Part shown: piece after piece, positions 1 through 64,000 of the stretch
Numbering within the stretch: position 1 is the stretch's first letter
Layout: the number at the start of each line of letters is the position of its first letter
Assembly (NCBI GenBank): GCA_963674745.2
Contig: CAXXDV010000001.1
Span: forward strand, 1 to 64,000
Direction: 5' to 3'
Length of the DNA: 64,000 nt
Source of the DNA: Desulfosudaceae bacterium
GTDB lineage: Bacteria; Desulfobacterota; Desulfobacteria; Desulfobacterales; Desulfosudaceae
The notes under the pieces: model-generated
Database searches by the model: none
Told to the model about the DNA's origin: nothing
The model's input: only the letters and a program-made list of their open reading frames with translations
Program-made: the position numbers and the translations under genes

Positions 1-1
1 C

Positions 2-871
2 ACATTTCTGGTCCTGTTTGTGGAAGATATCATTCCCGACACCTGCAAAAAGCATATCCGCTTCTTCGATGTAAACAAAACCACCAAAACCAACCTGATA
101 CATTCAAAATCGCTTTCCATGAGCGATGACTTTGACAGAAATCAGAAATATCTTGAATCGGCCCGCTTTAACAATTTTATAAAAGAGCTGCTTCCCCTGG
201 ATTACGCTCTCCTGATCCAGCGGGATCCGAGCACTGTTTCCACCGATCGTTACGCCGTTACCCATTTTCATGTCCGCATTGACTGGCCCATTGCCAGCGC
301 TGCTGAGGACATGGCCCAGTTTCTGAGGTATATCTCCAAAGACCTTTACGAAAAAGGAGACAAGTACGCTGAAAGTCTTCAAAAAAAGTTGTTTGAATAT
401 TACGGGTTTCCCTTCATGATCGGCGGGCGGAGAACGGCAGCCCTGGTGGCGGCCCAGTTTCTGAAACAGCTGCCCTGCATCAGCACGGTTTACGTGGCCA
501 GCAGTGAGGCCCGACTGGTTACCCGTATGTCAGAAAGAGGCATATCCAAGTTCACGCTGATAAAACTTTCCAAACAGGAGATGACCGCCCTGGCCAGCGG
601 CAACGACCTGACCTTAAAAGAATTGACCAACAATTACATTATTGCAAACGAAGGCCGGTCCGGTGTAGCCGTCCTGTATGTTTCGTATGATCAGACCGAA
701 CACGCCAAGGTACCGTCAGACAAAAAACTGCGGACACTAAACCCGATCACCCCCTGGTTGACGGTCGGTAACCAGTATGTCCTGCCGAAATCAGATATTG
801 CCAAAAGAAGAAAATACCCGCCCCTGCCGATCAACCTGATCTATACCGAGAGCCTCAAAACCGACGTCTGA
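2..871 (+). CDS. Hypothetical protein, probably truncated at the window's left edge
   Basis: The frame is open from position 2 (the track starts it at GTG 20). 283+ aa, globular-looking, no motif recognised. Stop TGA 869-871 abuts a palindromic repeat. Confidence 0.7.
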   Translation, partial: TFLVLFVEDIIPDTCKKHIRFFDVNKTTKTNLIHSKSLSMSDDFDRNQKYLESARFNNFIKELLPLDYALLIQRDPSTVSTDRYAVTHFHVRIDWPIASAAEDMAQFLRYISKDLYEKGDKYAESLQKKLFEYYGFPFMIGGRRTAALVAAQFLKQLPCISTVYVASSEARLVTRMSERGISKFTLIKLSKQEMTALASGNDLTLKELTNNYIIANEGRSGVAVLYVSYDQTEHAKVPSDKKLRTLNPITPWLTVGNQYVLPKSDIAKRRKYPPLPINLIYTESLKTDV

Positions 872-993
872 CGGAAAAGTAAAAAGCCCAATGCCGGCGT
901 TGCGCTTCATCTTTCAGAATCTCACGTACGACTATGTACGCTGCGATTCCTCAAGACTTGCGCGCCTTGGCCTTGGGCTTTTTACTTTTCCGT
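871..993. repeat. Palindromic intergenic element (MITE/REP-like) with 21-bp perfect terminal inverted repeats
   Basis: ACGGAAAAGTAAAAAGCCCAA (871-891) is the exact reverse complement of TTGGGCTTTTTACTTTTCCGT (973-993); internal CGTAC-gactat-GTACG hairpin. Confidence 0.8.
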
Positions 994-1111
994 GCACAAA
1001 AAGGCTATTTCCAAATCAAAGTCTCTCTGCGTCACCGCCTCCTGGCCGCCTTGAGATCATCTTTGGTTCGAAGCCGGTATGACAAGCAGACGAATCTACA
1101 TGTCACGAAAC

Positions 1112-1142
1112 AAAAAGGCCCCGCCCGGAGCGTGGCCTTTTT
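1112..1142. terminator. Bidirectional intrinsic terminator
   Basis: AAAAAGGCC-cCGC..GCGt-GGCCTTTTT hairpin between convergent genes; similar to 50181-50214. Confidence 0.7.
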
Positions 1143-1175
1143 GTCATTTATAAAGAAATGGGTTTAATTCCAGCT

Positions 1176-1604
1176 TTAAATCACTTCAACTATTTCCAGG
1201 TCAAAAAACAAGTCTTTTCCCGCCAGGGGATGATTACCATCCAGGGTTACTGAATCATCGGTAAAAGAGACGACCGTTACGACCATGATCTGCCCGTCAG
1301 GTTGTTGCGCCTGCAACTGCTGACCGACTTCAGGGGTAATGTATTCCGGGAACTCTGCCCGGGGAATTTCCACCACCAGATCTTCATGATAGGTATAGGC
1401 CTGATCAGCCGGAATCTTGGCGGCTTCTTTTTTATCACCGGTTTTCATGCCGATAACGGCCGCCTCAAAACCCGGTATCATCTGCCCCTGACCGATGGTG
1501 AATTCCAAAGGGTCCCGCCCTTCTGATGAATCAAAAACTTCGCCGCCTTCCAGCTTGCCTGTATAATGAACTTTAACTTTCTTGCCGTTTTCTGCCTGCG
1601 TCAT
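1176..1604 (-). CDS. slyD: FKBP-type peptidyl-prolyl cis-trans isomerase (SlyD-like, no His-rich tail)
   Basis: KVKVHYTGKLEGGEVFDSS..PLEFTIGQGQMIPGFE, DGNHPLAGKDLFFDLEIVEV; ATG 1604 preceded by AAGGGAG. Confidence 0.9.
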   Translation of the reverse strand: MTQAENGKKVKVHYTGKLEGGEVFDSSEGRDPLEFTIGQGQMIPGFEAAVIGMKTGDKKEAAKIPADQAYTYHEDLVVEIPRAEFPEYITPEVGQQLQAQQPDGQIMVVTVVSFTDDSVTLDGNHPLAGKDLFFDLEIVEVI

Positions 1605-1834
1605 GACACTCCCTTTGATTTGGAGATTAAAAATTGCCTCCTTAACAGAAGAAATTGATATAAAAAGACCAACTTCAAGAAAAGGAGAATGGACTTGTTT
1701 GAAAAATATTGATAAATCCATAGTTGACATTTCCGGTCAATGGCTGTCAATGATAAAAGTATTCTTTTTGCGGTCAATTGTGGTTTACAGGAGAGGGTTA
1801 ACACAATTTGCCTGGGCGTGCCACTGATATTGAA

Positions 1835-2023
1835 GGGTTCAAGGATTCAAGGGGTCGAGGGGCCGAGAGCGGTATCAGCCGGAATAATGGGTGTTTTTTA
1901 TAGAATTATGTTTTTATATTCCAATACCTATGGACTATTGCCAAAAAATATTGTAATCCATAAAAATGTTTTAATTCCACATAAAAAACCCTTGGCCCCT
2001 TGAATCCTCGAATCCTTGGCCCT
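1835..2023. repeat. ~190-bp imperfect hairpin element with 8-bp-periodic inverted arms
   Basis: Left arm GGGTTCAA GGATTCAA GGGGTCGA GGGGCCGA (1835-1866); right arm TTGGCCCC TTGAATCC TCGAATCC TTGGCCCT (1992-2023); the AT-rich interior is also partly self-complementary. Confidence 0.75.
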
Positions 2024-2055
2024 TTTTTTCACCAGACCGAAAAACAGGATAAAGT

Positions 2056-3354
2056 TTGAACAAATTATCTTCTGAACAAATATTGAACTTTGATCGTCAA
2101 CATATCTGGCACCCGTACACCTCCATGATTGATCCGCTGCCGGTTTATGCAGTCAGGTCAGCAACCGGTTGCACACTGGCTCTGGCAGACGGTCGGGAAC
2201 TGATCGACGGCATGGCCTCCTGGTGGACGGCCGTCCACGGATACAACCATCCCGTGCTCAACCGGGCTGCCGCCGACCAGCTGTCCCGGATGTCCCATGT
2301 CATGTTCGGCGGCCTGACCCATGAACCGGCCGTCAACCTGTGCGCCCTGCTTGTGGAGCTGACCCCGGAGGGTTTGAACCGGGTGTTTCTGGCGGATTCC
2401 GGTTCAGTGTCCGTGGAGGTGGCCATTAAAATGGCTATACAATACTGGTCTTCCATGGGCCTTCCGGAGAAACGGAAGCTGGCCACCATCCGCTCCGGCT
2501 ACCACGGTGACACCTTTGGGGCCATGGCTGTCTGCGATCCGGTCACGGGCATGCATGACCTGTTTTCCGGGGTGTTGACCCGGCATTATTTCGCCGACCA
2601 ACCCCGCTGCCGGTTTGACCAGCCCTGGCAGGAAGAGGACATCCAGAGCATGCGGGCCATCATCGAGCAGCACCACAACGAAATCGCGGCCGTTATTCTG
2701 GAACCGGTTGTCCAGGGTGCCGGCGGCATGTGGTTTTATTCCCCGCACTATCTGACCCGGATCAGACAGCTGTGCGACGCATTCGACCTGCTGCTGATCT
2801 GTGACGAAATCGCCACCGGTTTCGGTCGTACCGGTAAAATGTTCGCCAGCGAGCATGCCGGTATATGCCCGGATATCATGTGTGTCGGCAAAGCCATGAC
2901 CGGGGGATACCTTTCCCTGGCGGCCACATTAACAACCGATCGGGTCAGCAACGGTATTTGCTCGGCCTCACCCGGCGTCTTCATGCACGGCCCCACTTTC
3001 ATGGGCAATCCGCTGGCCTGCGCCATCGCCACGGCAGCCATCAAATTGCTGAAATCACAGGACTGGCGAAAAACCATCGCAGGCATCGAAGCCCAGTTAA
3101 AAAGCGAGCTGACGCCCATGGCTCAAATTCCGGGAGTGGCGGACGTGCGGGTGCTGGGCGGCATCGGCGTCGTGGAAATGGATCGTCCGGTCGACGTTGC
3201 CGGGGCCCAGCGATATTTTACCGACCAGGGTGTATGGATCCGTCCCTTTGGCCGGCTGATTTACATCATGCCGCCCTATATCATCAACGCCCGGGAACTG
3301 TCCTGCCTGACCGGGGCCATGGCCGGTTTCGCCCGAACGATGGCGGATGAATGA
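2056..3354 (+). CDS. bioA: Adenosylmethionine-8-amino-7-oxononanoate aminotransferase
   Basis: HIWHPYTSM, DGMASWW, DSGSVSVEVAIKMA, DEIATGFGRTG, GKAMTGG (PLP Lys), HGPTFMGNPLAC; TTG start. Confidence 0.95.
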   Translation: MNKLSSEQILNFDRQHIWHPYTSMIDPLPVYAVRSATGCTLALADGRELIDGMASWWTAVHGYNHPVLNRAAADQLSRMSHVMFGGLTHEPAVNLCALLVELTPEGLNRVFLADSGSVSVEVAIKMAIQYWSSMGLPEKRKLATIRSGYHGDTFGAMAVCDPVTGMHDLFSGVLTRHYFADQPRCRFDQPWQEEDIQSMRAIIEQHHNEIAAVILEPVVQGAGGMWFYSPHYLTRIRQLCDAFDLLLICDEIATGFGRTGKMFASEHAGICPDIMCVGKAMTGGYLSLAATLTTDRVSNGICSASPGVFMHGPTFMGNPLACAIATAAIKLLKSQDWRKTIAGIEAQLKSELTPMAQIPGVADVRVLGGIGVVEMDRPVDVAGAQRYFTDQGVWIRPFGRLIYIMPPYIINARELSCLTGAMAGFARTMADE

Positions 3355-4510
3355 AATGAACAAATTTGACTTTATAGATAAAGAATTTGCACGCCGGGAA
3401 AATACCAACCAGTTCCGTCGGCTGCGGCAGATGACACCCCTGGAAAACGGCCGTGTGGACGTGGACGGCAGGGCCCTGATTAATTTCTGTTCAAACGATT
3501 ACCTGGGATTGTCCCAACATCCCCTGCTCAAAGAACGGGCATCCGCCTATATAAAATTGTACGGCGCCGGTTCCACGGCCTCCCGCCTGATCTGCGGCAA
3601 CTCTCCCTGCTTTGAAGAAACGGAAAGCAAACTGGCCCTGCTCAAAAAGGCACCGGCCGCCCTTCTGCTCAACACCGGTTACCAGACCAACGCCACCCTG
3701 TTACCGGCGCTGTGTGACAAAAATACCCTGATCCTGTCCGACCGGTTGAACCACAACAGTATTATCGCCGGATGCCGGTTATCCCGCTGCACCGTCAACC
3801 AGTTTGCCCACAACGACCTGAACGATCTGGAAGAACAACTGCGGGAAAACGCATCAAAAGATTTTTCCAGAACCATCATCATCACGGAAACGGTCTTTTC
3901 CATGGACGGCGATACCTGCGACATGGACCGGCTGACAGCCCTGGCTGAACAATTTGGCGCCATCCTGATCGTGGATGAAGCCCATGCCACCGGCGTTCTC
4001 GGGCAATCCGGCATGGGCCTGGCCTGCGGCGGTAAAGCCGATGTGGTCATGGGCACTTTCGGCAAAGGCTGCGGCAGTTTCGGCGCTTATATTACCTGTT
4101 CGGAAAAAATGCGGGACTATCTGGTCAACTGCTGCCCCGGTTTTATCTATACCACCGGCCTGCCGCCGGCTGTTATCGGCGCCATTGACGCTGCCCTGGA
4201 CATCATCCCGGGGATGGATAACGAACGCAAAACGCTTCTGGACAACGCCGTTTTTTTAAGACAACGGCTCAACGATATGGGTTTTTCCACGGCCGGCTCC
4301 AACACCCAGATCATTCCGGTCATTCTGGGTGAAGAAAAAAAGGCATTATCGCTTTCCGGCTGGCTGGAAGAACGCGGTTTTCTGGCGATGGCCATCCGGC
4401 CCCCGTCGGTGCCGCCGGAGCAATCCCGGGTACGGATATCCCTGTCCGCGGTACATGAACGCCGGGACGTGGAAACCCTGGCCGAGGCCGTGGCGCAATG
4501 GACAATGTAA
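3347..4510 (+). CDS. bioF: 8-amino-7-oxononanoate synthase
   Basis: NFCSNDYLGL, GAGSTASRLI, DRLNHNSI, FSMDGD, VDEAHATG, GTFGKG, AIRPPSVP; alternative start at 3356. Confidence 0.95.
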   Translation: MNEMNKFDFIDKEFARRENTNQFRRLRQMTPLENGRVDVDGRALINFCSNDYLGLSQHPLLKERASAYIKLYGAGSTASRLICGNSPCFEETESKLALLKKAPAALLLNTGYQTNATLLPALCDKNTLILSDRLNHNSIIAGCRLSRCTVNQFAHNDLNDLEEQLRENASKDFSRTIIITETVFSMDGDTCDMDRLTALAEQFGAILIVDEAHATGVLGQSGMGLACGGKADVVMGTFGKGCGSFGAYITCSEKMRDYLVNCCPGFIYTTGLPPAVIGAIDAALDIIPGMDNERKTLLDNAVFLRQRLNDMGFSTAGSNTQIIPVILGEEKKALSLSGWLEERGFLAMAIRPPSVPPEQSRVRISLSAVHERRDVETLAEAVAQWTM

Positions 4511-5145
4511 TGAAGCGAACCGATTTCCCCCAACGCCTGATTGTCACGGGAACCGATACGGACATTGGAAAAACCGTGATATCCGCTGTCCTGGTGGCCG
4601 GCCTTTCCGCCGTGTACTGGAAACCGATCCAGAGCGGTACTGACGGGCAGACTGACAGGCATTGGGTTCAGAGCCATACGGGCCTTGGCGAGGATCATTT
4701 TCCGGCTGAAACTTATCTGCTGCAAACGCCCGTTTCTCCGCATCTGGCCGCGGCCATCGAAGGCACAACCATTGATCCGTCACGAATCATTCCCCCACCC
4801 CTGCCGCCAGGCAAATCACCCCTGATAATCGAAGGCGCCGGCGGTGTGATGGCACCCTTAAATAAAACCCGATTCATGATAGACCTGTTCAGCCGCCTGA
4901 ACGCGCCTGTTCTGGTGGTTGCGCCCAGCCGGGTGGGTATGATCAATCATACCCTGTTGACAGTAGAGCAACTCCGACGATACCATATTCCGGTGTTCGG
5001 CGTTGTCATGAACGGACCCCGCAATGAAGAGAACAGAAAAGCGGTTGAACACTACGGCCGGGTACCGGTCCTGGCCCAGATCCCGCCTCTGCCGGAGATA
5101 AACCCGGATGCGCTGCGTCATGCCTTTGAGGATCATTTTGGATAA
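4510..5145 (+). CDS. bioD: Dethiobiotin synthase
   Basis: [12 protein letters not shown]-loop, [33 protein letters not shown] overlap with the bioF stop. Confidence 0.95.
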
Positions 5146-5146
5146 T

Positions 5147-6148
5147 ATGAAACAAAAACGACATTATTATATTGAACTGGCGCAAAAAATCATTGATGGA
5201 ACCGCTATCGATCCGGCAACCTGCCGGGAACTGATCAATATCCCGGACGAAGACACACTGCTGATGTGTGCCGGCGCGGACATGTTGCGCGAAGACAGGT
5301 TCGGCAAAACCATTCACCTGTGCGTCATCCACAACGGCAAATCCGGTCGATGCTCGGAAGACTGTTGCTTCTGCGCCCAGTCGGCTCATGCCAGAACCGG
5401 GGCACCGGTCTATCCTTTAATGACCGTCGAAGAACTGGCCGAACCGGGCAAACGGCTGGAAAACACCCCGGTCAACCGCTACTCCATTGTTACCAGCGGC
5501 AGGGGCTTGTCTTCGCGGGAAACCGCCGTCGTGGCCGAGGCCCTTTCGCGGATCGACACCACGGCCCTGGACACCTGCGCCTCACCGGGTATTATCGGCC
5601 GGGAAAACATGGAAGTATTGAAAGCCGCCGGTGTCACCCGGTTTCACCATAACCTGGAAACCGCTGCCAGCCATTTTCCCGCCGTCTGCACAACCCACAC
5701 TTATGAAGAACGGGTCCGGACCCTGGAAACCGCCCGTCAGGCCGGGCTTACGCTGTGCTGCGGCGGCATATTCGGCCTGGGCGAAAGCCAAGACCAGATC
5801 GTGGAACTGGCCCTGGCCATAAAAGCCCTGAATGTCGATGCCGTACCCGTTAATTTCCTCACCCCCGTGACCGGCACCCCGGCCGAAAGCATGCACGACC
5901 TTACCCCCTTGAAGTGCCTGAGAATCATCGCCTTTTTAAGATACGTCCTGCCCGACAAAGAAATCATTATCTGCGGCGGCAGGGAGCAGAACCTAAAGGG
6001 ACTTCACCCCTTTATTTTCTACGCCGGGGCCAGCGGCATCATGACCGGCGACTACCTGACCACCAGCGGCCGGAACCTGGAGACCGACCTGTCGTTGCTG
6101 GAAATGCTGGGACTGAAAGCAAGGTCCCCCCATACGGATCAGCCGTAA
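5147..6148 (+). CDS. bioB: Biotin synthase (radical SAM)
   Basis: [11 protein letters not shown] radical-SAM motif, [31 protein letters not shown]. Confidence 0.95.
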
Positions 6149-6169
6149 TAATCCAAAGCTTGCCACTGC

Positions 6170-6198
6170 TTGACAAAAAATCGCTTTTTTCTTATGAT
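6170..6198 (+). promoter_or_regulatory. Sigma70-type promoter for the FHA-EAL gene
   Basis: TTGACA-N17-TATGAT. Confidence 0.6.
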
Positions 6199-6342
6199 GT
6201 TTAAATAATAAAATTATCATAATCTCCGGGCTTCCTGCTTACACCCCAATCTACTTACAGTGCCAGCGATCTGCAGGACAAGTAAACGGACACCTTTTTT
6301 GAAAACAACAGAAGCATTTCCTGCTGCTAAGGGGGATTGCGA

Positions 6343-7461
6343 ATGAAATCAGGCGAAAGCACCACGGACAATCCAATACACTGGTATCTGGAATCAGTTG
6401 CGGATATCAACAGGGAATGGATGGTGGCCATAGAGACATTCCCTTTTATCATCGGACGTGACACGGACTGTAACCTGAAACTGACCGACAAATGGATCTC
6501 CAGGCATCATTCTGAAATCCGATTAAGCGGCGAACATCTCTGGATTCGTGATTTAGAAAGTAAAAACGGTACGTTCGTAAACCAGGAAGCGATCAATCAG
6601 GCGGAACTGCTTGAACCCGGTGATCATATTTCCATCGGCAAATTTAAATTCAGAGTAAAAAAACTGGCGGCCGATGCCTGTCCCTCCATAGAAGATACCT
6701 GTACGCTGTCAGAAAGCATCAACTTTCCGGCTTCTATGGAGATAAAATTACGAAATTTGATCCATACGCGCAACGTCATTCCACATTTCCAACCGGTCTT
6801 AAACATGTCAAATATGGAAACCCTGGGCTACGAAATCCTGGGCAGGATAAGCGATAAAGGTCTGCCGGATAACCCGGAGAAGCTTTTTGAAATGGCCGAA
6901 TGGTTTGAATGCGCCCTCGAACTGAGTGCGTTGTTCAGGGAGGTCGGTTTGGAAATGGGCAAGGATCTGCCCGGATCTTGTATTTTGTTTGTCAATGTCA
7001 CACCCTATGAGATCAAGAGGATGGATGTTCTCCTGGGGTCCCTGGAAAAGACCCATCATATGGCACCCACCGCCAGGCTGGTGATCGAAATCAATGAAAA
7101 AGCAGTCAGCGACATCCGGGAAATAAACCGGCTTCGGGAAACTTTAGCCCGTTTAGACATGGGGTTGGCCTTCGACGACTTCGGCGTAGGCCAGACCCGC
7201 CTGGTGGAACTCGCCAAGGTACCGCCCGACTATCTTAAATTCGATATATCCCTGATCCGCAACATCCACCTTGCGCCGACTCGCCTGCATCAAATGATTT
7301 CCACATTTGTTCAAGCCGCCCAGGATATAGGGGTGGAAACGATCGCTGAAGGCGTGGAATGCGCTGAAGAAGCTGAAATTTGCCGGCAGCTTGGTTTTAA
7401 TCTGGCCCAGGGTTTCTTTTATGGCAGGCCACGACCTGTCAACGAGATTGAAAGCCCGTAA
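6343..7461 (+). CDS. FHA domain + EAL domain protein (putative c-di-GMP phosphodiesterase)
   Basis: FHA motifs IIGRD..ISRHH..DLESKNGTFVN; EAL motifs HFQP, YEILGR, FVNV, EINE, DDFGVG, KFD, AEGVE, QGFF. Confidence 0.88.
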   Translation: MKSGESTTDNPIHWYLESVADINREWMVAIETFPFIIGRDTDCNLKLTDKWISRHHSEIRLSGEHLWIRDLESKNGTFVNQEAINQAELLEPGDHISIGKFKFRVKKLAADACPSIEDTCTLSESINFPASMEIKLRNLIHTRNVIPHFQPVLNMSNMETLGYEILGRISDKGLPDNPEKLFEMAEWFECALELSALFREVGLEMGKDLPGSCILFVNVTPYEIKRMDVLLGSLEKTHHMAPTARLVIEINEKAVSDIREINRLRETLARLDMGLAFDDFGVGQTRLVELAKVPPDYLKFDISLIRNIHLAPTRLHQMISTFVQAAQDIGVETIAEGVECAEEAEICRQLGFNLAQGFFYGRPRPVNEIESP

Positions 7462-7476
7462 GAAAAAGGATTACAT

Positions 7477-7842
7477 ATGGATTCATATCTCAGCATGACA
7501 GGCATGGCCCTGTTCGGTATTCTGGTGGGCATTGGCGCCTCATTTTCCGGCCTGGGCGGGGGTTTTCTGATGATACCCTTTCTGCTGTTCATGGGATACG
7601 CGGCCCAGAAAGCGGTGGGCACCTCGTTTCTGGCCATCATGATCATCTCCATATCGGCGCTGGTGGCCCACAACAAACTGGCCAACGTGGACTACCGGGC
7701 CGGCATTCTGCTCGGCATCGGCGGCATTATCGGCGCCCAGGTGGGCGCCCGCCTGGTGGAGCATGTTTCCACCGATGTTTTCCGCAAAATATTTGCCGTC
7801 ATCCTGGTCGGGCTGGCTGTCTATATGTTTGTTAAAAAGTAA
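7477..7842 (+). CDS. Half-length TauE/SafE (TSUP) family membrane protein
   Basis: GLGGGFLMIP, AVGTS, GAQVGARL; ~4 TM segments in 121 aa. Confidence 0.8.
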   Translation: MDSYLSMTGMALFGILVGIGASFSGLGGGFLMIPFLLFMGYAAQKAVGTSFLAIMIISISALVAHNKLANVDYRAGILLGIGGIIGAQVGARLVEHVSTDVFRKIFAVILVGLAVYMFVKK

Positions 7843-7900
7843 AATTCTTTCCGATTATTGACCTTTCCCGCCTGTTTTGTGAGAATAAGCTCATTTTTAA

Positions 7901-7937
7901 AGGGTATCTCTAAAAAGGCAATTTTTAGAGGTGCCCT
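7901..7937. repeat. Short inverted repeat upstream of moeA
   Basis: AGGGTATCTCTAAAAA-ggcaa-TTTTTAGAGGTGCCCT; the two mismatches form G-U pairs in RNA. Confidence 0.55.
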
Positions 7938-7977
7938 AAAGGCTTATTCAGGTCGGCCATAACAGCAGGAAGATGGA

Positions 7978-9213
7978 ATGAAAGAAACATTTTTCAAGGT
8001 TGTTCCGCCGGAAACGGTGCTTTGCCTGGTGGATCGATTTGACCCCGTTTCCAAGGAGACCATTACCCTCGTCCAGGCCCACAACCGGGTGCTGGCCGAA
8101 GATATCGTTGCCACAGGCAGCCTGCCGGGTTTTGCCCGTTCGGCCATGGACGGCTACGCGGTGCGGGCGGCCGCTACCTTCGGCGCATCCGAGGCCAACC
8201 CTGCCTATCTGGAGACGAAAGGCACTGTTGCCATGGGCGAATCCCCTGATTTCGCTCTGGGCCCCGGAGAAGCGGCCGCCATTCCCACCGGGGGGATGAT
8301 GCCCGAAGGGACGGACAGCGTGGTCATCATCGAACACACCCGGATGGTCGATGATCGTCTGCTTGAGATTTTCAAGCCGGTCGCACCGGGTCAAAATGTC
8401 ATGGCGGCCGACGAAGATTACAAAAAAGGAGAAATCGCGCTGAACCGGGGAAGCCGTATCCGCAGCCAGGAAGCGGGGCTGCTGGCCGCCCTTGGCATCA
8501 CAAATGTTACTGTTTTTCGCAAACCGAAAATCGGGGTCATTTCCACCGGTGATGAAGTGGTGCCGGCCGACATGGATCCTTCGCCCGCTCGCATCCGGGA
8601 CGTCAACACCCATACCCTGTCGGCCCTGGTTGAAACCGCCGGCGGACGGGCAATTTCATACGGCATCGTAAATGACCACCTGGAGCACCTCACGGAGAAA
8701 ACTGCCACCGCCCTGGCGGAATGCGATATGGTGGTGCTTTCCGGCGGCAGTTCCCTGGGAACCCGCGACTATACACTGGAACTGATCGACAAGTTGCCGG
8801 AATCCGAGCTTCTGGTCAGCGGCATCGCCATCCGTCCGGGAAAACCGACCATCCTGGCACGGGTGGCCGGTAAACCGTTCTGGGGGCTTCCCGGGCAGGT
8901 CACTTCCGCCATGATCGTTTTTTCGGTCATTGTCCGGCCGTTTATCAACCGCCTGGCCGGGCGCCGATCGGACAACACCGTTACCGATCGCACGATCTCA
9001 GCCCTGGCCGGGAGGAACATCCCTTCCGCGCACGGCCGGGTCGACTACGTCCGCGTTCGGCTGGCTGAAGAGCAGGGCGATATCCGGGCCTTTCCGGTCT
9101 TCGGAAAATCGGGACTGTTGCGTTCCATGGTCGAAGCCGACGGACTGATCGCCATCGGCGCCGACACCGAAGGCATTGATGCCGGAACGCCGGTAACGGT
9201 TTTGTGTTTCTAA
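7978..9213 (+). CDS. moeA: Molybdopterin molybdenum/tungsten transferase MoeA
   Basis: SAMDGYAV, IPTGGMMP, STGDEV, SGGSSLG, IRPGKP, GLPG. Confidence 0.92.
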   Translation: MKETFFKVVPPETVLCLVDRFDPVSKETITLVQAHNRVLAEDIVATGSLPGFARSAMDGYAVRAAATFGASEANPAYLETKGTVAMGESPDFALGPGEAAAIPTGGMMPEGTDSVVIIEHTRMVDDRLLEIFKPVAPGQNVMAADEDYKKGEIALNRGSRIRSQEAGLLAALGITNVTVFRKPKIGVISTGDEVVPADMDPSPARIRDVNTHTLSALVETAGGRAISYGIVNDHLEHLTEKTATALAECDMVVLSGGSSLGTRDYTLELIDKLPESELLVSGIAIRPGKPTILARVAGKPFWGLPGQVTSAMIVFSVIVRPFINRLAGRRSDNTVTDRTISALAGRNIPSAHGRVDYVRVRLAEEQGDIRAFPVFGKSGLLRSMVEADGLIAIGADTEGIDAGTPVTVLCF

Positions 9214-9223
9214 AGGAAATAAA

Positions 9224-11170
9224 ATGTCAGAAAACAACCTGCGTAAAATATATCTGAAAAAAAAAAGCCTGGTACAGGCGCAAAAAATAATCAACCACAC
9301 CTTCTTTAAAGAGAGCCCGCCGGCCGTAGAGAAGGTTCCCGTGCCCGAGGCGGTAGGCCGGGTTCTGGCCGAAGGTGTTTGCGCCCGGATATCCGTTCCG
9401 CCCTATCATATTGCGGCCATGGATGGTATTGCCGTGGCCGCCGAGAACACTTTCGGCGCCGGTGAGACCACCCCCAAAATACTAAAAACCGGCAATGAAG
9501 CGTTTTTCGTCAATACCGGCAACCCGCTTCCAGACGGGGCCAACGCCGTCATCATGATCGAAGAGGTCAATATCCTTGACGACCAGCGGGTTGAAATCAT
9601 GGCGCCGACCGTTCCCTGGCGCTACGTTCGCAAGGCCGGTGAAGACATTGTGGCCACGGAACTGGTCCTCCCCGCTCACCACCTGGTCACCCCCATCTGT
9701 GTGGGCGCCCTCTTGTCGGCCGGCATCTTTTCCGTACCGGTCATCCGGCGGCCGGTTGTCCTGATCATTCCCACCGGCGATGAACTGGTCGACTGGCACG
9801 ACAACATGGAAGCAGCCGACCTGCCGCCCGGCAAAACACTGGAAACCAATTCCTTCATGCTGGGGAAACTGGTCGAGGCCAACGGCGGCGAATTTGTCCG
9901 CCATCCTATCCTTCCGGACGACTACCAGCTCATTGAGGAGATCGTGCAGAAAGCCACTCAAAGCGGCCGCTACCAGATGATCTTCCTGGTCGGCGGTTCC
10001 TCGGCCGGTGCCCGCGATTTCTCCCAGGCGGTTATCCGTTCCCTGGGCGAGGTCCTGGTCCATGGCGTTACCATCATGCCGGGCAAACCGGTCATCATCG
10101 GTAACATCAACGATATTCCCGTCTGGGGCATACCCGGCTACCCGGTGTCAGCCGTCATTTGTTTTGACCAGCTGGCCTGCCCCCTGCTGCGATTCATGCA
10201 GCGGTTGCCCCAGGCCCAAAAACCCGCGGTTACCGCCATAATGGCCAAAAAAGCGGCATCCCGGCTGGGTGTGGAAGAATTTTTGAGGGTCCGACTGGGC
10301 CAGGTCGGTGACCGGGTTGTGGCCACCCAGTTGCCCCGCGGCGCCGGATCCGTGACATCCCTGGCAGAAGCCGACGCCCTGGTACGTGTACCGGCCGATA
10401 CCGAGGGCCTGGACGAAGGCGCTGAGGTCCAGGCCGAACTGATCAAACCCCGGCCGGACCTGGACAATACCCTTGTTATCGTCGGCAGCCATGACAACAC
10501 CCTCAATGTCCTGGCCGACCTGCTCGGCCGCAGCGATCAAAAAGCGGCCCTGGCCTCTTCGCACGTGGGCAGCCTGGGCGGGCTGATTGCCCTGTCCAAA
10601 GGTTACTGCCATCTGGCCGGTTCCCATTTGCTGGATCCGGAAACGGGTGAATACAACCTGTCTTATATAAGACGGCACCTTACCGGCATGAGAATCAAAC
10701 TGGTCAAACTGGTCACCAGGAACCAGGGCCTGATGGTGGCAAAGGGGAATCCGCTGGGCATAAAAGGCTTCACCGACCTGGCCAATGGACAAATCCGATT
10801 CATCAACCGCCAGGCCGGTTCCGGCACCCGGGTGCTCCTGGATTACCGTTTAAAGGAACTGAAGATTAAACCGGCAGAAATCAAGGGGTATGAAAACGAC
10901 GAATATACCCATATGTCCGTGGCCATTGCCGTAGCCAGCGGCACGGCCGACGCCGGTCTGGGCATTCTGGCCGCGGCCCGGGCCCTGGGCCTGGATTTTA
11001 TCCCGGTGGTTACGGAAGAATACGACCTGGTCATTCCGGAGCCCTTCTTTAACCTGCCCGCCATGCAGACCCTGATGACGGTCATCAACTCCCGGGAATT
11101 CGCCGCTCAAGTAGAAGCGATGGGCGGCTATTCCACGGAAAACACCGGCCGGGTGATCGACATTGACTGA
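9224..11170 (+). CDS. MoeA fused to a C-terminal PBP-like (oxyanion-binding) domain
   Basis: AAMDGIAV, PTGDEL, GGSSAG, MPGKP; C-terminal GSHD, GSLGGL, NRQAGSGTR, EEYDL. Confidence 0.9.
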   Translation: MSENNLRKIYLKKKSLVQAQKIINHTFFKESPPAVEKVPVPEAVGRVLAEGVCARISVPPYHIAAMDGIAVAAENTFGAGETTPKILKTGNEAFFVNTGNPLPDGANAVIMIEEVNILDDQRVEIMAPTVPWRYVRKAGEDIVATELVLPAHHLVTPICVGALLSAGIFSVPVIRRPVVLIIPTGDELVDWHDNMEAADLPPGKTLETNSFMLGKLVEANGGEFVRHPILPDDYQLIEEIVQKATQSGRYQMIFLVGGSSAGARDFSQAVIRSLGEVLVHGVTIMPGKPVIIGNINDIPVWGIPGYPVSAVICFDQLACPLLRFMQRLPQAQKPAVTAIMAKKAASRLGVEEFLRVRLGQVGDRVVATQLPRGAGSVTSLAEADALVRVPADTEGLDEGAEVQAELIKPRPDLDNTLVIVGSHDNTLNVLADLLGRSDQKAALASSHVGSLGGLIALSKGYCHLAGSHLLDPETGEYNLSYIRRHLTGMRIKLVKLVTRNQGLMVAKGNPLGIKGFTDLANGQIRFINRQAGSGTRVLLDYRLKELKIKPAEIKGYENDEYTHMSVAIAVASGTADAGLGILAAARALGLDFIPVVTEEYDLVIPEPFFNLPAMQTLMTVINSREFAAQVEAMGGYSTENTGRVIDID

Positions 11171-11201
11171 TCCTGTAATCAAAAACACCTGAACCCATCA
11201 A

Positions 11202-11882
11202 TCAGCTGTTGATCTGATTTAACGCGGCAATGATCGTCTTGACCCCGGCCTCAATACTTATCCGCTCTGTATTGATCACCAGATCATAGTTTAACGGGTC
11301 GGTCACATCCGTGTAAAAATATTTGCGTGAGAATGACCGCCTGTCTGAATCATTTTTTAATATATTCTTTTGGGCTTCGGTTTGGGAAAACCCCAGTTCC
11401 TTTGCCACCCTTTTGACACGGAATGCGAGCGGAGCGATGACACGAACTCTTAAATTCTGATCCAGCGGCAGAATAAACTGCGCGCCGCGGCCGACGATAA
11501 CTGCCCGGCCGTGTTTGCCGATGATGCCGACGACTTTCATCAGATGCCGTGAAAACTCGTCCGGCCAGAGGTGACGATCCTGGACCATGGCGGCAATGGA
11601 ATCTTCAATCACCGACAGGCCTTTTTCGTCCAGCGTTTCCATCATTCGCGTGCTGGTATTAGCGCTTTGGGCCATCTCCTGAATGACCTCACGATGAAAA
11701 AGATCAAAGCCCAGTGCTTCGGCCAGTTTGGCGGCCAGCAGGGTCCCTCCGCTCCCGAATTCCCGCGAGATGGAAACGACATTGATTCCGGTCGGCACAT
11801 CTTTTTTTTCTGCTTTGAATCGCGTCCACCGGAGAACCTGATCTTCAACGATTTGTTCAATGGATTTTCTGGATGTTTTCAT
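11202..11882 (-). CDS. Cytidylate kinase-like family protein
   Basis: ISREFGSGG, VIVGRGAQFIL, YDLVINT; GGAGG RBS. Confidence 0.85.
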   Translation of the reverse strand: MKTSRKSIEQIVEDQVLRWTRFKAEKKDVPTGINVVSISREFGSGGTLLAAKLAEALGFDLFHREVIQEMAQSANTSTRMMETLDEKGLSVIEDSIAAMVQDRHLWPDEFSRHLMKVVGIIGKHGRAVIVGRGAQFILPLDQNLRVRVIAPLAFRVKRVAKELGFSQTEAQKNILKNDSDRRSFSRKYFYTDVTDPLNYDLVINTERISIEAGVKTIIAALNQINS

Positions 11883-12394
11883 ACGCCCTCCCTGACAGAT
11901 TTTTGAAAACTGTCGGGCCAGTCAAATCGGCGTTAAAAAAGGAATGCGGCTTAGAAGATATCGGTTCCGGCGTTTCGTTGAAAATGGCCTTTTTGAATGG
12001 GCTTGTGACGTTTTCAACAACCTGTGCGTTTAAGCGTTTGTGGTTGGCCCGGATTTCTCCAGATCAGACCGACACGGCGAGAAAACCGGGTGGGGTCATT
12101 GGATGATTGATCTCTTTATACCACGAGTCAAAGGCACAACTCAAACAAAAACTCATTATCTTAAATAAAAACCGAATTTTACATTAGACTTTTGCCCTGT
12201 TTTAATAAAATATGGTATAATATTTTTTGATTATCAAAAGCCGCCCGGTTCCCGGACGGCGCACCCATATCAGCCCGAGACATCATGATTGATTCCCCCT
12301 TTTCCCGTCTGAGCCGGAACGGGGTTGATTGAAAGATATCCGTGATGATATGCTTCTTAAAATTCAATGGTTAATCAGACAGGAGTGTTCTCAC

Positions 12395-13318
12395 ATGAAA
12401 AAAATGATATGGATTGTGGTTGTCATTATTGTGCTGGCCGGGGCTGGTGTGGGGTTTCTGTATATCGCCCCGGAAAAAGCGGCTGAAATCTCCTTTGACA
12501 TCACCCGGGGTATCGCCGGGCTGGAAAAGAAAACATTAACGTTGCCGGGCGGCGAAACATACGTGTACCTGGAAGGCGGCAAAGGCGAGCCGACCCTTTT
12601 GTTGCACGGATTCGGCGCCAACAAGGACAACTTTACCCTGATGGCCTGGCATTTAAAAAATTCATGCCATATCATCGCGCCCGATCATATCGGGTTCGGG
12701 GAATCGTCCCACCCCCGGGACGTCAGCTACGGCCCGATCGCCCAGGCCAGACGCCTGCATCAATTTGTTCAGAAGCTGGGGTTGTCTAAAATTCATATCG
12801 GCGGCAGTTCCATGGGCGGCCATATTGCCATGACCTATGCCGCGCTTTATCCTGACGAAGTGAAAAGCATGTGGCTGCTTGATCCCGGCGGTGTCTGGTC
12901 GGCGCCGGAAGGGGAACTGCATAAGCTGTTGGCGGAAGGCGTCAACCCGCTGATCGCGAAAAACGAGGATGAGTTCGCCCGCATTTATCATTTCACCATG
13001 AGCAAACCGCCCCCCATCCCCCGGCCCATCATCGATGTCATGGCCCAGGAACGAATCAATAATATCGAACTTGAAAAAAAGATATTCAAAGAGATTAAAG
13101 CCGACTCGGTGGAAAAAAGAATTGCCGGGCTTATGATTCCGACGCTGATCGTCTGGGGGGATGAAGACCGGGCCATCAGCGTAAAAACCGCTCCCATACT
13201 GCACAAACTGCTGCCCAATTCACAGGTGATCATCATGAAAGGCATCGGCCATCTGCCCATGGTGGAAGCACCCCGCGCCACGGCAAAAGATTATCTTAAA
13301 TTCAGGGCGTCTTTGTAG
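12395..13318 (+). CDS. Membrane-anchored alpha/beta-fold lipase/esterase
   Basis: N-terminal hydrophobic anchor; LLHGFG, GSSMGG nucleophile elbow, WGDED, GHLPMVE; AGGAG RBS. Confidence 0.88.
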   Translation: MKKMIWIVVVIIVLAGAGVGFLYIAPEKAAEISFDITRGIAGLEKKTLTLPGGETYVYLEGGKGEPTLLLHGFGANKDNFTLMAWHLKNSCHIIAPDHIGFGESSHPRDVSYGPIAQARRLHQFVQKLGLSKIHIGGSSMGGHIAMTYAALYPDEVKSMWLLDPGGVWSAPEGELHKLLAEGVNPLIAKNEDEFARIYHFTMSKPPPIPRPIIDVMAQERINNIELEKKIFKEIKADSVEKRIAGLMIPTLIVWGDEDRAISVKTAPILHKLLPNSQVIIMKGIGHLPMVEAPRATAKDYLKFRASL

Positions 13319-13319
13319 C

Positions 13320-16300
13320 TTAATCTGCTTTTGTAAACCGGTCGACCAGCCGGGCATGCAGGGAATAGAGTACCGGTACCACCACCAGGGTCAGAAAGGT
13401 GGCCAGCATCAGGCCGAATATGACCACAATGGCCATAGACCGCCAGTACTGGGAGGATTCGCTTACCAGGGAAATTGACAGTTCCCGGAAATTGATGGAA
13501 ACGCCGGTGACCATGGGAATAAGTCCCAGGATAGTGGTGATGGCCGTGAGCATGACCGGCCGGAAACGGGTGGCCCCGCCGGCGATAACGGCCTGACGCA
13601 GGTCCATGCCGGTAGCTCTCAACTTGTTGGTATAGTCGATCAGGACGATGGCATTGTTGACCACCACCCCGGCCAGGGAGATAATGCCGACACCGGTCAT
13701 GATGATGGAAAATGGGGAGTTGATGAGGGTCAATCCCAGAAAGGCCCCGCCCAGGGAAAGCAACACAGAGGTCATGATAATAAAGGGTTGCACCACCGAA
13801 TTAAACAGCGTCACCAGGATGAAAAAAATCAGGAATACGGCGATGATAAAGGCCTTGGACAAAAACGCTCCCGCTTCTTCCTGCTCTTGGTTTTCTCCGG
13901 TAAAGGTAATTTCATAGCCCCGGGGCAGCTCAAAATCTGAAAGCAATTTTTCGGCCTGCATACGCAACACACTACCCGGCACCTTGGTTTCATCCACATT
14001 GGCATCGACCGTAATGACCCGCTTATGGTCGATGCGGGTAATATCACCGATACTGCCGGTATAGCTGATATCGGCCAGGGTGGTCAGGGGTACCACCTCG
14101 CCGTTGGGTGCCGGGATTAGCAGTTTGTGCAACACCTCGGTGGTATAACGATCCTTCTCGGACAGACGCACGCTGATGTCGTAATCCTCACCTTCTTCCC
14201 GGTAGGTTGAAACATTGACCCCGTTAAAAGCGGTTTTCAGGGCATAGCCGATGGTGCCGGTGGAAAGTCCGAACGCCGAGGCTTTCTGCCGGTCTATTTT
14301 GACCTGAATGGACGGAATTGATTCCACGTAATCATCCCTGACATCCTGAATGTTCGGAAGTTGAGAGATAATCTCACGGATTTTACGGGCCAGCGTGCCC
14401 AGCACCTTGTAATCGGTTCCTGAAATCTCGATATTGATGGGCGCGCCGGTCGGCGGCCCCTGGTCTTCTTCCTTGATGGAAATGCGCGCCCCTGATATAT
14501 CCCGGACACGTTCGCGAATTTGTTTTATCTCGTCAAAGGTCGGATGCGTGCGATCTTCCAGATCAATAAACTGGACCCCCAGGTGAGAGACACTGTTGTT
14601 GGAAAAAATGCTGGTACTGGCTTTGAGGGCGCTGGTGGCATAGATATGCTCGACGTTTCCAAGGTCACTGGGACCTGTAAAGGTTTCCCCGCCCCTGGTC
14701 CGGTGTTGTTCGGGCACATAAGCCTCATCATACAGCTCAAGTGGAATATGGTCGGTCACCTCGGGATGTCTGTCCATGACGCCGGAAATGGCGATCTCCA
14801 CCCGGCGCACGATTTTATCAATATAATCCAGGTCTGCCCCTTCGGGGGGATCCACGTTTATATAAATATTTTTGGGTTCCGTTGTGGCAAAGAACTCCAC
14901 TGGCCGTTCCACGCCCACCACCACCAGCCATAGCAGAATACAGACAATCAGCATACCAAAAGAACCGAACAGCACTTTAACGGGATTGTCCAGCACTTCG
15001 TCCATCAATCGGCTGTACATGGTCAGGGTGCGACCGGTAATTTTAACCGGCTTCTCGCCTTCGGCGGCGATTTCTTTGGCGGTCTTATGGCTTGCCGATA
15101 CGCCCCCCCCATCCTTCAATTTCATAAAATAGGTGGTCAGGACCGGGTTGATGACCATGGCCACAAAAAGGCTGGAGGAAAGGGTGACCACCAGGGTGAT
15201 GGGCAGGTATTTCATGAATTCCCCCATAATACCGGGCCAGAATATCATGGGGAGAAAAGCGGCCACCGTGGTCAGGGTGGAGCCGATCACCGGATAGGCC
15301 ACTTCCGAAGTGGCGGACATAGCCGCCTGCAGCCGGGGTACTCCCTGCTCCATGTAACGATAAATGTTCTCCACGATTACGATGGCATTATCCACCAGCA
15401 TGCCCAGAGCCAGGGTCAGGGAAAACAGGACCACCATGTTCAGGGTTACCCCCAGGGCGTAGAGCAAAATAAACGAGGTCAGCATGGAAAAAGGGATGGC
15501 CAGGCCCACCAGCAGGGCGTTACGGAATCCCAAAGAAAAAAGAAGCACCACCACCACCAGCAACAGGCCGGAAAGGATGTTGTTCTCCAGATCCTTGACC
15601 ATATTATGGATATCCTTGGCCTGATCCATGAGCTTGGTAACGGCAATCCCGGGCGGCCATTGCGCCTGGCGTTGGGCGATCAGGGCGTCGACGGCTTCGG
15701 CAATGGTGATGATATTTTCGCCCGAGCGTTTTTTTACCGAAATGTTGACGGAATTACGGCCGTCCAGGCGGGAACGGCTGGTTTCGTCCTTGAAGTCATC
15801 CACCACCCTGGCCACATCCTTCAAGTAAACAGGGCGGCCGTCATGGGTCGCCACCACCAGGCCATAGACGTCCTCGGGCGTATCAAACTCCCCGGGCACG
15901 CGGATCTGGAAGCGTCCGTCCCCGAGGGTAATATTACCGCCGGTGGTGTTCTGGTTTTCCCCGGGCACAATCGTTTGAAAAGCCGTAATGGGGATTCGAT
16001 AGTAGGCCAGTTTGTCCGGGTCGACCTCGATCCGGATTTCCCGCTCCCTGGTACCGGTGACATCAACTTCAAGCACGCCGGTAACGGCCTCTATGTCATC
16101 TTCCAGGTCATCGGCGATCTTCTTTAGAACCCGCATGTTGTAGGGTCCGGCCAGGGAATAAACCACAATGGGCCAGTCTGAAAAATTGACTTCGTAAACG
16201 GCCGGATCATCTTCCAGATCGGTGGGCAGTTCCGGGGCCGCCTCATCGACCTTGTTTCTCACCTTCTGCAGCACATCGTCAATATCGGTACCGGGGATAA

Positions 16301-16583
16301 ATTCGATATCGATGTAAGAAACCCCCTCTGTGCTGACCGATTTGATCTGCTTGACATCTTCCAGGTTCTTGAGCTTGTTTTCGATTTGAATCGTAATGGA
16401 AGACTCGATGTCTTCGGATGCCACGCCCCGGTAGTTGGTCGAAACAAACACATGGGGAACTTCAATATCAGGGGCGCTCTCCCTGGGCAGGGTCAGGTAG
16501 CACCAGGTACCGGTAAAGAAAATAATAATCGCCAGAACGACCACACTGACGCGGTTTTTGATTGCGGTATCGGAAATAATCAT
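13320..16583 (-). CDS. RND efflux inner-membrane permease (AcrB/AcrD/AcrF family)
   Basis: GMLVDNAIVIVENI, GVVVNNAIVLIDY, RFRPVMLTAITTILGLIP; 1087 aa. Confidence 0.95.
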   Translation of the reverse strand: MIISDTAIKNRVSVVVLAIIIFFTGTWCYLTLPRESAPDIEVPHVFVSTNYRGVASEDIESSITIQIENKLKNLEDVKQIKSVSTEGVSYIDIEFIPGTDIDDVLQKVRNKVDEAAPELPTDLEDDPAVYEVNFSDWPIVVYSLAGPYNMRVLKKIADDLEDDIEAVTGVLEVDVTGTREREIRIEVDPDKLAYYRIPITAFQTIVPGENQNTTGGNITLGDGRFQIRVPGEFDTPEDVYGLVVATHDGRPVYLKDVARVVDDFKDETSRSRLDGRNSVNISVKKRSGENIITIAEAVDALIAQRQAQWPPGIAVTKLMDQAKDIHNMVKDLENNILSGLLLVVVVLLFSLGFRNALLVGLAIPFSMLTSFILLYALGVTLNMVVLFSLTLALGMLVDNAIVIVENIYRYMEQGVPRLQAAMSATSEVAYPVIGSTLTTVAAFLPMIFWPGIMGEFMKYLPITLVVTLSSSLFVAMVINPVLTTYFMKLKDGGGVSASHKTAKEIAAEGEKPVKITGRTLTMYSRLMDEVLDNPVKVLFGSFGMLIVCILLWLVVVGVERPVEFFATTEPKNIYINVDPPEGADLDYIDKIVRRVEIAISGVMDRHPEVTDHIPLELYDEAYVPEQHRTRGGETFTGPSDLGNVEHIYATSALKASTSIFSNNSVSHLGVQFIDLEDRTHPTFDEIKQIRERVRDISGARISIKEEDQGPPTGAPINIEISGTDYKVLGTLARKIREIISQLPNIQDVRDDYVESIPSIQVKIDRQKASAFGLSTGTIGYALKTAFNGVNVSTYREEGEDYDISVRLSEKDRYTTEVLHKLLIPAPNGEVVPLTTLADISYTGSIGDITRIDHKRVITVDANVDETKVPGSVLRMQAEKLLSDFELPRGYEITFTGENQEQEEAGAFLSKAFIIAVFLIFFILVTLFNSVVQPFIIMTSVLLSLGGAFLGLTLINSPFSIIMTGVGIISLAGVVVNNAIVLIDYTNKLRATGMDLRQAVIAGGATRFRPVMLTAITTILGLIPMVTGVSINFRELSISLVSESSQYWRSMAIVVIFGLMLATFLTLVVVPVLYSLHARLVDRFTKAD

Positions 16584-17719
16584 GGTTGCATTGCCATGGT
16601 TGGATCTGAAACGTTGCGGGTCACCGTGACCTTCTGGCCGTCGGCCACCTGCTTCTGCCCCACGATCACGACATGTTCCCCGAATTCAAGACCGGCGGTA
16701 ATCTCCACGTTAAAGCCTTCCACGATTCCAAGGGACACTTCCCGTGTATGAACCGTCCCGTCATCTTCCACCATCACGGTATGCCGGTCATTGGAAGTAA
16801 CGGCATAAAGGGGCAGCACCACGGCCTTCTTCACGGTCTGCTTGACGACATCCACCCGGCAGAACATGTCCGGCAGGATTTCGGCATCGGAGTTGTTTAC
16901 AAGGATCTCAAGATTATAGAGCCGGGCCATGGGATCGGCGGTTTTAGACAAAAAATATTTTTGGCCGGCAAACATTTTATCGTCCAGGGCGGCGATGGTC
17001 ACGGTAAAATCGGTCAGATTGCGCACGGCCGGCATGTCTGATTCAGGAATGCCCACGGTCACCTTGACGGGGTCGATCTGAAGGATCTCGGCCACTTCCT
17101 GGTTGCCGCTCAGCACCTGGCCGGTATCAATAAACACCTGGTTGACGATTCCGGGAATCGGCGCTTTGATGACGCAATGTTCCAGGTCCAAGGCCGCGTT
17201 TTTCATGGCTGACCGATAATTTTCAACCGAGGCGTTGATGGCGTCCAGGTCCGACTTGCTGGCCAGCTCCTCTTTGTACAGTTCCGAGATCCGTTTTTGA
17301 GAAGCCAGGGCCGACGCCAGGGAAGCTTTGGCCGAATCAAAGGCATTCTCGTATTTGCGGGAATCAATGACGGCCAGGGTGTCGTCTTTTTCAACCACCC
17401 TGCCCTCCTGCGCCCTTTTCTCCAGCACTTCACCGGCCACCTGAGAAACGACTTCGAGTTTGACCCATGGTTCTATAGTGCCGGGAAGGTTGATGCGGTC
17501 ACTGATCGTGCGCGGGTCAAGGGTGTAGGTAATGACATTGACCGTGGCCTCCTGCTGGCCCAGTTCGGATTGACGCCTTTTTTCCACACCCGCTTTTCGC
17601 ACCTGAAAGACAATGGCCAGCGTGATTATCAGGGTCAGAACCAAACAGGCCAGGATGATCCAGAGCAGGCTTCGACCTGGCGCTTTATCCATCTGTACTT
17701 CTGAGTTTAACATGTTCAT
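16580..17719 (-). CDS. RND periplasmic adaptor (MFP) subunit
   Basis: N-terminal TM, lipoyl-like halves (QVAGEV..EGRVVEKDD, IKAPIPGIV), GLEFGEHVVIVGQ; overlaps both neighbours by 4 nt. Confidence 0.92.
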   Translation of the reverse strand: MNMLNSEVQMDKAPGRSLLWIILACLVLTLIITLAIVFQVRKAGVEKRRQSELGQQEATVNVITYTLDPRTISDRINLPGTIEPWVKLEVVSQVAGEVLEKRAQEGRVVEKDDTLAVIDSRKYENAFDSAKASLASALASQKRISELYKEELASKSDLDAINASVENYRSAMKNAALDLEHCVIKAPIPGIVNQVFIDTGQVLSGNQEVAEILQIDPVKVTVGIPESDMPAVRNLTDFTVTIAALDDKMFAGQKYFLSKTADPMARLYNLEILVNNSDAEILPDMFCRVDVVKQTVKKAVVLPLYAVTSNDRHTVMVEDDGTVHTREVSLGIVEGFNVEITAGLEFGEHVVIVGQKQVADGQKVTVTRNVSDPTMAMQP

Positions 17720-19029
17720 TTATCACCAGGTGCTTTCATGACGGTATCCGAAAAGGTGCCCGTCACTTTTTCCAGGCGCAGGCAGGACACGGCGCAGGCA
17801 AACTCGGCCGCAGCCAGTTCCTTGGCTGCCTGGGTATAAAGGGTGTTTGCGTCTATTTTATCAATACTGGTGGCCAGGCCCTGTTCGAACTGCCTGGAAA
17901 CAGCCTCAAAATTTTCACGGGCAAAAGCCAGCTTGTCATCAAGCGCCCGGCGTCGCTCGACCCGTGAACCAAGATCCCGCCAAGCCTGCTCGACCTCTAC
18001 AACAATGTCTTTTTCAAGGGCGTCAACGGCCAGCCGGGCCTTTTCAAGTTCTGCCCGGGCCGTACCGGTGTTGGCCCTGCGCAGACCACCGTCGAATATC
18101 GGCACGTTCACCATGACTTTACCGTAGGTACTGTCCTCCTCCAGGGAGAACAGCTCCATTTCATCCGTCCGGGTACTGGTATACCCCCCTTCCAGCGAAA
18201 TCGTGGGCCAGTAGGCGCTCTTTTCCAGCTTGATCTGGGATTCGGCCATTTTTTCCGCCACCTTCAGGGCTTTTAAATCCGGCCGGCCGGCCAGGGCCTG
18301 ATCTTTCAGATCAGCCAGGGTCCGGGCTGAAAGAGTTGTTGTGACCGGATCCCGGGGTGGCGCCAGCGAATAGCCGTCTTCAAGCCCCACCAGTCGGCCC
18401 AGGGAGGACTCGGCCAGATACCGGCCGTTTTCGGCATCGGTCAGATCGGCCCTGGCACTGGACAGTTCAGCCTCCACCCGGAAGACATCCGGCCGGGTCA
18501 CCACGCCCAGACGAAGTTTGGCCTCGATAGCGAACTTGTGTCTTTCAAGCCGCTCGAGGTTTTCCCGGGCGGCCGTTTGCATTTCAGCGGCCTTGAGTGC
18601 GTCATAATAAGTGGCGGCCACCTGAAACAGGTAATTCTCCCGTACATCTCTCAGCTGATATTCTTTACCTTCGATATTATCGGCGGCAATGCCGAAAGCC
18701 ATCAGCTCGCGCCCGTTCAAGGTAAAGGTGTAGTTGAGCAACCCCCCCCAGGTGTTGGACCATTCGGGCTGGAGGGTGTTTGCTTTTGCGTTTCGGGTAT
18801 AATTGTCAAAGGCAGAGACCCGGGGCACCAGGGCGGAAAAAGCCGCGTCCTTATAATTCTGCGCGATGGCCAGATCGATCTCGGCGATTTTAATGGTCTC
18901 CGCCCGCTCCAGCGCATACCCATAAAGGTCATCCAGCGTATAAGCCCTTGATGCCGGCTGGGCCGGTAAAGTGACCGGTAAAGCCAGGAGCAGAACAGAT
19001 AAAAAGATATATTTTAATTTAAAGCACAT
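17716..19029 (-). CDS. TolC family outer-membrane efflux protein
   Basis: Signal peptide; duplicated helical OEP repeats; RPDLKA, YWPTISL, VPIFDGG. Confidence 0.9.
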   Translation of the reverse strand: MCFKLKYIFLSVLLLALPVTLPAQPASRAYTLDDLYGYALERAETIKIAEIDLAIAQNYKDAAFSALVPRVSAFDNYTRNAKANTLQPEWSNTWGGLLNYTFTLNGRELMAFGIAADNIEGKEYQLRDVRENYLFQVAATYYDALKAAEMQTAARENLERLERHKFAIEAKLRLGVVTRPDVFRVEAELSSARADLTDAENGRYLAESSLGRLVGLEDGYSLAPPRDPVTTTLSARTLADLKDQALAGRPDLKALKVAEKMAESQIKLEKSAYWPTISLEGGYTSTRTDEMELFSLEEDSTYGKVMVNVPIFDGGLRRANTGTARAELEKARLAVDALEKDIVVEVEQAWRDLGSRVERRRALDDKLAFARENFEAVSRQFEQGLATSIDKIDANTLYTQAAKELAAAEFACAVSCLRLEKVTGTFSDTVMKAPGDK

Positions 19030-19068
19030 ATTATACTTTCAGGTTCTTCTCCGAATTGTTTGACCACA

Positions 19069-19230
19069 GGGTTCGAGGATTCAAGGGGTCGAGGGGTCAA
19101 GCATCTGCAAACTGAAACCCAAAACCACATAATCACTGAATGCAATCGGGCACGGCACGCCGTGCCCCTACATAGTCACTAAAGCGACATAATCACGTAA
19201 CCACTTAACCACATAATCACTTAAACACCT
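19069..19230. repeat. Composite repeat block: GG(G/A)(T/G)TC(G/A)A octamers, a REP half-hairpin and AA(C/T)CAC(A/T/G)T octamers
   Basis: 4 octamers at 19069-19100; 2 at 19123-19138; GGGCACGGCACGCCGTGCCCCTAC at 19148-19171; 5 octamers at 19191-19230. Confidence 0.75.
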
Positions 19231-19265
19231 TAAAAAAATAGCCAACAATTAATTCTTTATGAAAG

Positions 19266-19889
19266 TCACGTCGTTTCGTTCATAAGGCCGTTAATGACCA
19301 GTTTTATATAAGCTTCCGCCGTTTTTTCGATATCAAAGGCCGGGTCAAACATGGACTGCAGGCCCAGTCCGTCCCAGGCCCCCATTATCCCGGAAGCAAT
19401 CGCCCGGGGATCGACACGCTTTTGAAACATGCCCGAATCCATGCCTTCCTGAATAATATCGGCCACGATCTTGCGGAAGGCCTCGTACGTCTCCATAAAC
19501 GATCCTTCGAAACGGTCTCTTAACTCGGGTGAGGCGGATACCGAAGCCGCCCAGAACTCCAGGCTGAGGGTGTAAATATGCCTGTGTCCGGCCATCCAGG
19601 CAATAATGGCCCGGCTGTACGCGACCAGCTTTCCCGCGGCATCTTTGCCGGCCGCTCCGACCAGGGCCTCTTCAGCCACGCGCCTGGTCTGCTCGACAAA
19701 ATATTCAAATACCGTAAAAAAAAGATCGTCTTTGCTGCGAAAATATTCATACACCGTTCCTTTGCCGATATCAGCGGCCGACGCCACCTCAGCCACCAGG
19801 GTGTTGGCATACCCTTTTTCGGCAAACATACCGGCGGCCGCCAGAATAATCTGTTCTTTGCGCTCTTTTCGACTGGGCCGCCTGGTCAC
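19266..19889 (-). CDS. TetR/AcrR family regulator of the efflux operon
   Basis: AAAGMFAEKGY..EVASAADIGKGTVYEYFRSKDDLF HTH; GTG start. Confidence 0.92.
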   Translation of the reverse strand: MTRRPSRKERKEQIILAAAGMFAEKGYANTLVAEVASAADIGKGTVYEYFRSKDDLFFTVFEYFVEQTRRVAEEALVGAAGKDAAGKLVAYSRAIIAWMAGHRHIYTLSLEFWAASVSASPELRDRFEGSFMETYEAFRKIVADIIQEGMDSGMFQKRVDPRAIASGIMGAWDGLGLQSMFDPAFDIEKTAEAYIKLVINGLMNETT

Positions 19890-19994
19890 ACCGACACCTG
19901 TTTCTTCCTAAAATCAATGTATTATTTTAATATCCAGACCACTTCGACATACCGGATGAAAGGATTAGCAGCAAAAAAGTCCACCAACCCGACC

Positions 19995-20016
19995 GACCGA
20001 CCGGTCAGTTTTGTCA
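19995..20016 (-). promoter_or_regulatory. Putative TetR operator next to a -35 box
   Basis: Minus strand TTGACA-aa-ACTGACCGGTCGGT, a near-palindrome directly downstream of the -35 hexamer. Confidence 0.6.
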
Positions 20017-20297
20017 ATTTACAAGTCCGTCCCCAAAGTGTCAAGTGTTTTTTAGGGGGGCGCCAAAAATTCGGATTTTTAAAAAACACCCTTTTATATA
20101 TAAGTGAACACATCTTAATTCTCGTGCCCCCCCTGCTAAAAGGTCGAAAACGAGCTTGAAGCCATTTGGCCCATACCGCAATATATTTATTTTATTTGTT
20201 TTATCCATTGACAAGGCGTTTTTAATCGAATTAGATAAAAACCATAACGGACAAGGGGGGATTAAAATCATAACCGAAAAATCTGCGGTCCGGCATC

Positions 20298-22013
20298 ATG
20301 ACTGAAAAAAAAAACATAGACACAGCCTATGACGTGGTTGTCATCGGTTCGGGTTTCGGGGGACCGGTGGCGGCTAAAATCTGCGCCGAGGCCGGCCTGA
20401 AAACCCTGATGCTGGAACGGTCGGAAAACGTGGGTGAAAAAGTCATTTCCGGTCTGACCATTCCCATTTACGGTTTTCTGTTCGGTCCGGACTTTATCCG
20501 GGACGGCAACCCCCCGTTTGAACGGCCGGCTGACGGCATCATCAACTATCTGATCAAAGACATCGAAACCAACGACATCGAAATTGACGACACCCTGCGC
20601 ATCCCGCGTCCGTTTTCTCCGGTCGTTGCCTTCGGTTACAACACCTACTGCAAGCCCTTCTGCCAGTGGGAAGCACAACAGGCCCTGGAAGCCGGAGCCG
20701 AGCTATGGACATCGGTGACGGTGACCGATGTGATCCGCGACCGGGGTAAGGTTTGCGGCGTCTGCCTGGACAACGGGCGCCGGATATCCGCCCGCATGAT
20801 TATCGATGCCGAAGGCTCCCAGGGCCTGGTGGCCATAAAAGCCGGTATCCGGGAAAAATATCCGCCGGAAGCGATCTCTCTGGCCGATACTTATGATTAT
20901 GAAATGGACAAAGCGGAGGTGGACCGCGTCCTGGGGTATTCACTCCGGTTCTGCTGGGGCTGGGACGAACAGAAAGTGGCGCCGCCCCTGGGGCATGGCA
21001 ACGGGCTGATGGTGTGGCCTTACCGGGAGAGCATCCATTTTATGCAGGACCATTGCCTCCGACTGGACAAAGGGCAAGTCCCCAACCTGAAGAAACGGTT
21101 CGCGGAATATCATGACAACATCACCACCAAACTGCCCTGGTGGGCCAAAGACATCGCCCCGAAAAGCCGGTTGCGCGCCCGCATGTGGGAAGGATTTGAA
21201 ATCTTTGTCGGTCTTGATGCGAAACTGCGCCATATGAAAAACCATGATGACGGCATTCTGTTGATCGGTGATGCGGCCGGACTGGAAAGCACAGAATTGT
21301 GCGACGGCGTTCCGGCGGCCTGGTTTTCCGCCCAGATCGCCGCCGAAACCGCCATTGCCGCCATTGCCGCCAACGATACCAGCCGTTCTTTTCTGCGTCG
21401 ATATGACGAGCGGATCAAAGCCCATGCCATCATCCAATGGTCGATTTCCGGCAGAAACCGGTATAACCTGCGTTATGCCCAACAGACCAAAGATGCACGC
21501 CTGCTGAGAAAATACATCCATGATGGTTGGGGCATGGGACAATTGACCCACGCCCTGTCACCGCTCTTAAAACTCACCTTCCGCTACCTCCGGCAGGACC
21601 CGCGCCTGCTCACCTGCTGGATCAAGATGTATTTCCGTTATTACCAGAACTGGTGCCATAATGTTTATGATTATCAGGGGCGTGAGACATGGCGCCCGGA
21701 TCCGTCCGACCGGCCGAAGACCGGCGAGCTGATATTCAAAATAACCGTCGATGGGCTGGACGGCCTGTTGCGGGTGACCGCACCCGTCGTGAAAGCCCTG
21801 GCCTTTTGCGGCGAACATCTGTCAGGCCTGGCCAACCCGGCCATGAAAATCATACTGCCGTTTTACCGGCCGCTTTATAAGTTTTTGCGAAAACCATTGT
21901 CACCGTTAGGCAACCGGCTGGCCGACAGCCTGATCGATTTTACGAAACGGGCCGATCCAACCCTGTTCGAGATCAAAACCGCAAAACACCCAAACCCGGT
22001 CGGGGAGGATTAA
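20298..22013 (+). CDS. FAD-dependent oxidoreductase, FixC/geranylgeranyl-reductase family, with long C-terminal extension
   Basis: YDVVVIGSGFGG..LERSENVGEKVISG, IIDAEG, LLIGDAAG; followed by a FixX-like ferredoxin. Confidence 0.8.
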   Translation: MTEKKNIDTAYDVVVIGSGFGGPVAAKICAEAGLKTLMLERSENVGEKVISGLTIPIYGFLFGPDFIRDGNPPFERPADGIINYLIKDIETNDIEIDDTLRIPRPFSPVVAFGYNTYCKPFCQWEAQQALEAGAELWTSVTVTDVIRDRGKVCGVCLDNGRRISARMIIDAEGSQGLVAIKAGIREKYPPEAISLADTYDYEMDKAEVDRVLGYSLRFCWGWDEQKVAPPLGHGNGLMVWPYRESIHFMQDHCLRLDKGQVPNLKKRFAEYHDNITTKLPWWAKDIAPKSRLRARMWEGFEIFVGLDAKLRHMKNHDDGILLIGDAAGLESTELCDGVPAAWFSAQIAAETAIAAIAANDTSRSFLRRYDERIKAHAIIQWSISGRNRYNLRYAQQTKDARLLRKYIHDGWGMGQLTHALSPLLKLTFRYLRQDPRLLTCWIKMYFRYYQNWCHNVYDYQGRETWRPDPSDRPKTGELIFKITVDGLDGLLRVTAPVVKALAFCGEHLSGLANPAMKIILPFYRPLYKFLRKPLSPLGNRLADSLIDFTKRADPTLFEIKTAKHPNPVGED

Positions 22014-22014
22014 A

Positions 22015-22284
22015 ATGACCAGAACCGTGGATCGTTTTCCGGGCGTGGAATGGGTTGACGACGCTACCCCCTTTATCCGGGTGGATCCGGACAAATGCAC
22101 GGGATGCGCCAGCTGTGTCAAGGTCTGTCTGGGCGACTGCTGGGAAATAAAAGACAGAAAAGCCCGGATCAAAACCCTGGAAGCCTGTATGGAATGCGCC
22201 TGCTGCTGGTATATATGCGATGCCGAAGCCATTATCTTCTCCTGGCCGCAGGGCGGGAGCGGATATCGAAGTGACTGGGGCTGA
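22015..22284 (+). CDS. FixX-like 2x[4Fe-4S] ferredoxin
   Basis: CTGCASCVKVC and CMECACCWYIC; C-terminal WPQGGSGYRSDWG resembles the FixX ending. Confidence 0.85.
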   Translation: MTRTVDRFPGVEWVDDATPFIRVDPDKCTGCASCVKVCLGDCWEIKDRKARIKTLEACMECACCWYICDAEAIIFSWPQGGSGYRSDWG

Positions 22285-22313
22285 TAAAATCAAACCCTTT
22301 TGCAACGAATGTT

Positions 22314-22373
22314 GTAGGGGCGGCCCCCCCGTGGCCGCCCGATTAAAGGGCACCCACAGGGGGGTGCCCCTAC
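22314..22373. repeat. GTAG-type REP doublet
   Basis: GTAGGGGCGGCC..GGCCGCCC-gattaaa-GGGCACCC..GGGTGCCCCTAC; near-identical copy at 40204-40262. Confidence 0.85.
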
Positions 22374-22569
22374 GTGAGTTTGCGCCTGCGCCAAGCAGGT
22401 GTGGCCAGCCGGTCAAGGGCCAGAGGTCAAATATATACAATTGTACAAAAATTCTTGACATCAAAACTGAATCCTCTATGATTCGGACTGAACGTAGGGG
22501 GCAGACGATTATCCGGTCAAACATTCAAACGGCCCTTACCCAAATCATATTTGCCGAAAGGAAGTCACC

Positions 22570-23952
22570 ATGAAACGTTTGACACGATTAAAACACGGTC
22601 AAGGCGCCTTATTTCTGTTCTGCATCGTATCCTTTTTGACGATATCCGCAATCAGTCAGGCAGCGGATCTGTCCCAAAAACAAATTCGAACCACGGTAGA
22701 AGAAAGCATAAAGGCCATCCTGACCGGACAGGCCTACAGTTCGACCCTGGAGCGGAACCAGCTGATTCTGAGGGGGATGTTTGAAAGAGGGGCCATTACC
22801 AAAGCCGATCTGGAAACCATAGCCAAAAACGCCGTTTTCCCAATAATGAAAACCTCCAGAACCTCACGATATATTCTCAAAAAAGCCCCGGAACGGGTCG
22901 ATGCACTTCTTTCGCCCTATATGTCATGGGATGAAATTCACAAAATCGTCTGGGAAGTCGGTAGCAGCTTAGTACCGGACGGAGAGCAGGTTGTCCTGAC
23001 CATCGGAACGCTGGCGCCCCCGGGGACGCCATGGATGAGCATTCCGGAAAAGGTCCTGCTGCCCCGGATAGCCAAGCTCAGCGATAACAAATTCAATGTT
23101 AAAATATACGGCGGCGGCGTTATGGGAGAAGATACCGATATATTAAGAAAAATGGATATCGGTCAACTCGACGGCTGCGGCTGCACCGCCCTGGGCATCC
23201 TGGCGGCATCTCCGGAGACTGCGGTATTCCTGCTGCCGGGCATGTATAATGATTATGAGGAAATCGACTATATCACGGAAAAATTCAGAAAAAGAATCGA
23301 TAAGGCGTATGAGAAAAGGGGATATATCCTGGGCGCCCTTATTGATACCGGAATGTTTTATATCTTTTCCCAGCACCGCATAAGCGGCCTGAACGACTTG
23401 CAAAAACTTAATTTCTCCACCTGGTTCGGCGACATCGAGACCAGGCTGTATAAAGAACTTGGGCTCAGCGGCATACCAATCGCCGTGCCTGAAACCATAT
23501 CCGCTTTCAGCACGGGCATGATCAATGCCAACATATCGCCGCCGGCCTGGATGCTGGGGATGCAGGCTTACCAGTATGTCAACTTCTATGTTAAAAAGCC
23601 CTTACTTTACTCACCCGGCGCTGTGATAATCAGCGTAAAAACAAGGGAACGACTGAAAAAACAGTTCGGCGTTTCTGAAACGTTTGCTTACAACGTTCAG
23701 GAAATGCTGACTTACGAAGTCTCCACCCTTGAAGAGGAATGGCGGGCGTTAAGCCGCAATTACGAGGCAAAATGCCTGGAAGCCTTTGAAACAAAATGCG
23801 GCATAAAAGCCGTGGATTTTTCCGAAAAGGACTGGCAAACCATGGAGCGGGCATTCTCAAAAGTCCAGGAAGATCTGGCCGACAAGGTATATCCCCGGGA
23901 CCTGATGCTTGAAATTAAAAAGGCGCTGGCGGAATATCGCGCCAGAAAATAA
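22570..23952 (+). CDS. TRAP transporter substrate-binding protein (DctP/TatP-like) with N-terminal extension
   Basis: Signal-like N-terminus; TIGTLAPPGTPW, KIYGGGVMGEDTDILRKMDIGQLDG. Confidence 0.8.
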   Translation: MKRLTRLKHGQGALFLFCIVSFLTISAISQAADLSQKQIRTTVEESIKAILTGQAYSSTLERNQLILRGMFERGAITKADLETIAKNAVFPIMKTSRTSRYILKKAPERVDALLSPYMSWDEIHKIVWEVGSSLVPDGEQVVLTIGTLAPPGTPWMSIPEKVLLPRIAKLSDNKFNVKIYGGGVMGEDTDILRKMDIGQLDGCGCTALGILAASPETAVFLLPGMYNDYEEIDYITEKFRKRIDKAYEKRGYILGALIDTGMFYIFSQHRISGLNDLQKLNFSTWFGDIETRLYKELGLSGIPIAVPETISAFSTGMINANISPPAWMLGMQAYQYVNFYVKKPLLYSPGAVIISVKTRERLKKQFGVSETFAYNVQEMLTYEVSTLEEEWRALSRNYEAKCLEAFETKCGIKAVDFSEKDWQTMERAFSKVQEDLADKVYPRDLMLEIKKALAEYRARK

Positions 23953-23965
23953 ATGGTCTGTCTCC

Positions 23966-24388
23966 ATGCCCACCAAACCATACCGCCTCCTGGACCATAC
24001 CGCTGATTTAATGTTTGAAATACGCGGCCGCGGCCTGCCGGACTTGTTTGCCAATGCCTGCCTGGCATTGTTTGATACCCTTACCGACCTGACTCGTGTG
24101 ACCGGTGACACGGTCAGGACCGTCACCGTTACCGGTGTTGACCGGCCCGACCTGTTGATCAACTGGATGCGGGAGCTGCTGAGCCTGTGGACAGTCGACG
24201 GCCTGTTGATCAAGTCGGCAAAAATTAGCGATTTAACGGAAACCCGGCTGACCGCGGAACTGGCCTCAGACCGCTATGCGCCTGACCGTCATATTCTAAA
24301 AACCGATATCAAGGCCGTTACCTATCATAAAGCCGCGGTCGATCGACAGGGCAACGGCTGGACGGCCCACGTGATCGTGGATGTGTAA
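23966..24388 (+). CDS. Archease
   Basis: YRLLDHTAD, LLINWMRELL, DIKAVTYH, VIVDV C-terminus. Confidence 0.9.
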   Translation: MPTKPYRLLDHTADLMFEIRGRGLPDLFANACLALFDTLTDLTRVTGDTVRTVTVTGVDRPDLLINWMRELLSLWTVDGLLIKSAKISDLTETRLTAELASDRYAPDRHILKTDIKAVTYHKAAVDRQGNGWTAHVIVDV

Positions 24389-24456
24389 AAGTTGTGAATA
24401 TATTCATATGTGCCGAAAATTTTTCATGACATATACAGGTTAATAAGGAGGTCAAT

Positions 24457-25509
24457 ATGACAACATTATTTGATCCGGTAAAAATGGGGGACCTGTCTTT
24501 GCCCAACCGCATTATCATGTCGCCCCTGACCCGCTGCCGTGCCGCTGAAGGACGGCTGCCCAACGCGCTGATGGCCGAATATTACACCCAGCGTGCCGCC
24601 GCCGGCATGATTATCAGCGAAGCCACCGCCGTTACCCCCATGGGGGTCGGATATCCGGATACGCCCGGCATCTGGTCGGACGAACAGGTCGCGGGCTGGA
24701 AACGGGTGACCGGGGCGGTCCATCAGGCCGGCGGCCAGATCCTGCTGCAACTGTGGCATGTGGGCCGTATTTCCGATCCCGTTTACCTTGACGGCACCCT
24801 CCCGGTAGCGCCCAGCGCCATCGCGGCCAAAGGCCATGTCAGCCTGTTGCGCCCGAAAAAAGCCTATGTCACACCCCGTGCCCTTGAGCGGGAGGAGATC
24901 CCCGGTATCATTGCGGCCTATGCCCGGGGCGCGCAAAACGCCGAAAAAGCCGGGTTTGACGGAGTGCATGTACACGGCGCCAACGGTTATCTGCTGGACC
25001 AGTTCCTGCAGAGTGCCACCAACCGGCGAACAGACGATTACGGCGGTCCTATCGAAAACCGGGCCCGCCTGCTGCTGGAAGTGACCGATGCGGTGATTGA
25101 CGTCTGGGGCCCCGGCCGGGTCGGGGTACACCTGGCACCGAGATGTGACGCCCATGACATGGGTGACGATGACCCGGCGGCGACCTTCGGTCATGTTGCC
25201 CGGGAACTGGGAACACGCGGCATCGCCTTTATCTGCACCCGCGAACACTTTGACGAACCGGCCCTGACGCCCGATCTGAAAAAAATCTTCGGCGGCTGCC
25301 TGATCGCCAACGAAGGGTTCACCAAAAAAAGCGCCGCCCGGGTGATCGAGCAGGGTTTCGCCGACGCGGTCGCCTTCGGCAAAGCCTTTATCGCCAACCC
25401 GGACCTGGTCGAACGCTTTCGCCGGGACGCCCCCCTGAACGAACCGGACACGTCGACATTCTACAGCTCCGGGCCCCATGGCTATACGGATTACCCGACA
25501 TTGGCGTGA
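24457..25509 (+). CDS. Old yellow enzyme family alkene reductase (NemA-like)
   Basis: NRIIMSPLTRCRA, QLWHVGR, HGANGYLLDQFL, YGGPIENRAR, GYTDYP; AAGGAGG RBS. Confidence 0.93.
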   Translation: MTTLFDPVKMGDLSLPNRIIMSPLTRCRAAEGRLPNALMAEYYTQRAAAGMIISEATAVTPMGVGYPDTPGIWSDEQVAGWKRVTGAVHQAGGQILLQLWHVGRISDPVYLDGTLPVAPSAIAAKGHVSLLRPKKAYVTPRALEREEIPGIIAAYARGAQNAEKAGFDGVHVHGANGYLLDQFLQSATNRRTDDYGGPIENRARLLLEVTDAVIDVWGPGRVGVHLAPRCDAHDMGDDDPAATFGHVARELGTRGIAFICTREHFDEPALTPDLKKIFGGCLIANEGFTKKSAARVIEQGFADAVAFGKAFIANPDLVERFRRDAPLNEPDTSTFYSSGPHGYTDYPTLA

Positions 25510-25625
25510 GCAGCCGGCAGGCCCCTGTTGATTATCTTTTGATTATCTTTTGGTCGTGTAATCGCCGGAATCGTGTTATACTTCTGTTTCGAAAATAACA
25601 ACATTTCGAAAGAGATATCGACCCC

Positions 25626-27305
25626 ATGCTGCCAACCGTATACACCCTGCTTTTTCCCAGAGTGCTGTCGTTCAAAAACCGCATGGTGCACTCCCGGAAA
25701 ACACAATTTTTTCTGTTCGGCGGTATCGGTCTGGTTCTGTGGACCGGGGTGTTTGGCGTTTCCTTTAAAATTCTGCGTTATTTTGAAAGCATCGAGCAAC
25801 TGGGTGACATCCTGGCCCACAAACTGCTGTCCATGATATTTGTGGTCATCCTGTCTTTGATGATCTTCAGCAGCATCATCACCCTGTTATCAAAACTTTA
25901 TTTGTCCCGGGACCTGAGCCTGGTGCATTCTTTACCGGTGCCGAAACACCATGTCTTTCTGGCCCGGTGGATCGAAGGCACCTTTGACAGTGCCTGGATG
26001 GTGGTTCTCTTTGTCCTGCCGGTGTTCATCGCTTATGGCATTGTTTACGCCACCGGGCCGGTGTTTTATCTGGGGTTTGTCATCTGCCTGGTCGGCCTTT
26101 GTGTCATCGCCTCAAGCATCAGCGCCATCGGCGTGGCGTTTATCGTCAACCTGATTTCCGCTTCACGGCTGAAAACCATCTTCCTTTTTCTGGGACTGTT
26201 GTTGTTTCTGCTGCTCTACTTCGCCTTTCGGATGTTGCGGCCGGAACGGCTGGTGGACCCGGAGATGTTCGCCACGGCGCTGGTTTATTTAAAATCGCTC
26301 AACACCCCGTCATCGCCCTGGCTGCCCAGCACCTGGGCCTATGATTGCGTTTCAGCGGCCCTGGCCGGAGACCTTTCCGGAAGTCTGTTCTCTGCCACAC
26401 TGTGCATCTCCCTGGCCGCCACCCTTCTTTTGGTGATGCTCATCACCGCTGACCGGATATATTTCCCCGGGTATTCCAAAACCGCCAGCGGTCGCGTCAC
26501 CACCGTCAAACACAACAACCGGGAATACGCTCCGACCCTGCTGTTTTTCCTGCCGGCCCACGTGAGGGCCTATGTGGTTAAGGAAATAAAAACCTTTATG
26601 CGCGACCAGAGCCAGTGGTCCCAGCTTTTTCTGATTCTGGCCCTGATCATTATTTATATTTACAACTTCAAGGTGCTGCCCCTTGAAAGGTCTCCCATCA
26701 AAACCGTCTATCTGCAGAACCTGTTCGCCTTTTTAAACATGGGGCTGGCCGCTTTTGTTCTGACCGCGGTAACGGCACGCTTTGCCTTTCCGGCCGTCAG
26801 CCTGGAAAAGAATGCCTTCTGGATCACCTGCAGCGGCCCGATTTCAAAACCGCTGTTCGTGCGCATCAAATTTTTCGTCTATCTGGTCCCCCTGTTTGTC
26901 ATGGCCATCGGGCTTATCATCACCACCAACCTGCTGTTGTCGGTCACGCCATTTATGATGACACTTTCTCTGGCCACCATGGTACTGATGATTCCGGCGA
27001 TTGTGGCCATGGGCGTGGGACTTGGTGCGGCCTACCCGGATTTTGGATCGGAAAACCCGGCCCAGGCAGTAACCAGTTTCGGCGGGTTCGTTTTTATGGC
27101 CACCAGCGCCCTTTATGTTCTGGCCATCATCCTGCTCGAGGCGGGCCCGACCTATAAACTCTTTATGGCAGGCATCCGGGGGAACTCGGCCGGATTGAAC
27201 GGATGGATATGGATGGGCCTGGCTTTTGCCGGCGTTACCGGCCTGTCCGTTTTTGCCACCGTGTTTTCCCTGCGTTTCGGTGCCGGGAAACTGGCGGACA
27301 ATTAA
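25626..27305 (+). CDS. Putative ABC-2-type transporter permease (two-repeat membrane protein)
   Basis: Polytopic membrane protein; KEIKTFMRD, RFAFPAVSLE, YPDFGSENP; no ATPase gene adjacent. Confidence 0.7.
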   Translation: MLPTVYTLLFPRVLSFKNRMVHSRKTQFFLFGGIGLVLWTGVFGVSFKILRYFESIEQLGDILAHKLLSMIFVVILSLMIFSSIITLLSKLYLSRDLSLVHSLPVPKHHVFLARWIEGTFDSAWMVVLFVLPVFIAYGIVYATGPVFYLGFVICLVGLCVIASSISAIGVAFIVNLISASRLKTIFLFLGLLLFLLLYFAFRMLRPERLVDPEMFATALVYLKSLNTPSSPWLPSTWAYDCVSAALAGDLSGSLFSATLCISLAATLLLVMLITADRIYFPGYSKTASGRVTTVKHNNREYAPTLLFFLPAHVRAYVVKEIKTFMRDQSQWSQLFLILALIIIYIYNFKVLPLERSPIKTVYLQNLFAFLNMGLAAFVLTAVTARFAFPAVSLEKNAFWITCSGPISKPLFVRIKFFVYLVPLFVMAIGLIITTNLLLSVTPFMMTLSLATMVLMIPAIVAMGVGLGAAYPDFGSENPAQAVTSFGGFVFMATSALYVLAIILLEAGPTYKLFMAGIRGNSAGLNGWIWMGLAFAGVTGLSVFATVFSLRFGAGKLADN

Positions 27306-27392
27306 GCGTTTGATAACCCAACGGAGCAACCGTTAAAAACAATAAGGCCTTAAAAATATGGACTTTTTACGAAGCCATCAAAGGGGGGAACA

Positions 27393-27929
27393 ATGAAAAA
27401 AATAATACTGGCCATAATGATCCTGGTTTTATCGTCAATAACCGCTTCAGCCGAAAGCGGCTGGGGATTTTTCGGATCTTACTGGAGCCCGTCGGACGGC
27501 GAGGCCGAATTCGGACCGGGAATCCGTTTAACCTACGAGATGGTTCCCGGCATGCAGCTTGACTTCAGGGCATCCTATTTTGATAACCTGATGGATGAAG
27601 ACGAGGGTCCGGACCTGGAAGTCATCCCCATTGAAACCGGTCTCTGCCTGACAGGGCCGGTGGCCGGCAACCTTAATCTCCATGGCGGCGTCGGCGTCGG
27701 CTATTATCTCATGGACAGCGACGCCGACGTGGATGATGAAATCGGCTTTTTTGTCAACGCCGGCTTAGAATACGATGTATTCAGAAACAATGCCGCCTAC
27801 GGCGGCACCCGGGCCTCGGTGTTTGCCGAGGCCATGTACCGCTCGGTCACCGCGGATGACGCCACCATCAACGGCGATGCCGACCTGGACGGGCTGGTAT
27901 TGAACGCCGGCCTGATGGTCCGCTGGTAG
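27393..27929 (+). CDS. Outer-membrane beta-barrel protein
   Basis: Signal peptide, alternating beta-strand pattern, terminal aromatic (GLMVRW). Confidence 0.75.
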   Translation: MKKIILAIMILVLSSITASAESGWGFFGSYWSPSDGEAEFGPGIRLTYEMVPGMQLDFRASYFDNLMDEDEGPDLEVIPIETGLCLTGPVAGNLNLHGGVGVGYYLMDSDADVDDEIGFFVNAGLEYDVFRNNAAYGGTRASVFAEAMYRSVTADDATINGDADLDGLVLNAGLMVRW

Positions 27930-27956
27930 CGCCGGGAGGAGCCATCCCGACTTCCT

Positions 27957-28058
27957 CGTCATCCTCTGGCTTGACCAGGGGATCCGGCATAAAACGGACC
28001 ACATTCCCCATCGTCATTCCGGCCAGTGGAGCGAAGCGGAACGTGAGCCGGAATCCAG
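27957..28058. repeat. Two CGTC-type REP-like palindromes
   Basis: CGTCATCCtCTGG..CCAGgGGATCC (27957-27985) and CGTCATTCCGGC..GCCGGAATCCAG (28012-28058). Confidence 0.7.
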
Positions 28059-28093
28059 TATAAAATAGATCAAAACTCAACAAAGGTTACCCC

Positions 28094-29584
28094 ATGGCGG
28101 CCGGGAATAAAATAAAGGCACGACACACGCTACTGTTTTTCCTTTTTTTCATTATCTTATCCGCCACAGCCCTGGCCGGCAATTTTACTACCGCTGTCGA
28201 TGAGCTCATCAGCACCCATCCCGGCCGCAGCGGCGCCTATGTCCTGGAAAAAGGGGAAGAATCGCTTCTGGCCCGGGGATGGCTGGCCGGGCAGGCCGAA
28301 ACCGGCATCGACGTCCAGTATTTTATCTGGAGCACGGACAACATCGGCACCCTTGCCGCAGAAGCCTTGCTGAGTGCCGCCGAACGCGGTGTTGTCGTCA
28401 GGGTGCTGGTCGACGACCTGCTCATAGACGCGGACAACGATATTATCCTGGCTTTAGCCGCCCATCCAAACGCTCACATCAGAATTTATAATCCCAAGCA
28501 TTCCGTGGGCACATCCACCTTCGACCGGATTATCAATATTTTTACCGATTTCCGGGGCGTCAACCAGCGCATGCACGACAAGTCATTTATTGTCGACGGA
28601 CAGATCGCCATTATCGGCGGCCGGAATATGGCGGATGAATATTTTGATTATGATCACCACTACAATTTCCGTGACCGGGATGTGTTACTGATCGGCCCCG
28701 TGGCAACAGACATCAAAAACAATTTTGAATCGTTCTGGCAAAGCGACCTGTCCGTCCCGGTTGAGACGCTGCTTGAAAAGCAACTCGCAAAGCTATCAAA
28801 AAAACGCATTGCAGAAGTTTATCAAAACCTGCACGCCTATGCGCAAAATCCGGAAAATTACGAGCCCCAGGTTCGACGGATGGTCGACAACATCCCCGGT
28901 AAAATTCCGCAGCTGCTCAAAGACCTCGTCTGGGAAGATGTCCGCTTTATCTGCGATACACCGGGGAAAAACCCCGGCGACAAAGGCCTTGGGGGCGGCG
29001 GGGCCACGACCGACCAACTGATCGAGGCTGTAAAAGCCGCCCGAAAACGTGTTACCATCCAGTCCCCTTATCTGGTAATGCCCGAAGGGGGATTTGAGTT
29101 GTTCAAAAGCCTGACCGACAGGGGGGTAACCGTCAGGATCAACACCAATTCGCTGGCCTCGACCGATAACCTGAAAGCCTTCAGCGGTTACAGCAAACAA
29201 AGAAAAAAACTTTTAGACAGCGGCATAGAAATTTACGAGTTCCGGCCGGACTCGATCCGGAAAAAACAGCTTATCGACCGCTATGACCGATTGGAAAAAC
29301 TATCGCCCGTTTTTTCCATTCATGCCAAAACCATGGTCATCGACGGTGAAACGCTCTGTATCGGCACGTTCAATTTTGACCCCCGCTCGGCCAACCTGAA
29401 CACCGAAATCGGCGTTATCATCAAGAACAAAAAAATCGCCCGACAGGTGGAACACCAGATCCGGATCGATATGCAGCCGGGCAACAGCTGGAATGCCAAA
29501 GATATACCTGATCCCCACGCCTCCCTCAAAAAACGGCTGATGCTGAAATTCTGGAAATTAATGCCGATGACCCCGCTGCTCTAG
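28094..29584 (+). CDS. Exported phospholipase D family protein (ClsC/YmdC-like)
   Basis: Two HKD motifs (HDKSFIVD, HAKTMVID), GGRNMADEYF, NFDPRSANLNTE; signal peptide. Confidence 0.9.
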   Translation: MAAGNKIKARHTLLFFLFFIILSATALAGNFTTAVDELISTHPGRSGAYVLEKGEESLLARGWLAGQAETGIDVQYFIWSTDNIGTLAAEALLSAAERGVVVRVLVDDLLIDADNDIILALAAHPNAHIRIYNPKHSVGTSTFDRIINIFTDFRGVNQRMHDKSFIVDGQIAIIGGRNMADEYFDYDHHYNFRDRDVLLIGPVATDIKNNFESFWQSDLSVPVETLLEKQLAKLSKKRIAEVYQNLHAYAQNPENYEPQVRRMVDNIPGKIPQLLKDLVWEDVRFICDTPGKNPGDKGLGGGGATTDQLIEAVKAARKRVTIQSPYLVMPEGGFELFKSLTDRGVTVRINTNSLASTDNLKAFSGYSKQRKKLLDSGIEIYEFRPDSIRKKQLIDRYDRLEKLSPVFSIHAKTMVIDGETLCIGTFNFDPRSANLNTEIGVIIKNKKIARQVEHQIRIDMQPGNSWNAKDIPDPHASLKKRLMLKFWKLMPMTPLL

Positions 29585-29748
29585 GACGAATTTTCAGCCA
29601 CCTGGCCCGTCATGAGGCGACAGAGCATACAACCTGTTGATACAACAATATTGACCAATCAAAAGGCGTGCCCCTAAAACAGACTCAAAAAAGATAAACT
29701 ATACCGGGTATCAAAAGAAGGTGTGCGGAAAACAACGTGACAAATAAG

Positions 29749-29841
29749 TGGCGGAGAGAGAGGGATTCGAACCCTCGGTGGAAGTTTCCCCCCACACTCG
29801 CTTAGCAGGCGAGCGCCTTCAGCCAGCTCGGCCATCTCTCC
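29749..29841 (-). tRNA. tRNA-Ser (GCT)
   Basis: GGAGAGATGGCCGAG..CTCGC-CT-GCT-AA-GCGAG, long variable arm, GGTTCGAATCC, CCA end. Confidence 0.97.
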
Positions 29842-29853
29842 GCGTCTGATTCC

Positions 29854-29939
29854 TGGCGGAGGAGGTAGGATTCGAACCCACGGAGCTTTCGCTCAACGGT
29901 TTTCAAGACCGCCGCCTTCAACCGCTCGGCCACTCCTCC
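29854..29939 (-). tRNA. tRNA-Ser (TGA)
   Basis: GGAGGAGTGGCCGAGCGG..CGGT-CT-TGA-AA-ACCG, long variable arm, GGTTCGAATCC, CCA end. Confidence 0.97.
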
Positions 29940-29956
29940 CGTTTGAAAATTTATCG

Positions 29957-29985
29957 TTTATAACATTCGATTATGGCATGGTCAA
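29957..29985 (-). promoter_or_regulatory. Sigma70-type promoter for the tRNA-Ser pair
   Basis: Minus strand TTGACC-N17-TATAAA just upstream of the tRNA 5' end. Confidence 0.6.
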
Positions 29986-30115
29986 TATTTTTATTGAACT
30001 TCCGGAAAAGTCGTGTATTCTGTTCTGTTGTAAAATACGGTAGCGCCGGAATCGGCGCCTTTTACGTTATACATATAATATAATTAGTTAATTAGAAGAC
30101 CAGGAGGAATTTTTT

Positions 30116-32521
30116 ATGAGTAGAAAAATCAAACAGGCCGCAGTCATCGGCTCGGGTGTCATGGGCGGCGGTATTGCCGCGCTGCTGGCCAGTGCCGGGG
30201 TGAAAACCCTGCTGCTGGACATCGTGCCCTTTGACCTGACCGATGAAGAGAAAAAGGACCCGGCCGCCAGAAATCGAATCGTCAAAATGGGATATGACAC
30301 CATTTTAATGTCACGCCCGGCAGCTTTGATGCATGCGGATGACGCCGCCAATATCTCCATCGGCAACATGGAGGATGACTTTGACAAGCTGGCCGACTGC
30401 GACTGGATAATCGAAGTTGTGGTGGAAAACCTTAAAATCAAGCAGGAGCTGTTCAAGCGTATCGAGCCGGTCAGAAAACCCGGCAGTATTGTCTCGTCCA
30501 ACACCTCGGGCATTCCTTTAAAAGACATGTCCCAAGGGTTGAGCCAGGAATTCAAGCAGCATTTTCTGGGTAGCCATTTCTTCAATCCGGTCCGCTACAT
30601 GCACTTGCTGGAAATCATTCCCGGTGAAGAAACAAGCCAGGAAGTGCTCTCGTTTATCGCCGAATTCGGTGAGAAAAACCTGGGCAAAGGTATTGTCTGG
30701 GCCAAGGACACGCCCAACTTTATCGGCAACCGCATCGGTGTCCAGGGCATCATCAAGGCCATGCAGCTCATGCTGGAAAAAGGCCTGACCATCCCGGAAG
30801 TCGACGCCCTGTTCGGCCCGGCCATGGGCCGCCCCAAGACGGCCATGTTCAAAACCACCGACCTGGTCGGCCTGGATACCATGAGCCACGTGGCCAAAAA
30901 CACCTACGACCTGGTAACGGATGACGAGGCCCGGGAAGACTTCAAGACCCCGGAATTCGTAGCCGGCATGATCGAAAAGAAACTGCTGGGCAAAAAAGCC
31001 GGATCCGGTTTTTACAAGACGGAAAAAAGCCCGGAAGGCAAAATCATCCGCAAGGTGATTGATCCGGCCAGCCTGGAATATGCCGAATACGGCGCCCCGG
31101 ATTTCCCCTGCCTGGCCGAAGCCAAAAAGCAGGCCGACCTGGCCGATAAAATCAAGGCCGTTCTCAACGGCGACGACAAGGGTTCAGAATATGCCTGGGC
31201 CGTAACCGCCCACGGCCTGATTTACGCCGCCAACCGGGTTCCGGAAATTTCCGACACCATCGTGGAAATCGATAACGCCATGAAGTGGGGTTATAATTTT
31301 GAAATGGGTCCCTTTGAGACCTGGGACGCCATCGGTGTTGAAGAATCCGTGGACAGAATGGAAAAAGACGGCCTGGCAGTGCCTGAAAAAGTCAAAAAGA
31401 TGCTGGCCGGCGGCAACAAGACCTTTTATAAAACCGAAAACGGCGCGGTCAGTTTTTTTGATTTCGCCAGTGAAGCCTACAAACCGATTGCCGTCAGCAA
31501 AGACGCGGTTTCCCTGCCCGTCCTCAAGGGCGCCGGCAAGGAAGTTAAAAGCTGTGCTTCGGCCTCTCTGGTAGACATCGGCGACGGGGTTTTCTGTTGT
31601 GAATTCCATACCAAGATGAACGCCTTAAACACCGAACTGATCAGCTTTATCCACGAATCCCTGGATTACGTGGACGCCAGCGGTGTGGGCCTGGTCATCG
31701 GCAACCAGGCCGGCGGCATGCCCGGTGCGTTTTCCGCGGGCGCGGACTTAAAAGAGATTACCGGGGCCGTTAAAGCAAAAGAATTTGACGGCATCGACAA
31801 AATGATCGACGCGCTGCAACAGGCCGTTCAGCGCGAGCGCTACTCCCATTTTCCGGTGGTGGCGGCCCCCTACGGCATGACCCTGGGCGGCGGCTGCGAA
31901 GTCTGCCTGGGCGCCGACCGGATCGTGGCCCATTCCGAGTTGTTCATGGGTCTGGTTGAAATCGGCGTGGGCGTGCTGCCCGCCGGTACCGGATGCATGA
32001 ACCTGTGGAAAAAAATGACCAGCGGCATTCCCGCGCCGGTCAAAGACGCGGACCTGGGCAAATTCTTTATCCCCACCTTCATGGCCATTGCCATGGCCAA
32101 GGTGTCCATGTCGGCCGCCGAAGCCCGGGCCAACGGCTTTCTGGGCCCCAAAGACCGCATTGTGTTCAACCGTGACAACCTCATCGGCGAAGCCAAAAAA
32201 GAGGTCCTGCGCATGGTTGACGACGGCTATGCCCCGCCGCCGAAAAAACCGCTCAAAGTACTGGGCGAGGCTGCCTGGGGCATGGTCAATGCTGAAATAT
32301 TCAACATGCACAACGGCGGATATGTCAGCGAATATGACGCCTACCTGGCCAAAAACATCGCTTATGTCATTGCCGGCGGCGACGCCCGGACCAACAGTGC
32401 CTTAGATGAACAGGCCATCCTGAACCTGGAACGGAAGATGTTCATCGAGTTTTTGAAACAGGAAAAAACCATGGCCAGAATCGAGCACATGCTGAAAACC
32501 GGCAAACCGCTTCGCAACTAA
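30116..32521 (+). CDS. 3-hydroxyacyl-CoA dehydrogenase / enoyl-CoA hydratase (FadN-type)
   Basis: AVIGSGVMGGGIA, EVVVENLKIK, SNTSG, HFFNP, DTPNFIGNR; crotonase motifs FSAGADL, LGGGCE; ends TGKPLRN. Confidence 0.93.
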   Translation: MSRKIKQAAVIGSGVMGGGIAALLASAGVKTLLLDIVPFDLTDEEKKDPAARNRIVKMGYDTILMSRPAALMHADDAANISIGNMEDDFDKLADCDWIIEVVVENLKIKQELFKRIEPVRKPGSIVSSNTSGIPLKDMSQGLSQEFKQHFLGSHFFNPVRYMHLLEIIPGEETSQEVLSFIAEFGEKNLGKGIVWAKDTPNFIGNRIGVQGIIKAMQLMLEKGLTIPEVDALFGPAMGRPKTAMFKTTDLVGLDTMSHVAKNTYDLVTDDEAREDFKTPEFVAGMIEKKLLGKKAGSGFYKTEKSPEGKIIRKVIDPASLEYAEYGAPDFPCLAEAKKQADLADKIKAVLNGDDKGSEYAWAVTAHGLIYAANRVPEISDTIVEIDNAMKWGYNFEMGPFETWDAIGVEESVDRMEKDGLAVPEKVKKMLAGGNKTFYKTENGAVSFFDFASEAYKPIAVSKDAVSLPVLKGAGKEVKSCASASLVDIGDGVFCCEFHTKMNALNTELISFIHESLDYVDASGVGLVIGNQAGGMPGAFSAGADLKEITGAVKAKEFDGIDKMIDALQQAVQRERYSHFPVVAAPYGMTLGGGCEVCLGADRIVAHSELFMGLVEIGVGVLPAGTGCMNLWKKMTSGIPAPVKDADLGKFFIPTFMAIAMAKVSMSAAEARANGFLGPKDRIVFNRDNLIGEAKKEVLRMVDDGYAPPPKKPLKVLGEAAWGMVNAEIFNMHNGGYVSEYDAYLAKNIAYVIAGGDARTNSALDEQAILNLERKMFIEFLKQEKTMARIEHMLKTGKPLRN

Positions 32522-32534
32522 GGAGGACAAACTC

Positions 32535-33719
32535 ATGAGAGACGCATATATCGTAACATCGGTCAGAACCCCGGGTTGTAAAAACCGGCGGGGCGCATTA
32601 AAAGACACCCGTCCCGAAGACCTGATTTCATTTATTTTGAACGCCGCCATGGAAAGAACGCCCGGCCTGGAGAAAAAGGACGTGGACGACATGATGCTGG
32701 GCTGTTCTTTTCCCGAAGCGGAACAGGGCCTGAACATCGGCCGTATCGCCGTGCAGATGGCCGGGTTTCCGGACGAGGTGTCCGGCGCCACGGTCAACCG
32801 TTTCTGTTCTTCCGGCCTGGAAGCCATCGCCCTGGCCTCTTTGCGGGTCATGTCCGGCTGGTCGGATGTCACCATCGGCGGCGGCGTTGAATCCATGACC
32901 TACGTGCCCATGGGCGGCAACCTGCCGCGCCCTCACCCGGACTGGTCCAAAGAACGGGCCGACTATTACGTATCCATGGGCATCACCGCGGAAAACGTGG
33001 CCAACCGCTACGGTATCTCCCGGGAAATGCAGGATGAATTCGCCTACAACTCCCAGATGAAGGCCTCAAAAGCCAAAGCCGAAAAACTGTACACGGAAAT
33101 CGTGCCGACCCCGGCCACCAAGTTCGTGACGCAGGCCGACGGCACGGTCACCAAAGAGACCTTTCTGCAGGATTTTGATGACGGTATCCGGGAGTCCACC
33201 ACCGTTGAAGGGCTGGCCAAACTGCGGCCGGTATTTGCCGCCGGCGGTTCCGTGACCGCCGGTAACTCTTCCCAGACCACGGACGGCGCAGCCACCGCCA
33301 TTATCATGAGCGAGAATAAAGTCAAGGAACTGGGCCTCAAACCCATCGCCAAGCTCAAGCTGTACACCACGGTTGGCTGCCGGTCCGACGAAATGGGCGT
33401 GGGCCCGCGTTATGCCATTCCCAAGCTGCTGGACAAGGCCGGCCTGACCGTTGACGATATCGGCCTGTGGGAAATCAACGAGGCCTTTGCCTCCCAGGCG
33501 ATTTATTCTATCCGGGAAGTCGGTCTGGAAAAATACATGGACCGCATCAATATCCACGGCGGCGCCATTGCCCTGGGCCACCCCCTGGGCTGCACCGGCG
33601 CCAAGCTCTGCGCCACCCTGCTGGCCAACATGCAGGCCAAGGGCGTCAAATACGGCGTGGAATCCATGTGCATCGGCGGTGGTATGGGCGCGGCCGGACT
33701 GTTCGAGCTGTGTGACTAA
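32535..33719 (+). CDS. fadA: Acetyl-CoA C-acyltransferase (degradative thiolase)
   Basis: NRFCSSG, EINEAFA, GHPLGCTG, MCIGGGMG. Confidence 0.92.
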   Translation: MRDAYIVTSVRTPGCKNRRGALKDTRPEDLISFILNAAMERTPGLEKKDVDDMMLGCSFPEAEQGLNIGRIAVQMAGFPDEVSGATVNRFCSSGLEAIALASLRVMSGWSDVTIGGGVESMTYVPMGGNLPRPHPDWSKERADYYVSMGITAENVANRYGISREMQDEFAYNSQMKASKAKAEKLYTEIVPTPATKFVTQADGTVTKETFLQDFDDGIRESTTVEGLAKLRPVFAAGGSVTAGNSSQTTDGAATAIIMSENKVKELGLKPIAKLKLYTTVGCRSDEMGVGPRYAIPKLLDKAGLTVDDIGLWEINEAFASQAIYSIREVGLEKYMDRINIHGGAIALGHPLGCTGAKLCATLLANMQAKGVKYGVESMCIGGGMGAAGLFELCD

Positions 33720-33750
33720 CCATTAACCGTTGATCAGCAACACAACGTAT

Positions 33751-33794
33751 AAATGCCGGATCAGTCCTTAAAACCGGAACTGGTCCGGCATTTT
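33751..33794 (+). terminator. Intrinsic terminator after the thiolase
   Basis: AAATGCCGGAtCAGT..ACTGgTCCGGCATTTT. Confidence 0.7.
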
Positions 33795-33822
33795 AATTAT
33801 TACCGTCATATTTTCAGACAAT

Positions 33823-34431
33823 ATGAACGAATACCAGACAGAACAAAATCAAGCACTGACCATGATCCGCCGTCATCTTGAGGCTATGGATAAGGTCCGT
33901 ATCAAGGCACTTAAAGATGAGATTGCGGCATACGTGGTTTTCCGGGAGCAGGTGGCTGAATTTCTCAATCAGCATTTTGCCGCCGTATGCACCGAAAAAT
34001 GCTACCAGAGCCGACTCTCGGCGTGTTGTTCCAGGGACGGCATCATCACTTTTTTTGCCGACATGGTGATCAACGCGCTTAACAGTACCCGGGACGATCT
34101 GGACCGCCTGGAGCAGGCCATTAAAAATCCGGCCGACCCAGCCAAATGCATCTACCTTTCTCAAAACGGATGTGCATGGAACATCAAACCCGCTGTGTGT
34201 GAATTTTTCCTCTGCGACGAGGCGGAACAAAAAGCCTTTGGCCATAATGCCGGGGCCCGGCACCAATGGGATGCATTCAAGGACCGCAAAAAGACCTTCA
34301 CCTGGCCGGATCAACCGGTCATCTTTGAAACCCTGGAACGACACTTCATCGACCTGGGTTGTGACTCACCGTTGATGTACATGCATAAAAGTCCGGGGCT
34401 GGTCAGGATCAGGCATCAGCGGGACAAATGA
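33823..34431 (+). CDS. Cysteine-cluster hypothetical protein (YkgJ/CxxxCxxCC-like)
   Basis: CTEKC..SACC..KCIYL..GC..KPAVCEFFLC. Confidence 0.6.
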   Translation: MNEYQTEQNQALTMIRRHLEAMDKVRIKALKDEIAAYVVFREQVAEFLNQHFAAVCTEKCYQSRLSACCSRDGIITFFADMVINALNSTRDDLDRLEQAIKNPADPAKCIYLSQNGCAWNIKPAVCEFFLCDEAEQKAFGHNAGARHQWDAFKDRKKTFTWPDQPVIFETLERHFIDLGCDSPLMYMHKSPGLVRIRHQRDK

Positions 34432-34441
34432 CTTTATACCA

Positions 34442-34469
34442 TTGACATACGAGACCGGTTTGTTATAAT
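34442..34469 (+). promoter_or_regulatory. Consensus sigma70 promoter with extended -10
   Basis: TTGACA-N16-TATAAT, preceded by TGn. Confidence 0.7.
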
Positions 34470-34573
34470 TTTAATAATAAAACCGAATTCTTACCCTTAT
34501 CCTGGCGCTCAAGAAAACAACAAGGGCCATAAACCAACAATTTATGATCATTACTCAATTATAAGCAGAAAAT

Positions 34574-34777
34574 ATGAAGCTGGATAAGACAAAAGCAGGT
34601 TTTAAGAAAATGAGCGCTATCGAAAACGATGATTTTGTTCCCGGCTCCATGAAGGAACGGATTGATATGGTGTGGGATATAACGGTAGCCCTGTGGTCTT
34701 TAAGCTCCAAAGGGAAAATTCATGCTCAATCAAGACTACAAAGAGATGTTACAGTGCTTACTCGAGGAACAGGCTGA
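34574..34777 (+). CDS. Small hypothetical protein, partner of the nucleotidyltransferase
   Basis: 67 aa; overlaps the downstream gene by 56 nt; lies directly after a consensus promoter. Confidence 0.55.
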   Translation: MKLDKTKAGFKKMSAIENDDFVPGSMKERIDMVWDITVALWSLSSKGKIHAQSRLQRDVTVLTRGTG

Positions 34778-35177
34778 GTTTCTCGTGGTTGGCGCTTACG
34801 CTCTTGCGGCGCACGGGTTTCCCAGAAGCACGGCGGATTTTGATATATGGGTAAACCCTTCCGGCGAAAATGCAGAAAAAGTGTTTCGGGCGTTGTCCAG
34901 ATTCGGTGCGCCCCTTGCTGGTGTATCTCCAGCTGACTTTACTCAAAAAGGGACCGTTTTTCAAATCGGCGTGGCACCATGCCGGATTGATATTCTTACA
35001 TTGATTACCGGCAATTTTGATTTCCCGGGCGCAAGAGCAAAGGCCGTGGAGATTGAGTTGGGCGGCGTGAGCATGCCGGTCCTCAGCATTGATGATCTTA
35101 TCGAGAACAAGCTGGCCGCAGGCAGGCCAAAAGACATTGAAGACGCGGAAAAACTGAAAAAAAACCGGCCCAGCTAG
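34722..35177 (+). CDS. Minimal Pol-beta-superfamily nucleotidyltransferase
   Basis: FLVVGAYALAAHGFPRSTADFDIWV (G[A/S]..DxD), RIDIL third Asp, NKLAAGRPKDIED. Confidence 0.8.
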   Translation: MLNQDYKEMLQCLLEEQAEFLVVGAYALAAHGFPRSTADFDIWVNPSGENAEKVFRALSRFGAPLAGVSPADFTQKGTVFQIGVAPCRIDILTLITGNFDFPGARAKAVEIELGGVSMPVLSIDDLIENKLAAGRPKDIEDAEKLKKNRPS

Positions 35178-35202
35178 CAAGACCAGACCTTCACAAGGGA
35201 TA

Positions 35203-35920
35203 TCATTCCTTTTCCTTTATCTCCTGCTCCCGCTGCTTGTGCAGCGGGTTGGCGCAATCGACGGTATCCGGATCCACCAGCCAGCGGAACTCGCCCCGGT
35301 CCCGGGCCGCATCCAGGGCCTTGCGGTAACGGGCGTAATTGGCCGGCGCCATGTTGACCAGCGGCGTCCAGTCGGCCTCGATGGCACATGCGGGGCAGAT
35401 AGAGGCGCAGTGAAAACAGAATATGCAGGGATCCTGTATCCGGGGCGGATTTACTTCAATATCAATACCGTCCACCGGGCAGGCATCCCGGCATTCCCCG
35501 CACTGAACGCAGGTATCCATGTTGATGGACAGTTTTGGCATCACTTTAGACAAGAGTTCGAAGCTCAACTTTTCGGCTTCTTCCCGGGCCCAGTCCTCGG
35601 GCGCTGGTTCCGGCTGATTGATGCATTGTCTGTCGCCGATTGACGCTTTTTTACTGCACCGGCTGACAATCCGGCCGAAATCCCGGGCTTCGCTGAGGTC
35701 GCGGTCGTCCGGATGGCCCGACGTCAGGGTATGCTTGGGATAAAAGGGAACGGTGATATCGGCGTAAGTGTGATGCGATCCAATCACCAGCGCCCCTTTC
35801 TTTTCAAGCCGTTCGGCCATGGAAAACAGGGGCAGCCGTTTCCAGAACCCCCTCACGGATTTTTTCCGCCACCTTTAGGGTGTTGCCGGTCTGTGAAAAA
35901 CAAATGATAACCGCTTTCAT
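35203..35920 (-). pseudogene. Internally deleted, frameshifted EFR1-type flavodoxin + 2x[4Fe-4S] ferredoxin gene
   Basis: ATG 35920 (RBS AAGGGGGG) reads MKAVIICFSQTGNTLKVAEKIREG (flavodoxin FMN loop) and stops after 38 codons; another frame carries SGHPDDRDL, CVQCGECRDACP and CIFCFHCASICP. Confidence 0.75.
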
Positions 35921-35983
35921 GACACCCCCCTTTTCATCATTCCCCCCCTGTCTTTGATCAGATATGAACAACTACTGTATTTA

Positions 35984-36652
35984 TCATTTATTTAAAGCGT
36001 TTTCCAGGACCGGAAGGAAGATGAAAAGCAGCGTCTCTCTGACCCATTGCAGGTAAGCCTCATTTCGTTCGGGGAAACCCATGATGGCCGCCTCAATGGA
36101 GCCTGCCCCTAAAAAGTTAATGGTAAGCGCATTCAGACAGGTCAGAAAGCGGCCGGCATCACCAATTGCGAACAGTTTTGGAAAGGTATTTTCAAAATCC
36201 TGCTGGGTGTCGGTCAGGAGTCTGACCAGATGCTGGTATCCCGGCAACGTGGTGGGATCATCATGGGACATGTTGTTGACGATAATGCGGAAGACCTCAT
36301 GATGTTTTTGAGAAAACTCGATAAACCGGTCCAGGTAGGTTGACAGGGCTTTATCCGGGGAATAGTTTGATATTTCCCGTAACCATTCTTTATTGTCGTT
36401 GTAAAGCGTACGGCAGGCGTCTTCCATCACGGCTTCAAATATCCTTGCCTTGTTGGGAAAATGATACCGGATAAGCCCGTGGTAAAACTCACCCTTGTTG
36501 GCGATCATACGGATACTGGCGGCATTGTATGGATGAGCGGCAAAAACCTGCCTGGCGGCCGCCAGAATCATCTGCCGGGTGTCATCTCCTCTTTTCCCGG
36601 GCAGGCCGTTCCCGGCCTTTGTTTTACGATTGGTTTTCTCTTCTTTTTTCAT
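35984..36652 (-). CDS. TetR family regulator
   Basis: TRQMILAAARQVFA..ASIRMIA..LIRYHFPNKARIF HTH. Confidence 0.88.
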   Translation of the reverse strand: MKKEEKTNRKTKAGNGLPGKRGDDTRQMILAAARQVFAAHPYNAASIRMIANKGEFYHGLIRYHFPNKARIFEAVMEDACRTLYNDNKEWLREISNYSPDKALSTYLDRFIEFSQKHHEVFRIIVNNMSHDDPTTLPGYQHLVRLLTDTQQDFENTFPKLFAIGDAGRFLTCLNALTINFLGAGSIEAAIMGFPERNEAYLQWVRETLLFIFLPVLENALNK

Positions 36653-36690
36653 TTTATAACAAATACTTGACTAAGTCATAGCTCAGCCAC

Positions 36691-36760
36691 TTAGACGACC
36701 GTGTAATTTTTCCTTGACTTTACCGGCTGATTATCTCATTCTATTTACACGATCGTGTAA
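36691..36760. promoter_or_regulatory. Two copies of a 16-bp palindromic operator
   Basis: Perfect TTACACGATCGTGTAA (36745-36760) and 14/16 copy TTAGACGACCGTGTAA (36691-36706), flanking TTGACT at 36714. Confidence 0.75.
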
Positions 36761-36791
36761 TGTCAACCCCTATTATTTGAAGGAGAGCACC

Positions 36792-37625
36792 ATGAATCTG
36801 ACCAATTATCAAAAACTGGGACAGGAATTATACGACAAACTTCACCTGCCGACGTATCCGGTAGCCATTACCTATATTAAAAGCGAGGATGAAATTCCGA
36901 CCGAAGCCATGCGGCCGTCGGCCATGGGCCAGAAAATGTGTATCTGCCAGACCTTCACCTATGCCCGCTCCTGGGGCGCTCATGTGGCCATAACGGCCGA
37001 GGACAATTTTTGCGTACCCGGATCGGCCGGGCATAAATGGGTGGATGTCACGGACGAGGAGTTTGTTGAAAGCCAGGTCACCCAGGGCTGGCACAAGAAC
37101 CGGGAGGCGGAGACCAACCGCATCAACGGCTATAACCTGATTTTCAGCGGTTCTGACGGCGAGGCCAGACTGGCCAAAGCCAGAGAGCGGATCGGCCTGG
37201 TCGCCTCACCCCTGCACCAGGCCCTGCTGGAACCGGACACCGTCCTGGTGTTCGGCAACGGGGTTCATATCACCCATATCATTCAGGCCCTCTGTTATGA
37301 TTACCAGGCGCCGATCATGTCCGTTTTTGAAGGGTTCGGCGAATCCTGCATAATGGGCGGCATGCTGCCGTTTCTGACCGGCCAGCCCCAGATCGTCATC
37401 CCCGGCATGGGTGACCGGGCCTTTGCCGGCATTGCCGCGGATGAAATCGGCATCGGCATACCCGCGGCGAAGTTCCCAACGGTTTTAGAAGACCTGTTCA
37501 AAACCGGCGGGCCCATGAACATGGGCATGCCGTTTAAAACCATGATGCCGACCAACCTGACCGAAAACATCACACCCGGTTTTGCTTACCTGCAAAAAAT
37601 TGTTGATGAGAAAAAAAAGAAATAA
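36792..37625 (+). CDS. DUF169 family protein
   Basis: LHLPTYPVAI, CICQ..ARSWG, FCVPG, PDTVLVFG, ESC, PGMGDRAFAG..DE; AAGGAG RBS. Confidence 0.75.
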   Translation: MNLTNYQKLGQELYDKLHLPTYPVAITYIKSEDEIPTEAMRPSAMGQKMCICQTFTYARSWGAHVAITAEDNFCVPGSAGHKWVDVTDEEFVESQVTQGWHKNREAETNRINGYNLIFSGSDGEARLAKARERIGLVASPLHQALLEPDTVLVFGNGVHITHIIQALCYDYQAPIMSVFEGFGESCIMGGMLPFLTGQPQIVIPGMGDRAFAGIAADEIGIGIPAAKFPTVLEDLFKTGGPMNMGMPFKTMMPTNLTENITPGFAYLQKIVDEKKKK

Positions 37626-37631
37626 ATAGAA

Positions 37632-37657
37632 GGGCTCCCACAGGGGGGTGCCCCTAC
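37632..37657. repeat. GTAG-type REP half unit
   Basis: GGGCTCCCACAGGGGGGTGCCCCTAC, matching the right half of 22314-22373. Confidence 0.8.
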
Positions 37658-37729
37658 GTGAATCCACGACGCGCATGATATTTTTTTTGCGACAGGAAAT
37701 AAATCACTAAATAAAATATGAGGTGAAAA

Positions 37730-38776
37730 ATGGAAAATTTTGCCCAATTTGCCATAGACAACCTGAAATTTTTTGGCGCATCCGAAGTGGGTGTTGTCAC
37801 CACCGAAACCATGGCCGGCGGACCACCTTCAGCCGACCTGACCTATCTCTGGCCCGACGCCAAATCAGCAATCGTTTTTACCGTACCGCTCAATCAGGAC
37901 CTGATCCCCGGTTTTTTAAAAAAAGAAGACCAGATCTCCCATGAGAAAGACAGTTTTCAAACCAACGTGATCGCGGGCGGCCTTTCCCTGTGGGCGGCCA
38001 ACTGGGCCAGGCAGCGGGGCTTTGAGGCCATGCCCTATGTACCCAACGACAGCTACCGGGCAGACACGCCCATGGGCGTACTGGACATGCAGCCGGAGAT
38101 TTCTTTGCGTTACCTGGCGGTGCGCGCGGGACTGGGCTGGTTCGGTTTTTCCGGCAACCTGATCACGCCCGATCATGGCGCGGCCGTAATCATCGGCTGC
38201 GTCCTGACCAGCGCGGAACTGGAGCCCACCGACCCGCTGCCGCCTGAAGACAATTATTGCGACAACTGCAAGCTCTGCATGGCCGCCTGCTCCTCGGGCC
38301 TGATGGATCCCGAGGAAAAGACAACCATTACCCTTGGCGGGGTTACCTTCGAGTATCCCAAACGGCGTTCCTATATGCGGTGCAATTACGTGTGCGGCGG
38401 TGTTTCCGGCCTGCATCCCTCAGGCAAATGGTCCACCTGGTCGCCCGGCCGGTTCCCGCTGCCGGAAGATGATCAGGGCTTTGCCGACGCCATGGTAAAA
38501 AATATCGGCGCCATGATCAACCGTCCGGATTCAGGCGGCGGATACGCCCACAGCCTGATCCCGGGTGGAAAAATACACCAGACCTGCGGTAATTGTCAGA
38601 TCATCTGCCACCCGGATAAAAACGTCCGCAAAGAACGGTTTGAAATGTTAAAAGCGGGTGGTGTGGTCGTGCAGCATGAGGACGGCCGCCTGGAAGCCAT
38701 GTCTCCGGAAGCGGCTGAAAAATTTACCGCTGATATGCCGGCAGACAGGAAAAAACTGTATTGCGAGGTTGTTTAA
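37730..38776 (+). CDS. QueG/reductive-dehalogenase-fold 2x[4Fe-4S] protein (putative cobamide-dependent reductase) 1
   Basis: AKSAIVF, SLRYLAVRAGLGWFGFSGNLITPDHG, VLTSAELEP, CDNCKLCMAAC, C..CGNCQIICHP; no TAT peptide. Confidence 0.78.
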   Translation: MENFAQFAIDNLKFFGASEVGVVTTETMAGGPPSADLTYLWPDAKSAIVFTVPLNQDLIPGFLKKEDQISHEKDSFQTNVIAGGLSLWAANWARQRGFEAMPYVPNDSYRADTPMGVLDMQPEISLRYLAVRAGLGWFGFSGNLITPDHGAAVIIGCVLTSAELEPTDPLPPEDNYCDNCKLCMAACSSGLMDPEEKTTITLGGVTFEYPKRRSYMRCNYVCGGVSGLHPSGKWSTWSPGRFPLPEDDQGFADAMVKNIGAMINRPDSGGGYAHSLIPGGKIHQTCGNCQIICHPDKNVRKERFEMLKAGGVVVQHEDGRLEAMSPEAAEKFTADMPADRKKLYCEVV

Positions 38777-38813
38777 CAGAAAACATTGCGTCCTGAACAC
38801 AGGAGAAAACAAC

Positions 38814-40193
38814 ATGGGTGCTTTAGAACAGAAAATTAAGGCCTTTGCCAAAAAACAGGGGGTGGCCATTGTCGGCATTGCCGGTCCGGACAGGCTTGAC
38901 GGGCCGCCGTCCCTTGACCCCACCTATACCATGAAAGGTGCCAGATCCATCGTATCGCTGGCGATTCCCATGGACACGGACGCGATCTACCAGTTTCTCG
39001 GCAAAAAATCCTACCAGCCGCACCTGACAGACCAGACCAGGCAAAACGCCCGGCTATACCGAATTGCCGCCTATATTGCCGGATACATTCAGTCGCTTGG
39101 GTACCGCGCCAGGGAAGTGCCTTCCAACAACTCATACCGGCGATCGCCTGACACTTTCGCGACCCACCCGAGTTTTTCCCACCGGTTCGGGGCCATTGCT
39201 TCCGGTATTGCCGCCCAGGGCTGGTCCGGCAATGTCATGACCGAAGAGTTCGGCGCGGCCATGTACCTGGGCACGGTCGTCACCGAGGCGGTCCTTGAAA
39301 GCGACAAGTCAAGATACGCGCCCCGCCACTTTATCGATGAATACTGCATCAAATGCCGAATGTGCGAAAAAACCTGCGTGGCCGGTATGTTTGAACCAAA
39401 AAACGAAGAGTATGTCCTTTTAAACGGCGAACTTCATCCGCGTGGCAAAAGGCGGAACATCGACCTGTGTAATGCCTCCTGTTTTGGTCTTCATTCCCTT
39501 TCCCGGGACAAAAAATGGACCACCTGGGGGACCCGGTGGATTGATGAATGGACAGAAAAAGAAGTCGACCCGGACCAAAAATTAAAATTGCGTTATACAT
39601 TGATGAAAGAAGGCGTTCTTTCCGGCGACTCCACCCCGAGGTACTCTTTGATCAGGCAGACCGCGGCGCTCCTGCAACCGGAAGAACTGATAGAAAGCCA
39701 TCTTGAAAGCGTCGCCCATGCTGGAAACGAAACCGAACGGTTCAAACGCCTGGGGCCGTTTATGGACAGATTGAATGTGGTCGGCAGAAAACTGCTCAAA
39801 AACGAGCGTATCCTGACCTGTGGCCAGTGCGCGCTGGTGTGCGGCCCGTCCATCGATGAATGCAGAAACCGGTATAACGCGCTTATGGAAGGGGGTTTTG
39901 TGGTTGATGGCCCCGATAATGAAGTAACAGTGGTCAAGACATATGAGGAAGCCTTAAAAATGCGGGCCCGTAATTCACCAAAAATCCCTTTAAAAGACCG
40001 GGTTAAAGATTTTATACTGTCCGGGGCCATGTGGCACGCCTACTACGGCGGTGTGGAGCCGAAATCCATGATCAGCGGTTTCGTTTATGACCGCAAGCTG
40101 AAAAAAGCCGTGACCGACCGCATAACCGGCCACTTTGATACATCGAAAAAGCGGCATGAAACAGCATCAGCGCTGGAGGACCTTGCCAATTAA
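38814..40193 (+). CDS. QueG/reductive-dehalogenase-fold 2x[4Fe-4S] protein 2, with C-terminal extension
   Basis: ARSIVSLA, SHRFGAIASGIAAQGWSGNVMTEEFG, VVTEAVLESD, CIKCRMCEKTC, C..CGQCALVC; AGGAG RBS. Confidence 0.78.
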   Translation: MGALEQKIKAFAKKQGVAIVGIAGPDRLDGPPSLDPTYTMKGARSIVSLAIPMDTDAIYQFLGKKSYQPHLTDQTRQNARLYRIAAYIAGYIQSLGYRAREVPSNNSYRRSPDTFATHPSFSHRFGAIASGIAAQGWSGNVMTEEFGAAMYLGTVVTEAVLESDKSRYAPRHFIDEYCIKCRMCEKTCVAGMFEPKNEEYVLLNGELHPRGKRRNIDLCNASCFGLHSLSRDKKWTTWGTRWIDEWTEKEVDPDQKLKLRYTLMKEGVLSGDSTPRYSLIRQTAALLQPEELIESHLESVAHAGNETERFKRLGPFMDRLNVVGRKLLKNERILTCGQCALVCGPSIDECRNRYNALMEGGFVVDGPDNEVTVVKTYEEALKMRARNSPKIPLKDRVKDFILSGAMWHAYYGGVEPKSMISGFVYDRKLKKAVTDRITGHFDTSKKRHETASALEDLAN

Positions 40194-40203
40194 AAAAAAT
40201 ATT

Positions 40204-40262
40204 GTAGGGGCGGCCACCCGTGGCCGCCCGATAGATGGGCCCCCACAGGGGGGTGCCCCTAC
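40204..40262. repeat. GTAG-type REP doublet
   Basis: GTAGGGGCGGCCACCCGTGGCCGCCC..GGGCCCCCACAGGGGGGTGCCCCTAC. Confidence 0.85.
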
Positions 40263-40313
40263 GTTAACACATGACCTGTGCCTGACCGGTATAGCCAAAC
40301 AAACGGAGCGTGT

Positions 40314-40832
40314 ATGAAAAAATCGAAAGATGAAATCCTGGATACGGCATTCAGTGCGGCCAAACAATACGAGATGAAAAGCGGTGGCTGCCCCCAGTGC
40401 ACGTTGGCGGGCATTTTCGATGCCCTGGAAATTGACAATGATGATATTTTCAAAGCCGCCACCGGTCTTGCCGATGGAATCGGCCTGTCCGGCAATGGTC
40501 ATTGCGGAGCGCTTTCCGGCGGCGTACTGGCCATCAGCTATCTTTTTGGAAGAGACAAAAAAGACTTTGGCGACATCATGAAACTGGTGGAAGCAAACCT
40601 TCTGGCCAAAAAACTGGTTGAGCGGTTTATGGAAAAATACGGGACCTGCCGGTGCGCCGACCTGCAGACCTCGTTTTTCGGTCGGTTTTTCAATCTGCTT
40701 GATCCGAATGATTTGCAGGCCGCCCTGGAAGCGGGCATGCTGGAAAGGTGCTCCTCACTGGTCGGGGAAGTCGCCCGGATGACCACCGAGATCATTCTTG
40801 AGGCACAGGAAAAAAAAGGAGTCCTCTCATGA
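40314..40832 (+). CDS. C-GCAxxG-C-C family putative redox protein
   Basis: GCPQC, GHCGALSGG, FMEKYGTCRC, ERCSSLV. Confidence 0.85.
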   Translation: MKKSKDEILDTAFSAAKQYEMKSGGCPQCTLAGIFDALEIDNDDIFKAATGLADGIGLSGNGHCGALSGGVLAISYLFGRDKKDFGDIMKLVEANLLAKKLVERFMEKYGTCRCADLQTSFFGRFFNLLDPNDLQAALEAGMLERCSSLVGEVARMTTEIILEAQEKKGVLS

Positions 40833-41929
40833 CAGAATCCGTTTATGTCAATCTCTGGAAAAAATTAAATGACGGCCCCCAGACCGCCCCGACGGATGCC
40901 AAAGGGAATCCCCAGCCTTCTTTTATAAAGCACCTTGAACTGTGCTACAGCCCGGAAGAGGCTGAACTGATTCAGCACATGGAACGCCCCGGGCGCTTTT
41001 TGTCGACTCAGGAGGTGGCTGATCGGGCCGGCAAAAAGCCTGAAGAGGTGGAAGCCATTTTGAGCGGCATTAATAAGAAAAACGGGCTTCTCGGGATGCC
41101 CGGTTTTTATTCACTTCCGCCCATGCCGATCATTTTTAATATCCACCAGTTCTATCCCGAAATAAAACCTGACGACCTTAAAGCCGCTGAACTTTATCAG
41201 GATTATTTCATCAAAGACAAATTTTACCGGTATTATGAAGGCTCTATGAAGGGGACACCGGTCTTTAGAACCATTCCTGTAGAAATGTCCATTGAGGCGG
41301 AACAGCGGGTATTGCCGGCCGAAGAAGCCCATGATTTTATCCTGAATCATGCGCCTGAAGAACTGGCGCTGGTTCCCTGCCCCTGCCGCACCCGCACGGA
41401 AAAAATGGGCATCCGTGAATGCAAAGACAAAAACCCGGTTGCCTCGTGTATCATGATGGGACCGGTAGCCCTTCATTTTGAAATGCTTGGCCTGGGCAAA
41501 CGGGTCACCCGCCGGGAAGCGGTCGCGTACTTTGATGAAATGCAGGAACTGGGTCTGGTGGGCCAGACAGACAATGCCTTGGCAGGTAACGCGATTATCT
41601 GCCTGTGCTGCGGCTGCTGTTGTTCCCAGTTGCGCGGCCGGACAAGATGGGGTAACATGTCTGCCATACTGCCGTCAAATTTTATTCCCGTGGCCGGGGA
41701 TGACTGTATACAATGCGGACTCTGTATGGAACGCTGCCCGTTCGGGGCCCTGGCCATGGATGAAGAGACCGAGCGCCCGGTTGTTTCGCCGGATAAATGC
41801 ATTGGCTGCGGCGTATGCACATTAACCTGTCCCCAGGAAACATTAAAATTGACCCGGCTTGAACGCTCCACACCTTTTAATACAGGAAAGGAAATGATTA
41901 AAACCATCGCCCTGGAAAACAGGGCATGA
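40829..41929 (+). CDS. Multi-Fe-S protein A (N-terminal HTH-like region, Cys-rich centre, 2x[4Fe-4S])
   Basis: CPCR..C..C, ICLCCGCCC, CIQCGLCMERCP, CIGCGVCTLTCP. Confidence 0.8.
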   Translation: MTESVYVNLWKKLNDGPQTAPTDAKGNPQPSFIKHLELCYSPEEAELIQHMERPGRFLSTQEVADRAGKKPEEVEAILSGINKKNGLLGMPGFYSLPPMPIIFNIHQFYPEIKPDDLKAAELYQDYFIKDKFYRYYEGSMKGTPVFRTIPVEMSIEAEQRVLPAEEAHDFILNHAPEELALVPCPCRTRTEKMGIRECKDKNPVASCIMMGPVALHFEMLGLGKRVTRREAVAYFDEMQELGLVGQTDNALAGNAIICLCCGCCCSQLRGRTRWGNMSAILPSNFIPVAGDDCIQCGLCMERCPFGALAMDEETERPVVSPDKCIGCGVCTLTCPQETLKLTRLERSTPFNTGKEMIKTIALENRA

Positions 41930-41951
41930 TACCCCTTAAAAGGAGAATAAA

Positions 41952-43019
41952 ATGGCAAGAGATATCTACAGAGAACTTCAGGAAAGGCTGGACCTTTTTT
42001 CCATTGGTTTTCCACCCGCGCCTTCCGGCGTGGAGATCACGATTTTAAAGCGACTGTTTTCAGAAGAAGACGCCGATCTCTTCCTTAAATTAACGCCCCT
42101 CCTGGAACCGGCTGAAAAGATAGCCGAGAATCTGGGATTGCCGGCAGAGGAGACCAAATCCAGGCTGGCGGACATGGCCGGCCGGGGCCTGCTGTTTTCC
42201 AAAACCAAGGGGGAGACAACGCTTTACGGGGCCACGCCATTTGTCCATGGGATCTTTGAATACCAGGTAAACCGGCTGGACAAGGAGCTGGCGGAATTAA
42301 TGAATCAATACGGCATGGAAGCTTTGGGCATTAACATGTTGCAGCACGGGGGCTCTTTTTTGCGGACCATTCCGGTAAATCAGGCCCTGGCCCCGGAAAA
42401 TCAGGTGGCCTCCTATGATGACGCCCGGGAAATTTTAAAAAGCAAACGCACTGTTGTGGTAACGGATTGTATCTGCCGTAAAAAACAGAACACGCTTGAC
42501 AAGGGCTGCGGCAAAGTCGTCGAGGCCTGCTTCATGTTTGATACCATGGCGGAATACTACCTGGCGCACGACCTGGGTCGCCAGGTCACCGTTGATGAGG
42601 CCATCAAAATCCTGGAAAAAGCCCGGGAACAGGGACTGGTTACCCAGCCGGCCACGGCCCAGAACCCTGACGGCATGTGCAATTGCTGCGGAGACTGTTG
42701 CGGCGTCCTTCAAGCCATTAATTTTCATCCCAAACCGTCAGAAATTGTCAGTTCCAATCATTATGCCGTTCTGGACCGTGATGCCTGCACCGGGTGCGAA
42801 ACCTGTATCGACCGGTGCCAGACCAACGCCCTGTCAATGGGTGAAGATGATCTGGCCGTCCTGAACCCGGACCGGTGCATCGGCTGCGGTCTGTGCGTTG
42901 TTACCTGCCCGTCTGAAGCCCTTACCCTTCAGACGAAATCAGCAGAAGACCAGTATCAGCTTCCCAAGGACGGCATGGAGCAGATGGTGGCATTGGCCCA
43001 GAAGCGGGGTGTTCTCTAA
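41952..43019 (+). CDS. Multi-Fe-S protein B, paralog of A
   Basis: CICR..C..C, MCNCCGDCC, CTGCETCIDRC, CIGCGLCVVTCP; both paralogs share RTIPV. Confidence 0.8.
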   Translation: MARDIYRELQERLDLFSIGFPPAPSGVEITILKRLFSEEDADLFLKLTPLLEPAEKIAENLGLPAEETKSRLADMAGRGLLFSKTKGETTLYGATPFVHGIFEYQVNRLDKELAELMNQYGMEALGINMLQHGGSFLRTIPVNQALAPENQVASYDDAREILKSKRTVVVTDCICRKKQNTLDKGCGKVVEACFMFDTMAEYYLAHDLGRQVTVDEAIKILEKAREQGLVTQPATAQNPDGMCNCCGDCCGVLQAINFHPKPSEIVSSNHYAVLDRDACTGCETCIDRCQTNALSMGEDDLAVLNPDRCIGCGLCVVTCPSEALTLQTKSAEDQYQLPKDGMEQMVALAQKRGVL

Positions 43020-43059
43020 CCGGCAAGGCCCAACAGCTCCCTGCGGAGACAGATGAACA

Positions 43060-44739
43060 ATGACGGTAAAAAACACAGACGTTCTGGTAATCGGTGCCGG
43101 TGGCGCCGGCATTTTTGCCGCTGTTAACGCATCCAAATCCGGGGCCGATGTTATCATTGTTTCCAAGGGACCGTCCGGTTACGGCGACACCCGCATATCG
43201 CTCGGCGCCATGTGCAAATCTCCTGATGGGTTACTTGATTCAAACAAAAAATTTGCCGGGGACATGATGGCCGGCGGCGGCTTCCTGAACAACGCCAGGC
43301 TCGTCAACATCCTCGTGGACGAAGCGACCGCTGCGGCCATTTCGCTGGAAAATTGCGGGCATATTTTTAAACGAAACCCTTCGGGAAAACTTGAAAACCC
43401 TTTCGGTAAATTCGGCGGTCACCGGTATAACCGTACGATCATAAGCCCGGCCTTTGGCGTTTCCATGGGCCAGGCAATGCGTTCAGGGCTGGCCAGATCA
43501 GGCGTTTCAGTACTTGAAGAAACGATATGCGCCGAGCTGATAGTCGCAGAAGGCGGCGTGGCCGGTGCTGTGGTTCTATGCATGAAGACCGGCGAAGTGG
43601 CGGCCATACTGGCAAAATCGGTCATTATGGCATCGGGCGGCGCCGGTGCCTTGTATTACCCCCATTCCGATTGCATGCCCTGCGTCACCGGCGACAGCTA
43701 CAGCCTTTCTCTGGGTGCCGGGGCCGAACTTGTCGATATGGAGCAGGTCCAGTTCCTTCCCTTTTCAATTACACATCCCAAATCCATGGAAGGGGTTATA
43801 TGCGGCGAGCATGCCATGGCAAGGCCTTTTGGCAAGCTTATTAACAACAAGGGAAAAGTTGTCCTGAAAAACTTTCATAATATGACCCGGGCGGAAGTTT
43901 CCAAAATAATGATCGAAGAAATCAAAAACGGCGGTGCTACCGAGCATGGCGGCCTTTTGTTTGACGTCAGCACAAATATGAAAATACCGGTATTGCGAAC
44001 CATATACAGAAATAAAATGAATGAAGCGGCCGCCCATTTTCTGGAAAACATTCGCAAAGCCTATGGCAAAGATGCCGCGGAATTCCGGGAGCCCTGGGAT
44101 GTCCTGCCCACGGCACACTACTTCATGGGCGGGATAATTACCGATGAATGCTGCCGGAGCCGTGTAGCAGGCCTGTATGCCTGCGGACAGGCCCAGGGCG
44201 GGGTAATGGGAGGGAACAGGCTGGGATCGACCTCTCTTACGGAGATTTTTGTTTTCGGCAAACGGGCGGGGATGACTGCCGCGAAAGAAGCGAACAGTCG
44301 CGGCCTCTGCAGCAAAGAGGCGGCGGCGGTTGCCGTGGAAAGGCTGAACAATCTTTTTGGCCGCAAAGGGAAAATCCCACCCATAAAATTAAAAAAACGA
44401 ATCCAGAAACTGATGTGGGCACATGCCGGTCCGCTGCGTGATGAGCAGGGACTCACTGCGGCTTACGATCTGCTGGCCGAAATCAAAAAGGACGCGGTGG
44501 ATCTGGGAACCGCTTCATTCAGGCGCTACAATACCCAGGTTGTTGATGCGATTGAGCTGTCGCACATGATCCCGGCGGCCGAGGCCATCATCATATCCGC
44601 GCTCGGGCGGAAAGAATCCCGGGGGGCCCATGTGCGGTCTGATTTCCCCGACACAAAAAAGACAATCACGCCCGGAAATGTTGTGGTGAGAAATATGGGC
44701 GGCAAACTTACGGCTGTTTTAAAAGAATCAACGTCATGA
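43060..44739 (+). CDS. Fumarate reductase/succinate dehydrogenase-family flavoprotein with atypical active site
   Basis: DVLVIGAGGAG, DMEQVQF, TAHYFMGG, GGNRLGSTSL, RKESRGAHVRSDFP; the covalent-FAD His motif is absent. Confidence 0.85.
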   Translation: MTVKNTDVLVIGAGGAGIFAAVNASKSGADVIIVSKGPSGYGDTRISLGAMCKSPDGLLDSNKKFAGDMMAGGGFLNNARLVNILVDEATAAAISLENCGHIFKRNPSGKLENPFGKFGGHRYNRTIISPAFGVSMGQAMRSGLARSGVSVLEETICAELIVAEGGVAGAVVLCMKTGEVAAILAKSVIMASGGAGALYYPHSDCMPCVTGDSYSLSLGAGAELVDMEQVQFLPFSITHPKSMEGVICGEHAMARPFGKLINNKGKVVLKNFHNMTRAEVSKIMIEEIKNGGATEHGGLLFDVSTNMKIPVLRTIYRNKMNEAAAHFLENIRKAYGKDAAEFREPWDVLPTAHYFMGGIITDECCRSRVAGLYACGQAQGGVMGGNRLGSTSLTEIFVFGKRAGMTAAKEANSRGLCSKEAAAVAVERLNNLFGRKGKIPPIKLKKRIQKLMWAHAGPLRDEQGLTAAYDLLAEIKKDAVDLGTASFRRYNTQVVDAIELSHMIPAAEAIIISALGRKESRGAHVRSDFPDTKKTITPGNVVVRNMGGKLTAVLKESTS

Positions 44740-45383
44740 ACATTACCATATCCATTCAGCGCTATAACCCGGAAACCGACGCCGGCCCAAAATGGGTCGA
44801 ATATTCCGTTCCCGCAGAAGAGGGGGCGACGGTGATGTCATGCCTCCAGCATATTTATGAAAATGACGATTCGACCCTGGCCTTCCGCCAGGGATGCCGG
44901 TTCCATTCCTGCGGGTTGTGCGCCCTGATGGTAAACGGAAAGCCGAAAATGGCCTGCGCCGCAAAAGCCAAAGATCAAATGAAAGTCGCCCCGCTTAAGG
45001 GGATGACCGTCGTTCGCGATCTGGTTACAGACAGAAGCGTTTTTTTCGAAAAGCTCCGCGAACTTGACATATTCATCCCCGAGCAGAAAGCGGCATCAAC
45101 TCCCGTAAAAATTTTTGAGCCAAAAGATCATGTGGATTTGTTAAAATGTCTGGAATGCCTGGCATGCAATGCCACTTGCCCCGAATTTGTCAGTAACAGC
45201 GATTCGTTTCCGGGGCCCTATATATTTGTCAAGCTGGCGCAACTGCATTTTGATCCGCGGGACGAAATCAACCGGAAACAACAGGCCGCCGAACTCGGTA
45301 TTCAAAAATGTGCTGATTGCAGTAAATGCACCTGCATAAACGGAATAGGAATTTACAAACAAGCGATTGATATACTGAAATGA
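44736..45383 (+). CDS. FrdB/SdhB-like iron-sulfur subunit
   Basis: CRFHSCGLC..C (2Fe-2S), VVRDLVTD, CLECLACNATCP, FPGP, CADCSKCTC. Confidence 0.85.
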   Translation: MNITISIQRYNPETDAGPKWVEYSVPAEEGATVMSCLQHIYENDDSTLAFRQGCRFHSCGLCALMVNGKPKMACAAKAKDQMKVAPLKGMTVVRDLVTDRSVFFEKLRELDIFIPEQKAASTPVKIFEPKDHVDLLKCLECLACNATCPEFVSNSDSFPGPYIFVKLAQLHFDPRDEINRKQQAAELGIQKCADCSKCTCINGIGIYKQAIDILK

Positions 45384-45415
45384 TTATTGTTCAACTTTCA
45401 TCATAAGGAGAACAC

Positions 45416-46444
45416 ATGGCCATTCGTCGTAAAATAAAAGACAGATACCGCCGGTTTCCTTATCTTTCAGATTTCGCGGGTATGAAAAGCGCCATCGGTG
45501 AAATGCGCGGGCTCGGCTTTCCCAAACAGCCGCCGCTGAATACGGCCTTATCGCCGCAGGACGACGTGCCGGTGCTTGACGAGCAATGGTTCATCGATGA
45601 AATAAAGCATAAAATCGCCACGCATCCTGAAAACTGCCTGGAGTTTCCCTATGCCACAGAACCCATATTCGATGAACCGCTGGTGGGGTTTGTCAGGGGC
45701 GATGATCCGATTTTTCAAAAGTTTAAATCCATCATCGGCCCTCACCATTATACACCCCAGGAAATCATGGCCTGGCAGGCGGAAAAAAACAATGTGCCCC
45801 CCCCGCCGGCCGAAGAGCTCTCGGTGGTCTCTTATGTCATGCCGATTACCCGGGCGACCAAACAGCAGAACGCCGAATGTACCGAATGGCCGGCAGAACG
45901 CTGGGCCCAGACCCGGTTGTCCGGCGAAATTTTCAGCCAGGAATTTACCCGGGAAATCGTTACCTTTCTGATGAACAAAGGGGTGCTGGCAATCGCACCT
46001 GATGTGACACCGTTGTTTAACAAAAAGCGCTACCCGGAGGTGGGCTGGGCCTCACCCTGGTCGCACCGGCACATTGCCTATGCCGCCGGCCTGGGCACCT
46101 TCGGCATGCACGATTTTCTGATTACGGAAAAAGGCTGCGCCCACCGGCTGGGCAGTTTCGTGGTCCACAAACCGCTTCAACCCAACCGGCAGCGACCTGA
46201 CGACATCCATGCCTATTGCCTTCAATACCAGGGAAAGCAGTGCCTCAAATGCGCCAGACGTTGTCCGGTCGGCGCCATCAGCAAAGAAAACGCCCATGAC
46301 AAGGAAAAATGCTATAAACATGTGGCCAGTTCGCTGAAGTACTGCCTGAAAAACTATCATATTTTCATTTACGGCTGCGGCATCTGCGCCACCAATGTCC
46401 CCTGTGAATCCGGGATTCCGGTTAAGAGGGAGACCGCAGGTTAA
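45416..46444 (+). CDS. QueG/reductive-dehalogenase-fold Fe-S protein 3 (distinct subfamily)
   Basis: WSHRHIAYAAGLGTFGMHDFLITEKGCAHRLGS, C..CLKCARRCPVGAI, C..CGICATNVPC. Confidence 0.75.
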   Translation: MAIRRKIKDRYRRFPYLSDFAGMKSAIGEMRGLGFPKQPPLNTALSPQDDVPVLDEQWFIDEIKHKIATHPENCLEFPYATEPIFDEPLVGFVRGDDPIFQKFKSIIGPHHYTPQEIMAWQAEKNNVPPPPAEELSVVSYVMPITRATKQQNAECTEWPAERWAQTRLSGEIFSQEFTREIVTFLMNKGVLAIAPDVTPLFNKKRYPEVGWASPWSHRHIAYAAGLGTFGMHDFLITEKGCAHRLGSFVVHKPLQPNRQRPDDIHAYCLQYQGKQCLKCARRCPVGAISKENAHDKEKCYKHVASSLKYCLKNYHIFIYGCGICATNVPCESGIPVKRETAG

Positions 46445-46490
46445 AAAAAACACCATTGCGCAACCAGCCTGTTATCAGGGTGACTACAAC

Positions 46491-47792
46491 ATGAACAGTA
46501 ACAGTGTGATCCCCGAACGTTTCCCCTCGGTGCTGATAGACCGGTTTGCCTGCGTCATGGAGCGCCATCTCGCTGACATGAAAATTCAGATGGAGATGGT
46601 ATTTGATCACAGGCTCGATCTGGACCGGCTGCAGCGGGCGTTTCGGCTTGCGCTGGATGCGGAACCTGTCCTCGGATGCCGTTTCGTGGACCGCCTACCA
46701 GAGTTGCACTGGCAAAGGCTGCCGCACATTGATCACGAACTCCTGGAACTGACAGATGACCTGGAGCGGTTCTCCGCCTTCCGTACACGTAAGATCAACC
46801 CGTTCGAAGGGCTACAGATTGAGGCGGCCGTTCTGCGTGAGGGAGAAGGTGACAGGCTTTTGATCAAATTAAGTCATCTGGTCGGAGATGCGGGCGGGAT
46901 TAAAGAAACTGTCGAATTGATTGCCGATATCTACAAAAGGCTGGAATACGATCCGGGTTATGTGCCCCGCTCAAACTGTTCAGGCAGCCGCTGTATGAGA
47001 CAGGTGGTCAAAAAGGTTCCCTGGCACGCTTACCCGCGAATACTCCGGAATGCCATGCAGGAATTGATATCCAACGGCCTGCCATCGACTACATTTGCCC
47101 TGCCGTCGCCAAATGGCCCTCGGGAAGGGCTTGATTACATTACAGTTGATTTACCAGATGAAAGGGTGGCCCGTATTGCTGCGTACAGCAGATCTTTCGG
47201 GGCCACTCTTAACGATATCCTCATAGCCGCGTTTTACAGGGCGGGAGTGGACACCGGGGAATGGGACGGCAGGAAGAAACTGAGGCTGATGACCACTGTC
47301 GATTTGAGACGCTGGTACATACCCGAGGGGCGGGGTGAGTCGATTGCCAACCTGAGCACGTTCGAGTTCGTAAATCTTGGACGGGATCTGGGGACCGATT
47401 TTGATGATACGCTGAAAAGAATTTCCCGTTTAACCGGCCGGAGGAAAAACAGCTGGATCGGTCTTAACATGAGTATTGTTCTCCCGGCACTTCTGGCATT
47501 ACCGCATGGCTGGCTCATGAAGGCACTTGAGAAAGTCGCTTCGGCGTTTATTATGAACGGAAAATTCATGCCGGCATTAACCAACATGGGGCCGATAGAA
47601 CCAGACCGGATACGTTTCGGGAAACCACCGCGACGGGCTTGGCTGCTGGCGCCGGCCCCTTATCCGCCAAATTTCGTTGCCGGAGTCACGGGCTATCGGG
47701 GGAGCCTGACACTCTCGGCCGGCGTCTACCCGGCAACAAGGAAAACGGCGGAAAAAATGTTCAAACGGATCCTTGACGAATTGCCGGAATAG
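46491..47792 (+). CDS. Stand-alone condensation-domain / CoA-dependent acyltransferase
   Basis: LDRLQRAF..EPVL, SHLVGDAGG (HxxxD), GATLNDIL, TVDLRR, LTNMG. Confidence 0.75.
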   Translation: MNSNSVIPERFPSVLIDRFACVMERHLADMKIQMEMVFDHRLDLDRLQRAFRLALDAEPVLGCRFVDRLPELHWQRLPHIDHELLELTDDLERFSAFRTRKINPFEGLQIEAAVLREGEGDRLLIKLSHLVGDAGGIKETVELIADIYKRLEYDPGYVPRSNCSGSRCMRQVVKKVPWHAYPRILRNAMQELISNGLPSTTFALPSPNGPREGLDYITVDLPDERVARIAAYSRSFGATLNDILIAAFYRAGVDTGEWDGRKKLRLMTTVDLRRWYIPEGRGESIANLSTFEFVNLGRDLGTDFDDTLKRISRLTGRRKNSWIGLNMSIVLPALLALPHGWLMKALEKVASAFIMNGKFMPALTNMGPIEPDRIRFGKPPRRAWLLAPAPYPPNFVAGVTGYRGSLTLSAGVYPATRKTAEKMFKRILDELPE

Positions 47793-47932
47793 ATCTTTTA
47801 ATAGTATATCATCCCGGTTACATCGAACGGGGCCGACTGCTTACTACCGCCTTTATAAGACTGTTCTAAAAAAAATAGCCCTGTTCAAAAGCAGATACAG
47901 CGGATATGTAACATATTGTTTATGGAAGGAAT

Positions 47933-48730
47933 ATGACAGCCATGATGCCGGTATTATTCATTTCTCACGGGCCGCCGACAATTTTACTGATGGACACGCC
48001 TGTCGTGGATTTTTTAAAGCGCCTTGGTGAGCAAACGCCGTCTCCAAGCGCAATCATTTGCATATCCGCCCATTGGGAAGCGGTTAAGCCCACTTTCAGT
48101 TCCGGTGCCCGAAACGGGATCATTCATGATTTCGGTGGGCCACCTCAATTGTTTGATCAAACATATTCAGCCCTGGGATCGCCTGAACTGGCGCATGAGG
48201 CGATTGACCTGCTGACTGCCGCCGGCATCAATGCAGAAGAAAATCCGAAAAGAGATCTGGATCACGGGGCCTGGGTGCCCCTCAAACTGATGTTCCCAAA
48301 GGCCGACATTCCTATTGTGCAGCTTTCTATTCAGACGGATAAGGATACATCCCACCATTTTGAACTCGGCAAAGCACTCCGGCCATTGCGTCAAAAAGGC
48401 GTACTTATTATCGGCAGCGGCGGGGCGGTGCATAATCTTTATGACATCCATGGGCATAAAATCGATGACGCCCCGGTCGCTTACGCGGCCGCATTTGACC
48501 GATGGCTTCGGGAAAAGTTGATCTTTGGACAGGTTGATGAATTGATCGATTATCAAAAATGTGGGCCTGAACCCGAACAGAGTCACCCGTTTCCCGCCGA
48601 ACACTTTCTGCCTCTGTTTGTCAGCCTGGGGGCCAGCCTGCCGGAAGAAAAAGCCACTTTGATTCATCAGGGATTCATGTATGGAACCCTTTCCATGGCA
48701 GCCTATCGGTGGTCGAACAAGGAGGCATAG
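47933..48730 (+). CDS. LigB/DODA-type extradiol dioxygenase (YgiD-like)
   Basis: FISHGPP, ISAHW, DHGAWVPL, GSGGAVHNL, HP..EHFLPL, HQGF. Confidence 0.88.
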   Translation: MTAMMPVLFISHGPPTILLMDTPVVDFLKRLGEQTPSPSAIICISAHWEAVKPTFSSGARNGIIHDFGGPPQLFDQTYSALGSPELAHEAIDLLTAAGINAEENPKRDLDHGAWVPLKLMFPKADIPIVQLSIQTDKDTSHHFELGKALRPLRQKGVLIIGSGGAVHNLYDIHGHKIDDAPVAYAAAFDRWLREKLIFGQVDELIDYQKCGPEPEQSHPFPAEHFLPLFVSLGASLPEEKATLIHQGFMYGTLSMAAYRWSNKEA

Positions 48731-48808
48731 GCACTGACTTGATAACACATTGGCGATACCATATGGTTTCAGGGAAAGAACATAACGGTACAAAAGGAGG
48801 AAACAGCC

Positions 48809-49489
48809 ATGCCTTGCGCAAGTTGCCAAACGCAAACCTGCTTCACCGGGTCGGGTGAAATGCCGGCCGAATGCCCGGAGAGATATCGGGAAGAAAACAG
48901 ACGGCAGGAACCGGAAAACCGGTTTATCGAATACGCGAAACAAATACGCGACAAAAATGCCGACCGCCTTGATGAATTCATCGAATATGCCCGTTTCATG
49001 GCTTACAAAAGAATCGGGCTGGCGGGTTGTATCGGTCTTCACGACGAGTTGAGGGTCATCAGCGGCCTGTTGCAAAAGGCCGGATTTACGGTGGCATCCG
49101 TGATGTGCAAGACCGGAAGCCTGAAGAAAAAATTTGTCGGGGTGCCGGCCAAAAATCGTATGACAACCCAAACGGGCTACAACATTGGGGTGATTGCCTG
49201 CAACCCCGTGGCCCAGGCGCTTATACTGAACAAGGAGAAAACCGAACTGAACGGCATCATCGGGTTGTGCGCGGGACACGATTCCGTATTCATGAAGCAT
49301 TCCACGGCACCGGTAATCACCCTTATCGCCAAAGACCGTTCAAACGGGCACAACCCGGCCTCCATCCTGTACAATTTCTACGGCGACAATTTTTTCGCAA
49401 GAAGGCCGAACCCGAAAGGCGCCTTCAAATTCAATGCCAGGCATATCCGGCCGATTGATATTGCAAGAATGATCAAAAGAAAAATATAA
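48809..49489 (+). CDS. DUF1847 family metal-binding protein 1
   Basis: CASC..C..CP, KRIGLAGCIGL, SVMCKTG, CNPVAQA, GLCAGHDS, LIAKDR..HNP. Confidence 0.8.
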   Translation: MPCASCQTQTCFTGSGEMPAECPERYREENRRQEPENRFIEYAKQIRDKNADRLDEFIEYARFMAYKRIGLAGCIGLHDELRVISGLLQKAGFTVASVMCKTGSLKKKFVGVPAKNRMTTQTGYNIGVIACNPVAQALILNKEKTELNGIIGLCAGHDSVFMKHSTAPVITLIAKDRSNGHNPASILYNFYGDNFFARRPNPKGAFKFNARHIRPIDIARMIKRKI

Positions 49490-49499
49490 GGAACCGACA

Positions 49500-50099
49500 A
49501 TGAAAATGGCTCAATGCGCGTCCTGCTTCGAACAATTGTGTGTCGGCGGGACAAAACAAACAAAAGATTACTGCCCTGCTCACCTTTATCCGGAGATATA
49601 TAAAGACGCCGAAAAAATCTATCAGGAGGATAAGGAAACACGGTTAATGGCCAGAAATGCCGCTGTAATGGAATCCCGGGGGTATATCCTCTGGCCCCGG
49701 CTCAAGGATATCATCGAGTTCTCCAGAGCCATGAACCACCAAAAGATAGTGGTTCTTTTCTGCCCGGACGTATGGAGAGAAGCAAAAAAGACCGGCCGGA
49801 TACTTTCGGAAAACGGTTTTATCGTCGCTTCGAGAGTATGCGGAATCGGCAAATCAAGCCCTCAGGCACCGGATGAATACGCAGCCGAGATCAACGCCTT
49901 ATCCTTCGACATTGCCGTCAATGCCGGGCTTTGCGGCCCTTTTGAAGCCCGGGTCGTAAACTTGTTGAAATTCCCTGTGTCGACGTTTATTGCCAGGGAT
50001 AAAAAATTGAACAACCATCCGGCTTCGGCGGTTTATTTCTCCGATAAATGGCGGGACTGGGCCAAAGAGGTCTACCGCGATAAACTGGGACTGAAATAA
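49500..50099 (+). CDS. DUF1847 family protein 2 (degenerate paralog)
   Basis: CASC..C..CP, RLKDIIEF, GLC, FIARDK..NHP; lacks CNP and GHD. Confidence 0.7.
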   Translation: MKMAQCASCFEQLCVGGTKQTKDYCPAHLYPEIYKDAEKIYQEDKETRLMARNAAVMESRGYILWPRLKDIIEFSRAMNHQKIVVLFCPDVWREAKKTGRILSENGFIVASRVCGIGKSSPQAPDEYAAEINALSFDIAVNAGLCGPFEARVVNLLKFPVSTFIARDKKLNNHPASAVYFSDKWRDWAKEVYRDKLGLK

Positions 50100-50180
50100 A
50101 CTGCCCTTGTTTTTTAATCAAAGGCCGCGTTGAACAATATGAACACGCATACGGATTTCAGCATATGGTTTTAAAAAAAT

Positions 50181-50214
50181 AAAAAAGGCCCCGCCATTGA
50201 GCACGGGGCCTTTT
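50181..50214. terminator. Bidirectional intrinsic terminator
   Basis: AAAAAAGGCCCCG..CGGGGCCTTTT between convergent genes. Confidence 0.8.
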
Positions 50215-50248
50215 AAATCCATATCACAACCTACAGCTTCTCTTCCGG

Positions 50249-51226
50249 TTATCCCTGCGCGTTTTTCTCCAGTTCATCCAGCTTTTCCGGCTCCGAAACC
50301 GTAATATCCACCAGCGCCTTGGGAATCGAGCTCTGCTCACACATCACCCGGATCTCCTTTTCCTGGTCGCTGAATTCCAGGATTTCACGTATGGACTCGA
50401 TGTACTCGAGCATCTTGTCTCCGGGGATATCTTCCAGCGCCGGCCCCTCTGCCTCGGCCTTCTTCCGCGCGGCTTCTTCTTCGGCCAGTCGCTGCTTTTC
50501 TTTGAGCTCCTCTTCCATGGCTTTTTGGGCGGCATCAATGGCATCCTGGCCTACCTGGGCCATATCGAAAATCAATTCTTGCGAAACGTTATTCTCGATA
50601 AGAAACTTGACCTTCTCCTCGTCGGATTTATCGGCTACCTTTTCAAGGAGATTTTGGACTCTCTTACGTTCGGCAAGCTCCTGCTTGATCATTTCTTTTA
50701 CCTGGGCCAGTTTCTCTTCAGTAATTTCCAGGGCACTGATGATATTTTTTTCTTTCACTTTTTCCGCAATAAGGTAACGAATACCCTCATCTCCGGACAT
50801 GGTTTTGGCTTTGGCAACCATCAGATCAAGCCGGGCCTTTTCCACCATTTTGATCACATCCGGCCGGCGGTGGGAACGCTTGATCTTCGGCCAGGTTGCG
50901 ACAAGGTCATCAAGAAGTTTTGTGGTCGCCGTGTAGGCAGCGGTCATATCCTCGAGCGTCAATGCCCCCAAAGCTTCGTTCAAATCTTTCAGCAGGGGCC
51001 GGCCGACGCTACGCATGTCACTGACAGCCCACCGCAATTCAAGCAGATTGCCTCCCAGGCGCGAAACATTGTAACCCGTCCCGTCAAGGTCAGCGGCCAT
51101 TCGCTGGATTGTTGCTTCCAGGTTTTCGGCTTCAACATCCTGAGCGTCAAGCTCAAGGATTTTTTCCTCAATCAACAGCCAGAGCGGTTTTTGCTCCATG
51201 GTTTCACTTGTCGTCATTGTTTCCAT
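50249..51226 (-). CDS. Hypothetical charged, helical protein
   Basis: 325 aa, E/K-rich; AAGGAG RBS. Confidence 0.75.
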   Translation of the reverse strand: METMTTSETMEQKPLWLLIEEKILELDAQDVEAENLEATIQRMAADLDGTGYNVSRLGGNLLELRWAVSDMRSVGRPLLKDLNEALGALTLEDMTAAYTATTKLLDDLVATWPKIKRSHRRPDVIKMVEKARLDLMVAKAKTMSGDEGIRYLIAEKVKEKNIISALEITEEKLAQVKEMIKQELAERKRVQNLLEKVADKSDEEKVKFLIENNVSQELIFDMAQVGQDAIDAAQKAMEEELKEKQRLAEEEAARKKAEAEGPALEDIPGDKMLEYIESIREILEFSDQEKEIRVMCEQSSIPKALVDITVSEPEKLDELEKNAQG

Positions 51227-51483
51227 CTCCTTTTTGATAATTTAAATCAATACCCCATACGCTCGATGGCTTTTTTATAACCATGTTTTTAAATCCACGC
51301 GGGGATAAAAAAATCAACCTCTTTTTTTACAAAGACTATAAAGAAGGGCTTCTGCGAGTCAATAAAAAAGCTCACGATCCGACCAATCCGAACCGGATAT
51401 TTCATGAATCGATCCTGGTGTTTGTGCCTGTAAAAATATCGTATCCAGGTAAAATCCGTTTTTGTGAAGAAGAATACGTGGTC

Positions 51484-51813
51484 TTATTTTTTAATCAGAG
51501 GCATTTTTAAGGTAATATGTGTCTCGTTTTGCCACGGCCACAGCATGGCAAGAACGATGTATTCGCCGAAATCTTTTAGATATAAGGCCTGGCCCTTTCT
51601 GACGCCGCCAAAGGCCTTTGATATTTCCAGGTGGTCTTCGGACGGGTCCGCATCAAAAGGGTTTACCACCGGGCCCAGAAACTCCGTAAGCAGGTTATCC
51701 CATTTTTCAAAATGGTTTTTAAAGAAAACAAGCTCCAGATAGTCCTCCATCAGATAACGTCTGTCAAAGACCTCGAGAGAATCGAATTGCACATATATGT
51801 CAGATAATTTCAT
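51484..51813 (-). CDS. Hypothetical protein
   Basis: 109 aa, natural-looking composition (FGGVRKGQALY..AMLWPWQ). Confidence 0.6.
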   Translation of the reverse strand: MKLSDIYVQFDSLEVFDRRYLMEDYLELVFFKNHFEKWDNLLTEFLGPVVNPFDADPSEDHLEISKAFGGVRKGQALYLKDFGEYIVLAMLWPWQNETHITLKMPLIKK

Positions 51814-52058
51814 AAAGGATATCCCGAATTACAGTTCTCAGTTCAATAAGTAGACTATAGCAGAATAACACTCAGGCTGATAAAAATCAATTTGGAATCG
51901 ACAGGGTGTGTTATCAAAGGCACGGATAAAACCAGGAATAACCGCCGGAGTAACATCCCGGTAAAGGTGATGGTTTGTGTTTTGACAAAATGGCTTAAGT
52001 ACAATAAAACATTCTTAAACATCATTATAATAAGCCGAATTAAAAGAACCGAAATAAC

Positions 52059-52217
52059 ATGGCACACAACACGATTAAATCGAGTTATTCAAAATTGGTG
52101 GCCAGGCTGAACCGGTTTCCCCAGGGCGCACCACCATCAGATTTGTTGTACACAATATTAAAAATGAAAGGGTTGCGGACCAGCCGGCATTGCGGCAAAA
52201 AAAAGGAAAAAGTATGA
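52059..52217 (+). pseudogene. N-terminal remnant of a multi-Fe-S protein of the 40829/41952 type
   Basis: MAHNTIKSSYSKLVARLNRFPQGAPPSDLLYTILK resembles IYRELQERLDLFSIGFPPAPSGVEITILK; then unrelated codons and a TGA overlapping the next ATG. Confidence 0.6.
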
Positions 52218-53062
52218 TAAATGCCCAAGCAGTAAAAGAAATGATTAAAGGTGAAGGTATTGACCTGGTGGGTATCGCGAATGCCGGGACCCTGATCCTG
52301 GCCTATCCGCCCCGGCCGGCCACAGGGCTGATGCCGACCGCCAAAAGCGTGATTGTCATGGCCGTAGCCCACAGCCTGGGCGCTGTGTATTCCCCGGACA
52401 TCATGCTCTGGACCCGCAGCAAAATGCAGACCTCGCGGATACTTGATCAGACGGCTGAAAAAGTCGGCCGATGGTTCGAGACAGAAGGATTTCTGACCCT
52501 GCCGGTTTCATCCGACAAGCCGGTTGAAATTCACAAAAGAGATCCGAGGACCGGAAAAAAATTTCCCCAGACAAAAGTGGTGGGCCATCTTTCCCACAAA
52601 CACGCGGCCGTCAGCTGCGGGATGGGGGAAATCGGGGCCAACAACCTCCTGCTGACGCCCGAGTTCGGCCCGCATCAGCGGCTGTGCGCCATTATCACCG
52701 AAGCCCCCCTGGATGCCGATCCGCCGCGGGAGTTGAATTTGTGCAAAAAATGCGGCAAGTGCGCCAAAGCCTGCCCGTCCGGCGCCTTAAAAGACGGTAA
52801 ATATGATGTCGACCCCTGCTTCAACTACTGGACCTATGGTTTCAAACGTCCCCTGCCCAGAAAACTGGGAGACATCCCGGGATTTTTAAAAATGCTGGCC
52901 AGCCACAACAAACACCGGGACATCCTGATTGAATCCGGCCAGTCCTATATTACGGATGTGGACAACTGCATCGAATGCATGCGGGCCTGCCCGGTGGGCA
53001 GTCACTGGAAAACCATCCGGCCGAAGCAGATGGCCCCCCAGAAATCCGGCGGAACAGACTGA
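52214..53062 (+). CDS. QueG/reductive-dehalogenase-fold 2x[4Fe-4S] protein 4
   Basis: DLVGIA, AKSVIVMA, SHKHAAVSCGMGEIGANNLLLTPEFGP, IITEAPLDAD, CKKCGKCAKACP, C..CIECMRACP. Confidence 0.78.
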   Translation: MINAQAVKEMIKGEGIDLVGIANAGTLILAYPPRPATGLMPTAKSVIVMAVAHSLGAVYSPDIMLWTRSKMQTSRILDQTAEKVGRWFETEGFLTLPVSSDKPVEIHKRDPRTGKKFPQTKVVGHLSHKHAAVSCGMGEIGANNLLLTPEFGPHQRLCAIITEAPLDADPPRELNLCKKCGKCAKACPSGALKDGKYDVDPCFNYWTYGFKRPLPRKLGDIPGFLKMLASHNKHRDILIESGQSYITDVDNCIECMRACPVGSHWKTIRPKQMAPQKSGGTD

Positions 53063-53101
53063 TGCAGATGCCTTTTGAGGGTAAAACGATATTTCAAGGC
53101 G

Positions 53102-54079
53102 TCAGTTATTCAACGAGAAAATCTCAAATGCTTTTTTTTCATACCAGCATGAAAAAGGAACGCTGTTAATAAAACCGTTGTGGCCGCCGTACTTATGAAT
53201 GATAAGGTCGGTAATCTCATTTAACGTCAACCGGTGAAAATCGTCAATGGGTATGATGGGGTCATCCTCGGAAACGATCAGGGTAGTGGGAACCGGAATA
53301 TCCATTAAATAATCCCCGGTAACCCGGTAGCCATTAAGATATTCAAGGGTATCGCCATAATTGCTGTACCTTTCAAGCAGCAGATCCGTCAGTATTCTGA
53401 CTGACGGGGCTTTCAGCAAATCGTCAAAATGGTATAGATCCGGAAACAATTTTTCTTTTATCGCCAGGGAGCGCTTCCACTTTTTTAAAAAATACCCTCT
53501 TATCAGTTTATTGTTATCAATGACCGCTGTTGACGCGGCCGGATTGAGCCCGGGGCTGACGGCAATGATATGCTTTAAATTATCAATTTTCTCCGAGGCG
53601 CATCTTCTGGCGATACGGAGCGCGAAATTGCCGCCCAGAGAAAACCCGACAATAAAAGCCGGTTTGTTGTTTTCCATGGCCGCGGCCTGCTTGACCGAGT
53701 TGAAAACTTCATCAAGAATGATGGCAAAAAAGACACCCTCATTGAGATGGTGGCTTTCCCCATGGTCACGATAGTGAAGCCTGAAGATGGAGTAGCCCTT
53801 GCGGTACAAATATTTCCCGGTGCTTAAAATATAGGCTGAACGGGCGCTTCCTTCCCAGCCGTGAAGCAGGACAACAATTCCCAGGCATGGTTTTTCTGTC
53901 TGGCGCGACAAAAAGCCCTGCAGCCTTATGCCATTACCGGCCTCAAGGATGACCTCCTTTTCCGCTTTTACCATGGGGTTTTTGCCGAGGGTCCTGATCT
54001 TATTACTGGCCAGAACTGTCTGCAGATATCTGTTTTTCAAATATCCGGGAGGATTGAAGGTATAACTGTCATTTTTCAT
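53102..54079 (-). CDS. YheT-like alpha/beta hydrolase
   Basis: LHGWEGS, GFSLGG, EDDPII, GGHNGF. Confidence 0.88.
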   Translation of the reverse strand: MKNDSYTFNPPGYLKNRYLQTVLASNKIRTLGKNPMVKAEKEVILEAGNGIRLQGFLSRQTEKPCLGIVVLLHGWEGSARSAYILSTGKYLYRKGYSIFRLHYRDHGESHHLNEGVFFAIILDEVFNSVKQAAAMENNKPAFIVGFSLGGNFALRIARRCASEKIDNLKHIIAVSPGLNPAASTAVIDNNKLIRGYFLKKWKRSLAIKEKLFPDLYHFDDLLKAPSVRILTDLLLERYSNYGDTLEYLNGYRVTGDYLMDIPVPTTLIVSEDDPIIPIDDFHRLTLNEITDLIIHKYGGHNGFINSVPFSCWYEKKAFEIFSLNN

Positions 54080-54543
54080 GATTGTGTAAAAAACATGCTC
54101 AGCACTTCAGCGACACAGGCCGGTTTTTCTTCTCCCTCAATCTCTACCGTGTGTCTGGTTTTAACCAGAATTCTGCCTCCGGCTTTTTCCACTACATCCG
54201 CCAGTTCGATGCGGTCTCTGATTTTCGCATCCGATTTAACCGGATTGATGAGCCTTAATTTATCCATCCCGTAATTAACCGCCATTATCACGCCCTCCGG
54301 GATAACGGTATATTGCGCCGCGAAATAGGACAAAAGAGAGACGGTCAGATAACCGTGGGCAATGGTCTGTCCGAAAGGGCCGTTTTTTGCCGCCTCTTTA
54401 TCCACGTGTATCCACTGATGATCCAAGGTACAGTCGGCAAAAGTGTCTATGCGCTCCTGGTCCATCTGGAACCAGTCGGTTACGCCAAGCTCGCTTCCAA
54501 TCTGTTCTTTCATCTTTTCTAATGATAAAACCTGAACGGCCAT
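54076..54543 (-). CDS. MaoC family (R)-specific enoyl-CoA hydratase
   Basis: FADCTLDHQWIHVD, TIAHGYLT, KPACVAE. Confidence 0.9.
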   Translation of the reverse strand: MAVQVLSLEKMKEQIGSELGVTDWFQMDQERIDTFADCTLDHQWIHVDKEAAKNGPFGQTIAHGYLTVSLLSYFAAQYTVIPEGVIMAVNYGMDKLRLINPVKSDAKIRDRIELADVVEKAGGRILVKTRHTVEIEGEEKPACVAEVLSMFFTQS

Positions 54544-54631
54544 TATTCGCCTCCTGGTAACATGGTTTATGGTTTATTTTTTCATTGCATCATAGCTGTC
54601 CGGTGTCACGATTTCCTCTTCCCGATTTATT

Positions 54632-55183
54632 TCACTTTAACCTCTTATGGACTTTATCTGTAGAGACAAACTGGTCAGCCGGGCCGGACAATGTAAACGG
54701 CAACGGTTTCATCCGTTCCTTTTTCGTAAAGCCCCATGTACCGACGCCAAGATAAAGGTTGTCGTTGATCTTCCGGATTTCGTCCACCATGTTAATAAAA
54801 CCCAGCAATGATTTATAGGCCGTATAATCCAACTGAAAAACGGGCTTGCCATCAAAACGCGAACTAACAATAGCTGTTTTCATGGGGTATTTCCGGACGA
54901 TTCTGCCGGATTTCCTGAACGAGTTGTACCCGTGCCCTTCGGTTTCAGACAGAGGTTCAAAGCTTTTGCATAACCAGACGCCATCAAAAAATGACGTTTG
55001 CATGACAAATTGTGCCTGAAGGTTTTTTAACAGGCTGCCGTGGTCAGTTAAATTCGCCCGGTATTCTCCATGCATTTCTGTAAAGGCCGGTGCGGGCAGT
55101 GCTTTAAAGAGTTCCATCACCCGAACAAGTTTTAAACCCAGTATCTTCTGCACGGTCCATTCGGTCATGTTCCGCTCCTTCAT
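54632..55183 (-). CDS. Hypothetical protein (small beta-rich domain)
   Basis: ELFKALPAP..GEY..WLCKSF..SRFDGKP..LDY..DEIRKI..YLG; no firm family assignment. Confidence 0.7.
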   Translation of the reverse strand: MKERNMTEWTVQKILGLKLVRVMELFKALPAPAFTEMHGEYRANLTDHGSLLKNLQAQFVMQTSFFDGVWLCKSFEPLSETEGHGYNSFRKSGRIVRKYPMKTAIVSSRFDGKPVFQLDYTAYKSLLGFINMVDEIRKINDNLYLGVGTWGFTKKERMKPLPFTLSGPADQFVSTDKVHKRLK

Positions 55184-55204
55184 ATAATAGATGAGACAAG
55201 CACT

Positions 55205-56044
55205 CTAATCTTTATTCCACATTATCTTAGGTTTATTTCGTAAGGGCATGCGATAATATTTTACATCGGGATAGCCGACCATAAGCGCGCCGTAGCACCT
55301 GTTTTTTTCCGGAATGCCCAGCGCTTCCCTTAATGGCTGCCACTTTATCGTTGATAAGATCATGCCATTCCAGCAGGACCCGATCCCCATGACCGGCGCG
55401 GCCAGCTCCACATAGGCCAGGGCGGTAGCGCAATCTGTCGGATACAGGGCCGAAAACGGGGAAGCCCCGTGTTCAACATGGGTGATGATCAGGTGGGGCG
55501 CGTTCCGTGTGATCACATCGATGCCCATGTCCCAGGCGCCCACAAACATACCCAGGGATTTGTTTGCGGGAGAATCCGGATTCTGCGCGATCGCCTCCCG
55601 CATGGAATCAATCGCCAGGCCGGCACATCTTTTGACGTTGTCGACACCGCTGACGACAAGCCACTGCACCTCCTGGCCATTATGCGCCGTGGGCGCGTAG
55701 TGAGCCAGTTCGATCAGTTTTTCAAGGTCCTGTTGAGGGATCACCTGATCTTTAAACTGGCGTACGGACCGCCTTGTCCTGAACAATTGCTCAACCTGAT
55801 CCACGCCCACCTTAAGTTCTTTTTTTATCGGGGGGCAGGCTTCCACCGGCATCTGCTCATGGGAAATAGCGCCATGGGGACAGACGGCCACACAGTGTCC
55901 GCAATGAATACATACTTTTTCAGCGCCGGGATTTACGGCCGGGACAGCGTCAGGGCCTGCCTGAAAAATCAGCATAAAAGGGCATTCCCGTACGCACAAT
56001 CCGTCGCGCGTGCATTTTTCTTCATTAAAGGTCAACAGGGCCAT
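55205..56044 (-). CDS. Nitroreductase with N-terminal 2x[4Fe-4S] ferredoxin domain
   Basis: CTRDGLCVRECP, CIHCGHCVAVCP, RRSVRQF, APTAHN, GIGSCW, GYP. Confidence 0.9.
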   Translation of the reverse strand: MALLTFNEEKCTRDGLCVRECPFMLIFQAGPDAVPAVNPGAEKVCIHCGHCVAVCPHGAISHEQMPVEACPPIKKELKVGVDQVEQLFRTRRSVRQFKDQVIPQQDLEKLIELAHYAPTAHNGQEVQWLVVSGVDNVKRCAGLAIDSMREAIAQNPDSPANKSLGMFVGAWDMGIDVITRNAPHLIITHVEHGASPFSALYPTDCATALAYVELAAPVMGIGSCWNGMILSTIKWQPLREALGIPEKNRCYGALMVGYPDVKYYRMPLRNKPKIMWNKD

Positions 56045-56067
56045 TGGTTTTCCTTTCCCGTTATAGT

Positions 56068-57411
56068 TTACCCGTTTGAAGGGCCTTCCAGTATATTCAT
56101 GACAATGGCGGCTTCGCCGGTGCCGATCCAGCCCCCGCCGTTTTCGATCATGGCCAGCCGGGCGCCTTCCACCTGGCGTTTTCCGGCTTCGCCGGTCAGC
56201 TGGTAATAACATTCCGCCAGCATGGCCAGGCCGCTGGCGCCGATGGGATGGCCGCGGGACAAAAGACCGCCGCTGGTGTTAACCGGGGTTTTCCCGCCAA
56301 TTTTTGTGGCACCGGATGCCGCAAACGGACCGCCTTCTCCCCGGGGACAGAACCCGAGGTTTTCGGTCTGGACCAGCTCACCAAAAGAGGTGGCATCATG
56401 GACTTCAGCCAGATCGATGTCTTCCGGCCCCACCCCGGCCATGTCATAGGCCTGCCGGGCCAGTTCCGCCGCCCGCTCCTCACCGGGGCGGGTCATAGAA
56501 GCGGCCCCCAGCACGGTCGCCCGGATCTTCACCGGCCTGGCGCCGGTCAATTTTTTCAGATAATCCCCGGAAACGAGTATGGCCGCAGCGGCACCGTCGC
56601 CAATGGGAGCGCACATGGCCCGCGTCAGCGGATAAGAGACATCGTCATCATCCATTACCTGCTGCGGCGTCATTTCAAAACGGTACTGGGCCTTGGGATT
56701 CAGGGCGCCGTTATTATGGCTCTTGGCCGCGATAATGGCCAGGTGTTCCTGGGTGGTGCCGTATTTTTCCATATGCGCCCGGGTGGCAAGCGAGTAAAAG
56801 TCCATAAAGGCGCTGCGGTTTTCGCGTGTTTTTTTCTTTTGACCGGTCGTTTTTTCAATCTCCGCTCTCTTTTTCTCCGCCTGGGCTTTAATCGCGTCGA
56901 TCAACATTCTGGTGACCTCCACATCCGTTCCCGAGATAAATCCCGCCAGCGATTTTTTCTGAAGGAATTTGAGCATCTCTTCCTCGGATTTGCCCTGGGC
57001 TTTGGCCAGGTTGGCATACATCTCCGGCAATCCGTCTGAAGGCACGGCCTTGGGCACCGCCATCTTCTCTACACCGACGGCCAGGGCGATATCATACATG
57101 CCGGAAGCAATCCCTAAAAACGCGCCGTGGACGGCACATGAACCGGAAGCGCAGGCATTTTCCACATTCATAATGGGAATCTGCTCGATCCCGGAAGGTG
57201 CCAGGGCCACCTGTCCCCGGATACAGTGCTGGTCGTAGGGTGGGAAGCCCCACCCGGTATTTGAAAACCAGGCCGCCTGCAGTTCTTTTTTTTCAACAGG
57301 GCTGTTGTCAAAAAGATCCGCCAGAGCCCAGCCGGCCAATTGCTTCACCCCTTTATCAAAATGTTTGCCAAAGGGAATCATGCCAACCGATACGATATAT
57401 ACATCTCTCAT
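56068..57411 (-). CDS. SCP2/SCPx-type thiolase family protein
   Basis: NVENACASG, EVHDA, GHPIGASG, C-terminal ENGGG in place of CxG; Lys/Glu-rich insertion. Confidence 0.88.
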   Translation of the reverse strand: MRDVYIVSVGMIPFGKHFDKGVKQLAGWALADLFDNSPVEKKELQAAWFSNTGWGFPPYDQHCIRGQVALAPSGIEQIPIMNVENACASGSCAVHGAFLGIASGMYDIALAVGVEKMAVPKAVPSDGLPEMYANLAKAQGKSEEEMLKFLQKKSLAGFISGTDVEVTRMLIDAIKAQAEKKRAEIEKTTGQKKKTRENRSAFMDFYSLATRAHMEKYGTTQEHLAIIAAKSHNNGALNPKAQYRFEMTPQQVMDDDDVSYPLTRAMCAPIGDGAAAAILVSGDYLKKLTGARPVKIRATVLGAASMTRPGEERAAELARQAYDMAGVGPEDIDLAEVHDATSFGELVQTENLGFCPRGEGGPFAASGATKIGGKTPVNTSGGLLSRGHPIGASGLAMLAECYYQLTGEAGKRQVEGARLAMIENGGGWIGTGEAAIVMNILEGPSNG

Positions 57412-57483
57412 CACTTACTCCTTTTCGAATTCAACAGCCATGGCGTTACCGCCTATTGTTCAGGCCAATTATTCCGGATAACC

Positions 57484-57807
57484 CTAAAATGTTCTCGGCA
57501 TGGATGGCTTGCCCCGGTCCAGATACCGGAAGGCCTTTTTAAACTCCAGAAACTTTGTAATTTCGATTGCATCCTCCGGGCAGATGGCCACGCAGTCACC
57601 GCAGGCGATACAGGCCGCCATTCCTTCCACCATCCGTGATTTAGTATCAACCATCTCAAGGGCGGCGGCGGCACAGGCCGCGACGCACAATTTGCATCCC
57701 TTGCATTTTTCCGGATCGATCCTGACTTCACCCAGTAGTATATGGTCGCCGATTCTGTTATAACTCTCAATCGTTATTCTATCAGATAATTTCATAAACT
57801 CAGGCAT
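57484..57807 (-). CDS. 2x[4Fe-4S] ferredoxin
   Basis: CKGCKLCVAAC, CIACGDCVAICP; AGGAGG RBS. Confidence 0.88.
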   Translation of the reverse strand: MPEFMKLSDRITIESYNRIGDHILLGEVRIDPEKCKGCKLCVAACAAAALEMVDTKSRMVEGMAACIACGDCVAICPEDAIEITKFLEFKKAFRYLDRGKPSMPRTF

Positions 57808-57818
57808 ATTTGTCCCTC

Positions 57819-58565
57819 CTAATACTTAATAGAGAAAACCCCATTCTCGTCATACCAGTCAATGGCCTGGGTTTCCCGTTCCACATAACCGTCCGGCACG
57901 CCCAGGGGATAGCCGATGCCGATGGATTCGGCCAGCTTGTAAGGGTATCGGATACCCAGCCGTTTTTTCCATTTGGGCATCATGGCCAGAAACTCGACAA
58001 AACCCACCCAACAGGTCCCCAGACCGAAGCTGTGCGCCGCCAGCACCATGTTCTGGCCGGCAATGCCCACATCCACCAGGGGTTTTCCCGGGGACCGCCT
58101 GTCGTACAGGATGATGATAACCGTTGTGGCGCCATGCCACAGCCCCAGATCACCTTCGGCAATGGCTTTAACTGCCGCAAACGGAATGGGATGCAGGCTG
58201 TTGGGCATCATCCGCTGCCAGAACCGGGCCATCGGGCCCTTGATTTTTTTCCCGGGTTCCGTATAGTCAAGCATTTTAGTCGCCCGCTGACAGGACTTGA
58301 CCACGTCATCGGTCATCTCTTCAACCATCTTCGGATCCTGCACGACAATAAATTTCCAGGTCTGGGCATTGCCGGCCGAAGGCGCGTACCGGCCGGTCTC
58401 CAGAATCCGCCTGACAAGGTACTCGGGCACGGGCTTGTTTTTATAGGCCCGCACACTTCGCCGGCGGTAGATAACATCTTCCACAGCATTAAACGGCGCC
58501 CCGGACTCCGGCGGTGTGATTCGGCCTTTTTCTTCCGGCGCGTTTTCGTTTTCCTGCATCATCAT
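57819..58565 (-). CDS. Nitroreductase family protein (stand-alone)
   Basis: RRSVRAY, APSAGNAQTW, NMVLAAHSFGLGTCW, GYP. Confidence 0.88.
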   Translation of the reverse strand: MMMQENENAPEEKGRITPPESGAPFNAVEDVIYRRRSVRAYKNKPVPEYLVRRILETGRYAPSAGNAQTWKFIVVQDPKMVEEMTDDVVKSCQRATKMLDYTEPGKKIKGPMARFWQRMMPNSLHPIPFAAVKAIAEGDLGLWHGATTVIIILYDRRSPGKPLVDVGIAGQNMVLAAHSFGLGTCWVGFVEFLAMMPKWKKRLGIRYPYKLAESIGIGYPLGVPDGYVERETQAIDWYDENGVFSIKY

Positions 58566-58752
58566 CTTTCCCCCTTGTTTTTCATGACACTTACTGTCCC
58601 GGACAAACAGATACACAGATGATACCTGAAATATTCATAACCTGCCCTGCTTTTTTAATTTTGAACGCTTCTTACCATCCCGACAATTATCATCGTTAAT
58701 GGTTATAAAAGATACCGTAACCTTGATCGCTGAGGTTGCCTGACGAATATGT

Positions 58753-59070
58753 TTATTCTGCGCCGGCATATTGTACGCCGCATCCGTATCGCTCCTCATC
58801 CCCTGCCTCTAACCCCGTACACCACTTTACTTTCATCAGCCGCTGTTTCCAGGTGCCGGAGATTATCAGGTCAACAACCACCTTATCGTCTGTTCTGACC
58901 ACAATAAAATCGCCGGCCTCCAAAGGATCGGACAACTCAAAATACATGCCGCCCAGACTGAAATTACGCATCGAAGTATAAGAAAACTTCAGCGGCTTGC
59001 CGCCTAATACCAAAACAGGAACATCACATTGAAACCGGGGATACGCCCGCCGTGCTTCTTGTTTCTCCAT
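58753..59070 (-). CDS. PilZ domain protein
   Basis: RRAYPR (RxxxR) and NFSLGG (D/NxSxxG). Confidence 0.82.
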   Translation of the reverse strand: MEKQEARRAYPRFQCDVPVLVLGGKPLKFSYTSMRNFSLGGMYFELSDPLEAGDFIVVRTDDKVVVDLIISGTWKQRLMKVKWCTGLEAGDEERYGCGVQYAGAE

Positions 59071-59163
59071 TCAAAAATCCCCTTTATTTTTTTTAAGACC
59101 GGTCCCTTGAATCCGATATTTTTCAAAGGTCCGGCCGCAATGGTTTAATCACACCCGATTTTC

Positions 59164-59227
59164 TGGAAATATTTATTTCCAAAAACTTTATCAAAAAAGA
59201 TTGACTTTGGCAAGAGTTTTTGCCAAA
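59164..59227. promoter_or_regulatory. Two palindromes upstream of the third TetR (candidate operators)
   Basis: TGGAAATA-tt-TATTTCCA (59164-59181) and TTTGGCAA-N6-TTGCCAAA (59206-59227), next to TTGACT. Confidence 0.5.
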
Positions 59228-59234
59228 TTTTTTT

Positions 59235-59897
59235 ATGGTCAAAAAAAGGTATAAGCCCACAAGACAATACGCCGGCATCGATGCCGATCAACGACGTAAA
59301 GAACGACGGGAAAAGCTCGTTGACGCCGGTCTGGAAGCCTTCGGCACCATGGGATTCGGCCAGACAACCATTACCCAGATCTGCCGGCTGGCCAAATTAA
59401 ACGAGCGCTATTATTATGAATCGTTTAAAAAAAAGGATGACCTGCTGTGCGCGGTGTTCCGCCGCTTAATCAACGAATTGGAGTCGGAGGTTCAGGAAAT
59501 CATTAAAACACCCGGCATAACGCCTGAAAATGCCGTCTTTCAGTCCATAAAACATTTCTACCTTCGCTTTTTAAAAGATCCCCGCCGGGCCCGGGTTCAG
59601 CTGTTTGAGGTGCTTGGCGTCAGCCCGAAGGTAGACAAAGAATACCAGGGATCCATGCAGACCCTGGCCCACTGGGTTGAAGTCAGCTGCTGGGCGTTTT
59701 TCCCGGACATTGACCGTAAATGGCTGGCCAGATCGATTCTCCCCACCACCACGGCCGGCGGCATTGTCTGGGTTGCCCACAAGTGGGTCCTGGAAGGGTT
59801 TAAAACACCGGTAGATACGATTGTCGCCCAGGCAATGGACATGTTTATCGTCCTGGGCAACCATTATCAGGATGGAAAAAACAGGCTGCGAATATAG
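59235..59897 (+). CDS. TetR family regulator
   Basis: YAGIDADQRRKERREKLVDAGLEAFG..ICRLAKLNERYYYESF HTH. Confidence 0.88.
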   Translation: MVKKRYKPTRQYAGIDADQRRKERREKLVDAGLEAFGTMGFGQTTITQICRLAKLNERYYYESFKKKDDLLCAVFRRLINELESEVQEIIKTPGITPENAVFQSIKHFYLRFLKDPRRARVQLFEVLGVSPKVDKEYQGSMQTLAHWVEVSCWAFFPDIDRKWLARSILPTTTAGGIVWVAHKWVLEGFKTPVDTIVAQAMDMFIVLGNHYQDGKNRLRI

Positions 59898-59914
59898 CGT
59901 GTAAAGAAGGTGTC

Positions 59915-61111
59915 ATGAAAATACTCTATTACGAATGTTTCTCCGGAATAAGCGGCGACATGAACCTTGGCGCCATGGTTGATCTTGGTGTTGATCAGAG
60001 ATATCTGGTTCAAGAATTAAACAAGCTCCAGCTGTCCGGATACAAGGTTGAATTTTCCCGGGAAAAGAAAAAAGGCATCGAGGGCACACGGGCTCATGTC
60101 ATTCTTGAGAACAAACACCGTCATGGACATAATGACGCGCATCGGAACCTTGAAAAAATCAATACCATTATTGAAACCTCAAATCTTTCTGATGCCGTTA
60201 AAGTACTCAGTAAAAAGATATTTCGCGCAGTGGCTGAGGCCGAAGCAAAAGTTCATGGAACGACCATCGACAAAGTCCATTTCCATGAGGTCGGCGCTGT
60301 TGACTCAATCGTCGATATTGTCGGCGCCGCCATATGTTTTGACAGGCTCAAGGTTGATAAGGTTGTATGCACACCCATAGAACTGGGTGGTGGTTTCGTT
60401 CAATGCCGGCACGGCACCTTTCCGGTACCCGCCCCGGCGACTGTTGAAATATTAAAAAACATACCGGTTAAAACCGGCGCGGTTCAATTTGAAACGACAA
60501 CGCCTACCGGAGCCGCCATACTGGCAACCCTTGTCGACGAATATCTTGCTCAGGGATCTTTTACTTTTGAAAAAACCGGTTATGGTGTTGGATACCATGA
60601 TCTTGACATTCCCAATGTCCTCCGGGTGAGCCTCTGTTCTGATGCCACTGCCCTGAAAGATCTGCAATCACGAAAAGCCCTTGTCATTGAATGCAATATA
60701 GACGACATGAATCCGGAACATTATGACTTTGTTTTGAAGCGGCTCTTTGATGTCGGCGCGGACGATGTCTTTCTTACCCAGACCCAGATGAAAAAATCCC
60801 GTCCCGGTGTGCTTGTTTCGGTCGTTTGCCCCCTGGAGATAGAAGAGAAAGTCATCGAAACCCTCCTGGTGGAAACGACAACCCTTGGTGTTCGAAAATA
60901 TACGGTGGACAAACTGGCCATTAAACGGAATTACACCAAAGTCTCCACGGAATTTGGCGACATTACGGTTAAAACCGGTCATCTTGGCGGCAGGTGCATT
61001 AAAGCCAAACCGGAATATGAGGAGTGTAAAAAATCCGCCTTGTTGCACCATGTGCCCATACAGAGAGTTGTCGAAGAAGTACTCCGGCAATTCAACCACC
61101 AACGTCAATAA
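59915..61111 (+). CDS. larC: Nickel-pincer cofactor nickel insertase LarC
   Basis: SGISGDM, His patch, VHFHEVGAVDSIVDI, PVPAPAT, TPTGAA, ECNIDDM, MKKSRP, ETTTLGVR, KPEYEE. Confidence 0.93.
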   Translation: MKILYYECFSGISGDMNLGAMVDLGVDQRYLVQELNKLQLSGYKVEFSREKKKGIEGTRAHVILENKHRHGHNDAHRNLEKINTIIETSNLSDAVKVLSKKIFRAVAEAEAKVHGTTIDKVHFHEVGAVDSIVDIVGAAICFDRLKVDKVVCTPIELGGGFVQCRHGTFPVPAPATVEILKNIPVKTGAVQFETTTPTGAAILATLVDEYLAQGSFTFEKTGYGVGYHDLDIPNVLRVSLCSDATALKDLQSRKALVIECNIDDMNPEHYDFVLKRLFDVGADDVFLTQTQMKKSRPGVLVSVVCPLEIEEKVIETLLVETTTLGVRKYTVDKLAIKRNYTKVSTEFGDITVKTGHLGGRCIKAKPEYEECKKSALLHHVPIQRVVEEVLRQFNHQRQ

Positions 61112-61124
61112 TTCAGGAGAAACG

Positions 61125-61871
61125 ATGAATGCCGAGCAGATAAAAGCCCTTCTGGAACAGGTCAAATCCGGTAAAACAGCAGTAGATGCCGCTTTTGAAC
61201 GATTAAAAACCCTTCCCTATGAAGATCTCGGGCATTCAAAAATCGATCATCATCGCCAGGTGAGGTCCGGATATCCGGAGGTTATTTATTGCCAGGGGAA
61301 AACAAAAGACCAAATTGCCGATATCGTAAAGTGCATGCTTGACCGGGGAAGCAATATTCTGGCGACCAGGGCCTGTGAAAAAATGTATAACAAGGTGAAG
61401 GAATTAACGGATAAAGCGGTCTATCATCGTGTGGCCAGGATTATTGAGATCAAGCAGCAGGAAACGACCATTCCACAAACAACCATTGCTGTTGTTTCGG
61501 CAGGAACGTCTGACATTCCTGTTGCGGAAGAGGCCGCCGTTACCGCAGAAGCATTGGGCAACAAGGTTGACCGGACCTATGATGTCGGTGTGGCAGGGAT
61601 TCATCGCCTTATGGGTCATATCGGTTTGATCCGAAAAGCACGGGTCATTGTTGTTTGTGCCGGCATGGAGGGCGCTCTGGCCAGTGTTGTCGGCGGGCTT
61701 GTAGACAAACCGATCATTGCGGTTCCCACCAGCATTGGATACGGCGCGAACTTTGGCGGCATTTCCGCCTTACTGGGCATGCTTACCAGTTGTGCCAATG
61801 GCATCAGCGTCGTCAATATCGACAATGGCTTCGGGGCCGGATATGTCGCCAGCATGATCAACAAGCTTTAA
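61125..61871 (+). CDS. larB: Nickel-pincer cofactor carboxylase/hydrolase LarB
   Basis: IDHHRQVRSGYPEVIYCQGKT, SAGTSD, DVGVAGIHRL, GMEGAL, PTSIGYG, VNIDNGFGA. Confidence 0.93.
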   Translation: MNAEQIKALLEQVKSGKTAVDAAFERLKTLPYEDLGHSKIDHHRQVRSGYPEVIYCQGKTKDQIADIVKCMLDRGSNILATRACEKMYNKVKELTDKAVYHRVARIIEIKQQETTIPQTTIAVVSAGTSDIPVAEEAAVTAEALGNKVDRTYDVGVAGIHRLMGHIGLIRKARVIVVCAGMEGALASVVGGLVDKPIIAVPTSIGYGANFGGISALLGMLTSCANGISVVNIDNGFGAGYVASMINKL

Positions 61872-61876
61872 ACGCA

Positions 61877-63727
61877 TCAGGCGTGGGCCGCCAGCGGAGC
61901 GCCGGCACCCCGTCGATCATGCACCTTCCGCCCGTGGGCGGACAGAATGGTTTTTCTCAAACGAATGCTTTTCGGGGTCACCTCGATCATTTCATCGTCG
62001 CTGATGAAGCGAATGGCTTTTTCCAGGGTCATTGTCGGCACCGGGGTAAGGGTGACAGCCTCATCCTTGCCCGAAGCCCTCATGTTGGTCAGCTGCTTGG
62101 TTTTGCAGGGGTTGACGTTTAAATCCGTGTCCCGGTTGTATTCCCCGACAATCAGGCCTTCATATACAACATCCCCGGGGCGGACAAAAAGAATCCCCCG
62201 GGCTTCCAGGTTAAACAGGGCAAAGGCCACGGCTTTGCCTGAACGGTCTGAGACCAGGCTGCCGGTAAACCGGCCGGGAAAGTCTCCCCGATAGGGTTCA
62301 TAACCGGAAAAAGCGGTGTTAATGATACCGGTGCCTCGTGTATCGGTTAAGAACTCGTCCCGAAAGCCGATCAACGCCCGGGAGGGAACGGAAAACACCA
62401 GCCGGATGCGGTCATCGTCCTGCCGTTCCATACCGACCAGGCTGCCTTTTTTCTGAAGCAGTTTTTCAGTTACGATGCCGCTGTAAGCGGCCTCACAATC
62501 GATCAGCAGGTCTTCAACAGGCTCTAATCGACGACCATCCTGATATTTATAAATCACCTGGGGACGGCCCACGCAAAGTTCGAATCCTTCCCGGCGCATG
62601 GTTTCAATCAGGATGGCCATCTGGAATTCACCCCGCCCCTTGACGATAAAACTTTCCTTGTCTTCGGCGGCTTCCACCTGCATGGAGACGTTCATGAGGG
62701 TTTCCTTGACCAGACGGGCGTGAATCTTGCTGGACTGCACCAGTTTCCCCTCATGACCGGCCAACGGAGAGGTGTTGGCGGCAAACCGCATGAACACCGT
62801 GGGGTCATCTACCCGGATCCGGGGCAACGGATCGGGGCTTTCGTCGGTACAGATGGTATCACCGATATGCACGTCTTCTATGCCGGACATGACAATGATG
62901 TCACCGGCCCTGGCTTCCGAGGTGTTCTGCAGCCCCGGGCCATTGTATACCTGAAGCTGGGACACTTTTAACGGGATCTGGCCGCCGTCTTCATGAATGC
63001 AGACCAGGTTTTTTCTGGATGTCACCGAACCGTTGACCACCTTTCCAATGGCCAGGCGCCCCAGATAATCCGAGTAGCTCAGATCGGAGACCAGCATCTG
63101 GAACGGTGCTTCCGGATCAGCCGACGGCGCAGGGATCGCATCGATCATCATGTCCAGCAGCAGGTGAAGGTTTTCTCCATTGTCGGTCGGCGTTTTCATG
63201 GCAACCCCCTGCCGGCCGACGGCATACAGATAGGGGAACTCGATCTGCTCATCCGTCGCCCCGAGATCAATGAGCAGGCTGTAAATTTCTTCCAGGACTT
63301 CCGCGGGCCGGGCATCACCACGGTCGATCTTGTTAATGACCACAATAATTTTAAGATCGTTTTTCAATGCCTTGTCCAGCACAAACCGGGTCTGGGGCAA
63401 GGGGCCTTCGGAGGCATCGACCAGAAGAATAGCGCCGTCAGCCATGGAGAGCGCCCGTTCCACTTCTCCGCCGAAATCGGCATGTCCGGGCGTATCAATA
63501 ATATTAATTTTAGTGTCTTTCCAGTTGATGGCGCAGTTTTTGGCGGCAATGGTAATCCCCCGCTCCCGCTCCAGATCCATGTTGTCCATCAGTCGTTCGT
63601 CAACCGTCTGCCCGTCCCGGAACAAGCCGCTCTGTTTGAACATGGCATCCACCAGTGTGGTTTTACCATGGTCAACATGGGCGATAATGGCGATATTCCG
63701 TATCCCTTTGTTTTTCATCGTTTTCAT
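61877..63727 (-). CDS. typA: Ribosome-associated GTPase TypA/BipA
   Basis: IRNIAIIAHVDHGKTTLVD, ERGITI, DTPGHADFGGEVER, GRGEFQMAILIETMRREG, LTNMRASG; alternative start at 63718. Confidence 0.96.
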   Translation of the reverse strand: MKTMKNKGIRNIAIIAHVDHGKTTLVDAMFKQSGLFRDGQTVDERLMDNMDLERERGITIAAKNCAINWKDTKINIIDTPGHADFGGEVERALSMADGAILLVDASEGPLPQTRFVLDKALKNDLKIIVVINKIDRGDARPAEVLEEIYSLLIDLGATDEQIEFPYLYAVGRQGVAMKTPTDNGENLHLLLDMMIDAIPAPSADPEAPFQMLVSDLSYSDYLGRLAIGKVVNGSVTSRKNLVCIHEDGGQIPLKVSQLQVYNGPGLQNTSEARAGDIIVMSGIEDVHIGDTICTDESPDPLPRIRVDDPTVFMRFAANTSPLAGHEGKLVQSSKIHARLVKETLMNVSMQVEAAEDKESFIVKGRGEFQMAILIETMRREGFELCVGRPQVIYKYQDGRRLEPVEDLLIDCEAAYSGIVTEKLLQKKGSLVGMERQDDDRIRLVFSVPSRALIGFRDEFLTDTRGTGIINTAFSGYEPYRGDFPGRFTGSLVSDRSGKAVAFALFNLEARGILFVRPGDVVYEGLIVGEYNRDTDLNVNPCKTKQLTNMRASGKDEAVTLTPVPTMTLEKAIRFISDDEMIEVTPKSIRLRKTILSAHGRKVHDRRGAGAPLAAHA

Positions 63728-63763
63728 TCACAAAACCATTTATGTCTATGAGGAAAAACACAA

Positions 63764-63790
63764 AACCCGTCATACCTGTTATGACGGGTT
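63764..63790 (-). terminator. Hairpin with U-rich tail upstream of typA
   Basis: AACCCGTCATA-acagg-TATGACGGGTT followed on the minus strand by TTGTGTTTTT. Confidence 0.45.
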
Positions 63791-64000
63791 GTATTTAACC
63801 CACACCTTTTCTCATGGAAAAGGTCAAATTTTACAAGTTTTTGAGCTTTACGCTATTTTACTGGAAAAAGAAACGTTTTTCTGATGGACGGGCAGATTAA
63901 AAAAATCCGCCTTAAACTTTTTGGCGCCCGGCAACCGCCACATCATCTTATCCATTGCGGAATCTGCAACAGACCGGCACCAAGGCACCGCCTCATTGCC

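Follow-up and report, generated by a model that had tools for sequence, protein, structure and literature searches.

The 13 co-oriented genes at 36792-50099 of the window, the 64,000-nucleotide stretch of a Desulfosudaceae contig, are not one conserved 13-gene system; a preliminary description had put them forward as a candidate undescribed system. Our leading, tentative reading is that they form an inducible cytoplasmic reductive catabolic operon, a lineage-specific assembly drawn from a gene toolkit that recurs in shuffled form in other genomes.

Layout and regulatory sites of the gene run

The ORFs and coordinates matched the earlier account of 13 genes in one orientation (forward strand), with a divergent TetR gene, two palindromes upstream and a terminator at the end; gaps within the run are -4 to 140 nt. 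The predicted TetR-family repressor (35984-36652, reverse strand; Pfam TetR_N E 9.5e-10, above cut-off) has orthologs in two relatives, at 75% identity in L002 and 69% in L150, and the divergent position is kept in both. Two palindromic operator-like sites (36691-36760) flank a TTGACT -35-like box: TTAGACGACCGTGTAA at 36691-36706 and TTACACGATCGTGTAA at 36745-36760, the latter a perfect palindrome. A relaxed operator 12-mer matched 8 times in the 5.5-Mb genome, two of the matches being these sites. L002 and L150 begin with different genes, yet each has near-identical sites 5' of its first one; operator and promoter are kept in the two relatives. At the other end, a bidirectional intrinsic terminator-like hairpin (50183-50214; a stem of 12 pairs, 7 of them GC, flanked by T runs on either side) follows DUF1847b and was the sole strong one in the scan, the other listed sites having at most 10 pairs.

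As had been claimed, no TM segment was seen in the 13 operon proteins in a 19-residue Kyte-Doolittle scan (maximum ≤1.97), and a motif scan found the TAT motif [ST]RRxF[LIVMK] in none of them; the resulting solubility call is a crude one, made with these simple scans and no dedicated predictor. Taken together, these predicted features support a soluble, operon-like arrangement under a TetR gene.

QueG-like proteins and their possible chemistry

Three proteins of the run had been described as having the QueG/RDase fold. This is supported by a model for QueGL3, whereas for QueGL1 and QueGL2 a sequence relationship was found. QueGL3 (45416-46444, 342 aa) is highly conserved and matches TIGR00276 partially (E 3.9e-9). 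Its AF2 model is confident (pLDDT 85.6), and all 46 Foldseek matches in the PDB at E≤1e-3 are PceA, NpRdhA or QueG, at TM-scores of only 0.34-0.45. A profile built from 47 QueGL3 homologs, in which eight Cys are invariant, matched PceA (3.4e-9) and QueG (1.3e-6). QueGL1 (37730-38776, 348 aa) is divergent, with a partial TIGR00276 match (E 7.6e-12), a match to the PDB QueG 5d08 (E 6.6e-6) and a 92% hhalign probability against the QueGL3 profile. QueGL2 (about 38814-40193, about 459 aa; its start is uncertain, the ORF opening at GTG 38658) is likewise divergent (TIGR00276 E 4.3e-5; RDH E 8.8e-5) and shares 26% identity with QueGL1 across 377 aa. A fourth paralog, QueG290 (52190-53062; Fer4_16 E 3.5e-9), lies outside the span first described; hhalign gave it 97% probability against the QueGL3 profile, with an SH[KR]H motif common to both. 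In L002, L148, L150 and L152 its orthologs (76-89% identity) sit immediately next to toolkit genes, and QueG290 is a member of the same gene toolkit as the operon. These comparisons mark QueGL1, QueGL2 and QueG290 as relatives of QueG and of QueGL3.

We also considered a sub-case of the preferred reading, a catabolic, non-respiratory reductive dehalogenation of natural organohalides in which the QueG-like proteins would be polyferredoxin-fed cytosolic dehalogenases analogous to NpRdhA/BhbA. PceA and NpRdhA are among the top fold and profile matches of QueGL3, hydrolases and sulfatases are common beside its gene, and the operon proteins are soluble, with neither a TAT motif nor an RdhB-like membrane partner. 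Moreover, taxon range and beta-oxidation context resemble those of the 'simplified cytosolic RdhA-like' group in PMC12219181. However, the RdhA-model scores are far too low (the best among the QueG-like proteins being 27.4 bits vs a cut-off of 160), no gene in the whole genome exceeds that cut-off, and the strong cross-phylum conservation of QueGL3 differs from the substrate-diversified RdhAs. We regard this sub-case as rather improbable. The identity of 59-87% across phyla also tells against the preferred reading as a whole, being more in keeping with a single conserved substrate than with a xenobiotic that varies.

Neither the QueG (TIGR00276) nor the RDH (TIGR02486) cut-off was reached by QueGL1, QueGL2 or QueGL3, whose matches are partial and far below it. 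The QueG model gave seven matches in the genome, four of them partial and within a 16-kb stretch of the operon region, and a full-length QueG-like gene lies separately at C1:1360435 (148.7 bits, model positions 1-336). CbiB is also encoded. The separate full-length QueG-like gene argues against a housekeeping or nucleoside role. In that rival reading the molecule reduced by QueGL3, and perhaps by its paralogs, would be a conserved cellular metabolite or a modified nucleoside; QueGL3 would serve as an alternative epoxyqueuosine reductase, or in a related step of repair or salvage, and its place in the operon would be incidental. Such a role would suit the conservation of QueGL3, whose orthologs at 67 genome loci (59-87% identity; records spanning Thermodesulfobacteriota, Chloroflexota, Planctomycetota and Spirochaetota) fall into essentially one representative when clustered at 50%. 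It would also suit the database name of QueGL3, epoxyqueuosine reductase, and its placement between uvrB and uvrC in L023, L027 and L028. The alignment points the other way: the catalytic Asp of QueG is replaced by Leu in QueGL1 and by His in QueGL3, there within an invariant SHRH motif. Furthermore, QueGL3 was not found in two of five close relatives, one of these two being 96% complete, and catabolic neighbours are frequent, among them acyl-CoA ligase, SCP2, MFS, sulfatase and TetR genes. We consider the housekeeping role very improbable.

Partner families and their occurrence in other genomes

Most of the earlier family calls stood, with Pfam matches above cut-off for TetR_N, DUF169, C_GCAxxG_C_C, Fer4, the FrdAB domains, LigB and both DUF1847 proteins; the acyltransferase remained tentative. 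The DUF169 protein (36792-37625, 277 aa; E 4.2e-40) has invariant C52, C74, C186, H18, H101 and H162 among 13 sequences. The C_GCAxxG_C_C family protein (40314-40832; Pfam E 6.9e-22) is also above the TIGR01909 cut-off, and its L150 ortholog (83%) lies directly 3' of DUF169. FeS_A (40829-41929) is a Cys-rich polyferredoxin with 19 Cys, in CxC...C...C, CxCCxCCC and two CxxCxxCxxxCP motifs, and its orthologs in L002 and L152 are 84-89% identical, those in L201 and L183 66-69%. Its paralog FeS_B (41952-43019, 17 Cys), whose Atlas family is an uncharacterised 4Fe-4S one, has about 14 paralogs in the genome and orthologs (81-88%) that adjoin QueGL3 in L002, L148 and L150; the neighbours of FeS_A/B paralogs elsewhere in the genome vary. 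DUF1847a (48809-49489; E 2.3e-41) and DUF1847b (49500-50099; E 3.6e-17, over the N-terminal two thirds of the model, positions 1-95 of 157) are the only DUF1847 genes in the whole genome.

The FrdA/SdhA-fold flavoprotein (43060-44739; FAD_binding_2 E 1.3e-59, with Succ_DH_flav_C) has an altered active site: Asp43 stands in place of the covalent-FAD His, and Leu233 and Phe235 occupy the fumarate-site His and Thr positions of the FHPT motif. Its best NCBIfam match, TfrA, scored 353 bits vs a cut-off of 718, and the protein is probably not a fumarate reductase. The FrdB/SdhB-like Fe-S subunit (44736-45383, 215 aa; Fer2_3 E 3.5e-30, dhsB TIGR00384 above cut-off) has no CCG/HdrD-like extension, and at the 80 metagenome loci that the FrdA scan covered its homologs lie mostly beside FrdA-like ones. 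Outside this genome FrdA-like genes are accompanied only by FrdB, in unrelated contexts, and FrdAB is an independent two-gene module. A condensation/PapA5-like acyltransferase candidate (46491-47792; start uncertain, the ORF opening at 46395) carries an HxxxD-like SHLVGDAGG stretch; its PapA_C match (E 0.0023) is below cut-off, and no PDB sequence match was found. The next gene (47933-48730) encodes a member of the LigB superfamily, of 4,5-DOPA extradiol dioxygenase/YgiD type (Pfam LigB E 2.1e-39; NF007914 188 bits vs a cut-off of 233), matching 29ky (E 4.8e-63) and YgiD 2pw6 (E 3.8e-45) in the PDB.

The earlier expectation that this neighbourhood would be conserved in other anaerobes held for shuffled subsets and not for the full set, which was not seen at any of the 67 genome loci, the 80 metagenome loci or the loci of four relatives. 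The recurring toolkit comprises TetR with its operator, DUF169, QueG-like paralogs, C_GCAxxG_C_C, FeS_A/B and DUF1847. L002 has the order TetR-DUF169-QueGL2-FeS_A-FeS_B-QueGL3-QueG290, with QueGL1 absent, and L150 has TetR-QueG290-QueGL1like-DUF169-C_GCAxxG-RidA-FeS_B-QueGL3-FeS_A-like. L148 holds FeS_B-QueGL3-QueG290, and L152 holds FeS_A-hydrolase-FrhB-like-DUF1847a-DUF1847b-QueG290, its DUF1847a ortholog being 88% identical. In Dehalococcoidia loci, QueGL3 occurs with TetR-DUF169-QueGL2 and an FeS_A/B-like gene; QueGL2 orthologs there and in L002 are 46-56% identical. Of the 67 loci, 28 have one or more toolkit families no farther than 6 kb from QueGL3 (15 of the 37 loci whose two flanks each reach 5 kb or more), and 13 have DUF169 at that distance, which supports a non-random association of the DUF families with QueG-like genes. 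The other 39 loci have no toolkit neighbour within 6 kb, the three uvrB-uvrC placements among them, and FrdA-, FrdB-, acyltransferase- and LigB-like genes were found within that distance in none of the 67.

This pattern bears on another reading, in which independent modules are juxtaposed: a DUF169/QueG-like/FeS_A/B core in a plastic region would have gained FrdAB-like, acyltransferase, LigB and DUF1847 passengers by recombination, the 13 genes being co-oriented and perhaps co-transcribed with no single pathway. Gene sets differ between relatives at 81-89% protein identity, FrdAB homologs at 54-60% have none of the other operon genes alongside, and 40 relatives yielded no FrdA ortholog above 33% identity and no acyltransferase ortholog above 41% (the best match). 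The gaps before LigB (140 nt) and DUF1847a (78 nt) could house internal promoters, and one contig of metagenome run X3 fuses 37616 directly to 40204, with QueGL1 and QueGL2 missing. On the other hand, X3 contigs at about 94-95% nucleotide identity span 42884-46141 and 46120-48720, so the order FrdA-FrdB-QueGL3-acyltransferase-LigB is kept in a second population, and the sole strong hairpin comes after DUF1847b. Links between supposed passengers and the core are also repeated across other families of the order. In L201 and L183 a TetR gene precedes FeS_B-DUF169-DUF1847-FeS_A, and an acyltransferase-like gene is found 2.7 kb 5' of the run; DUF1847 adjoins a LigB-like gene in L189 and FrdAB-like genes in L199 and L198. 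Against the preferred reading, DUF1847 is also found 3' of a canonical SdhC-FrdA-FrdB operon that has fumarase genes next to it. We rate juxtaposition as unlikely, if a serious contender. As a unit, the 13-gene set was not found beyond one metagenome population of about 95% identity.

Catabolic surroundings and proposed function

Beta-oxidation genes lie upstream at 30116-33719, and 53102-57414 encodes a hydrolase, MaoC, a nitroreductase-Fer4 fusion and an SCPx-type thiolase. QueGL3 loci, too, repeatedly have hydrolase, sulfatase and acyl-CoA ligase genes close by. The preliminary description knew of no such operon, and a full-text literature search gave no account of one (none for DUF1847, and none on the subject for DUF169). 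However, one part of the arrangement is already known in print: PMC12219181 reports that in Desulfobacterota and Chloroflexota the genes for cytosolic RdhA-like proteins associate with beta-oxidation genes.

The inducible cytoplasmic reductive pathway proposed earlier is partly supported, by the soluble layout, the conserved operator, the fold of QueGL3 and the association of the DUF families with QueG-like genes, and weakened by an FrdA-like protein that is without fumarate-site residues. In the operon reading that we tentatively prefer, the host, a relative of Desulfosudaceae (Desulfobacterales), would keep a wholly cytoplasmic catabolic pathway under TetR repression, relieved by a ligand. 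QueGL1, QueGL2 and QueGL3, with QueG290 downstream, would be the catalysts, divergent members of the cobamide and 2x[4Fe-4S] reductive-dehalogenase/QueG superfamily. FeS_A and FeS_B, with C_GCAxxG_C_C, DUF169 and DUF1847, may provide low-potential electrons and handle cofactors or redox states, while the soluble FrdAB-like flavoprotein, the candidate acyltransferase and the DODA/YgiD-type ring-cleavage-family enzyme would be add-ons in this genome, which may or may not share a single pathway with the rest. The likely chemistry would be a two-electron reduction by which a substrate, an organic acid or a lipid-like molecule, loses a substituent, either halide or an oxygen function (an epoxide or a hydroxyl, for example); the product would pass to the flanking beta-oxidation genes.

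A TetR-divergent run of genes for soluble redox proteins

We found that a TetR-family gene (35984-36652, minus strand; TetR_N over the cut-off) lies divergent from 13 plus-strand genes (36792-50099), and ORF listing with Pfam/NCBIfam searches gave their order as DUF169, QueGL1 (37730-38776), QueGL2 (about 38814-40193), C_GCAxxG_C_C, FeS_A (40829-41929), FeS_B (41952-43019), FrdA-like, FrdB-like, QueGL3 (45416-46444), an acyltransferase candidate, LigB, DUF1847a and DUF1847b, where QueGL1-3 are QueG-like paralogs and FeS_A and FeS_B are Cys-rich polyferredoxins. The intergenic gaps in this run are -4 to 140 nt. The 139-nt spacer between the TetR gene and DUF169 contains TTAGACGACCGTGTAA and a perfect 16-bp palindrome, TTACACGATCGTGTAA, and a GC-rich 12-pair hairpin with T and A runs on its flanks was identified 3′ of DUF1847b. 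ORF listing and sequence thus confirmed the layout claimed in the preliminary description, with 13 co-oriented genes running from palindromes to a terminator and divergent from a TetR. The N-terminal HTH, the divergent position and the inverted-repeat putative operator in the spacer are those of a predicted repressor, and the candidate operator is kept in two relatives' loci, L002 and L150, despite a different first structural gene.

A crude hydropathy and twin-arginine scan revealed no membrane segment or TAT motif in any of the 13 proteins, as had been claimed. The families named for the operon were likewise borne out by Pfam/NCBIfam, save for the acyltransferase, a weak call from a PapA_C match under the cut-off (E 0.0023) and an HxxxD-like SHLVGDAGG stretch; its best match among 40 relatives is at most 41% identical, and a PDB sequence search returned 0 matches. 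Judged from sequence, this is a real and probably inducible operon for soluble redox proteins. A prophage or mobile island was considered, but no integrase or transposase was seen among the scanned ORFs, and the GC content of the operon (0.51-0.55) is similar to that of its flanks.

In the window, the operon is preceded by genes for a fused hydroxyacyl-CoA dehydrogenase/enoyl-CoA hydratase and a thiolase, and followed by those for a hydrolase, MaoC, a nitroreductase-ferredoxin fusion and an SCPx-type thiolase. Because the wider window is catabolic, we tentatively favor, at somewhat under an even chance, inducible cytoplasmic reductive step(s) whose substrate would be an organic acid or lipid-like and whose electrons would come from FeS_A and FeS_B. 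Just downstream of QueG290, a fourth QueG-like gene (52190-53062), we observed an alpha/beta hydrolase and a MaoC dehydratase (53102-54543, minus strand), then a fusion of a nitroreductase-family protein with a 2x[4Fe-4S] ferredoxin domain (55205-56212, minus strand), and these three may be part of the same catabolic island as the operon. Between the operon terminator and QueG290 lies a 325-aa ORF (50249-51226, minus strand) that matches no Pfam family and an NCBIfam model at chance level only; no counterpart was seen in relatives' loci. A LarC-type nickel insertion protein (59915-61111, plus strand; PF01969, E 1.8e-145) showed no relation to the operon.

QueG-like proteins and their environmental relatives

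The preliminary description had listed three QueG/RDase-fold proteins in the operon. In an alignment of 47 QueGL3 sequences, eight Cys residues (268, 276, 279, 283, 299, 321, 324 and 330) are invariant, and the profile of these sequences matched a PceA-type dehalogenase (3.4e-9) and QueG (1.3e-6) in the PDB. Moreover, the AlphaFold (AF2) model of QueGL3 (pLDDT 85.6, pTM 0.87) gave 46 Foldseek matches at E<=1e-3, all 46 to PceA, NpRdhA or QueG (TM-scores 0.34-0.45). Because of the invariant Cys residues, the profile matches, and the model with its Foldseek matches, the RDase/QueG fold, a cobalamin-type core with a two-[4Fe-4S] unit, is confirmed for QueGL3 at the level of a predicted structure. 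The placement of QueGL1, QueGL2 and QueG290 in the same superfamily rests on sequence and profile matches. The fold assignment was therefore upheld by model for QueGL3 and by sequence and profile for the other two operon proteins, but all of them score under the QueG and RdhA cut-offs.

On TIGR00276 (QueG), QueGL1, QueGL2 and QueGL3 reached 44.9, 22.7 and 36.0 bits against a cut-off of 200, as partial matches only, and in a genome-wide scan the copies in the window stayed at or below 48.6 bits. The likeness to QueG (5d08, 5d6s) lies in a similar fold, the AGLG-plus-ferredoxin core, solubility and partial HMM and PDB sequence matches. However, these matches cover only about 60-125 residues, with none to the C-terminal HEAT-like domain, and the catalytic position differs. 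At the position of the QueG catalytic residue, which we take to be Asp134 (B. subtilis numbering, with the offset inferred from the 5d08 construct), QueGL1 carries Leu ('LSDRA' of 5d08 aligns to 'ISLRY') and QueGL3 carries His in 'WSHRH', where H217 is nearly invariant and R218 and H219 are invariant; QueG290 reads SHKH at the position of this motif. By sequence, then, these QueG-like proteins are not QueG orthologs. A separate full-length QueG-like gene is present elsewhere in the genome, which also encodes CbiB.

On TIGR02486 (RdhA; cut-off 160), the best of the three operon proteins scored 27.4 bits and QueG290 scored 49.1 bits in the genome scan, and no RdhA above the cut-off was found in the whole genome. 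A respiratory RdhA was rejected on scores under 160 bits and on the lack of a TAT motif or hydrophobic segment in the 13 proteins. Catabolic dehalogenation would make the operon a counterpart of NpRdhA/BhbA, which are also soluble, without TAT signal or membrane anchor, set in a catabolic gene context, and of the same cobalamin-core and 2x[4Fe-4S] fold class as QueGL3 (Foldseek matches include 6zxx, 6zy1 and 4ras). However, QueGL3, with 342 aa against about 700, is half their size, has neither the vestigial second core nor the C-terminal NAD(P)H reductase domain, gives TM-scores of 0.42-0.44 while falling far under the RdhA HMM cut-off, and would need to draw its electrons from separate polyferredoxins; we regard dehalogenation specifically as improbable. 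A 2025 survey describes 'simplified cytosolic RdhA-like' proteins, 395 aa long on average, as typical of Desulfobacterota and Chloroflexota, as biochemically untested, and as encoded beside beta-oxidation genes (PMC12219181). By description only, in the accessible part of that survey, these resemble the present proteins in phyla, cytosolic location, short N-terminus and beta-oxidation association, but DUF169, DUF1847, C_GCAxxG_C_C and polyferredoxin partners are not mentioned in that part. Soluble RDase-like genes in these phyla are therefore less new, since the survey, as far as its accessible text goes, already describes such proteins.

We identified QueGL3 orthologs (59-87% identity) at 67 genome loci, in Thermodesulfobacteriota (Desulfosudaceae, Desulfatibacillum, Smithella and other syntrophs) and beyond them in Dehalococcoidia/Chloroflexota, Planctomycetota and Spirochaetota. 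At E<=1e-20, QueGL3 matched at least 2989 clusters (90% identity), mostly called 'epoxyqueuosine reductase' where the source names them, a label that is probably wrong for QueGL3-type environmental sequences. Among representatives at 50% identity, 1365 matched at E<=1e-3 and 141 at E<=1e-30, most of them about 290 aa long. A housekeeping role of QueGL3 would account for its unusual cross-phylum conservation, yet we consider such a role very unlikely. Dehalococcoidia share a conserved gene order, SDR-acyl-CoA ligase-SCP2-QueGL3-MFS-alkaline-phosphatase-superfamily protein(s)-TetR-DUF169-QueGL2, downstream of a FeS_A/B-like gene. Genes for MBL-fold hydrolases, DJ-1, sulfatases accompanied by an anaerobic maturase, alkylsulfatases, DUF362 and alpha/beta hydrolases also often lie near QueGL3. 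QueGL3 stands between uvrB and uvrC in three MAG loci (L023, L027 and L028, around 10001-11050), with MntP and an O6-methylguanine methyltransferase-like gene coming next, a housekeeping/repair context unlike the catabolic ones.

The FrdAB-like and LigB modules

The FrdA-like protein carries FAD_binding_2 (E 1.3e-59) and Succ_DH_flav_C (E 3.5e-22), with Fer2_3 in the next gene, so the 'FrdA/B-like subunits' of the preliminary description stood as to Pfam architecture and FrdB/SdhB partner, but the substrate-site His/Thr and the covalent-FAD His are replaced. Compared with the solved SdhA 7d6v, it has FLPF for FHPT and GDT for AHT, with Asp at the covalent-FAD His; from the E. coli FrdA/SdhA literature, we take the FHPT His and Thr to form the substrate site and the AHT His to be the covalent-FAD attachment. 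Arg277, His353 and Arg387 are kept. The pair is an SdhAB-fold module and probably not a fumarate reductase, because the covalent-FAD His and the FHPT residues are altered. Canonical fumarate respiration was rejected, as no anchor gene is present and the site residues are altered. The module resembles TfrAB and soluble SdhAB in the stop/start overlap of its two genes, the missing anchor gene and its best NCBIfam models (TfrA, TfrB), but its scores are half of the TfrA/TfrB cut-offs, and the 215-aa FrdB-like protein lacks the HdrD/CCG half of TfrB (positions 3-212 of 488 matched; 167.8 bits against 385).

No FrdA match above 33% identity was found in 40 relatives, and homologs at 54-60% identity have a FrdB-like gene alongside wherever the locus shows the downstream gene, in unrelated contexts. 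[LIV]-F replaces His-Thr in 75 of 80 related metagenome loci, a biased sample retrieved with the FrdA-like protein's own peptides. These loci (L068-L147) represent a broad FrdA-like clade, extending to homologs at 31% identity and to marine records, with Asp/Asn at the covalent-FAD His position, [LIV]-F in the FHPT motif and usually a paired FrdB-like gene. LigB scored 188.4 bits on NF007914 (4,5-DOPA extradiol dioxygenase/YgiD; cut-off 233) and gave full-length matches to the solved DODA (E 4.8e-63) and YgiD (E 3.8e-45), which by sequence makes it a close homolog of solved DOPA 4,5-dioxygenases and YgiD.

Mosaic gene order and the partner families

Close relatives carry shuffled subsets of the operon genes at 76-89% identity. 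The gene orders are TetR-DUF169-QueGL2-FeS_A-FeS_B-QueGL3-QueG290 in L002, TetR-QueG290-QueGL1-like-DUF169-C_GCAxxG-RidA-FeS_B-QueGL3-FeS_A-like in L150 (genome G007), FeS_B-QueGL3-QueG290 in L148 (G002, same genus) and FeS_A-hydrolase-FrhB/FdhB-like-DUF1847a-DUF1847b-QueG290 in L152 (G003). Because QueG290 recurs in these shuffled orders, it belongs to the same set, although in the window the acyltransferase, LigB, DUF1847a, DUF1847b and a minus-strand ORF stand between QueGL3 and QueG290. A second metagenome population (about 94-95% nucleotide identity) has FrdA-FrdB-QueGL3 contiguous and QueGL3-acyltransferase-LigB contiguous, while another abundant metagenome contig joins 37616 directly to 40204 and therefore lacks QueGL1 and QueGL2, which we likened to L150. 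Among the 67 QueGL3 loci, the four relatives' loci and the 80 metagenome loci recovered in the FrdA search, not one was seen to carry all 13 genes. The operon is thus a mosaic and not a fixed conserved system: the claim of one system with conserved neighborhoods fell for the full set and held for recurring subsets. The locus would be a plastic one, in which add-on modules and a recurrent toolkit (QueG-like reductases, DUF169, C_GCAxxG_C_C, DUF1847 and Cys-rich polyferredoxins) have been recombined behind a single TetR-controlled promoter. Of the inducible cytoplasmic reductive pathway proposed earlier, the soluble redox operon under TetR remains, but as a mosaic whose 'FrdAB' is probably no standard fumarate reductase.

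We then counted, by tblastn, the families within 6 kb of the QueGL3 ortholog at the 67 loci, many of which are on short contigs and come from related, non-independent genomes. DUF169 was found at 13 loci, QueG290-like genes at 10, QueGL1-like and FeS_B-like genes at seven each, FeS_A-like genes at six, QueGL2-like genes at five and DUF1847 at one, while FrdA-, FrdB-, acyltransferase-, LigB- or C_GCAxxG-like genes were found at none (0/67). Any toolkit family was present at 28/67 loci, and at 15 of the 37 that have 5 kb or more of sequence on each side, with a range from Desulfobacterales and syntrophs to Dehalococcoidia and one Planctomycetota record (L066); DUF169 itself is common (133/201 sampled genomes of the phylum). 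Mere juxtaposition of modules is a rival reading that we consider rather unlikely. DUF1847 pairs elsewhere with the toolkit and with LigB-like, FrdAB-like and acyltransferase-like genes, so the passengers in the operon are not random.

The pairings of DUF1847, which is present in 54/151 genomes of the order, were read from 30 loci (1.5-kb flanks) and three wider regions. In L201 and L183 it is flanked by FeS_B-DUF169 on one side and FeS_A on the other, downstream of a TetR gene, with an acyltransferase-like gene 2.7 kb upstream in L201, beside HGD-D, SDR and NMO genes. It adjoins a LigB-like gene in L189 and a FrdB-like gene in L198, and directly follows FrdA-FrdB in L199. DUF1847 is not specific to the QueG-like context, because in L199 it stands in a canonical operon that includes SdhC and adjoins fumarase genes; more generally, it may act as an accessory of SdhAB-type enzymes. 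The L199 region (2908-8736; G037) reads GntR, Sdh_cyt, FrdA, FrdB, DUF1847, two fumarase subunits, PrpD and CoA-transferase. In another family of the order, L201:2613-12962 (G017) and L183 (G290) read HGD-D-like, SDR, acyltransferase-like, orf172, NMO, TetR, FeS_B (58-65% identity), DUF169 (66-67%), DUF1847 and FeS_A (66-69%), with no QueG-like gene visible up to the contig end.

Pfam scores were well above the gathering cut-offs for DUF169 (138.3 bits against 27), C_GCAxxG_C_C (78.2 against 27) and the two DUF1847 proteins (141.4 and 62.8 against 25). For DUF169, a PDB sequence search gave 0 matches, and its poor model (pLDDT 62, from an alignment of 13 sequences) had no Foldseek match in the PDB at E<=0.001; DUF1847a had chance-level PDB sequence matches only. 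An Atlas look-up of FeS_B returned only unnamed or generic 4Fe-4S clusters. Elsewhere in the same genome, FeS_A/B paralogs have mixed neighbors (hydrolases, B12-radical SAM, FGE-sulfatase, DUF362 and housekeeping genes), from which no single recurrent partner emerged. Two of these paralogs (L160, C1:369414-371123; L164, C3:479276-480676) adjoin B12-binding radical SAM enzymes, a second, independent link of the polyferredoxin family to cobamide enzymes. Another DUF169 gene of this genome (L167, C3:1628087-1633023) adjoins an SdsA-type alkylsulfatase (MBL, Alkyl_sulf_dimr and Alkyl_sulf_C domains) and an aldehyde:ferredoxin oxidoreductase; around QueGL3, too, alkylsulfatases and sulfatases are found repeatedly in other genomes. 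A C_GCAxxG_C_C protein was induced by acetone in Desulfococcus biacutus, according to the accessible part of a proteomics study (PMC4103992). In literature coverage that mostly excludes subscription journals, DUF1847 was not mentioned, DUF169 appeared only incidentally among the texts examined, and no account of this toolkit or operon was found, in line with the claim that no operon of this composition had been described.

The association of QueG-like and DUF-family genes recurs in sulfate reducers, syntrophs and Dehalococcoidia, and the locus gathers four divergent superfamily members beside four families, DUF169, DUF1847, C_GCAxxG_C_C and Cys-rich polyferredoxins, for which we know of no established function. 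Speculatively, and with a low probability, DUF169, FeS_A/B, DUF1847 and C_GCAxxG_C_C would form a dedicated electron-delivery/cofactor-handling apparatus, whose clients would be a large branch of predicted cytosolic cobamide reductases (the QueGL3 clade, with its thousands of clusters, and its relatives of about 290 aa) with an invariant SHRH at the QueG Asp; the reduction would be neither dehalogenation nor that of epoxyqueuosine, and would act on one conserved metabolite widespread in anoxic sediments. QueGL3 stands for thousands of environmental sequences labelled 'epoxyqueuosine reductase', and the recurrent link of this large, probably mislabelled group of B12-type reductases to four families without a known function deserves pursuit. 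The most direct route, and a practical one, is through the conserved TetR and operator, as the TetR ligand, once found, would name the substrate and so assign functions to several DUF families. To our knowledge, only two chemistries are established for the cobamide/Fe-S reductase superfamily, organohalide and epoxyqueuosine reduction, and the identity of the substrate could reveal a third for B12-dependent reductases in anoxic carbon cycling.

Follow-up and report, generated by a model that had tools for sequence, protein, structure and literature searches.

Four putative small-molecule corrinoid reductases

Within the first 64,000 nucleotides of a Desulfosudaceae contig (CAXXDV010000001.1; hereafter the window), four genes on the + strand encode proteins, G1 to G4, that on balance we consider to be small-molecule corrinoid/Fe-S reductases. 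In this reading they are soluble, cytoplasmic and part of the class III cobalamin enzyme superfamily, to which QueG, RdhA and, as a more distant member, CblC also belong, but they are distinct from QueG and from canonical RdhA. A preliminary description of this DNA had reported four open reading frames sharing a QueG/RDase pattern, and all four are present: G1 (37730-38776, 348 aa), G2 (38814-40193, 459 aa, carrying an insert of ~90 aa and a long tail at the C-terminus), G3 (45416-46444, 342 aa, with a ~130-aa N-terminal extension) and G4 (52214-53062, 282 aa, the smallest of the four and a separate transcription unit). The start codons of G2 and G4 are consistent with the N-termini of their homologues. 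The core pattern reads ISLRYLAVRAGLGWFG in G1, FSHRFGAIASGIAAQG in G2, WSHRHIAYAAGLGTFG in G3 and LSHKHAAVSCGMGEIG in G4. Two elements of the pattern as first described proved less general than proposed: its 'SH' holds for G2-G4 but is replaced by Leu in G1, and 'T+A+L' is found in all but G3. The paired motifs PPSADLTY/PPSLDPTY and KWSTW/KWTTW were found in the G1/G2 translations as described.

The two split 4Fe-4S motifs are also there, with eight Cys in the QueG pattern in every protein. The first motif is CxxCxxCxxxC in G1, G2 and G4 and Cx7CxxCxxxC in G3, a lone Cys follows it in each protein, and the distal motif is CxxCx3C in G1, G2 and G4 and CxxCx5C in G3. In G1 the cluster Cys are C177/180/183/187/218/286/289/293, plus C222; those of G2-G4 are conserved within each protein's own family. 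All eight align with Cys188/191/194/198/214/240/243/247 of B. subtilis QueG (numbering from the available text of PMC5175355). Past the last cluster Cys, the chain continues for 55 aa in G1, 116 aa in G2, 12 residues in G3 and 23 residues in G4.

Relationship among the four proteins

All 6/6 pairs are significant in BLASTP: G1-G2 (E 4e-35 to 1e-35, 26% identity), G2-G4 (1e-15), G1-G4 (2e-14), G3-G4 (1e-11), and G1-G3 and G2-G3 (both 1e-5). When a core profile was searched against the window's 374 stop-to-stop ORFs of 70 aa or longer, the full-length matches were exactly G1-G4, a result that is partly circular because the profile was built including them. Five other ORFs matched at the ferredoxin Cys motif only, with E-values of 6e-5 or weaker.

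G1 and G2 had been described as a close subfamily. They are indeed mutual closest relatives, and their families share one clade (SH-aLRT 99), yet their identity is just 26%. The idea that the four are paralogs arising from a local expansion did not hold: instead they belong to four old, separately conserved families, i.e.: they are not recent duplicates, and each has its own widespread family. A G1-G2 heterodimer is a candidate on which the indirect evidence from sequence and synteny is divided. Among the 150 best G2 representatives, 26 are proteins of 725-836 aa with two QueG-like modules, and such tandem-fused homologues, together with recurrent tandem pairs, point towards a heterodimer; the closest related locus (L001) points against it, having no G2 between G1 and the following gene.

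The four proteins are almost certainly not epoxyqueuosine reductases

That none of the four looks like a true QueG was borne out by profile scores, missing domains and the tree. One could follow the database names and read G1-G4 as genuine epoxyqueuosine reductases, in effect QueG isozymes, given that TIGR00276, the QueG equivalog model (337 positions, cut-off 200 bits), is the best NCBIfam match for each and that many homologues carry this name in JGI and NCBI. Scores, however, are 44.9 bits for G1, 23.1 for G2, 36.0 for G3 and 54.1 for G4, at most about a quarter of the cut-off, and coverage is partial (within positions 130-223 for G1, G2 and G4, and 129-251 for G3); resemblance to QueG/RdhA is limited to about 65-125 residues. 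PF08331 (QueG_DUF1730) has no match at E<=0.1 in G1-G4, compared with 85.7 bits for an E. coli QueG control. The strictly conserved D-Y-H motif, as defined in the available part of PMC4646009, occurs in the two QueG controls; in the alignment, G1-G4 lack it and show a gap or a non-matching stretch there. G3 and G4 lack the ~125-aa HEAT-like domain that binds tRNA at the C-terminus of QueG (residues 257-385 in B. subtilis, in the accessible text of PMC5175355), and in G1 and G2 unrelated tails that do not align with it take its place. At the position of the QueG catalytic Asp (B. subtilis Asp134 / S. thermophilus Asp130), within a variable and poorly aligned loop, there is no in-register Asp in G2-G4, and D118 of G1 lies nearby.

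The preliminary description had proposed a phylogeny with QueG, PceA and NpRdhA. Our tree covers the QueG part of it: its two real QueGs group on a branch of their own (SH-aLRT 97), and the other 62 rows, the four proteins included, all fall outside that branch. Methanosarcina carries orthologues of G1 (loci L071 and L078), which also argues against QueG isozymes; queuosine synthesis is not known in archaea. Scores, missing domains and motif, and tree together bring QueG identity close to refutation, and we find it hardly conceivable. What the four do share with QueG (5D08, 5D6S) is the cofactor-domain fold seen by Foldseek, the order of cofactor core and then ferredoxin module, the eight-Cys pattern, a basic residue at the Arg141 position and the lack of a signal peptide.

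The four proteins are not canonical reductive dehalogenases

A respiratory RdhA was likewise not expected, and this stands. Scores against TIGR02486 (RdhA; cut-off 160.35 bits) are 24.2, 23.2, 27.4 and 51.6 bits for G1 to G4. No hydrophobic segment was found in any of them (Kyte-Doolittle, 19-residue window, >=1.6), in agreement with the reported lack of a twin-arginine leader; the RR pairs of G3 (AIRRK, RYRRF) have no h-region, and its AlphaFold2 (AF2) model is helical there. The reported lack of an adjacent RdhB-like anchor was also confirmed: among ORFs of at least 40 aa scanned over 35000-56500, no small multi-TM ORF of this kind adjoins G1-G4, and the sole nearby small hydrophobic non-overlapping ORF (51855-52067, - strand, 70 aa) has one hydrophobic segment. 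Canonical RdhA was rejected on these three grounds. Compared with RdhA (PceA 4UQU, RDH 8Q4H, NpRdhA 4RAS/6ZY1), G1-G4 share the fold and redox-chain layout and, as in the catabolic type represented by NpRdhA, are soluble, but they lack the Tat leader, the RdhB anchor gene and the NAD(P)H reductase fusion of self-sufficient enzymes, and measure 282-459 aa against a 464-aa chain for PceA and about 700 aa for NpRdhA.

A rival reading is that of cytoplasmic, catabolic-type dehalogenases acting on natural organohalides. RDH 8q4h is the best PDB sequence match of G4 (2.3e-11; 3.5e-13 with the profile), ahead of QueG 5d08 (5.3e-11) in phmmer, and also the best for G3; the lowest Foldseek E-values for both G1 and G3 belong to PceA. 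In the available text of PMC12219181, 'simplified cytosolic' RdhA-like proteins of Desulfobacterota average 395 aa, proteins of this cytosolic type are proposed as natural-organohalide dehalogenases in Desulfobacterota and Chloroflexota, and their genes adjoin beta-oxidation genes and IclR/MarR regulators. Beta-oxidation genes are likewise found in the window (30116-33719 and 54076-57414). Nevertheless, the TIGR02486 scores fall far below the cut-off, the Pfam matches listed for G1-G4 at E<=0.1 include no dehalogenase domain, and the RdhA catalytic pair, Tyr and Arg (or Lys), could not be placed in them, making such dehalogenases quite improbable in our view.

Fold and cofactor site

The QueG/RDase fold claimed for all four is supported by models for G1 and G3 and by sequence for G2 and G4. 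In the AF2 models of G1 (pLDDT 84.6, pTM 0.87) and G3 (pLDDT 73.2), a nitroreductase-like cobalamin-binding fold with a ferredoxin module is predicted. Foldseek returned 47 PDB matches at E<=0.001 for G1, all of those listed being PceA, QueG, membrane RDH, NpRdhA or MMACHC, and 16 for G3, all of those listed being PceA, with RDH, QueG and NpRdhA coming after. The models superpose only modestly on the solved enzymes, with TM-scores of 0.37-0.48 (G1) and 0.29-0.43 (G3). The same architecture is predicted for G2 and G4 from their matches: in all four proteins, NCBIfam core matches are QueG and RDH models only, and PDB sequence matches are QueG, PceA and NpRdhA chains. CblC/MMACHC shares the nitroreductase-like base-off cobalamin fold (9mrs, 4.9e-4 in the G1 search) but, according to the available text of PMC4646009, has no ferredoxin module, and the likeness to it is far weaker than to QueG or RdhA.

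Class III enzymes bind their corrinoid base-off, with a conserved Tyr above the corrin. According to the accessible part of PMC4646009, no sequence motif is diagnostic of cobalamin in this class, and no cobamide synthesis or uptake genes were seen within the window. QueG Arg141 lies 4 A below the corrin (PMC5175355, available text); its position is taken by R127 in G1 and K129 in G4 (HMMER alignments) and by Arg in G2 and G3 (MAFFT alignment), although it is no strict marker, since L. curvatus QueG has Val there. One or more of the four might instead be corrinoid-free, serving as Fe-S electron-transfer or scaffold subunits or using another cofactor such as flavin. The natural two-module proteins recall the pseudo-dimeric NpRdhA (PMC12219181, available text), whose vestigial cobalamin domain offers an analogy, a second QueG-like gene lies in 19/79 G1 loci, and the fold is common to flavin nitroreductases, two of which are encoded nearby (55205-56212 and 57819-58616). 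Against this, the eight cluster Cys and an Arg or Lys at the Arg141 position are kept in all four, and conservation within families peaks in the core, the part aligned with the cofactor domain. Flavin nitroreductases are also weak matches for G3 (E about 0.08-0.12, ranking after all B12 enzymes other than CblC 5uos at E 0.22), and none is among those listed for G1. We regard corrinoid-free proteins as unlikely.

Families and distribution

Homologues at E<=0.001 number 1490 for G1, and for G2 618 representatives were found, few of them full length and the best at 49% identity. G3 has 3071 homologues (67-90% identity among the 120 listed) and G4 has 443 (69-88% among the 120 listed). Identity within the G3 and G4 families is so high across many taxa that a conserved housekeeping role is no worse a fit than a catabolic one. 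In other Desulfobacterota MAGs, orthologues of G1, G3 and G4 are clustered again. As the preliminary description had anticipated, homologues are labeled 'epoxyqueuosine reductase (QueG)' in JGI and NCBI; this name is probably wrong for G1-G4, because they belong neither to QueG nor to the canonical reductive dehalogenases.

Gene neighborhood and proposed function

G1-G3 belong to a single co-directional cluster of 13.4 kb adjoining a divergent TetR-family regulator (35984-36652, - strand; Pfam TetR_N 9.5e-10), suggesting induction by a small molecule. The cluster opens on the + strand, where all its genes lie, with a DUF169 protein (36714-37625; Pfam 4.2e-40). After G2 come a putative C_GCAxxG_C_C redox protein (40278-40832; Pfam 6.9e-22; TIGR01909 52.3 bits, cut-off 47.4) and two paralogs, FerA (40829-41929, 366 aa) and FerB (41952-43019, 355 aa). 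Pfam Fer4 families match FerA at residues 289-339 only and FerB at 272-325. FerA, with its C-terminal 2x[4Fe-4S] domain, is likely an electron carrier; PDB matches of FerB cover the ferredoxin part only, and its Atlas clusters are all '4Fe-4S dicluster' proteins. Next are a TfrA/SdhA-like FAD flavoprotein (43060-44739; FAD_binding_2 1.3e-59; NF004900 TfrA 353 bits, below the 718 cut-off) and a short-form SdhB/TfrB-like Fe-S subunit (44736-45383; TIGR00384 165 bits, cut-off 88) that covers positions 3-212 of the 488-position TfrB profile.

The TetR-DUF169-G1 order is repeated in loci L001, L002 and L037, and a DUF169 gene occurs in 7/79 G1 loci. Other neighbors of G1 orthologues are FerA/B (18 loci), enoyl-CoA hydratase and NMO (11 each), SDR (7), sulfatase and MBL (6 each), TetR (5) and OYE (4). 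A MarR gene is present in 7/79 loci of G1 orthologues, and this varied context fits inducible small-molecule functions. Neighborhoods vary widely among genomes, and none gave a specific substrate clue.

In the reading we prefer, that of small-molecule corrinoid/Fe-S reductases, each protein would place a nitroreductase-like cofactor domain before a two-[4Fe-4S] ferredoxin module within this TetR-flanked redox island. Low-potential electrons would enter at the distal cluster, probably from FerA/FerB or other island redox proteins, and pass through the proximal cluster to a base-off corrinoid which, as Co(I), could act on a small organic substrate by reductive elimination or substitution. More uncharacterized B12/[4Fe-4S] families are expected by Payne et al. 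2015 (PMC4646009) in the text available. A bolder version, which we hold only tentatively, is that the genes represent up to four undescribed class III B12 families, forming paired-module hetero-oligomers fed by the Cys-rich FerA/B family as a dedicated ferredoxin-like partner, whose chemistry is neither dehalogenation nor epoxyqueuosine reduction. If true, G1-G4 might catalyze, for example, deoxygenation or dehydroxylation of small metabolites, and undescribed families would be widespread in Desulfobacterota, the G1 family reaching Methanosarcina too.

Beyond G3, the cluster continues with a 465-aa ORF of unassigned family (46395-47792; no Pfam/NCBIfam match), whose real start is probably further downstream and whose translation contains 'SHLVGDAGG', an HxxxD-like motif that may be of the acyltransferase kind. 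It is followed by a LigB-family (4,5-DOPA-dioxygenase-like) protein (47933-48730; Pfam LigB 2.1e-39; NF007914 188 bits, below 233) and two tandem DUF1847 genes (48809-49489 and 49500-50099; Pfam 2.3e-41 and 3.6e-17) that close it. The strongest terminator-like hairpin of the region (50183-50214; 12 pairs, with flanking A-run and T-run) sits between the cluster end and a convergent gene (50249-51226). As a side observation, the N-terminal part of FerA is Cys-rich and uncharacterized.

Four paralogs distinct from QueG and canonical RdhA

The preliminary description had reported four paralogs with the fold of QueG (tRNA epoxyqueuosine reductase) and RdhA (reductive dehalogenase, RDH), and four + strand ORFs do have the described architecture: G1 (37730-38776, 348 aa), G2 (38814-40193, 459 aa), G3 (45416-46444, 342 aa) and G4 (52214-53062, 282 aa). 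The motifs quoted for them are present with two exceptions: in G1 a Leu replaces the 'SH' His of G2-G4, and G3 deviates from 'T+A+L'. All six pairwise BLASTP comparisons were significant, strongest for G1-G2 (4e-35, 26% identity), followed by G2-G4 (1e-15) and G1-G4 (2e-14), and weaker for G3-G4 (1e-11), G1-G3 and G2-G3 (both 1e-5). When a profile of the shared core was searched against every stop-to-stop ORF of 70 aa or more in the window (374 in all), the whole-length matches were G1-G4, a circular result given that the profile was built from them. Five further ORFs matched at the ferredoxin Cys motif only, hence the full count of four.

At E≤0.1, Pfam detected nothing but 4Fe-4S motifs in the four proteins. 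Their top NCBIfam matches were QueG (TIGR00276) and RDH (TIGR02486), covering a central stretch only, with 23-54 bits against a curated cut-off of 200 and 23-52 bits against a cut-off of 160.35, respectively. As a positive control, E. coli K-12 QueG from the annotated genome scored 85.7 bits for QueG_DUF1730 and 81 bits for Fer4_16. The PDB sequence matches reaching past the ferredoxin Cys motif were QueG (5d08/5d6s), PceA (4uqu), a membrane RDH (8q4h) and NpRdhA (4ras/6zxu); the Cys motif alone also drew ferredoxin-type proteins, with single-protein and family-profile queries alike.

A D-Y-H motif is given as strictly conserved in QueG (PMC4646009), and the HEAT-like tRNA-binding domain of the enzyme as residues 257-385 (PMC5175355). 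In an alignment of the four proteins and their relatives with two real QueGs, G1-G4 lacked the motif present in both controls and had no counterpart of the domain: after the last Cys there remain 12 residues in G3 and 23 in G4, and the G1 and G2 tails are unrelated to it. Together with the low TIGR00276 scores, this bears out the earlier view that none of them is a true QueG. Respiratory RdhA hallmarks were likewise missing, as had been claimed, with no hydrophobic segment found in any of G1-G4 and no multi-TM small ORF adjoining them. The evidence supports that G1-G4 are four soluble Fe-S proteins of class III type (the QueG/RdhA cobalamin superfamily), neither QueG nor canonical RdhA.

Four old families, often named as QueG

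A phylogeny with QueG, PceA and NpRdhA had been proposed at the outset. Our maximum-likelihood tree of 64 rows (IQ-TREE quick, LG+G4, SH-aLRT support only) has QueG as its sole characterised reference. With the root placed, by our choice, on the two QueGs, these formed one branch (SH-aLRT 97), separate from every one of the 62 other rows. Each of G1-G4 nested in its own family clade (SH-aLRT 99-100), and a larger clade joined the G1 and G2 families (SH-aLRT 99). One row, L029_G4like, is an artefact in which two separate ORFs were read through as one, and another, L046_G4like, was dropped because it had too few columns; neither affected the placement of G1-G4 and QueG. By this sequence phylogeny, G1-G4 are four old families rather than local duplicates.

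The families are large. At E≤0.001 the databases hold at least 1490 G1 homologues (52-90% identity among the 120 listed), at least 3071 for G3 (67-90% among 120 listed, Desulfatibacillum aliphaticivorans included) and at least 443 for G4 (69-88% among 120 listed, including Smithella and Syntrophaceae), while G2 drew 618 representatives, with few full-length relatives, the best at 49%. Named G1 matches among those listed came from Desulfobacteraceae, Dehalococcoidia, Thermodesulfobacteriota and Abyssobacteria. Most of the names that the sources give to these proteins are 'epoxyqueuosine reductase (QueG)' or '4Fe-4S binding protein', so the naming predicted at the outset, which is probably mistaken, does occur. 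Atlas clusters are called 'putative epoxyqueuosine reductase' for G3 and '4Fe-4S' for FerB (a Cys-rich neighbour, see below). With many members named 'epoxyqueuosine reductase', the queuosine capacity inferred for Desulfobacterota, Dehalococcoidia and even archaeal genomes can be inflated.

Predicted structures and cofactor sites

AlphaFold models cover G1 and G3. The G1 model (25-sequence alignment, pLDDT 84.6, pTM 0.87) gave 47 Foldseek matches in the PDB at E≤0.001, and those listed were all PceA, QueG, RDH, NpRdhA or MMACHC, at query-normalised TM-scores of 0.37-0.48. The G3 model (pLDDT 73.2) matched the same proteins, though less strongly, and flavin nitroreductases came up only at E ~0.1.

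The cluster ligands described for B. subtilis QueG are Cys188, 191, 194, 198, 214, 240, 243 and 247 (PMC5175355), and our alignment found counterparts of all eight in all four families. The same work places Arg141 4 Å under the corrin, blocking the lower axial site (PMC5175355). Residue numbers in the 5d08 chain are native + 28, anchored on Cys188 as chain 216, and chain R169 is thus Arg141. At this position the alignments put R127 in G1, K129 in G4 and an Arg in both G2 and G3. The residue is not universal even among QueGs: the L. curvatus QueG, the only one returned by a plasmid search with G4, has a Val there. The 'SH' His aligns with QueG Asp140 and the residue after it with Arg141. We had considered Asp134 as the equivalent of this His, and rejected it because the renumbered chain puts Asp140 there.

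A compact locus with candidate electron donors

G1-G3 lie in a co-directional cluster (36714-50099) in which no gap exceeds 140 bp. It starts with DUF169, G1, G2, C_GCAxxG_C_C, FerA, FerB and a TfrA-like flavoprotein, and continues with a short TfrB-like Fe-S protein, G3, a 465-aa protein, a LigB-family protein and two DUF1847 genes. A TetR gene diverges at its head, and the region's strongest terminator-like hairpin (50183-50214) stands at its end. G4 is a separate unit 2 kb further on, with hydrolase, MaoC, ferredoxin-nitroreductase and thiolase-like genes beside it on the opposite strand.

In the paralogous FerA and FerB (40829-41929 and 41952-43019, +), of about 360 aa each, Cys motifs (CPCR/CICR and CxCCGxCC-like) precede a C-terminal 2x[4Fe-4S] domain, and the N-terminal 270 residues have no Pfam match. 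The TfrA-like flavoprotein and its 215-aa Fe-S partner (43060-45383), whose match to the 488-position TfrB profile is confined to the first 212 positions, come with no membrane anchor gene and therefore look like a soluble fumarate-reductase-like pair. The 465-aa ORF (46395-47792) matches no family and has an HxxxD-like motif, 'SHLVGDAGG'; its true start is probably an internal Met, since the annotated one overlaps the end of G3.

On the most economical reading, G1-G4 would be corrinoid-binding reductases of small molecules. We infer this from the fold, the intact redox-chain ligands and the conservation of a basic residue beneath the corrin site, as well as from the surrounding genes for ferredoxin-like proteins, a flavoprotein and regulators. 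A housekeeping role could explain the very high conservation of G3 and G4 equally well. As to corrinoid-dependent reduction, to our knowledge only two class III B12 reaction types are established, dehalogenation and epoxyqueuosine reduction. The authors of a QueG structure expected further families, with no sequence motif to reveal them (PMC4646009). Here, four candidate families lie together with a regulator and plausible genes for electron donors, so that the locus is a compact system in which to express the proteins, analyse their cofactors and screen substrates. Full-text searches of a library with few subscription journals found no paper on the G1-G4 families; the nearest one concerns short cytosolic RdhA-like proteins in Desulfobacterota (PMC12219181), which may or may not include these families.

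On the - strand, two genes (55205-56212 and 57819-58616) encode flavin-type nitroreductases, one of which carries a 2x[4Fe-4S] domain at its N-terminus; both share the superfold of the G1-G4 cofactor domain but belong to a different family. Two other stretches of the window (2056-6148; 59915-61871) contain a biotin-synthesis-type run with class III and class I/II aminotransferases, a dethiobiotin-synthetase-like AAA_26 gene and radical SAM/BATS, and beyond it LarC-like (Ni_insertion) and AIRC-domain genes, an ordinary chromosomal context.

Recurrent clustering and paired modules

A locus scan with the G1 sequence alone found no relative; an alignment query then gave 79 loci, from the best 80 of 235 confirmed matches. 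Orthologues of G1, G3 and G4 are clustered again in two of them (TetR-DUF169-FerB...G1-FerA-G3-G4 in L002, TetR-DUF169...G1-G3-G4 in L037), and more distant versions in L032, while L055 and L070 have G1-G4 pairs. A second QueG-like gene is present in 19 of the 79 loci, at most 200 bp from the G1 orthologue in nine of those. In L001, the closest locus among the best 80 of 235 (73% identity), the GCAxxG gene directly follows G1 and there is no G2.

The 150 best G2 representatives include 26 long forms of 725-836 aa (P0422, P0432, P0446, P0457, P0466 and 21 others). Pfam on eight proteins, four of them long, and BLASTP of all 26 long forms against G1-G3 showed that these contain a tandem pair of QueG-like modules. 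In the 64-row tree, their N and C halves are sister clades, suggesting an old internal duplication or fusion. The preliminary description had raised a G1-G2 heterodimer. The tandem proteins and the recurrent tandem gene pairs make a putative hetero-oligomer of paired modules plausible; they do not imply that G1 binds G2.

Neighbours of G1 orthologues

The FerA/B family is the most frequent neighbour (18 of 79 loci). Others vary: enoyl-CoA hydratase and NMO (11 each), SDR and MarR (7 each), and more rarely sulfatase and MBL (6 each), TetR (5) and OYE (4). In 6 of the 79 loci, ferredoxin-nitroreductase genes similar to that of the window adjoin the G1 orthologue. A Desulfatibacillum MAG (L012:8066-19273) has G1 and G3 orthologues amid two sulfatase-type, DJ-1/PfpI, MBL-fold and radical SAM/SPASM genes, a possible link to sulfated substrates.

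Archaeal orthologues at ~53% identity occur in Methanosarcina (L071, L078, L054) and other archaeal MAGs (L038, L057). We know of no queuosine synthesis in archaea, so their presence there is a further argument against a QueG role. In L038, L064 and L078 the G1 orthologues have conserved housekeeping genes as neighbours. L038 and L064 have in common an RFC small subunit and a small multidrug-export protein, and L064 and L078 have in common LigT, DacZ and DUF1614, which suggests stable inheritance of these orthologues. In L078, a DUF1638 gene directly follows the G1 orthologue.
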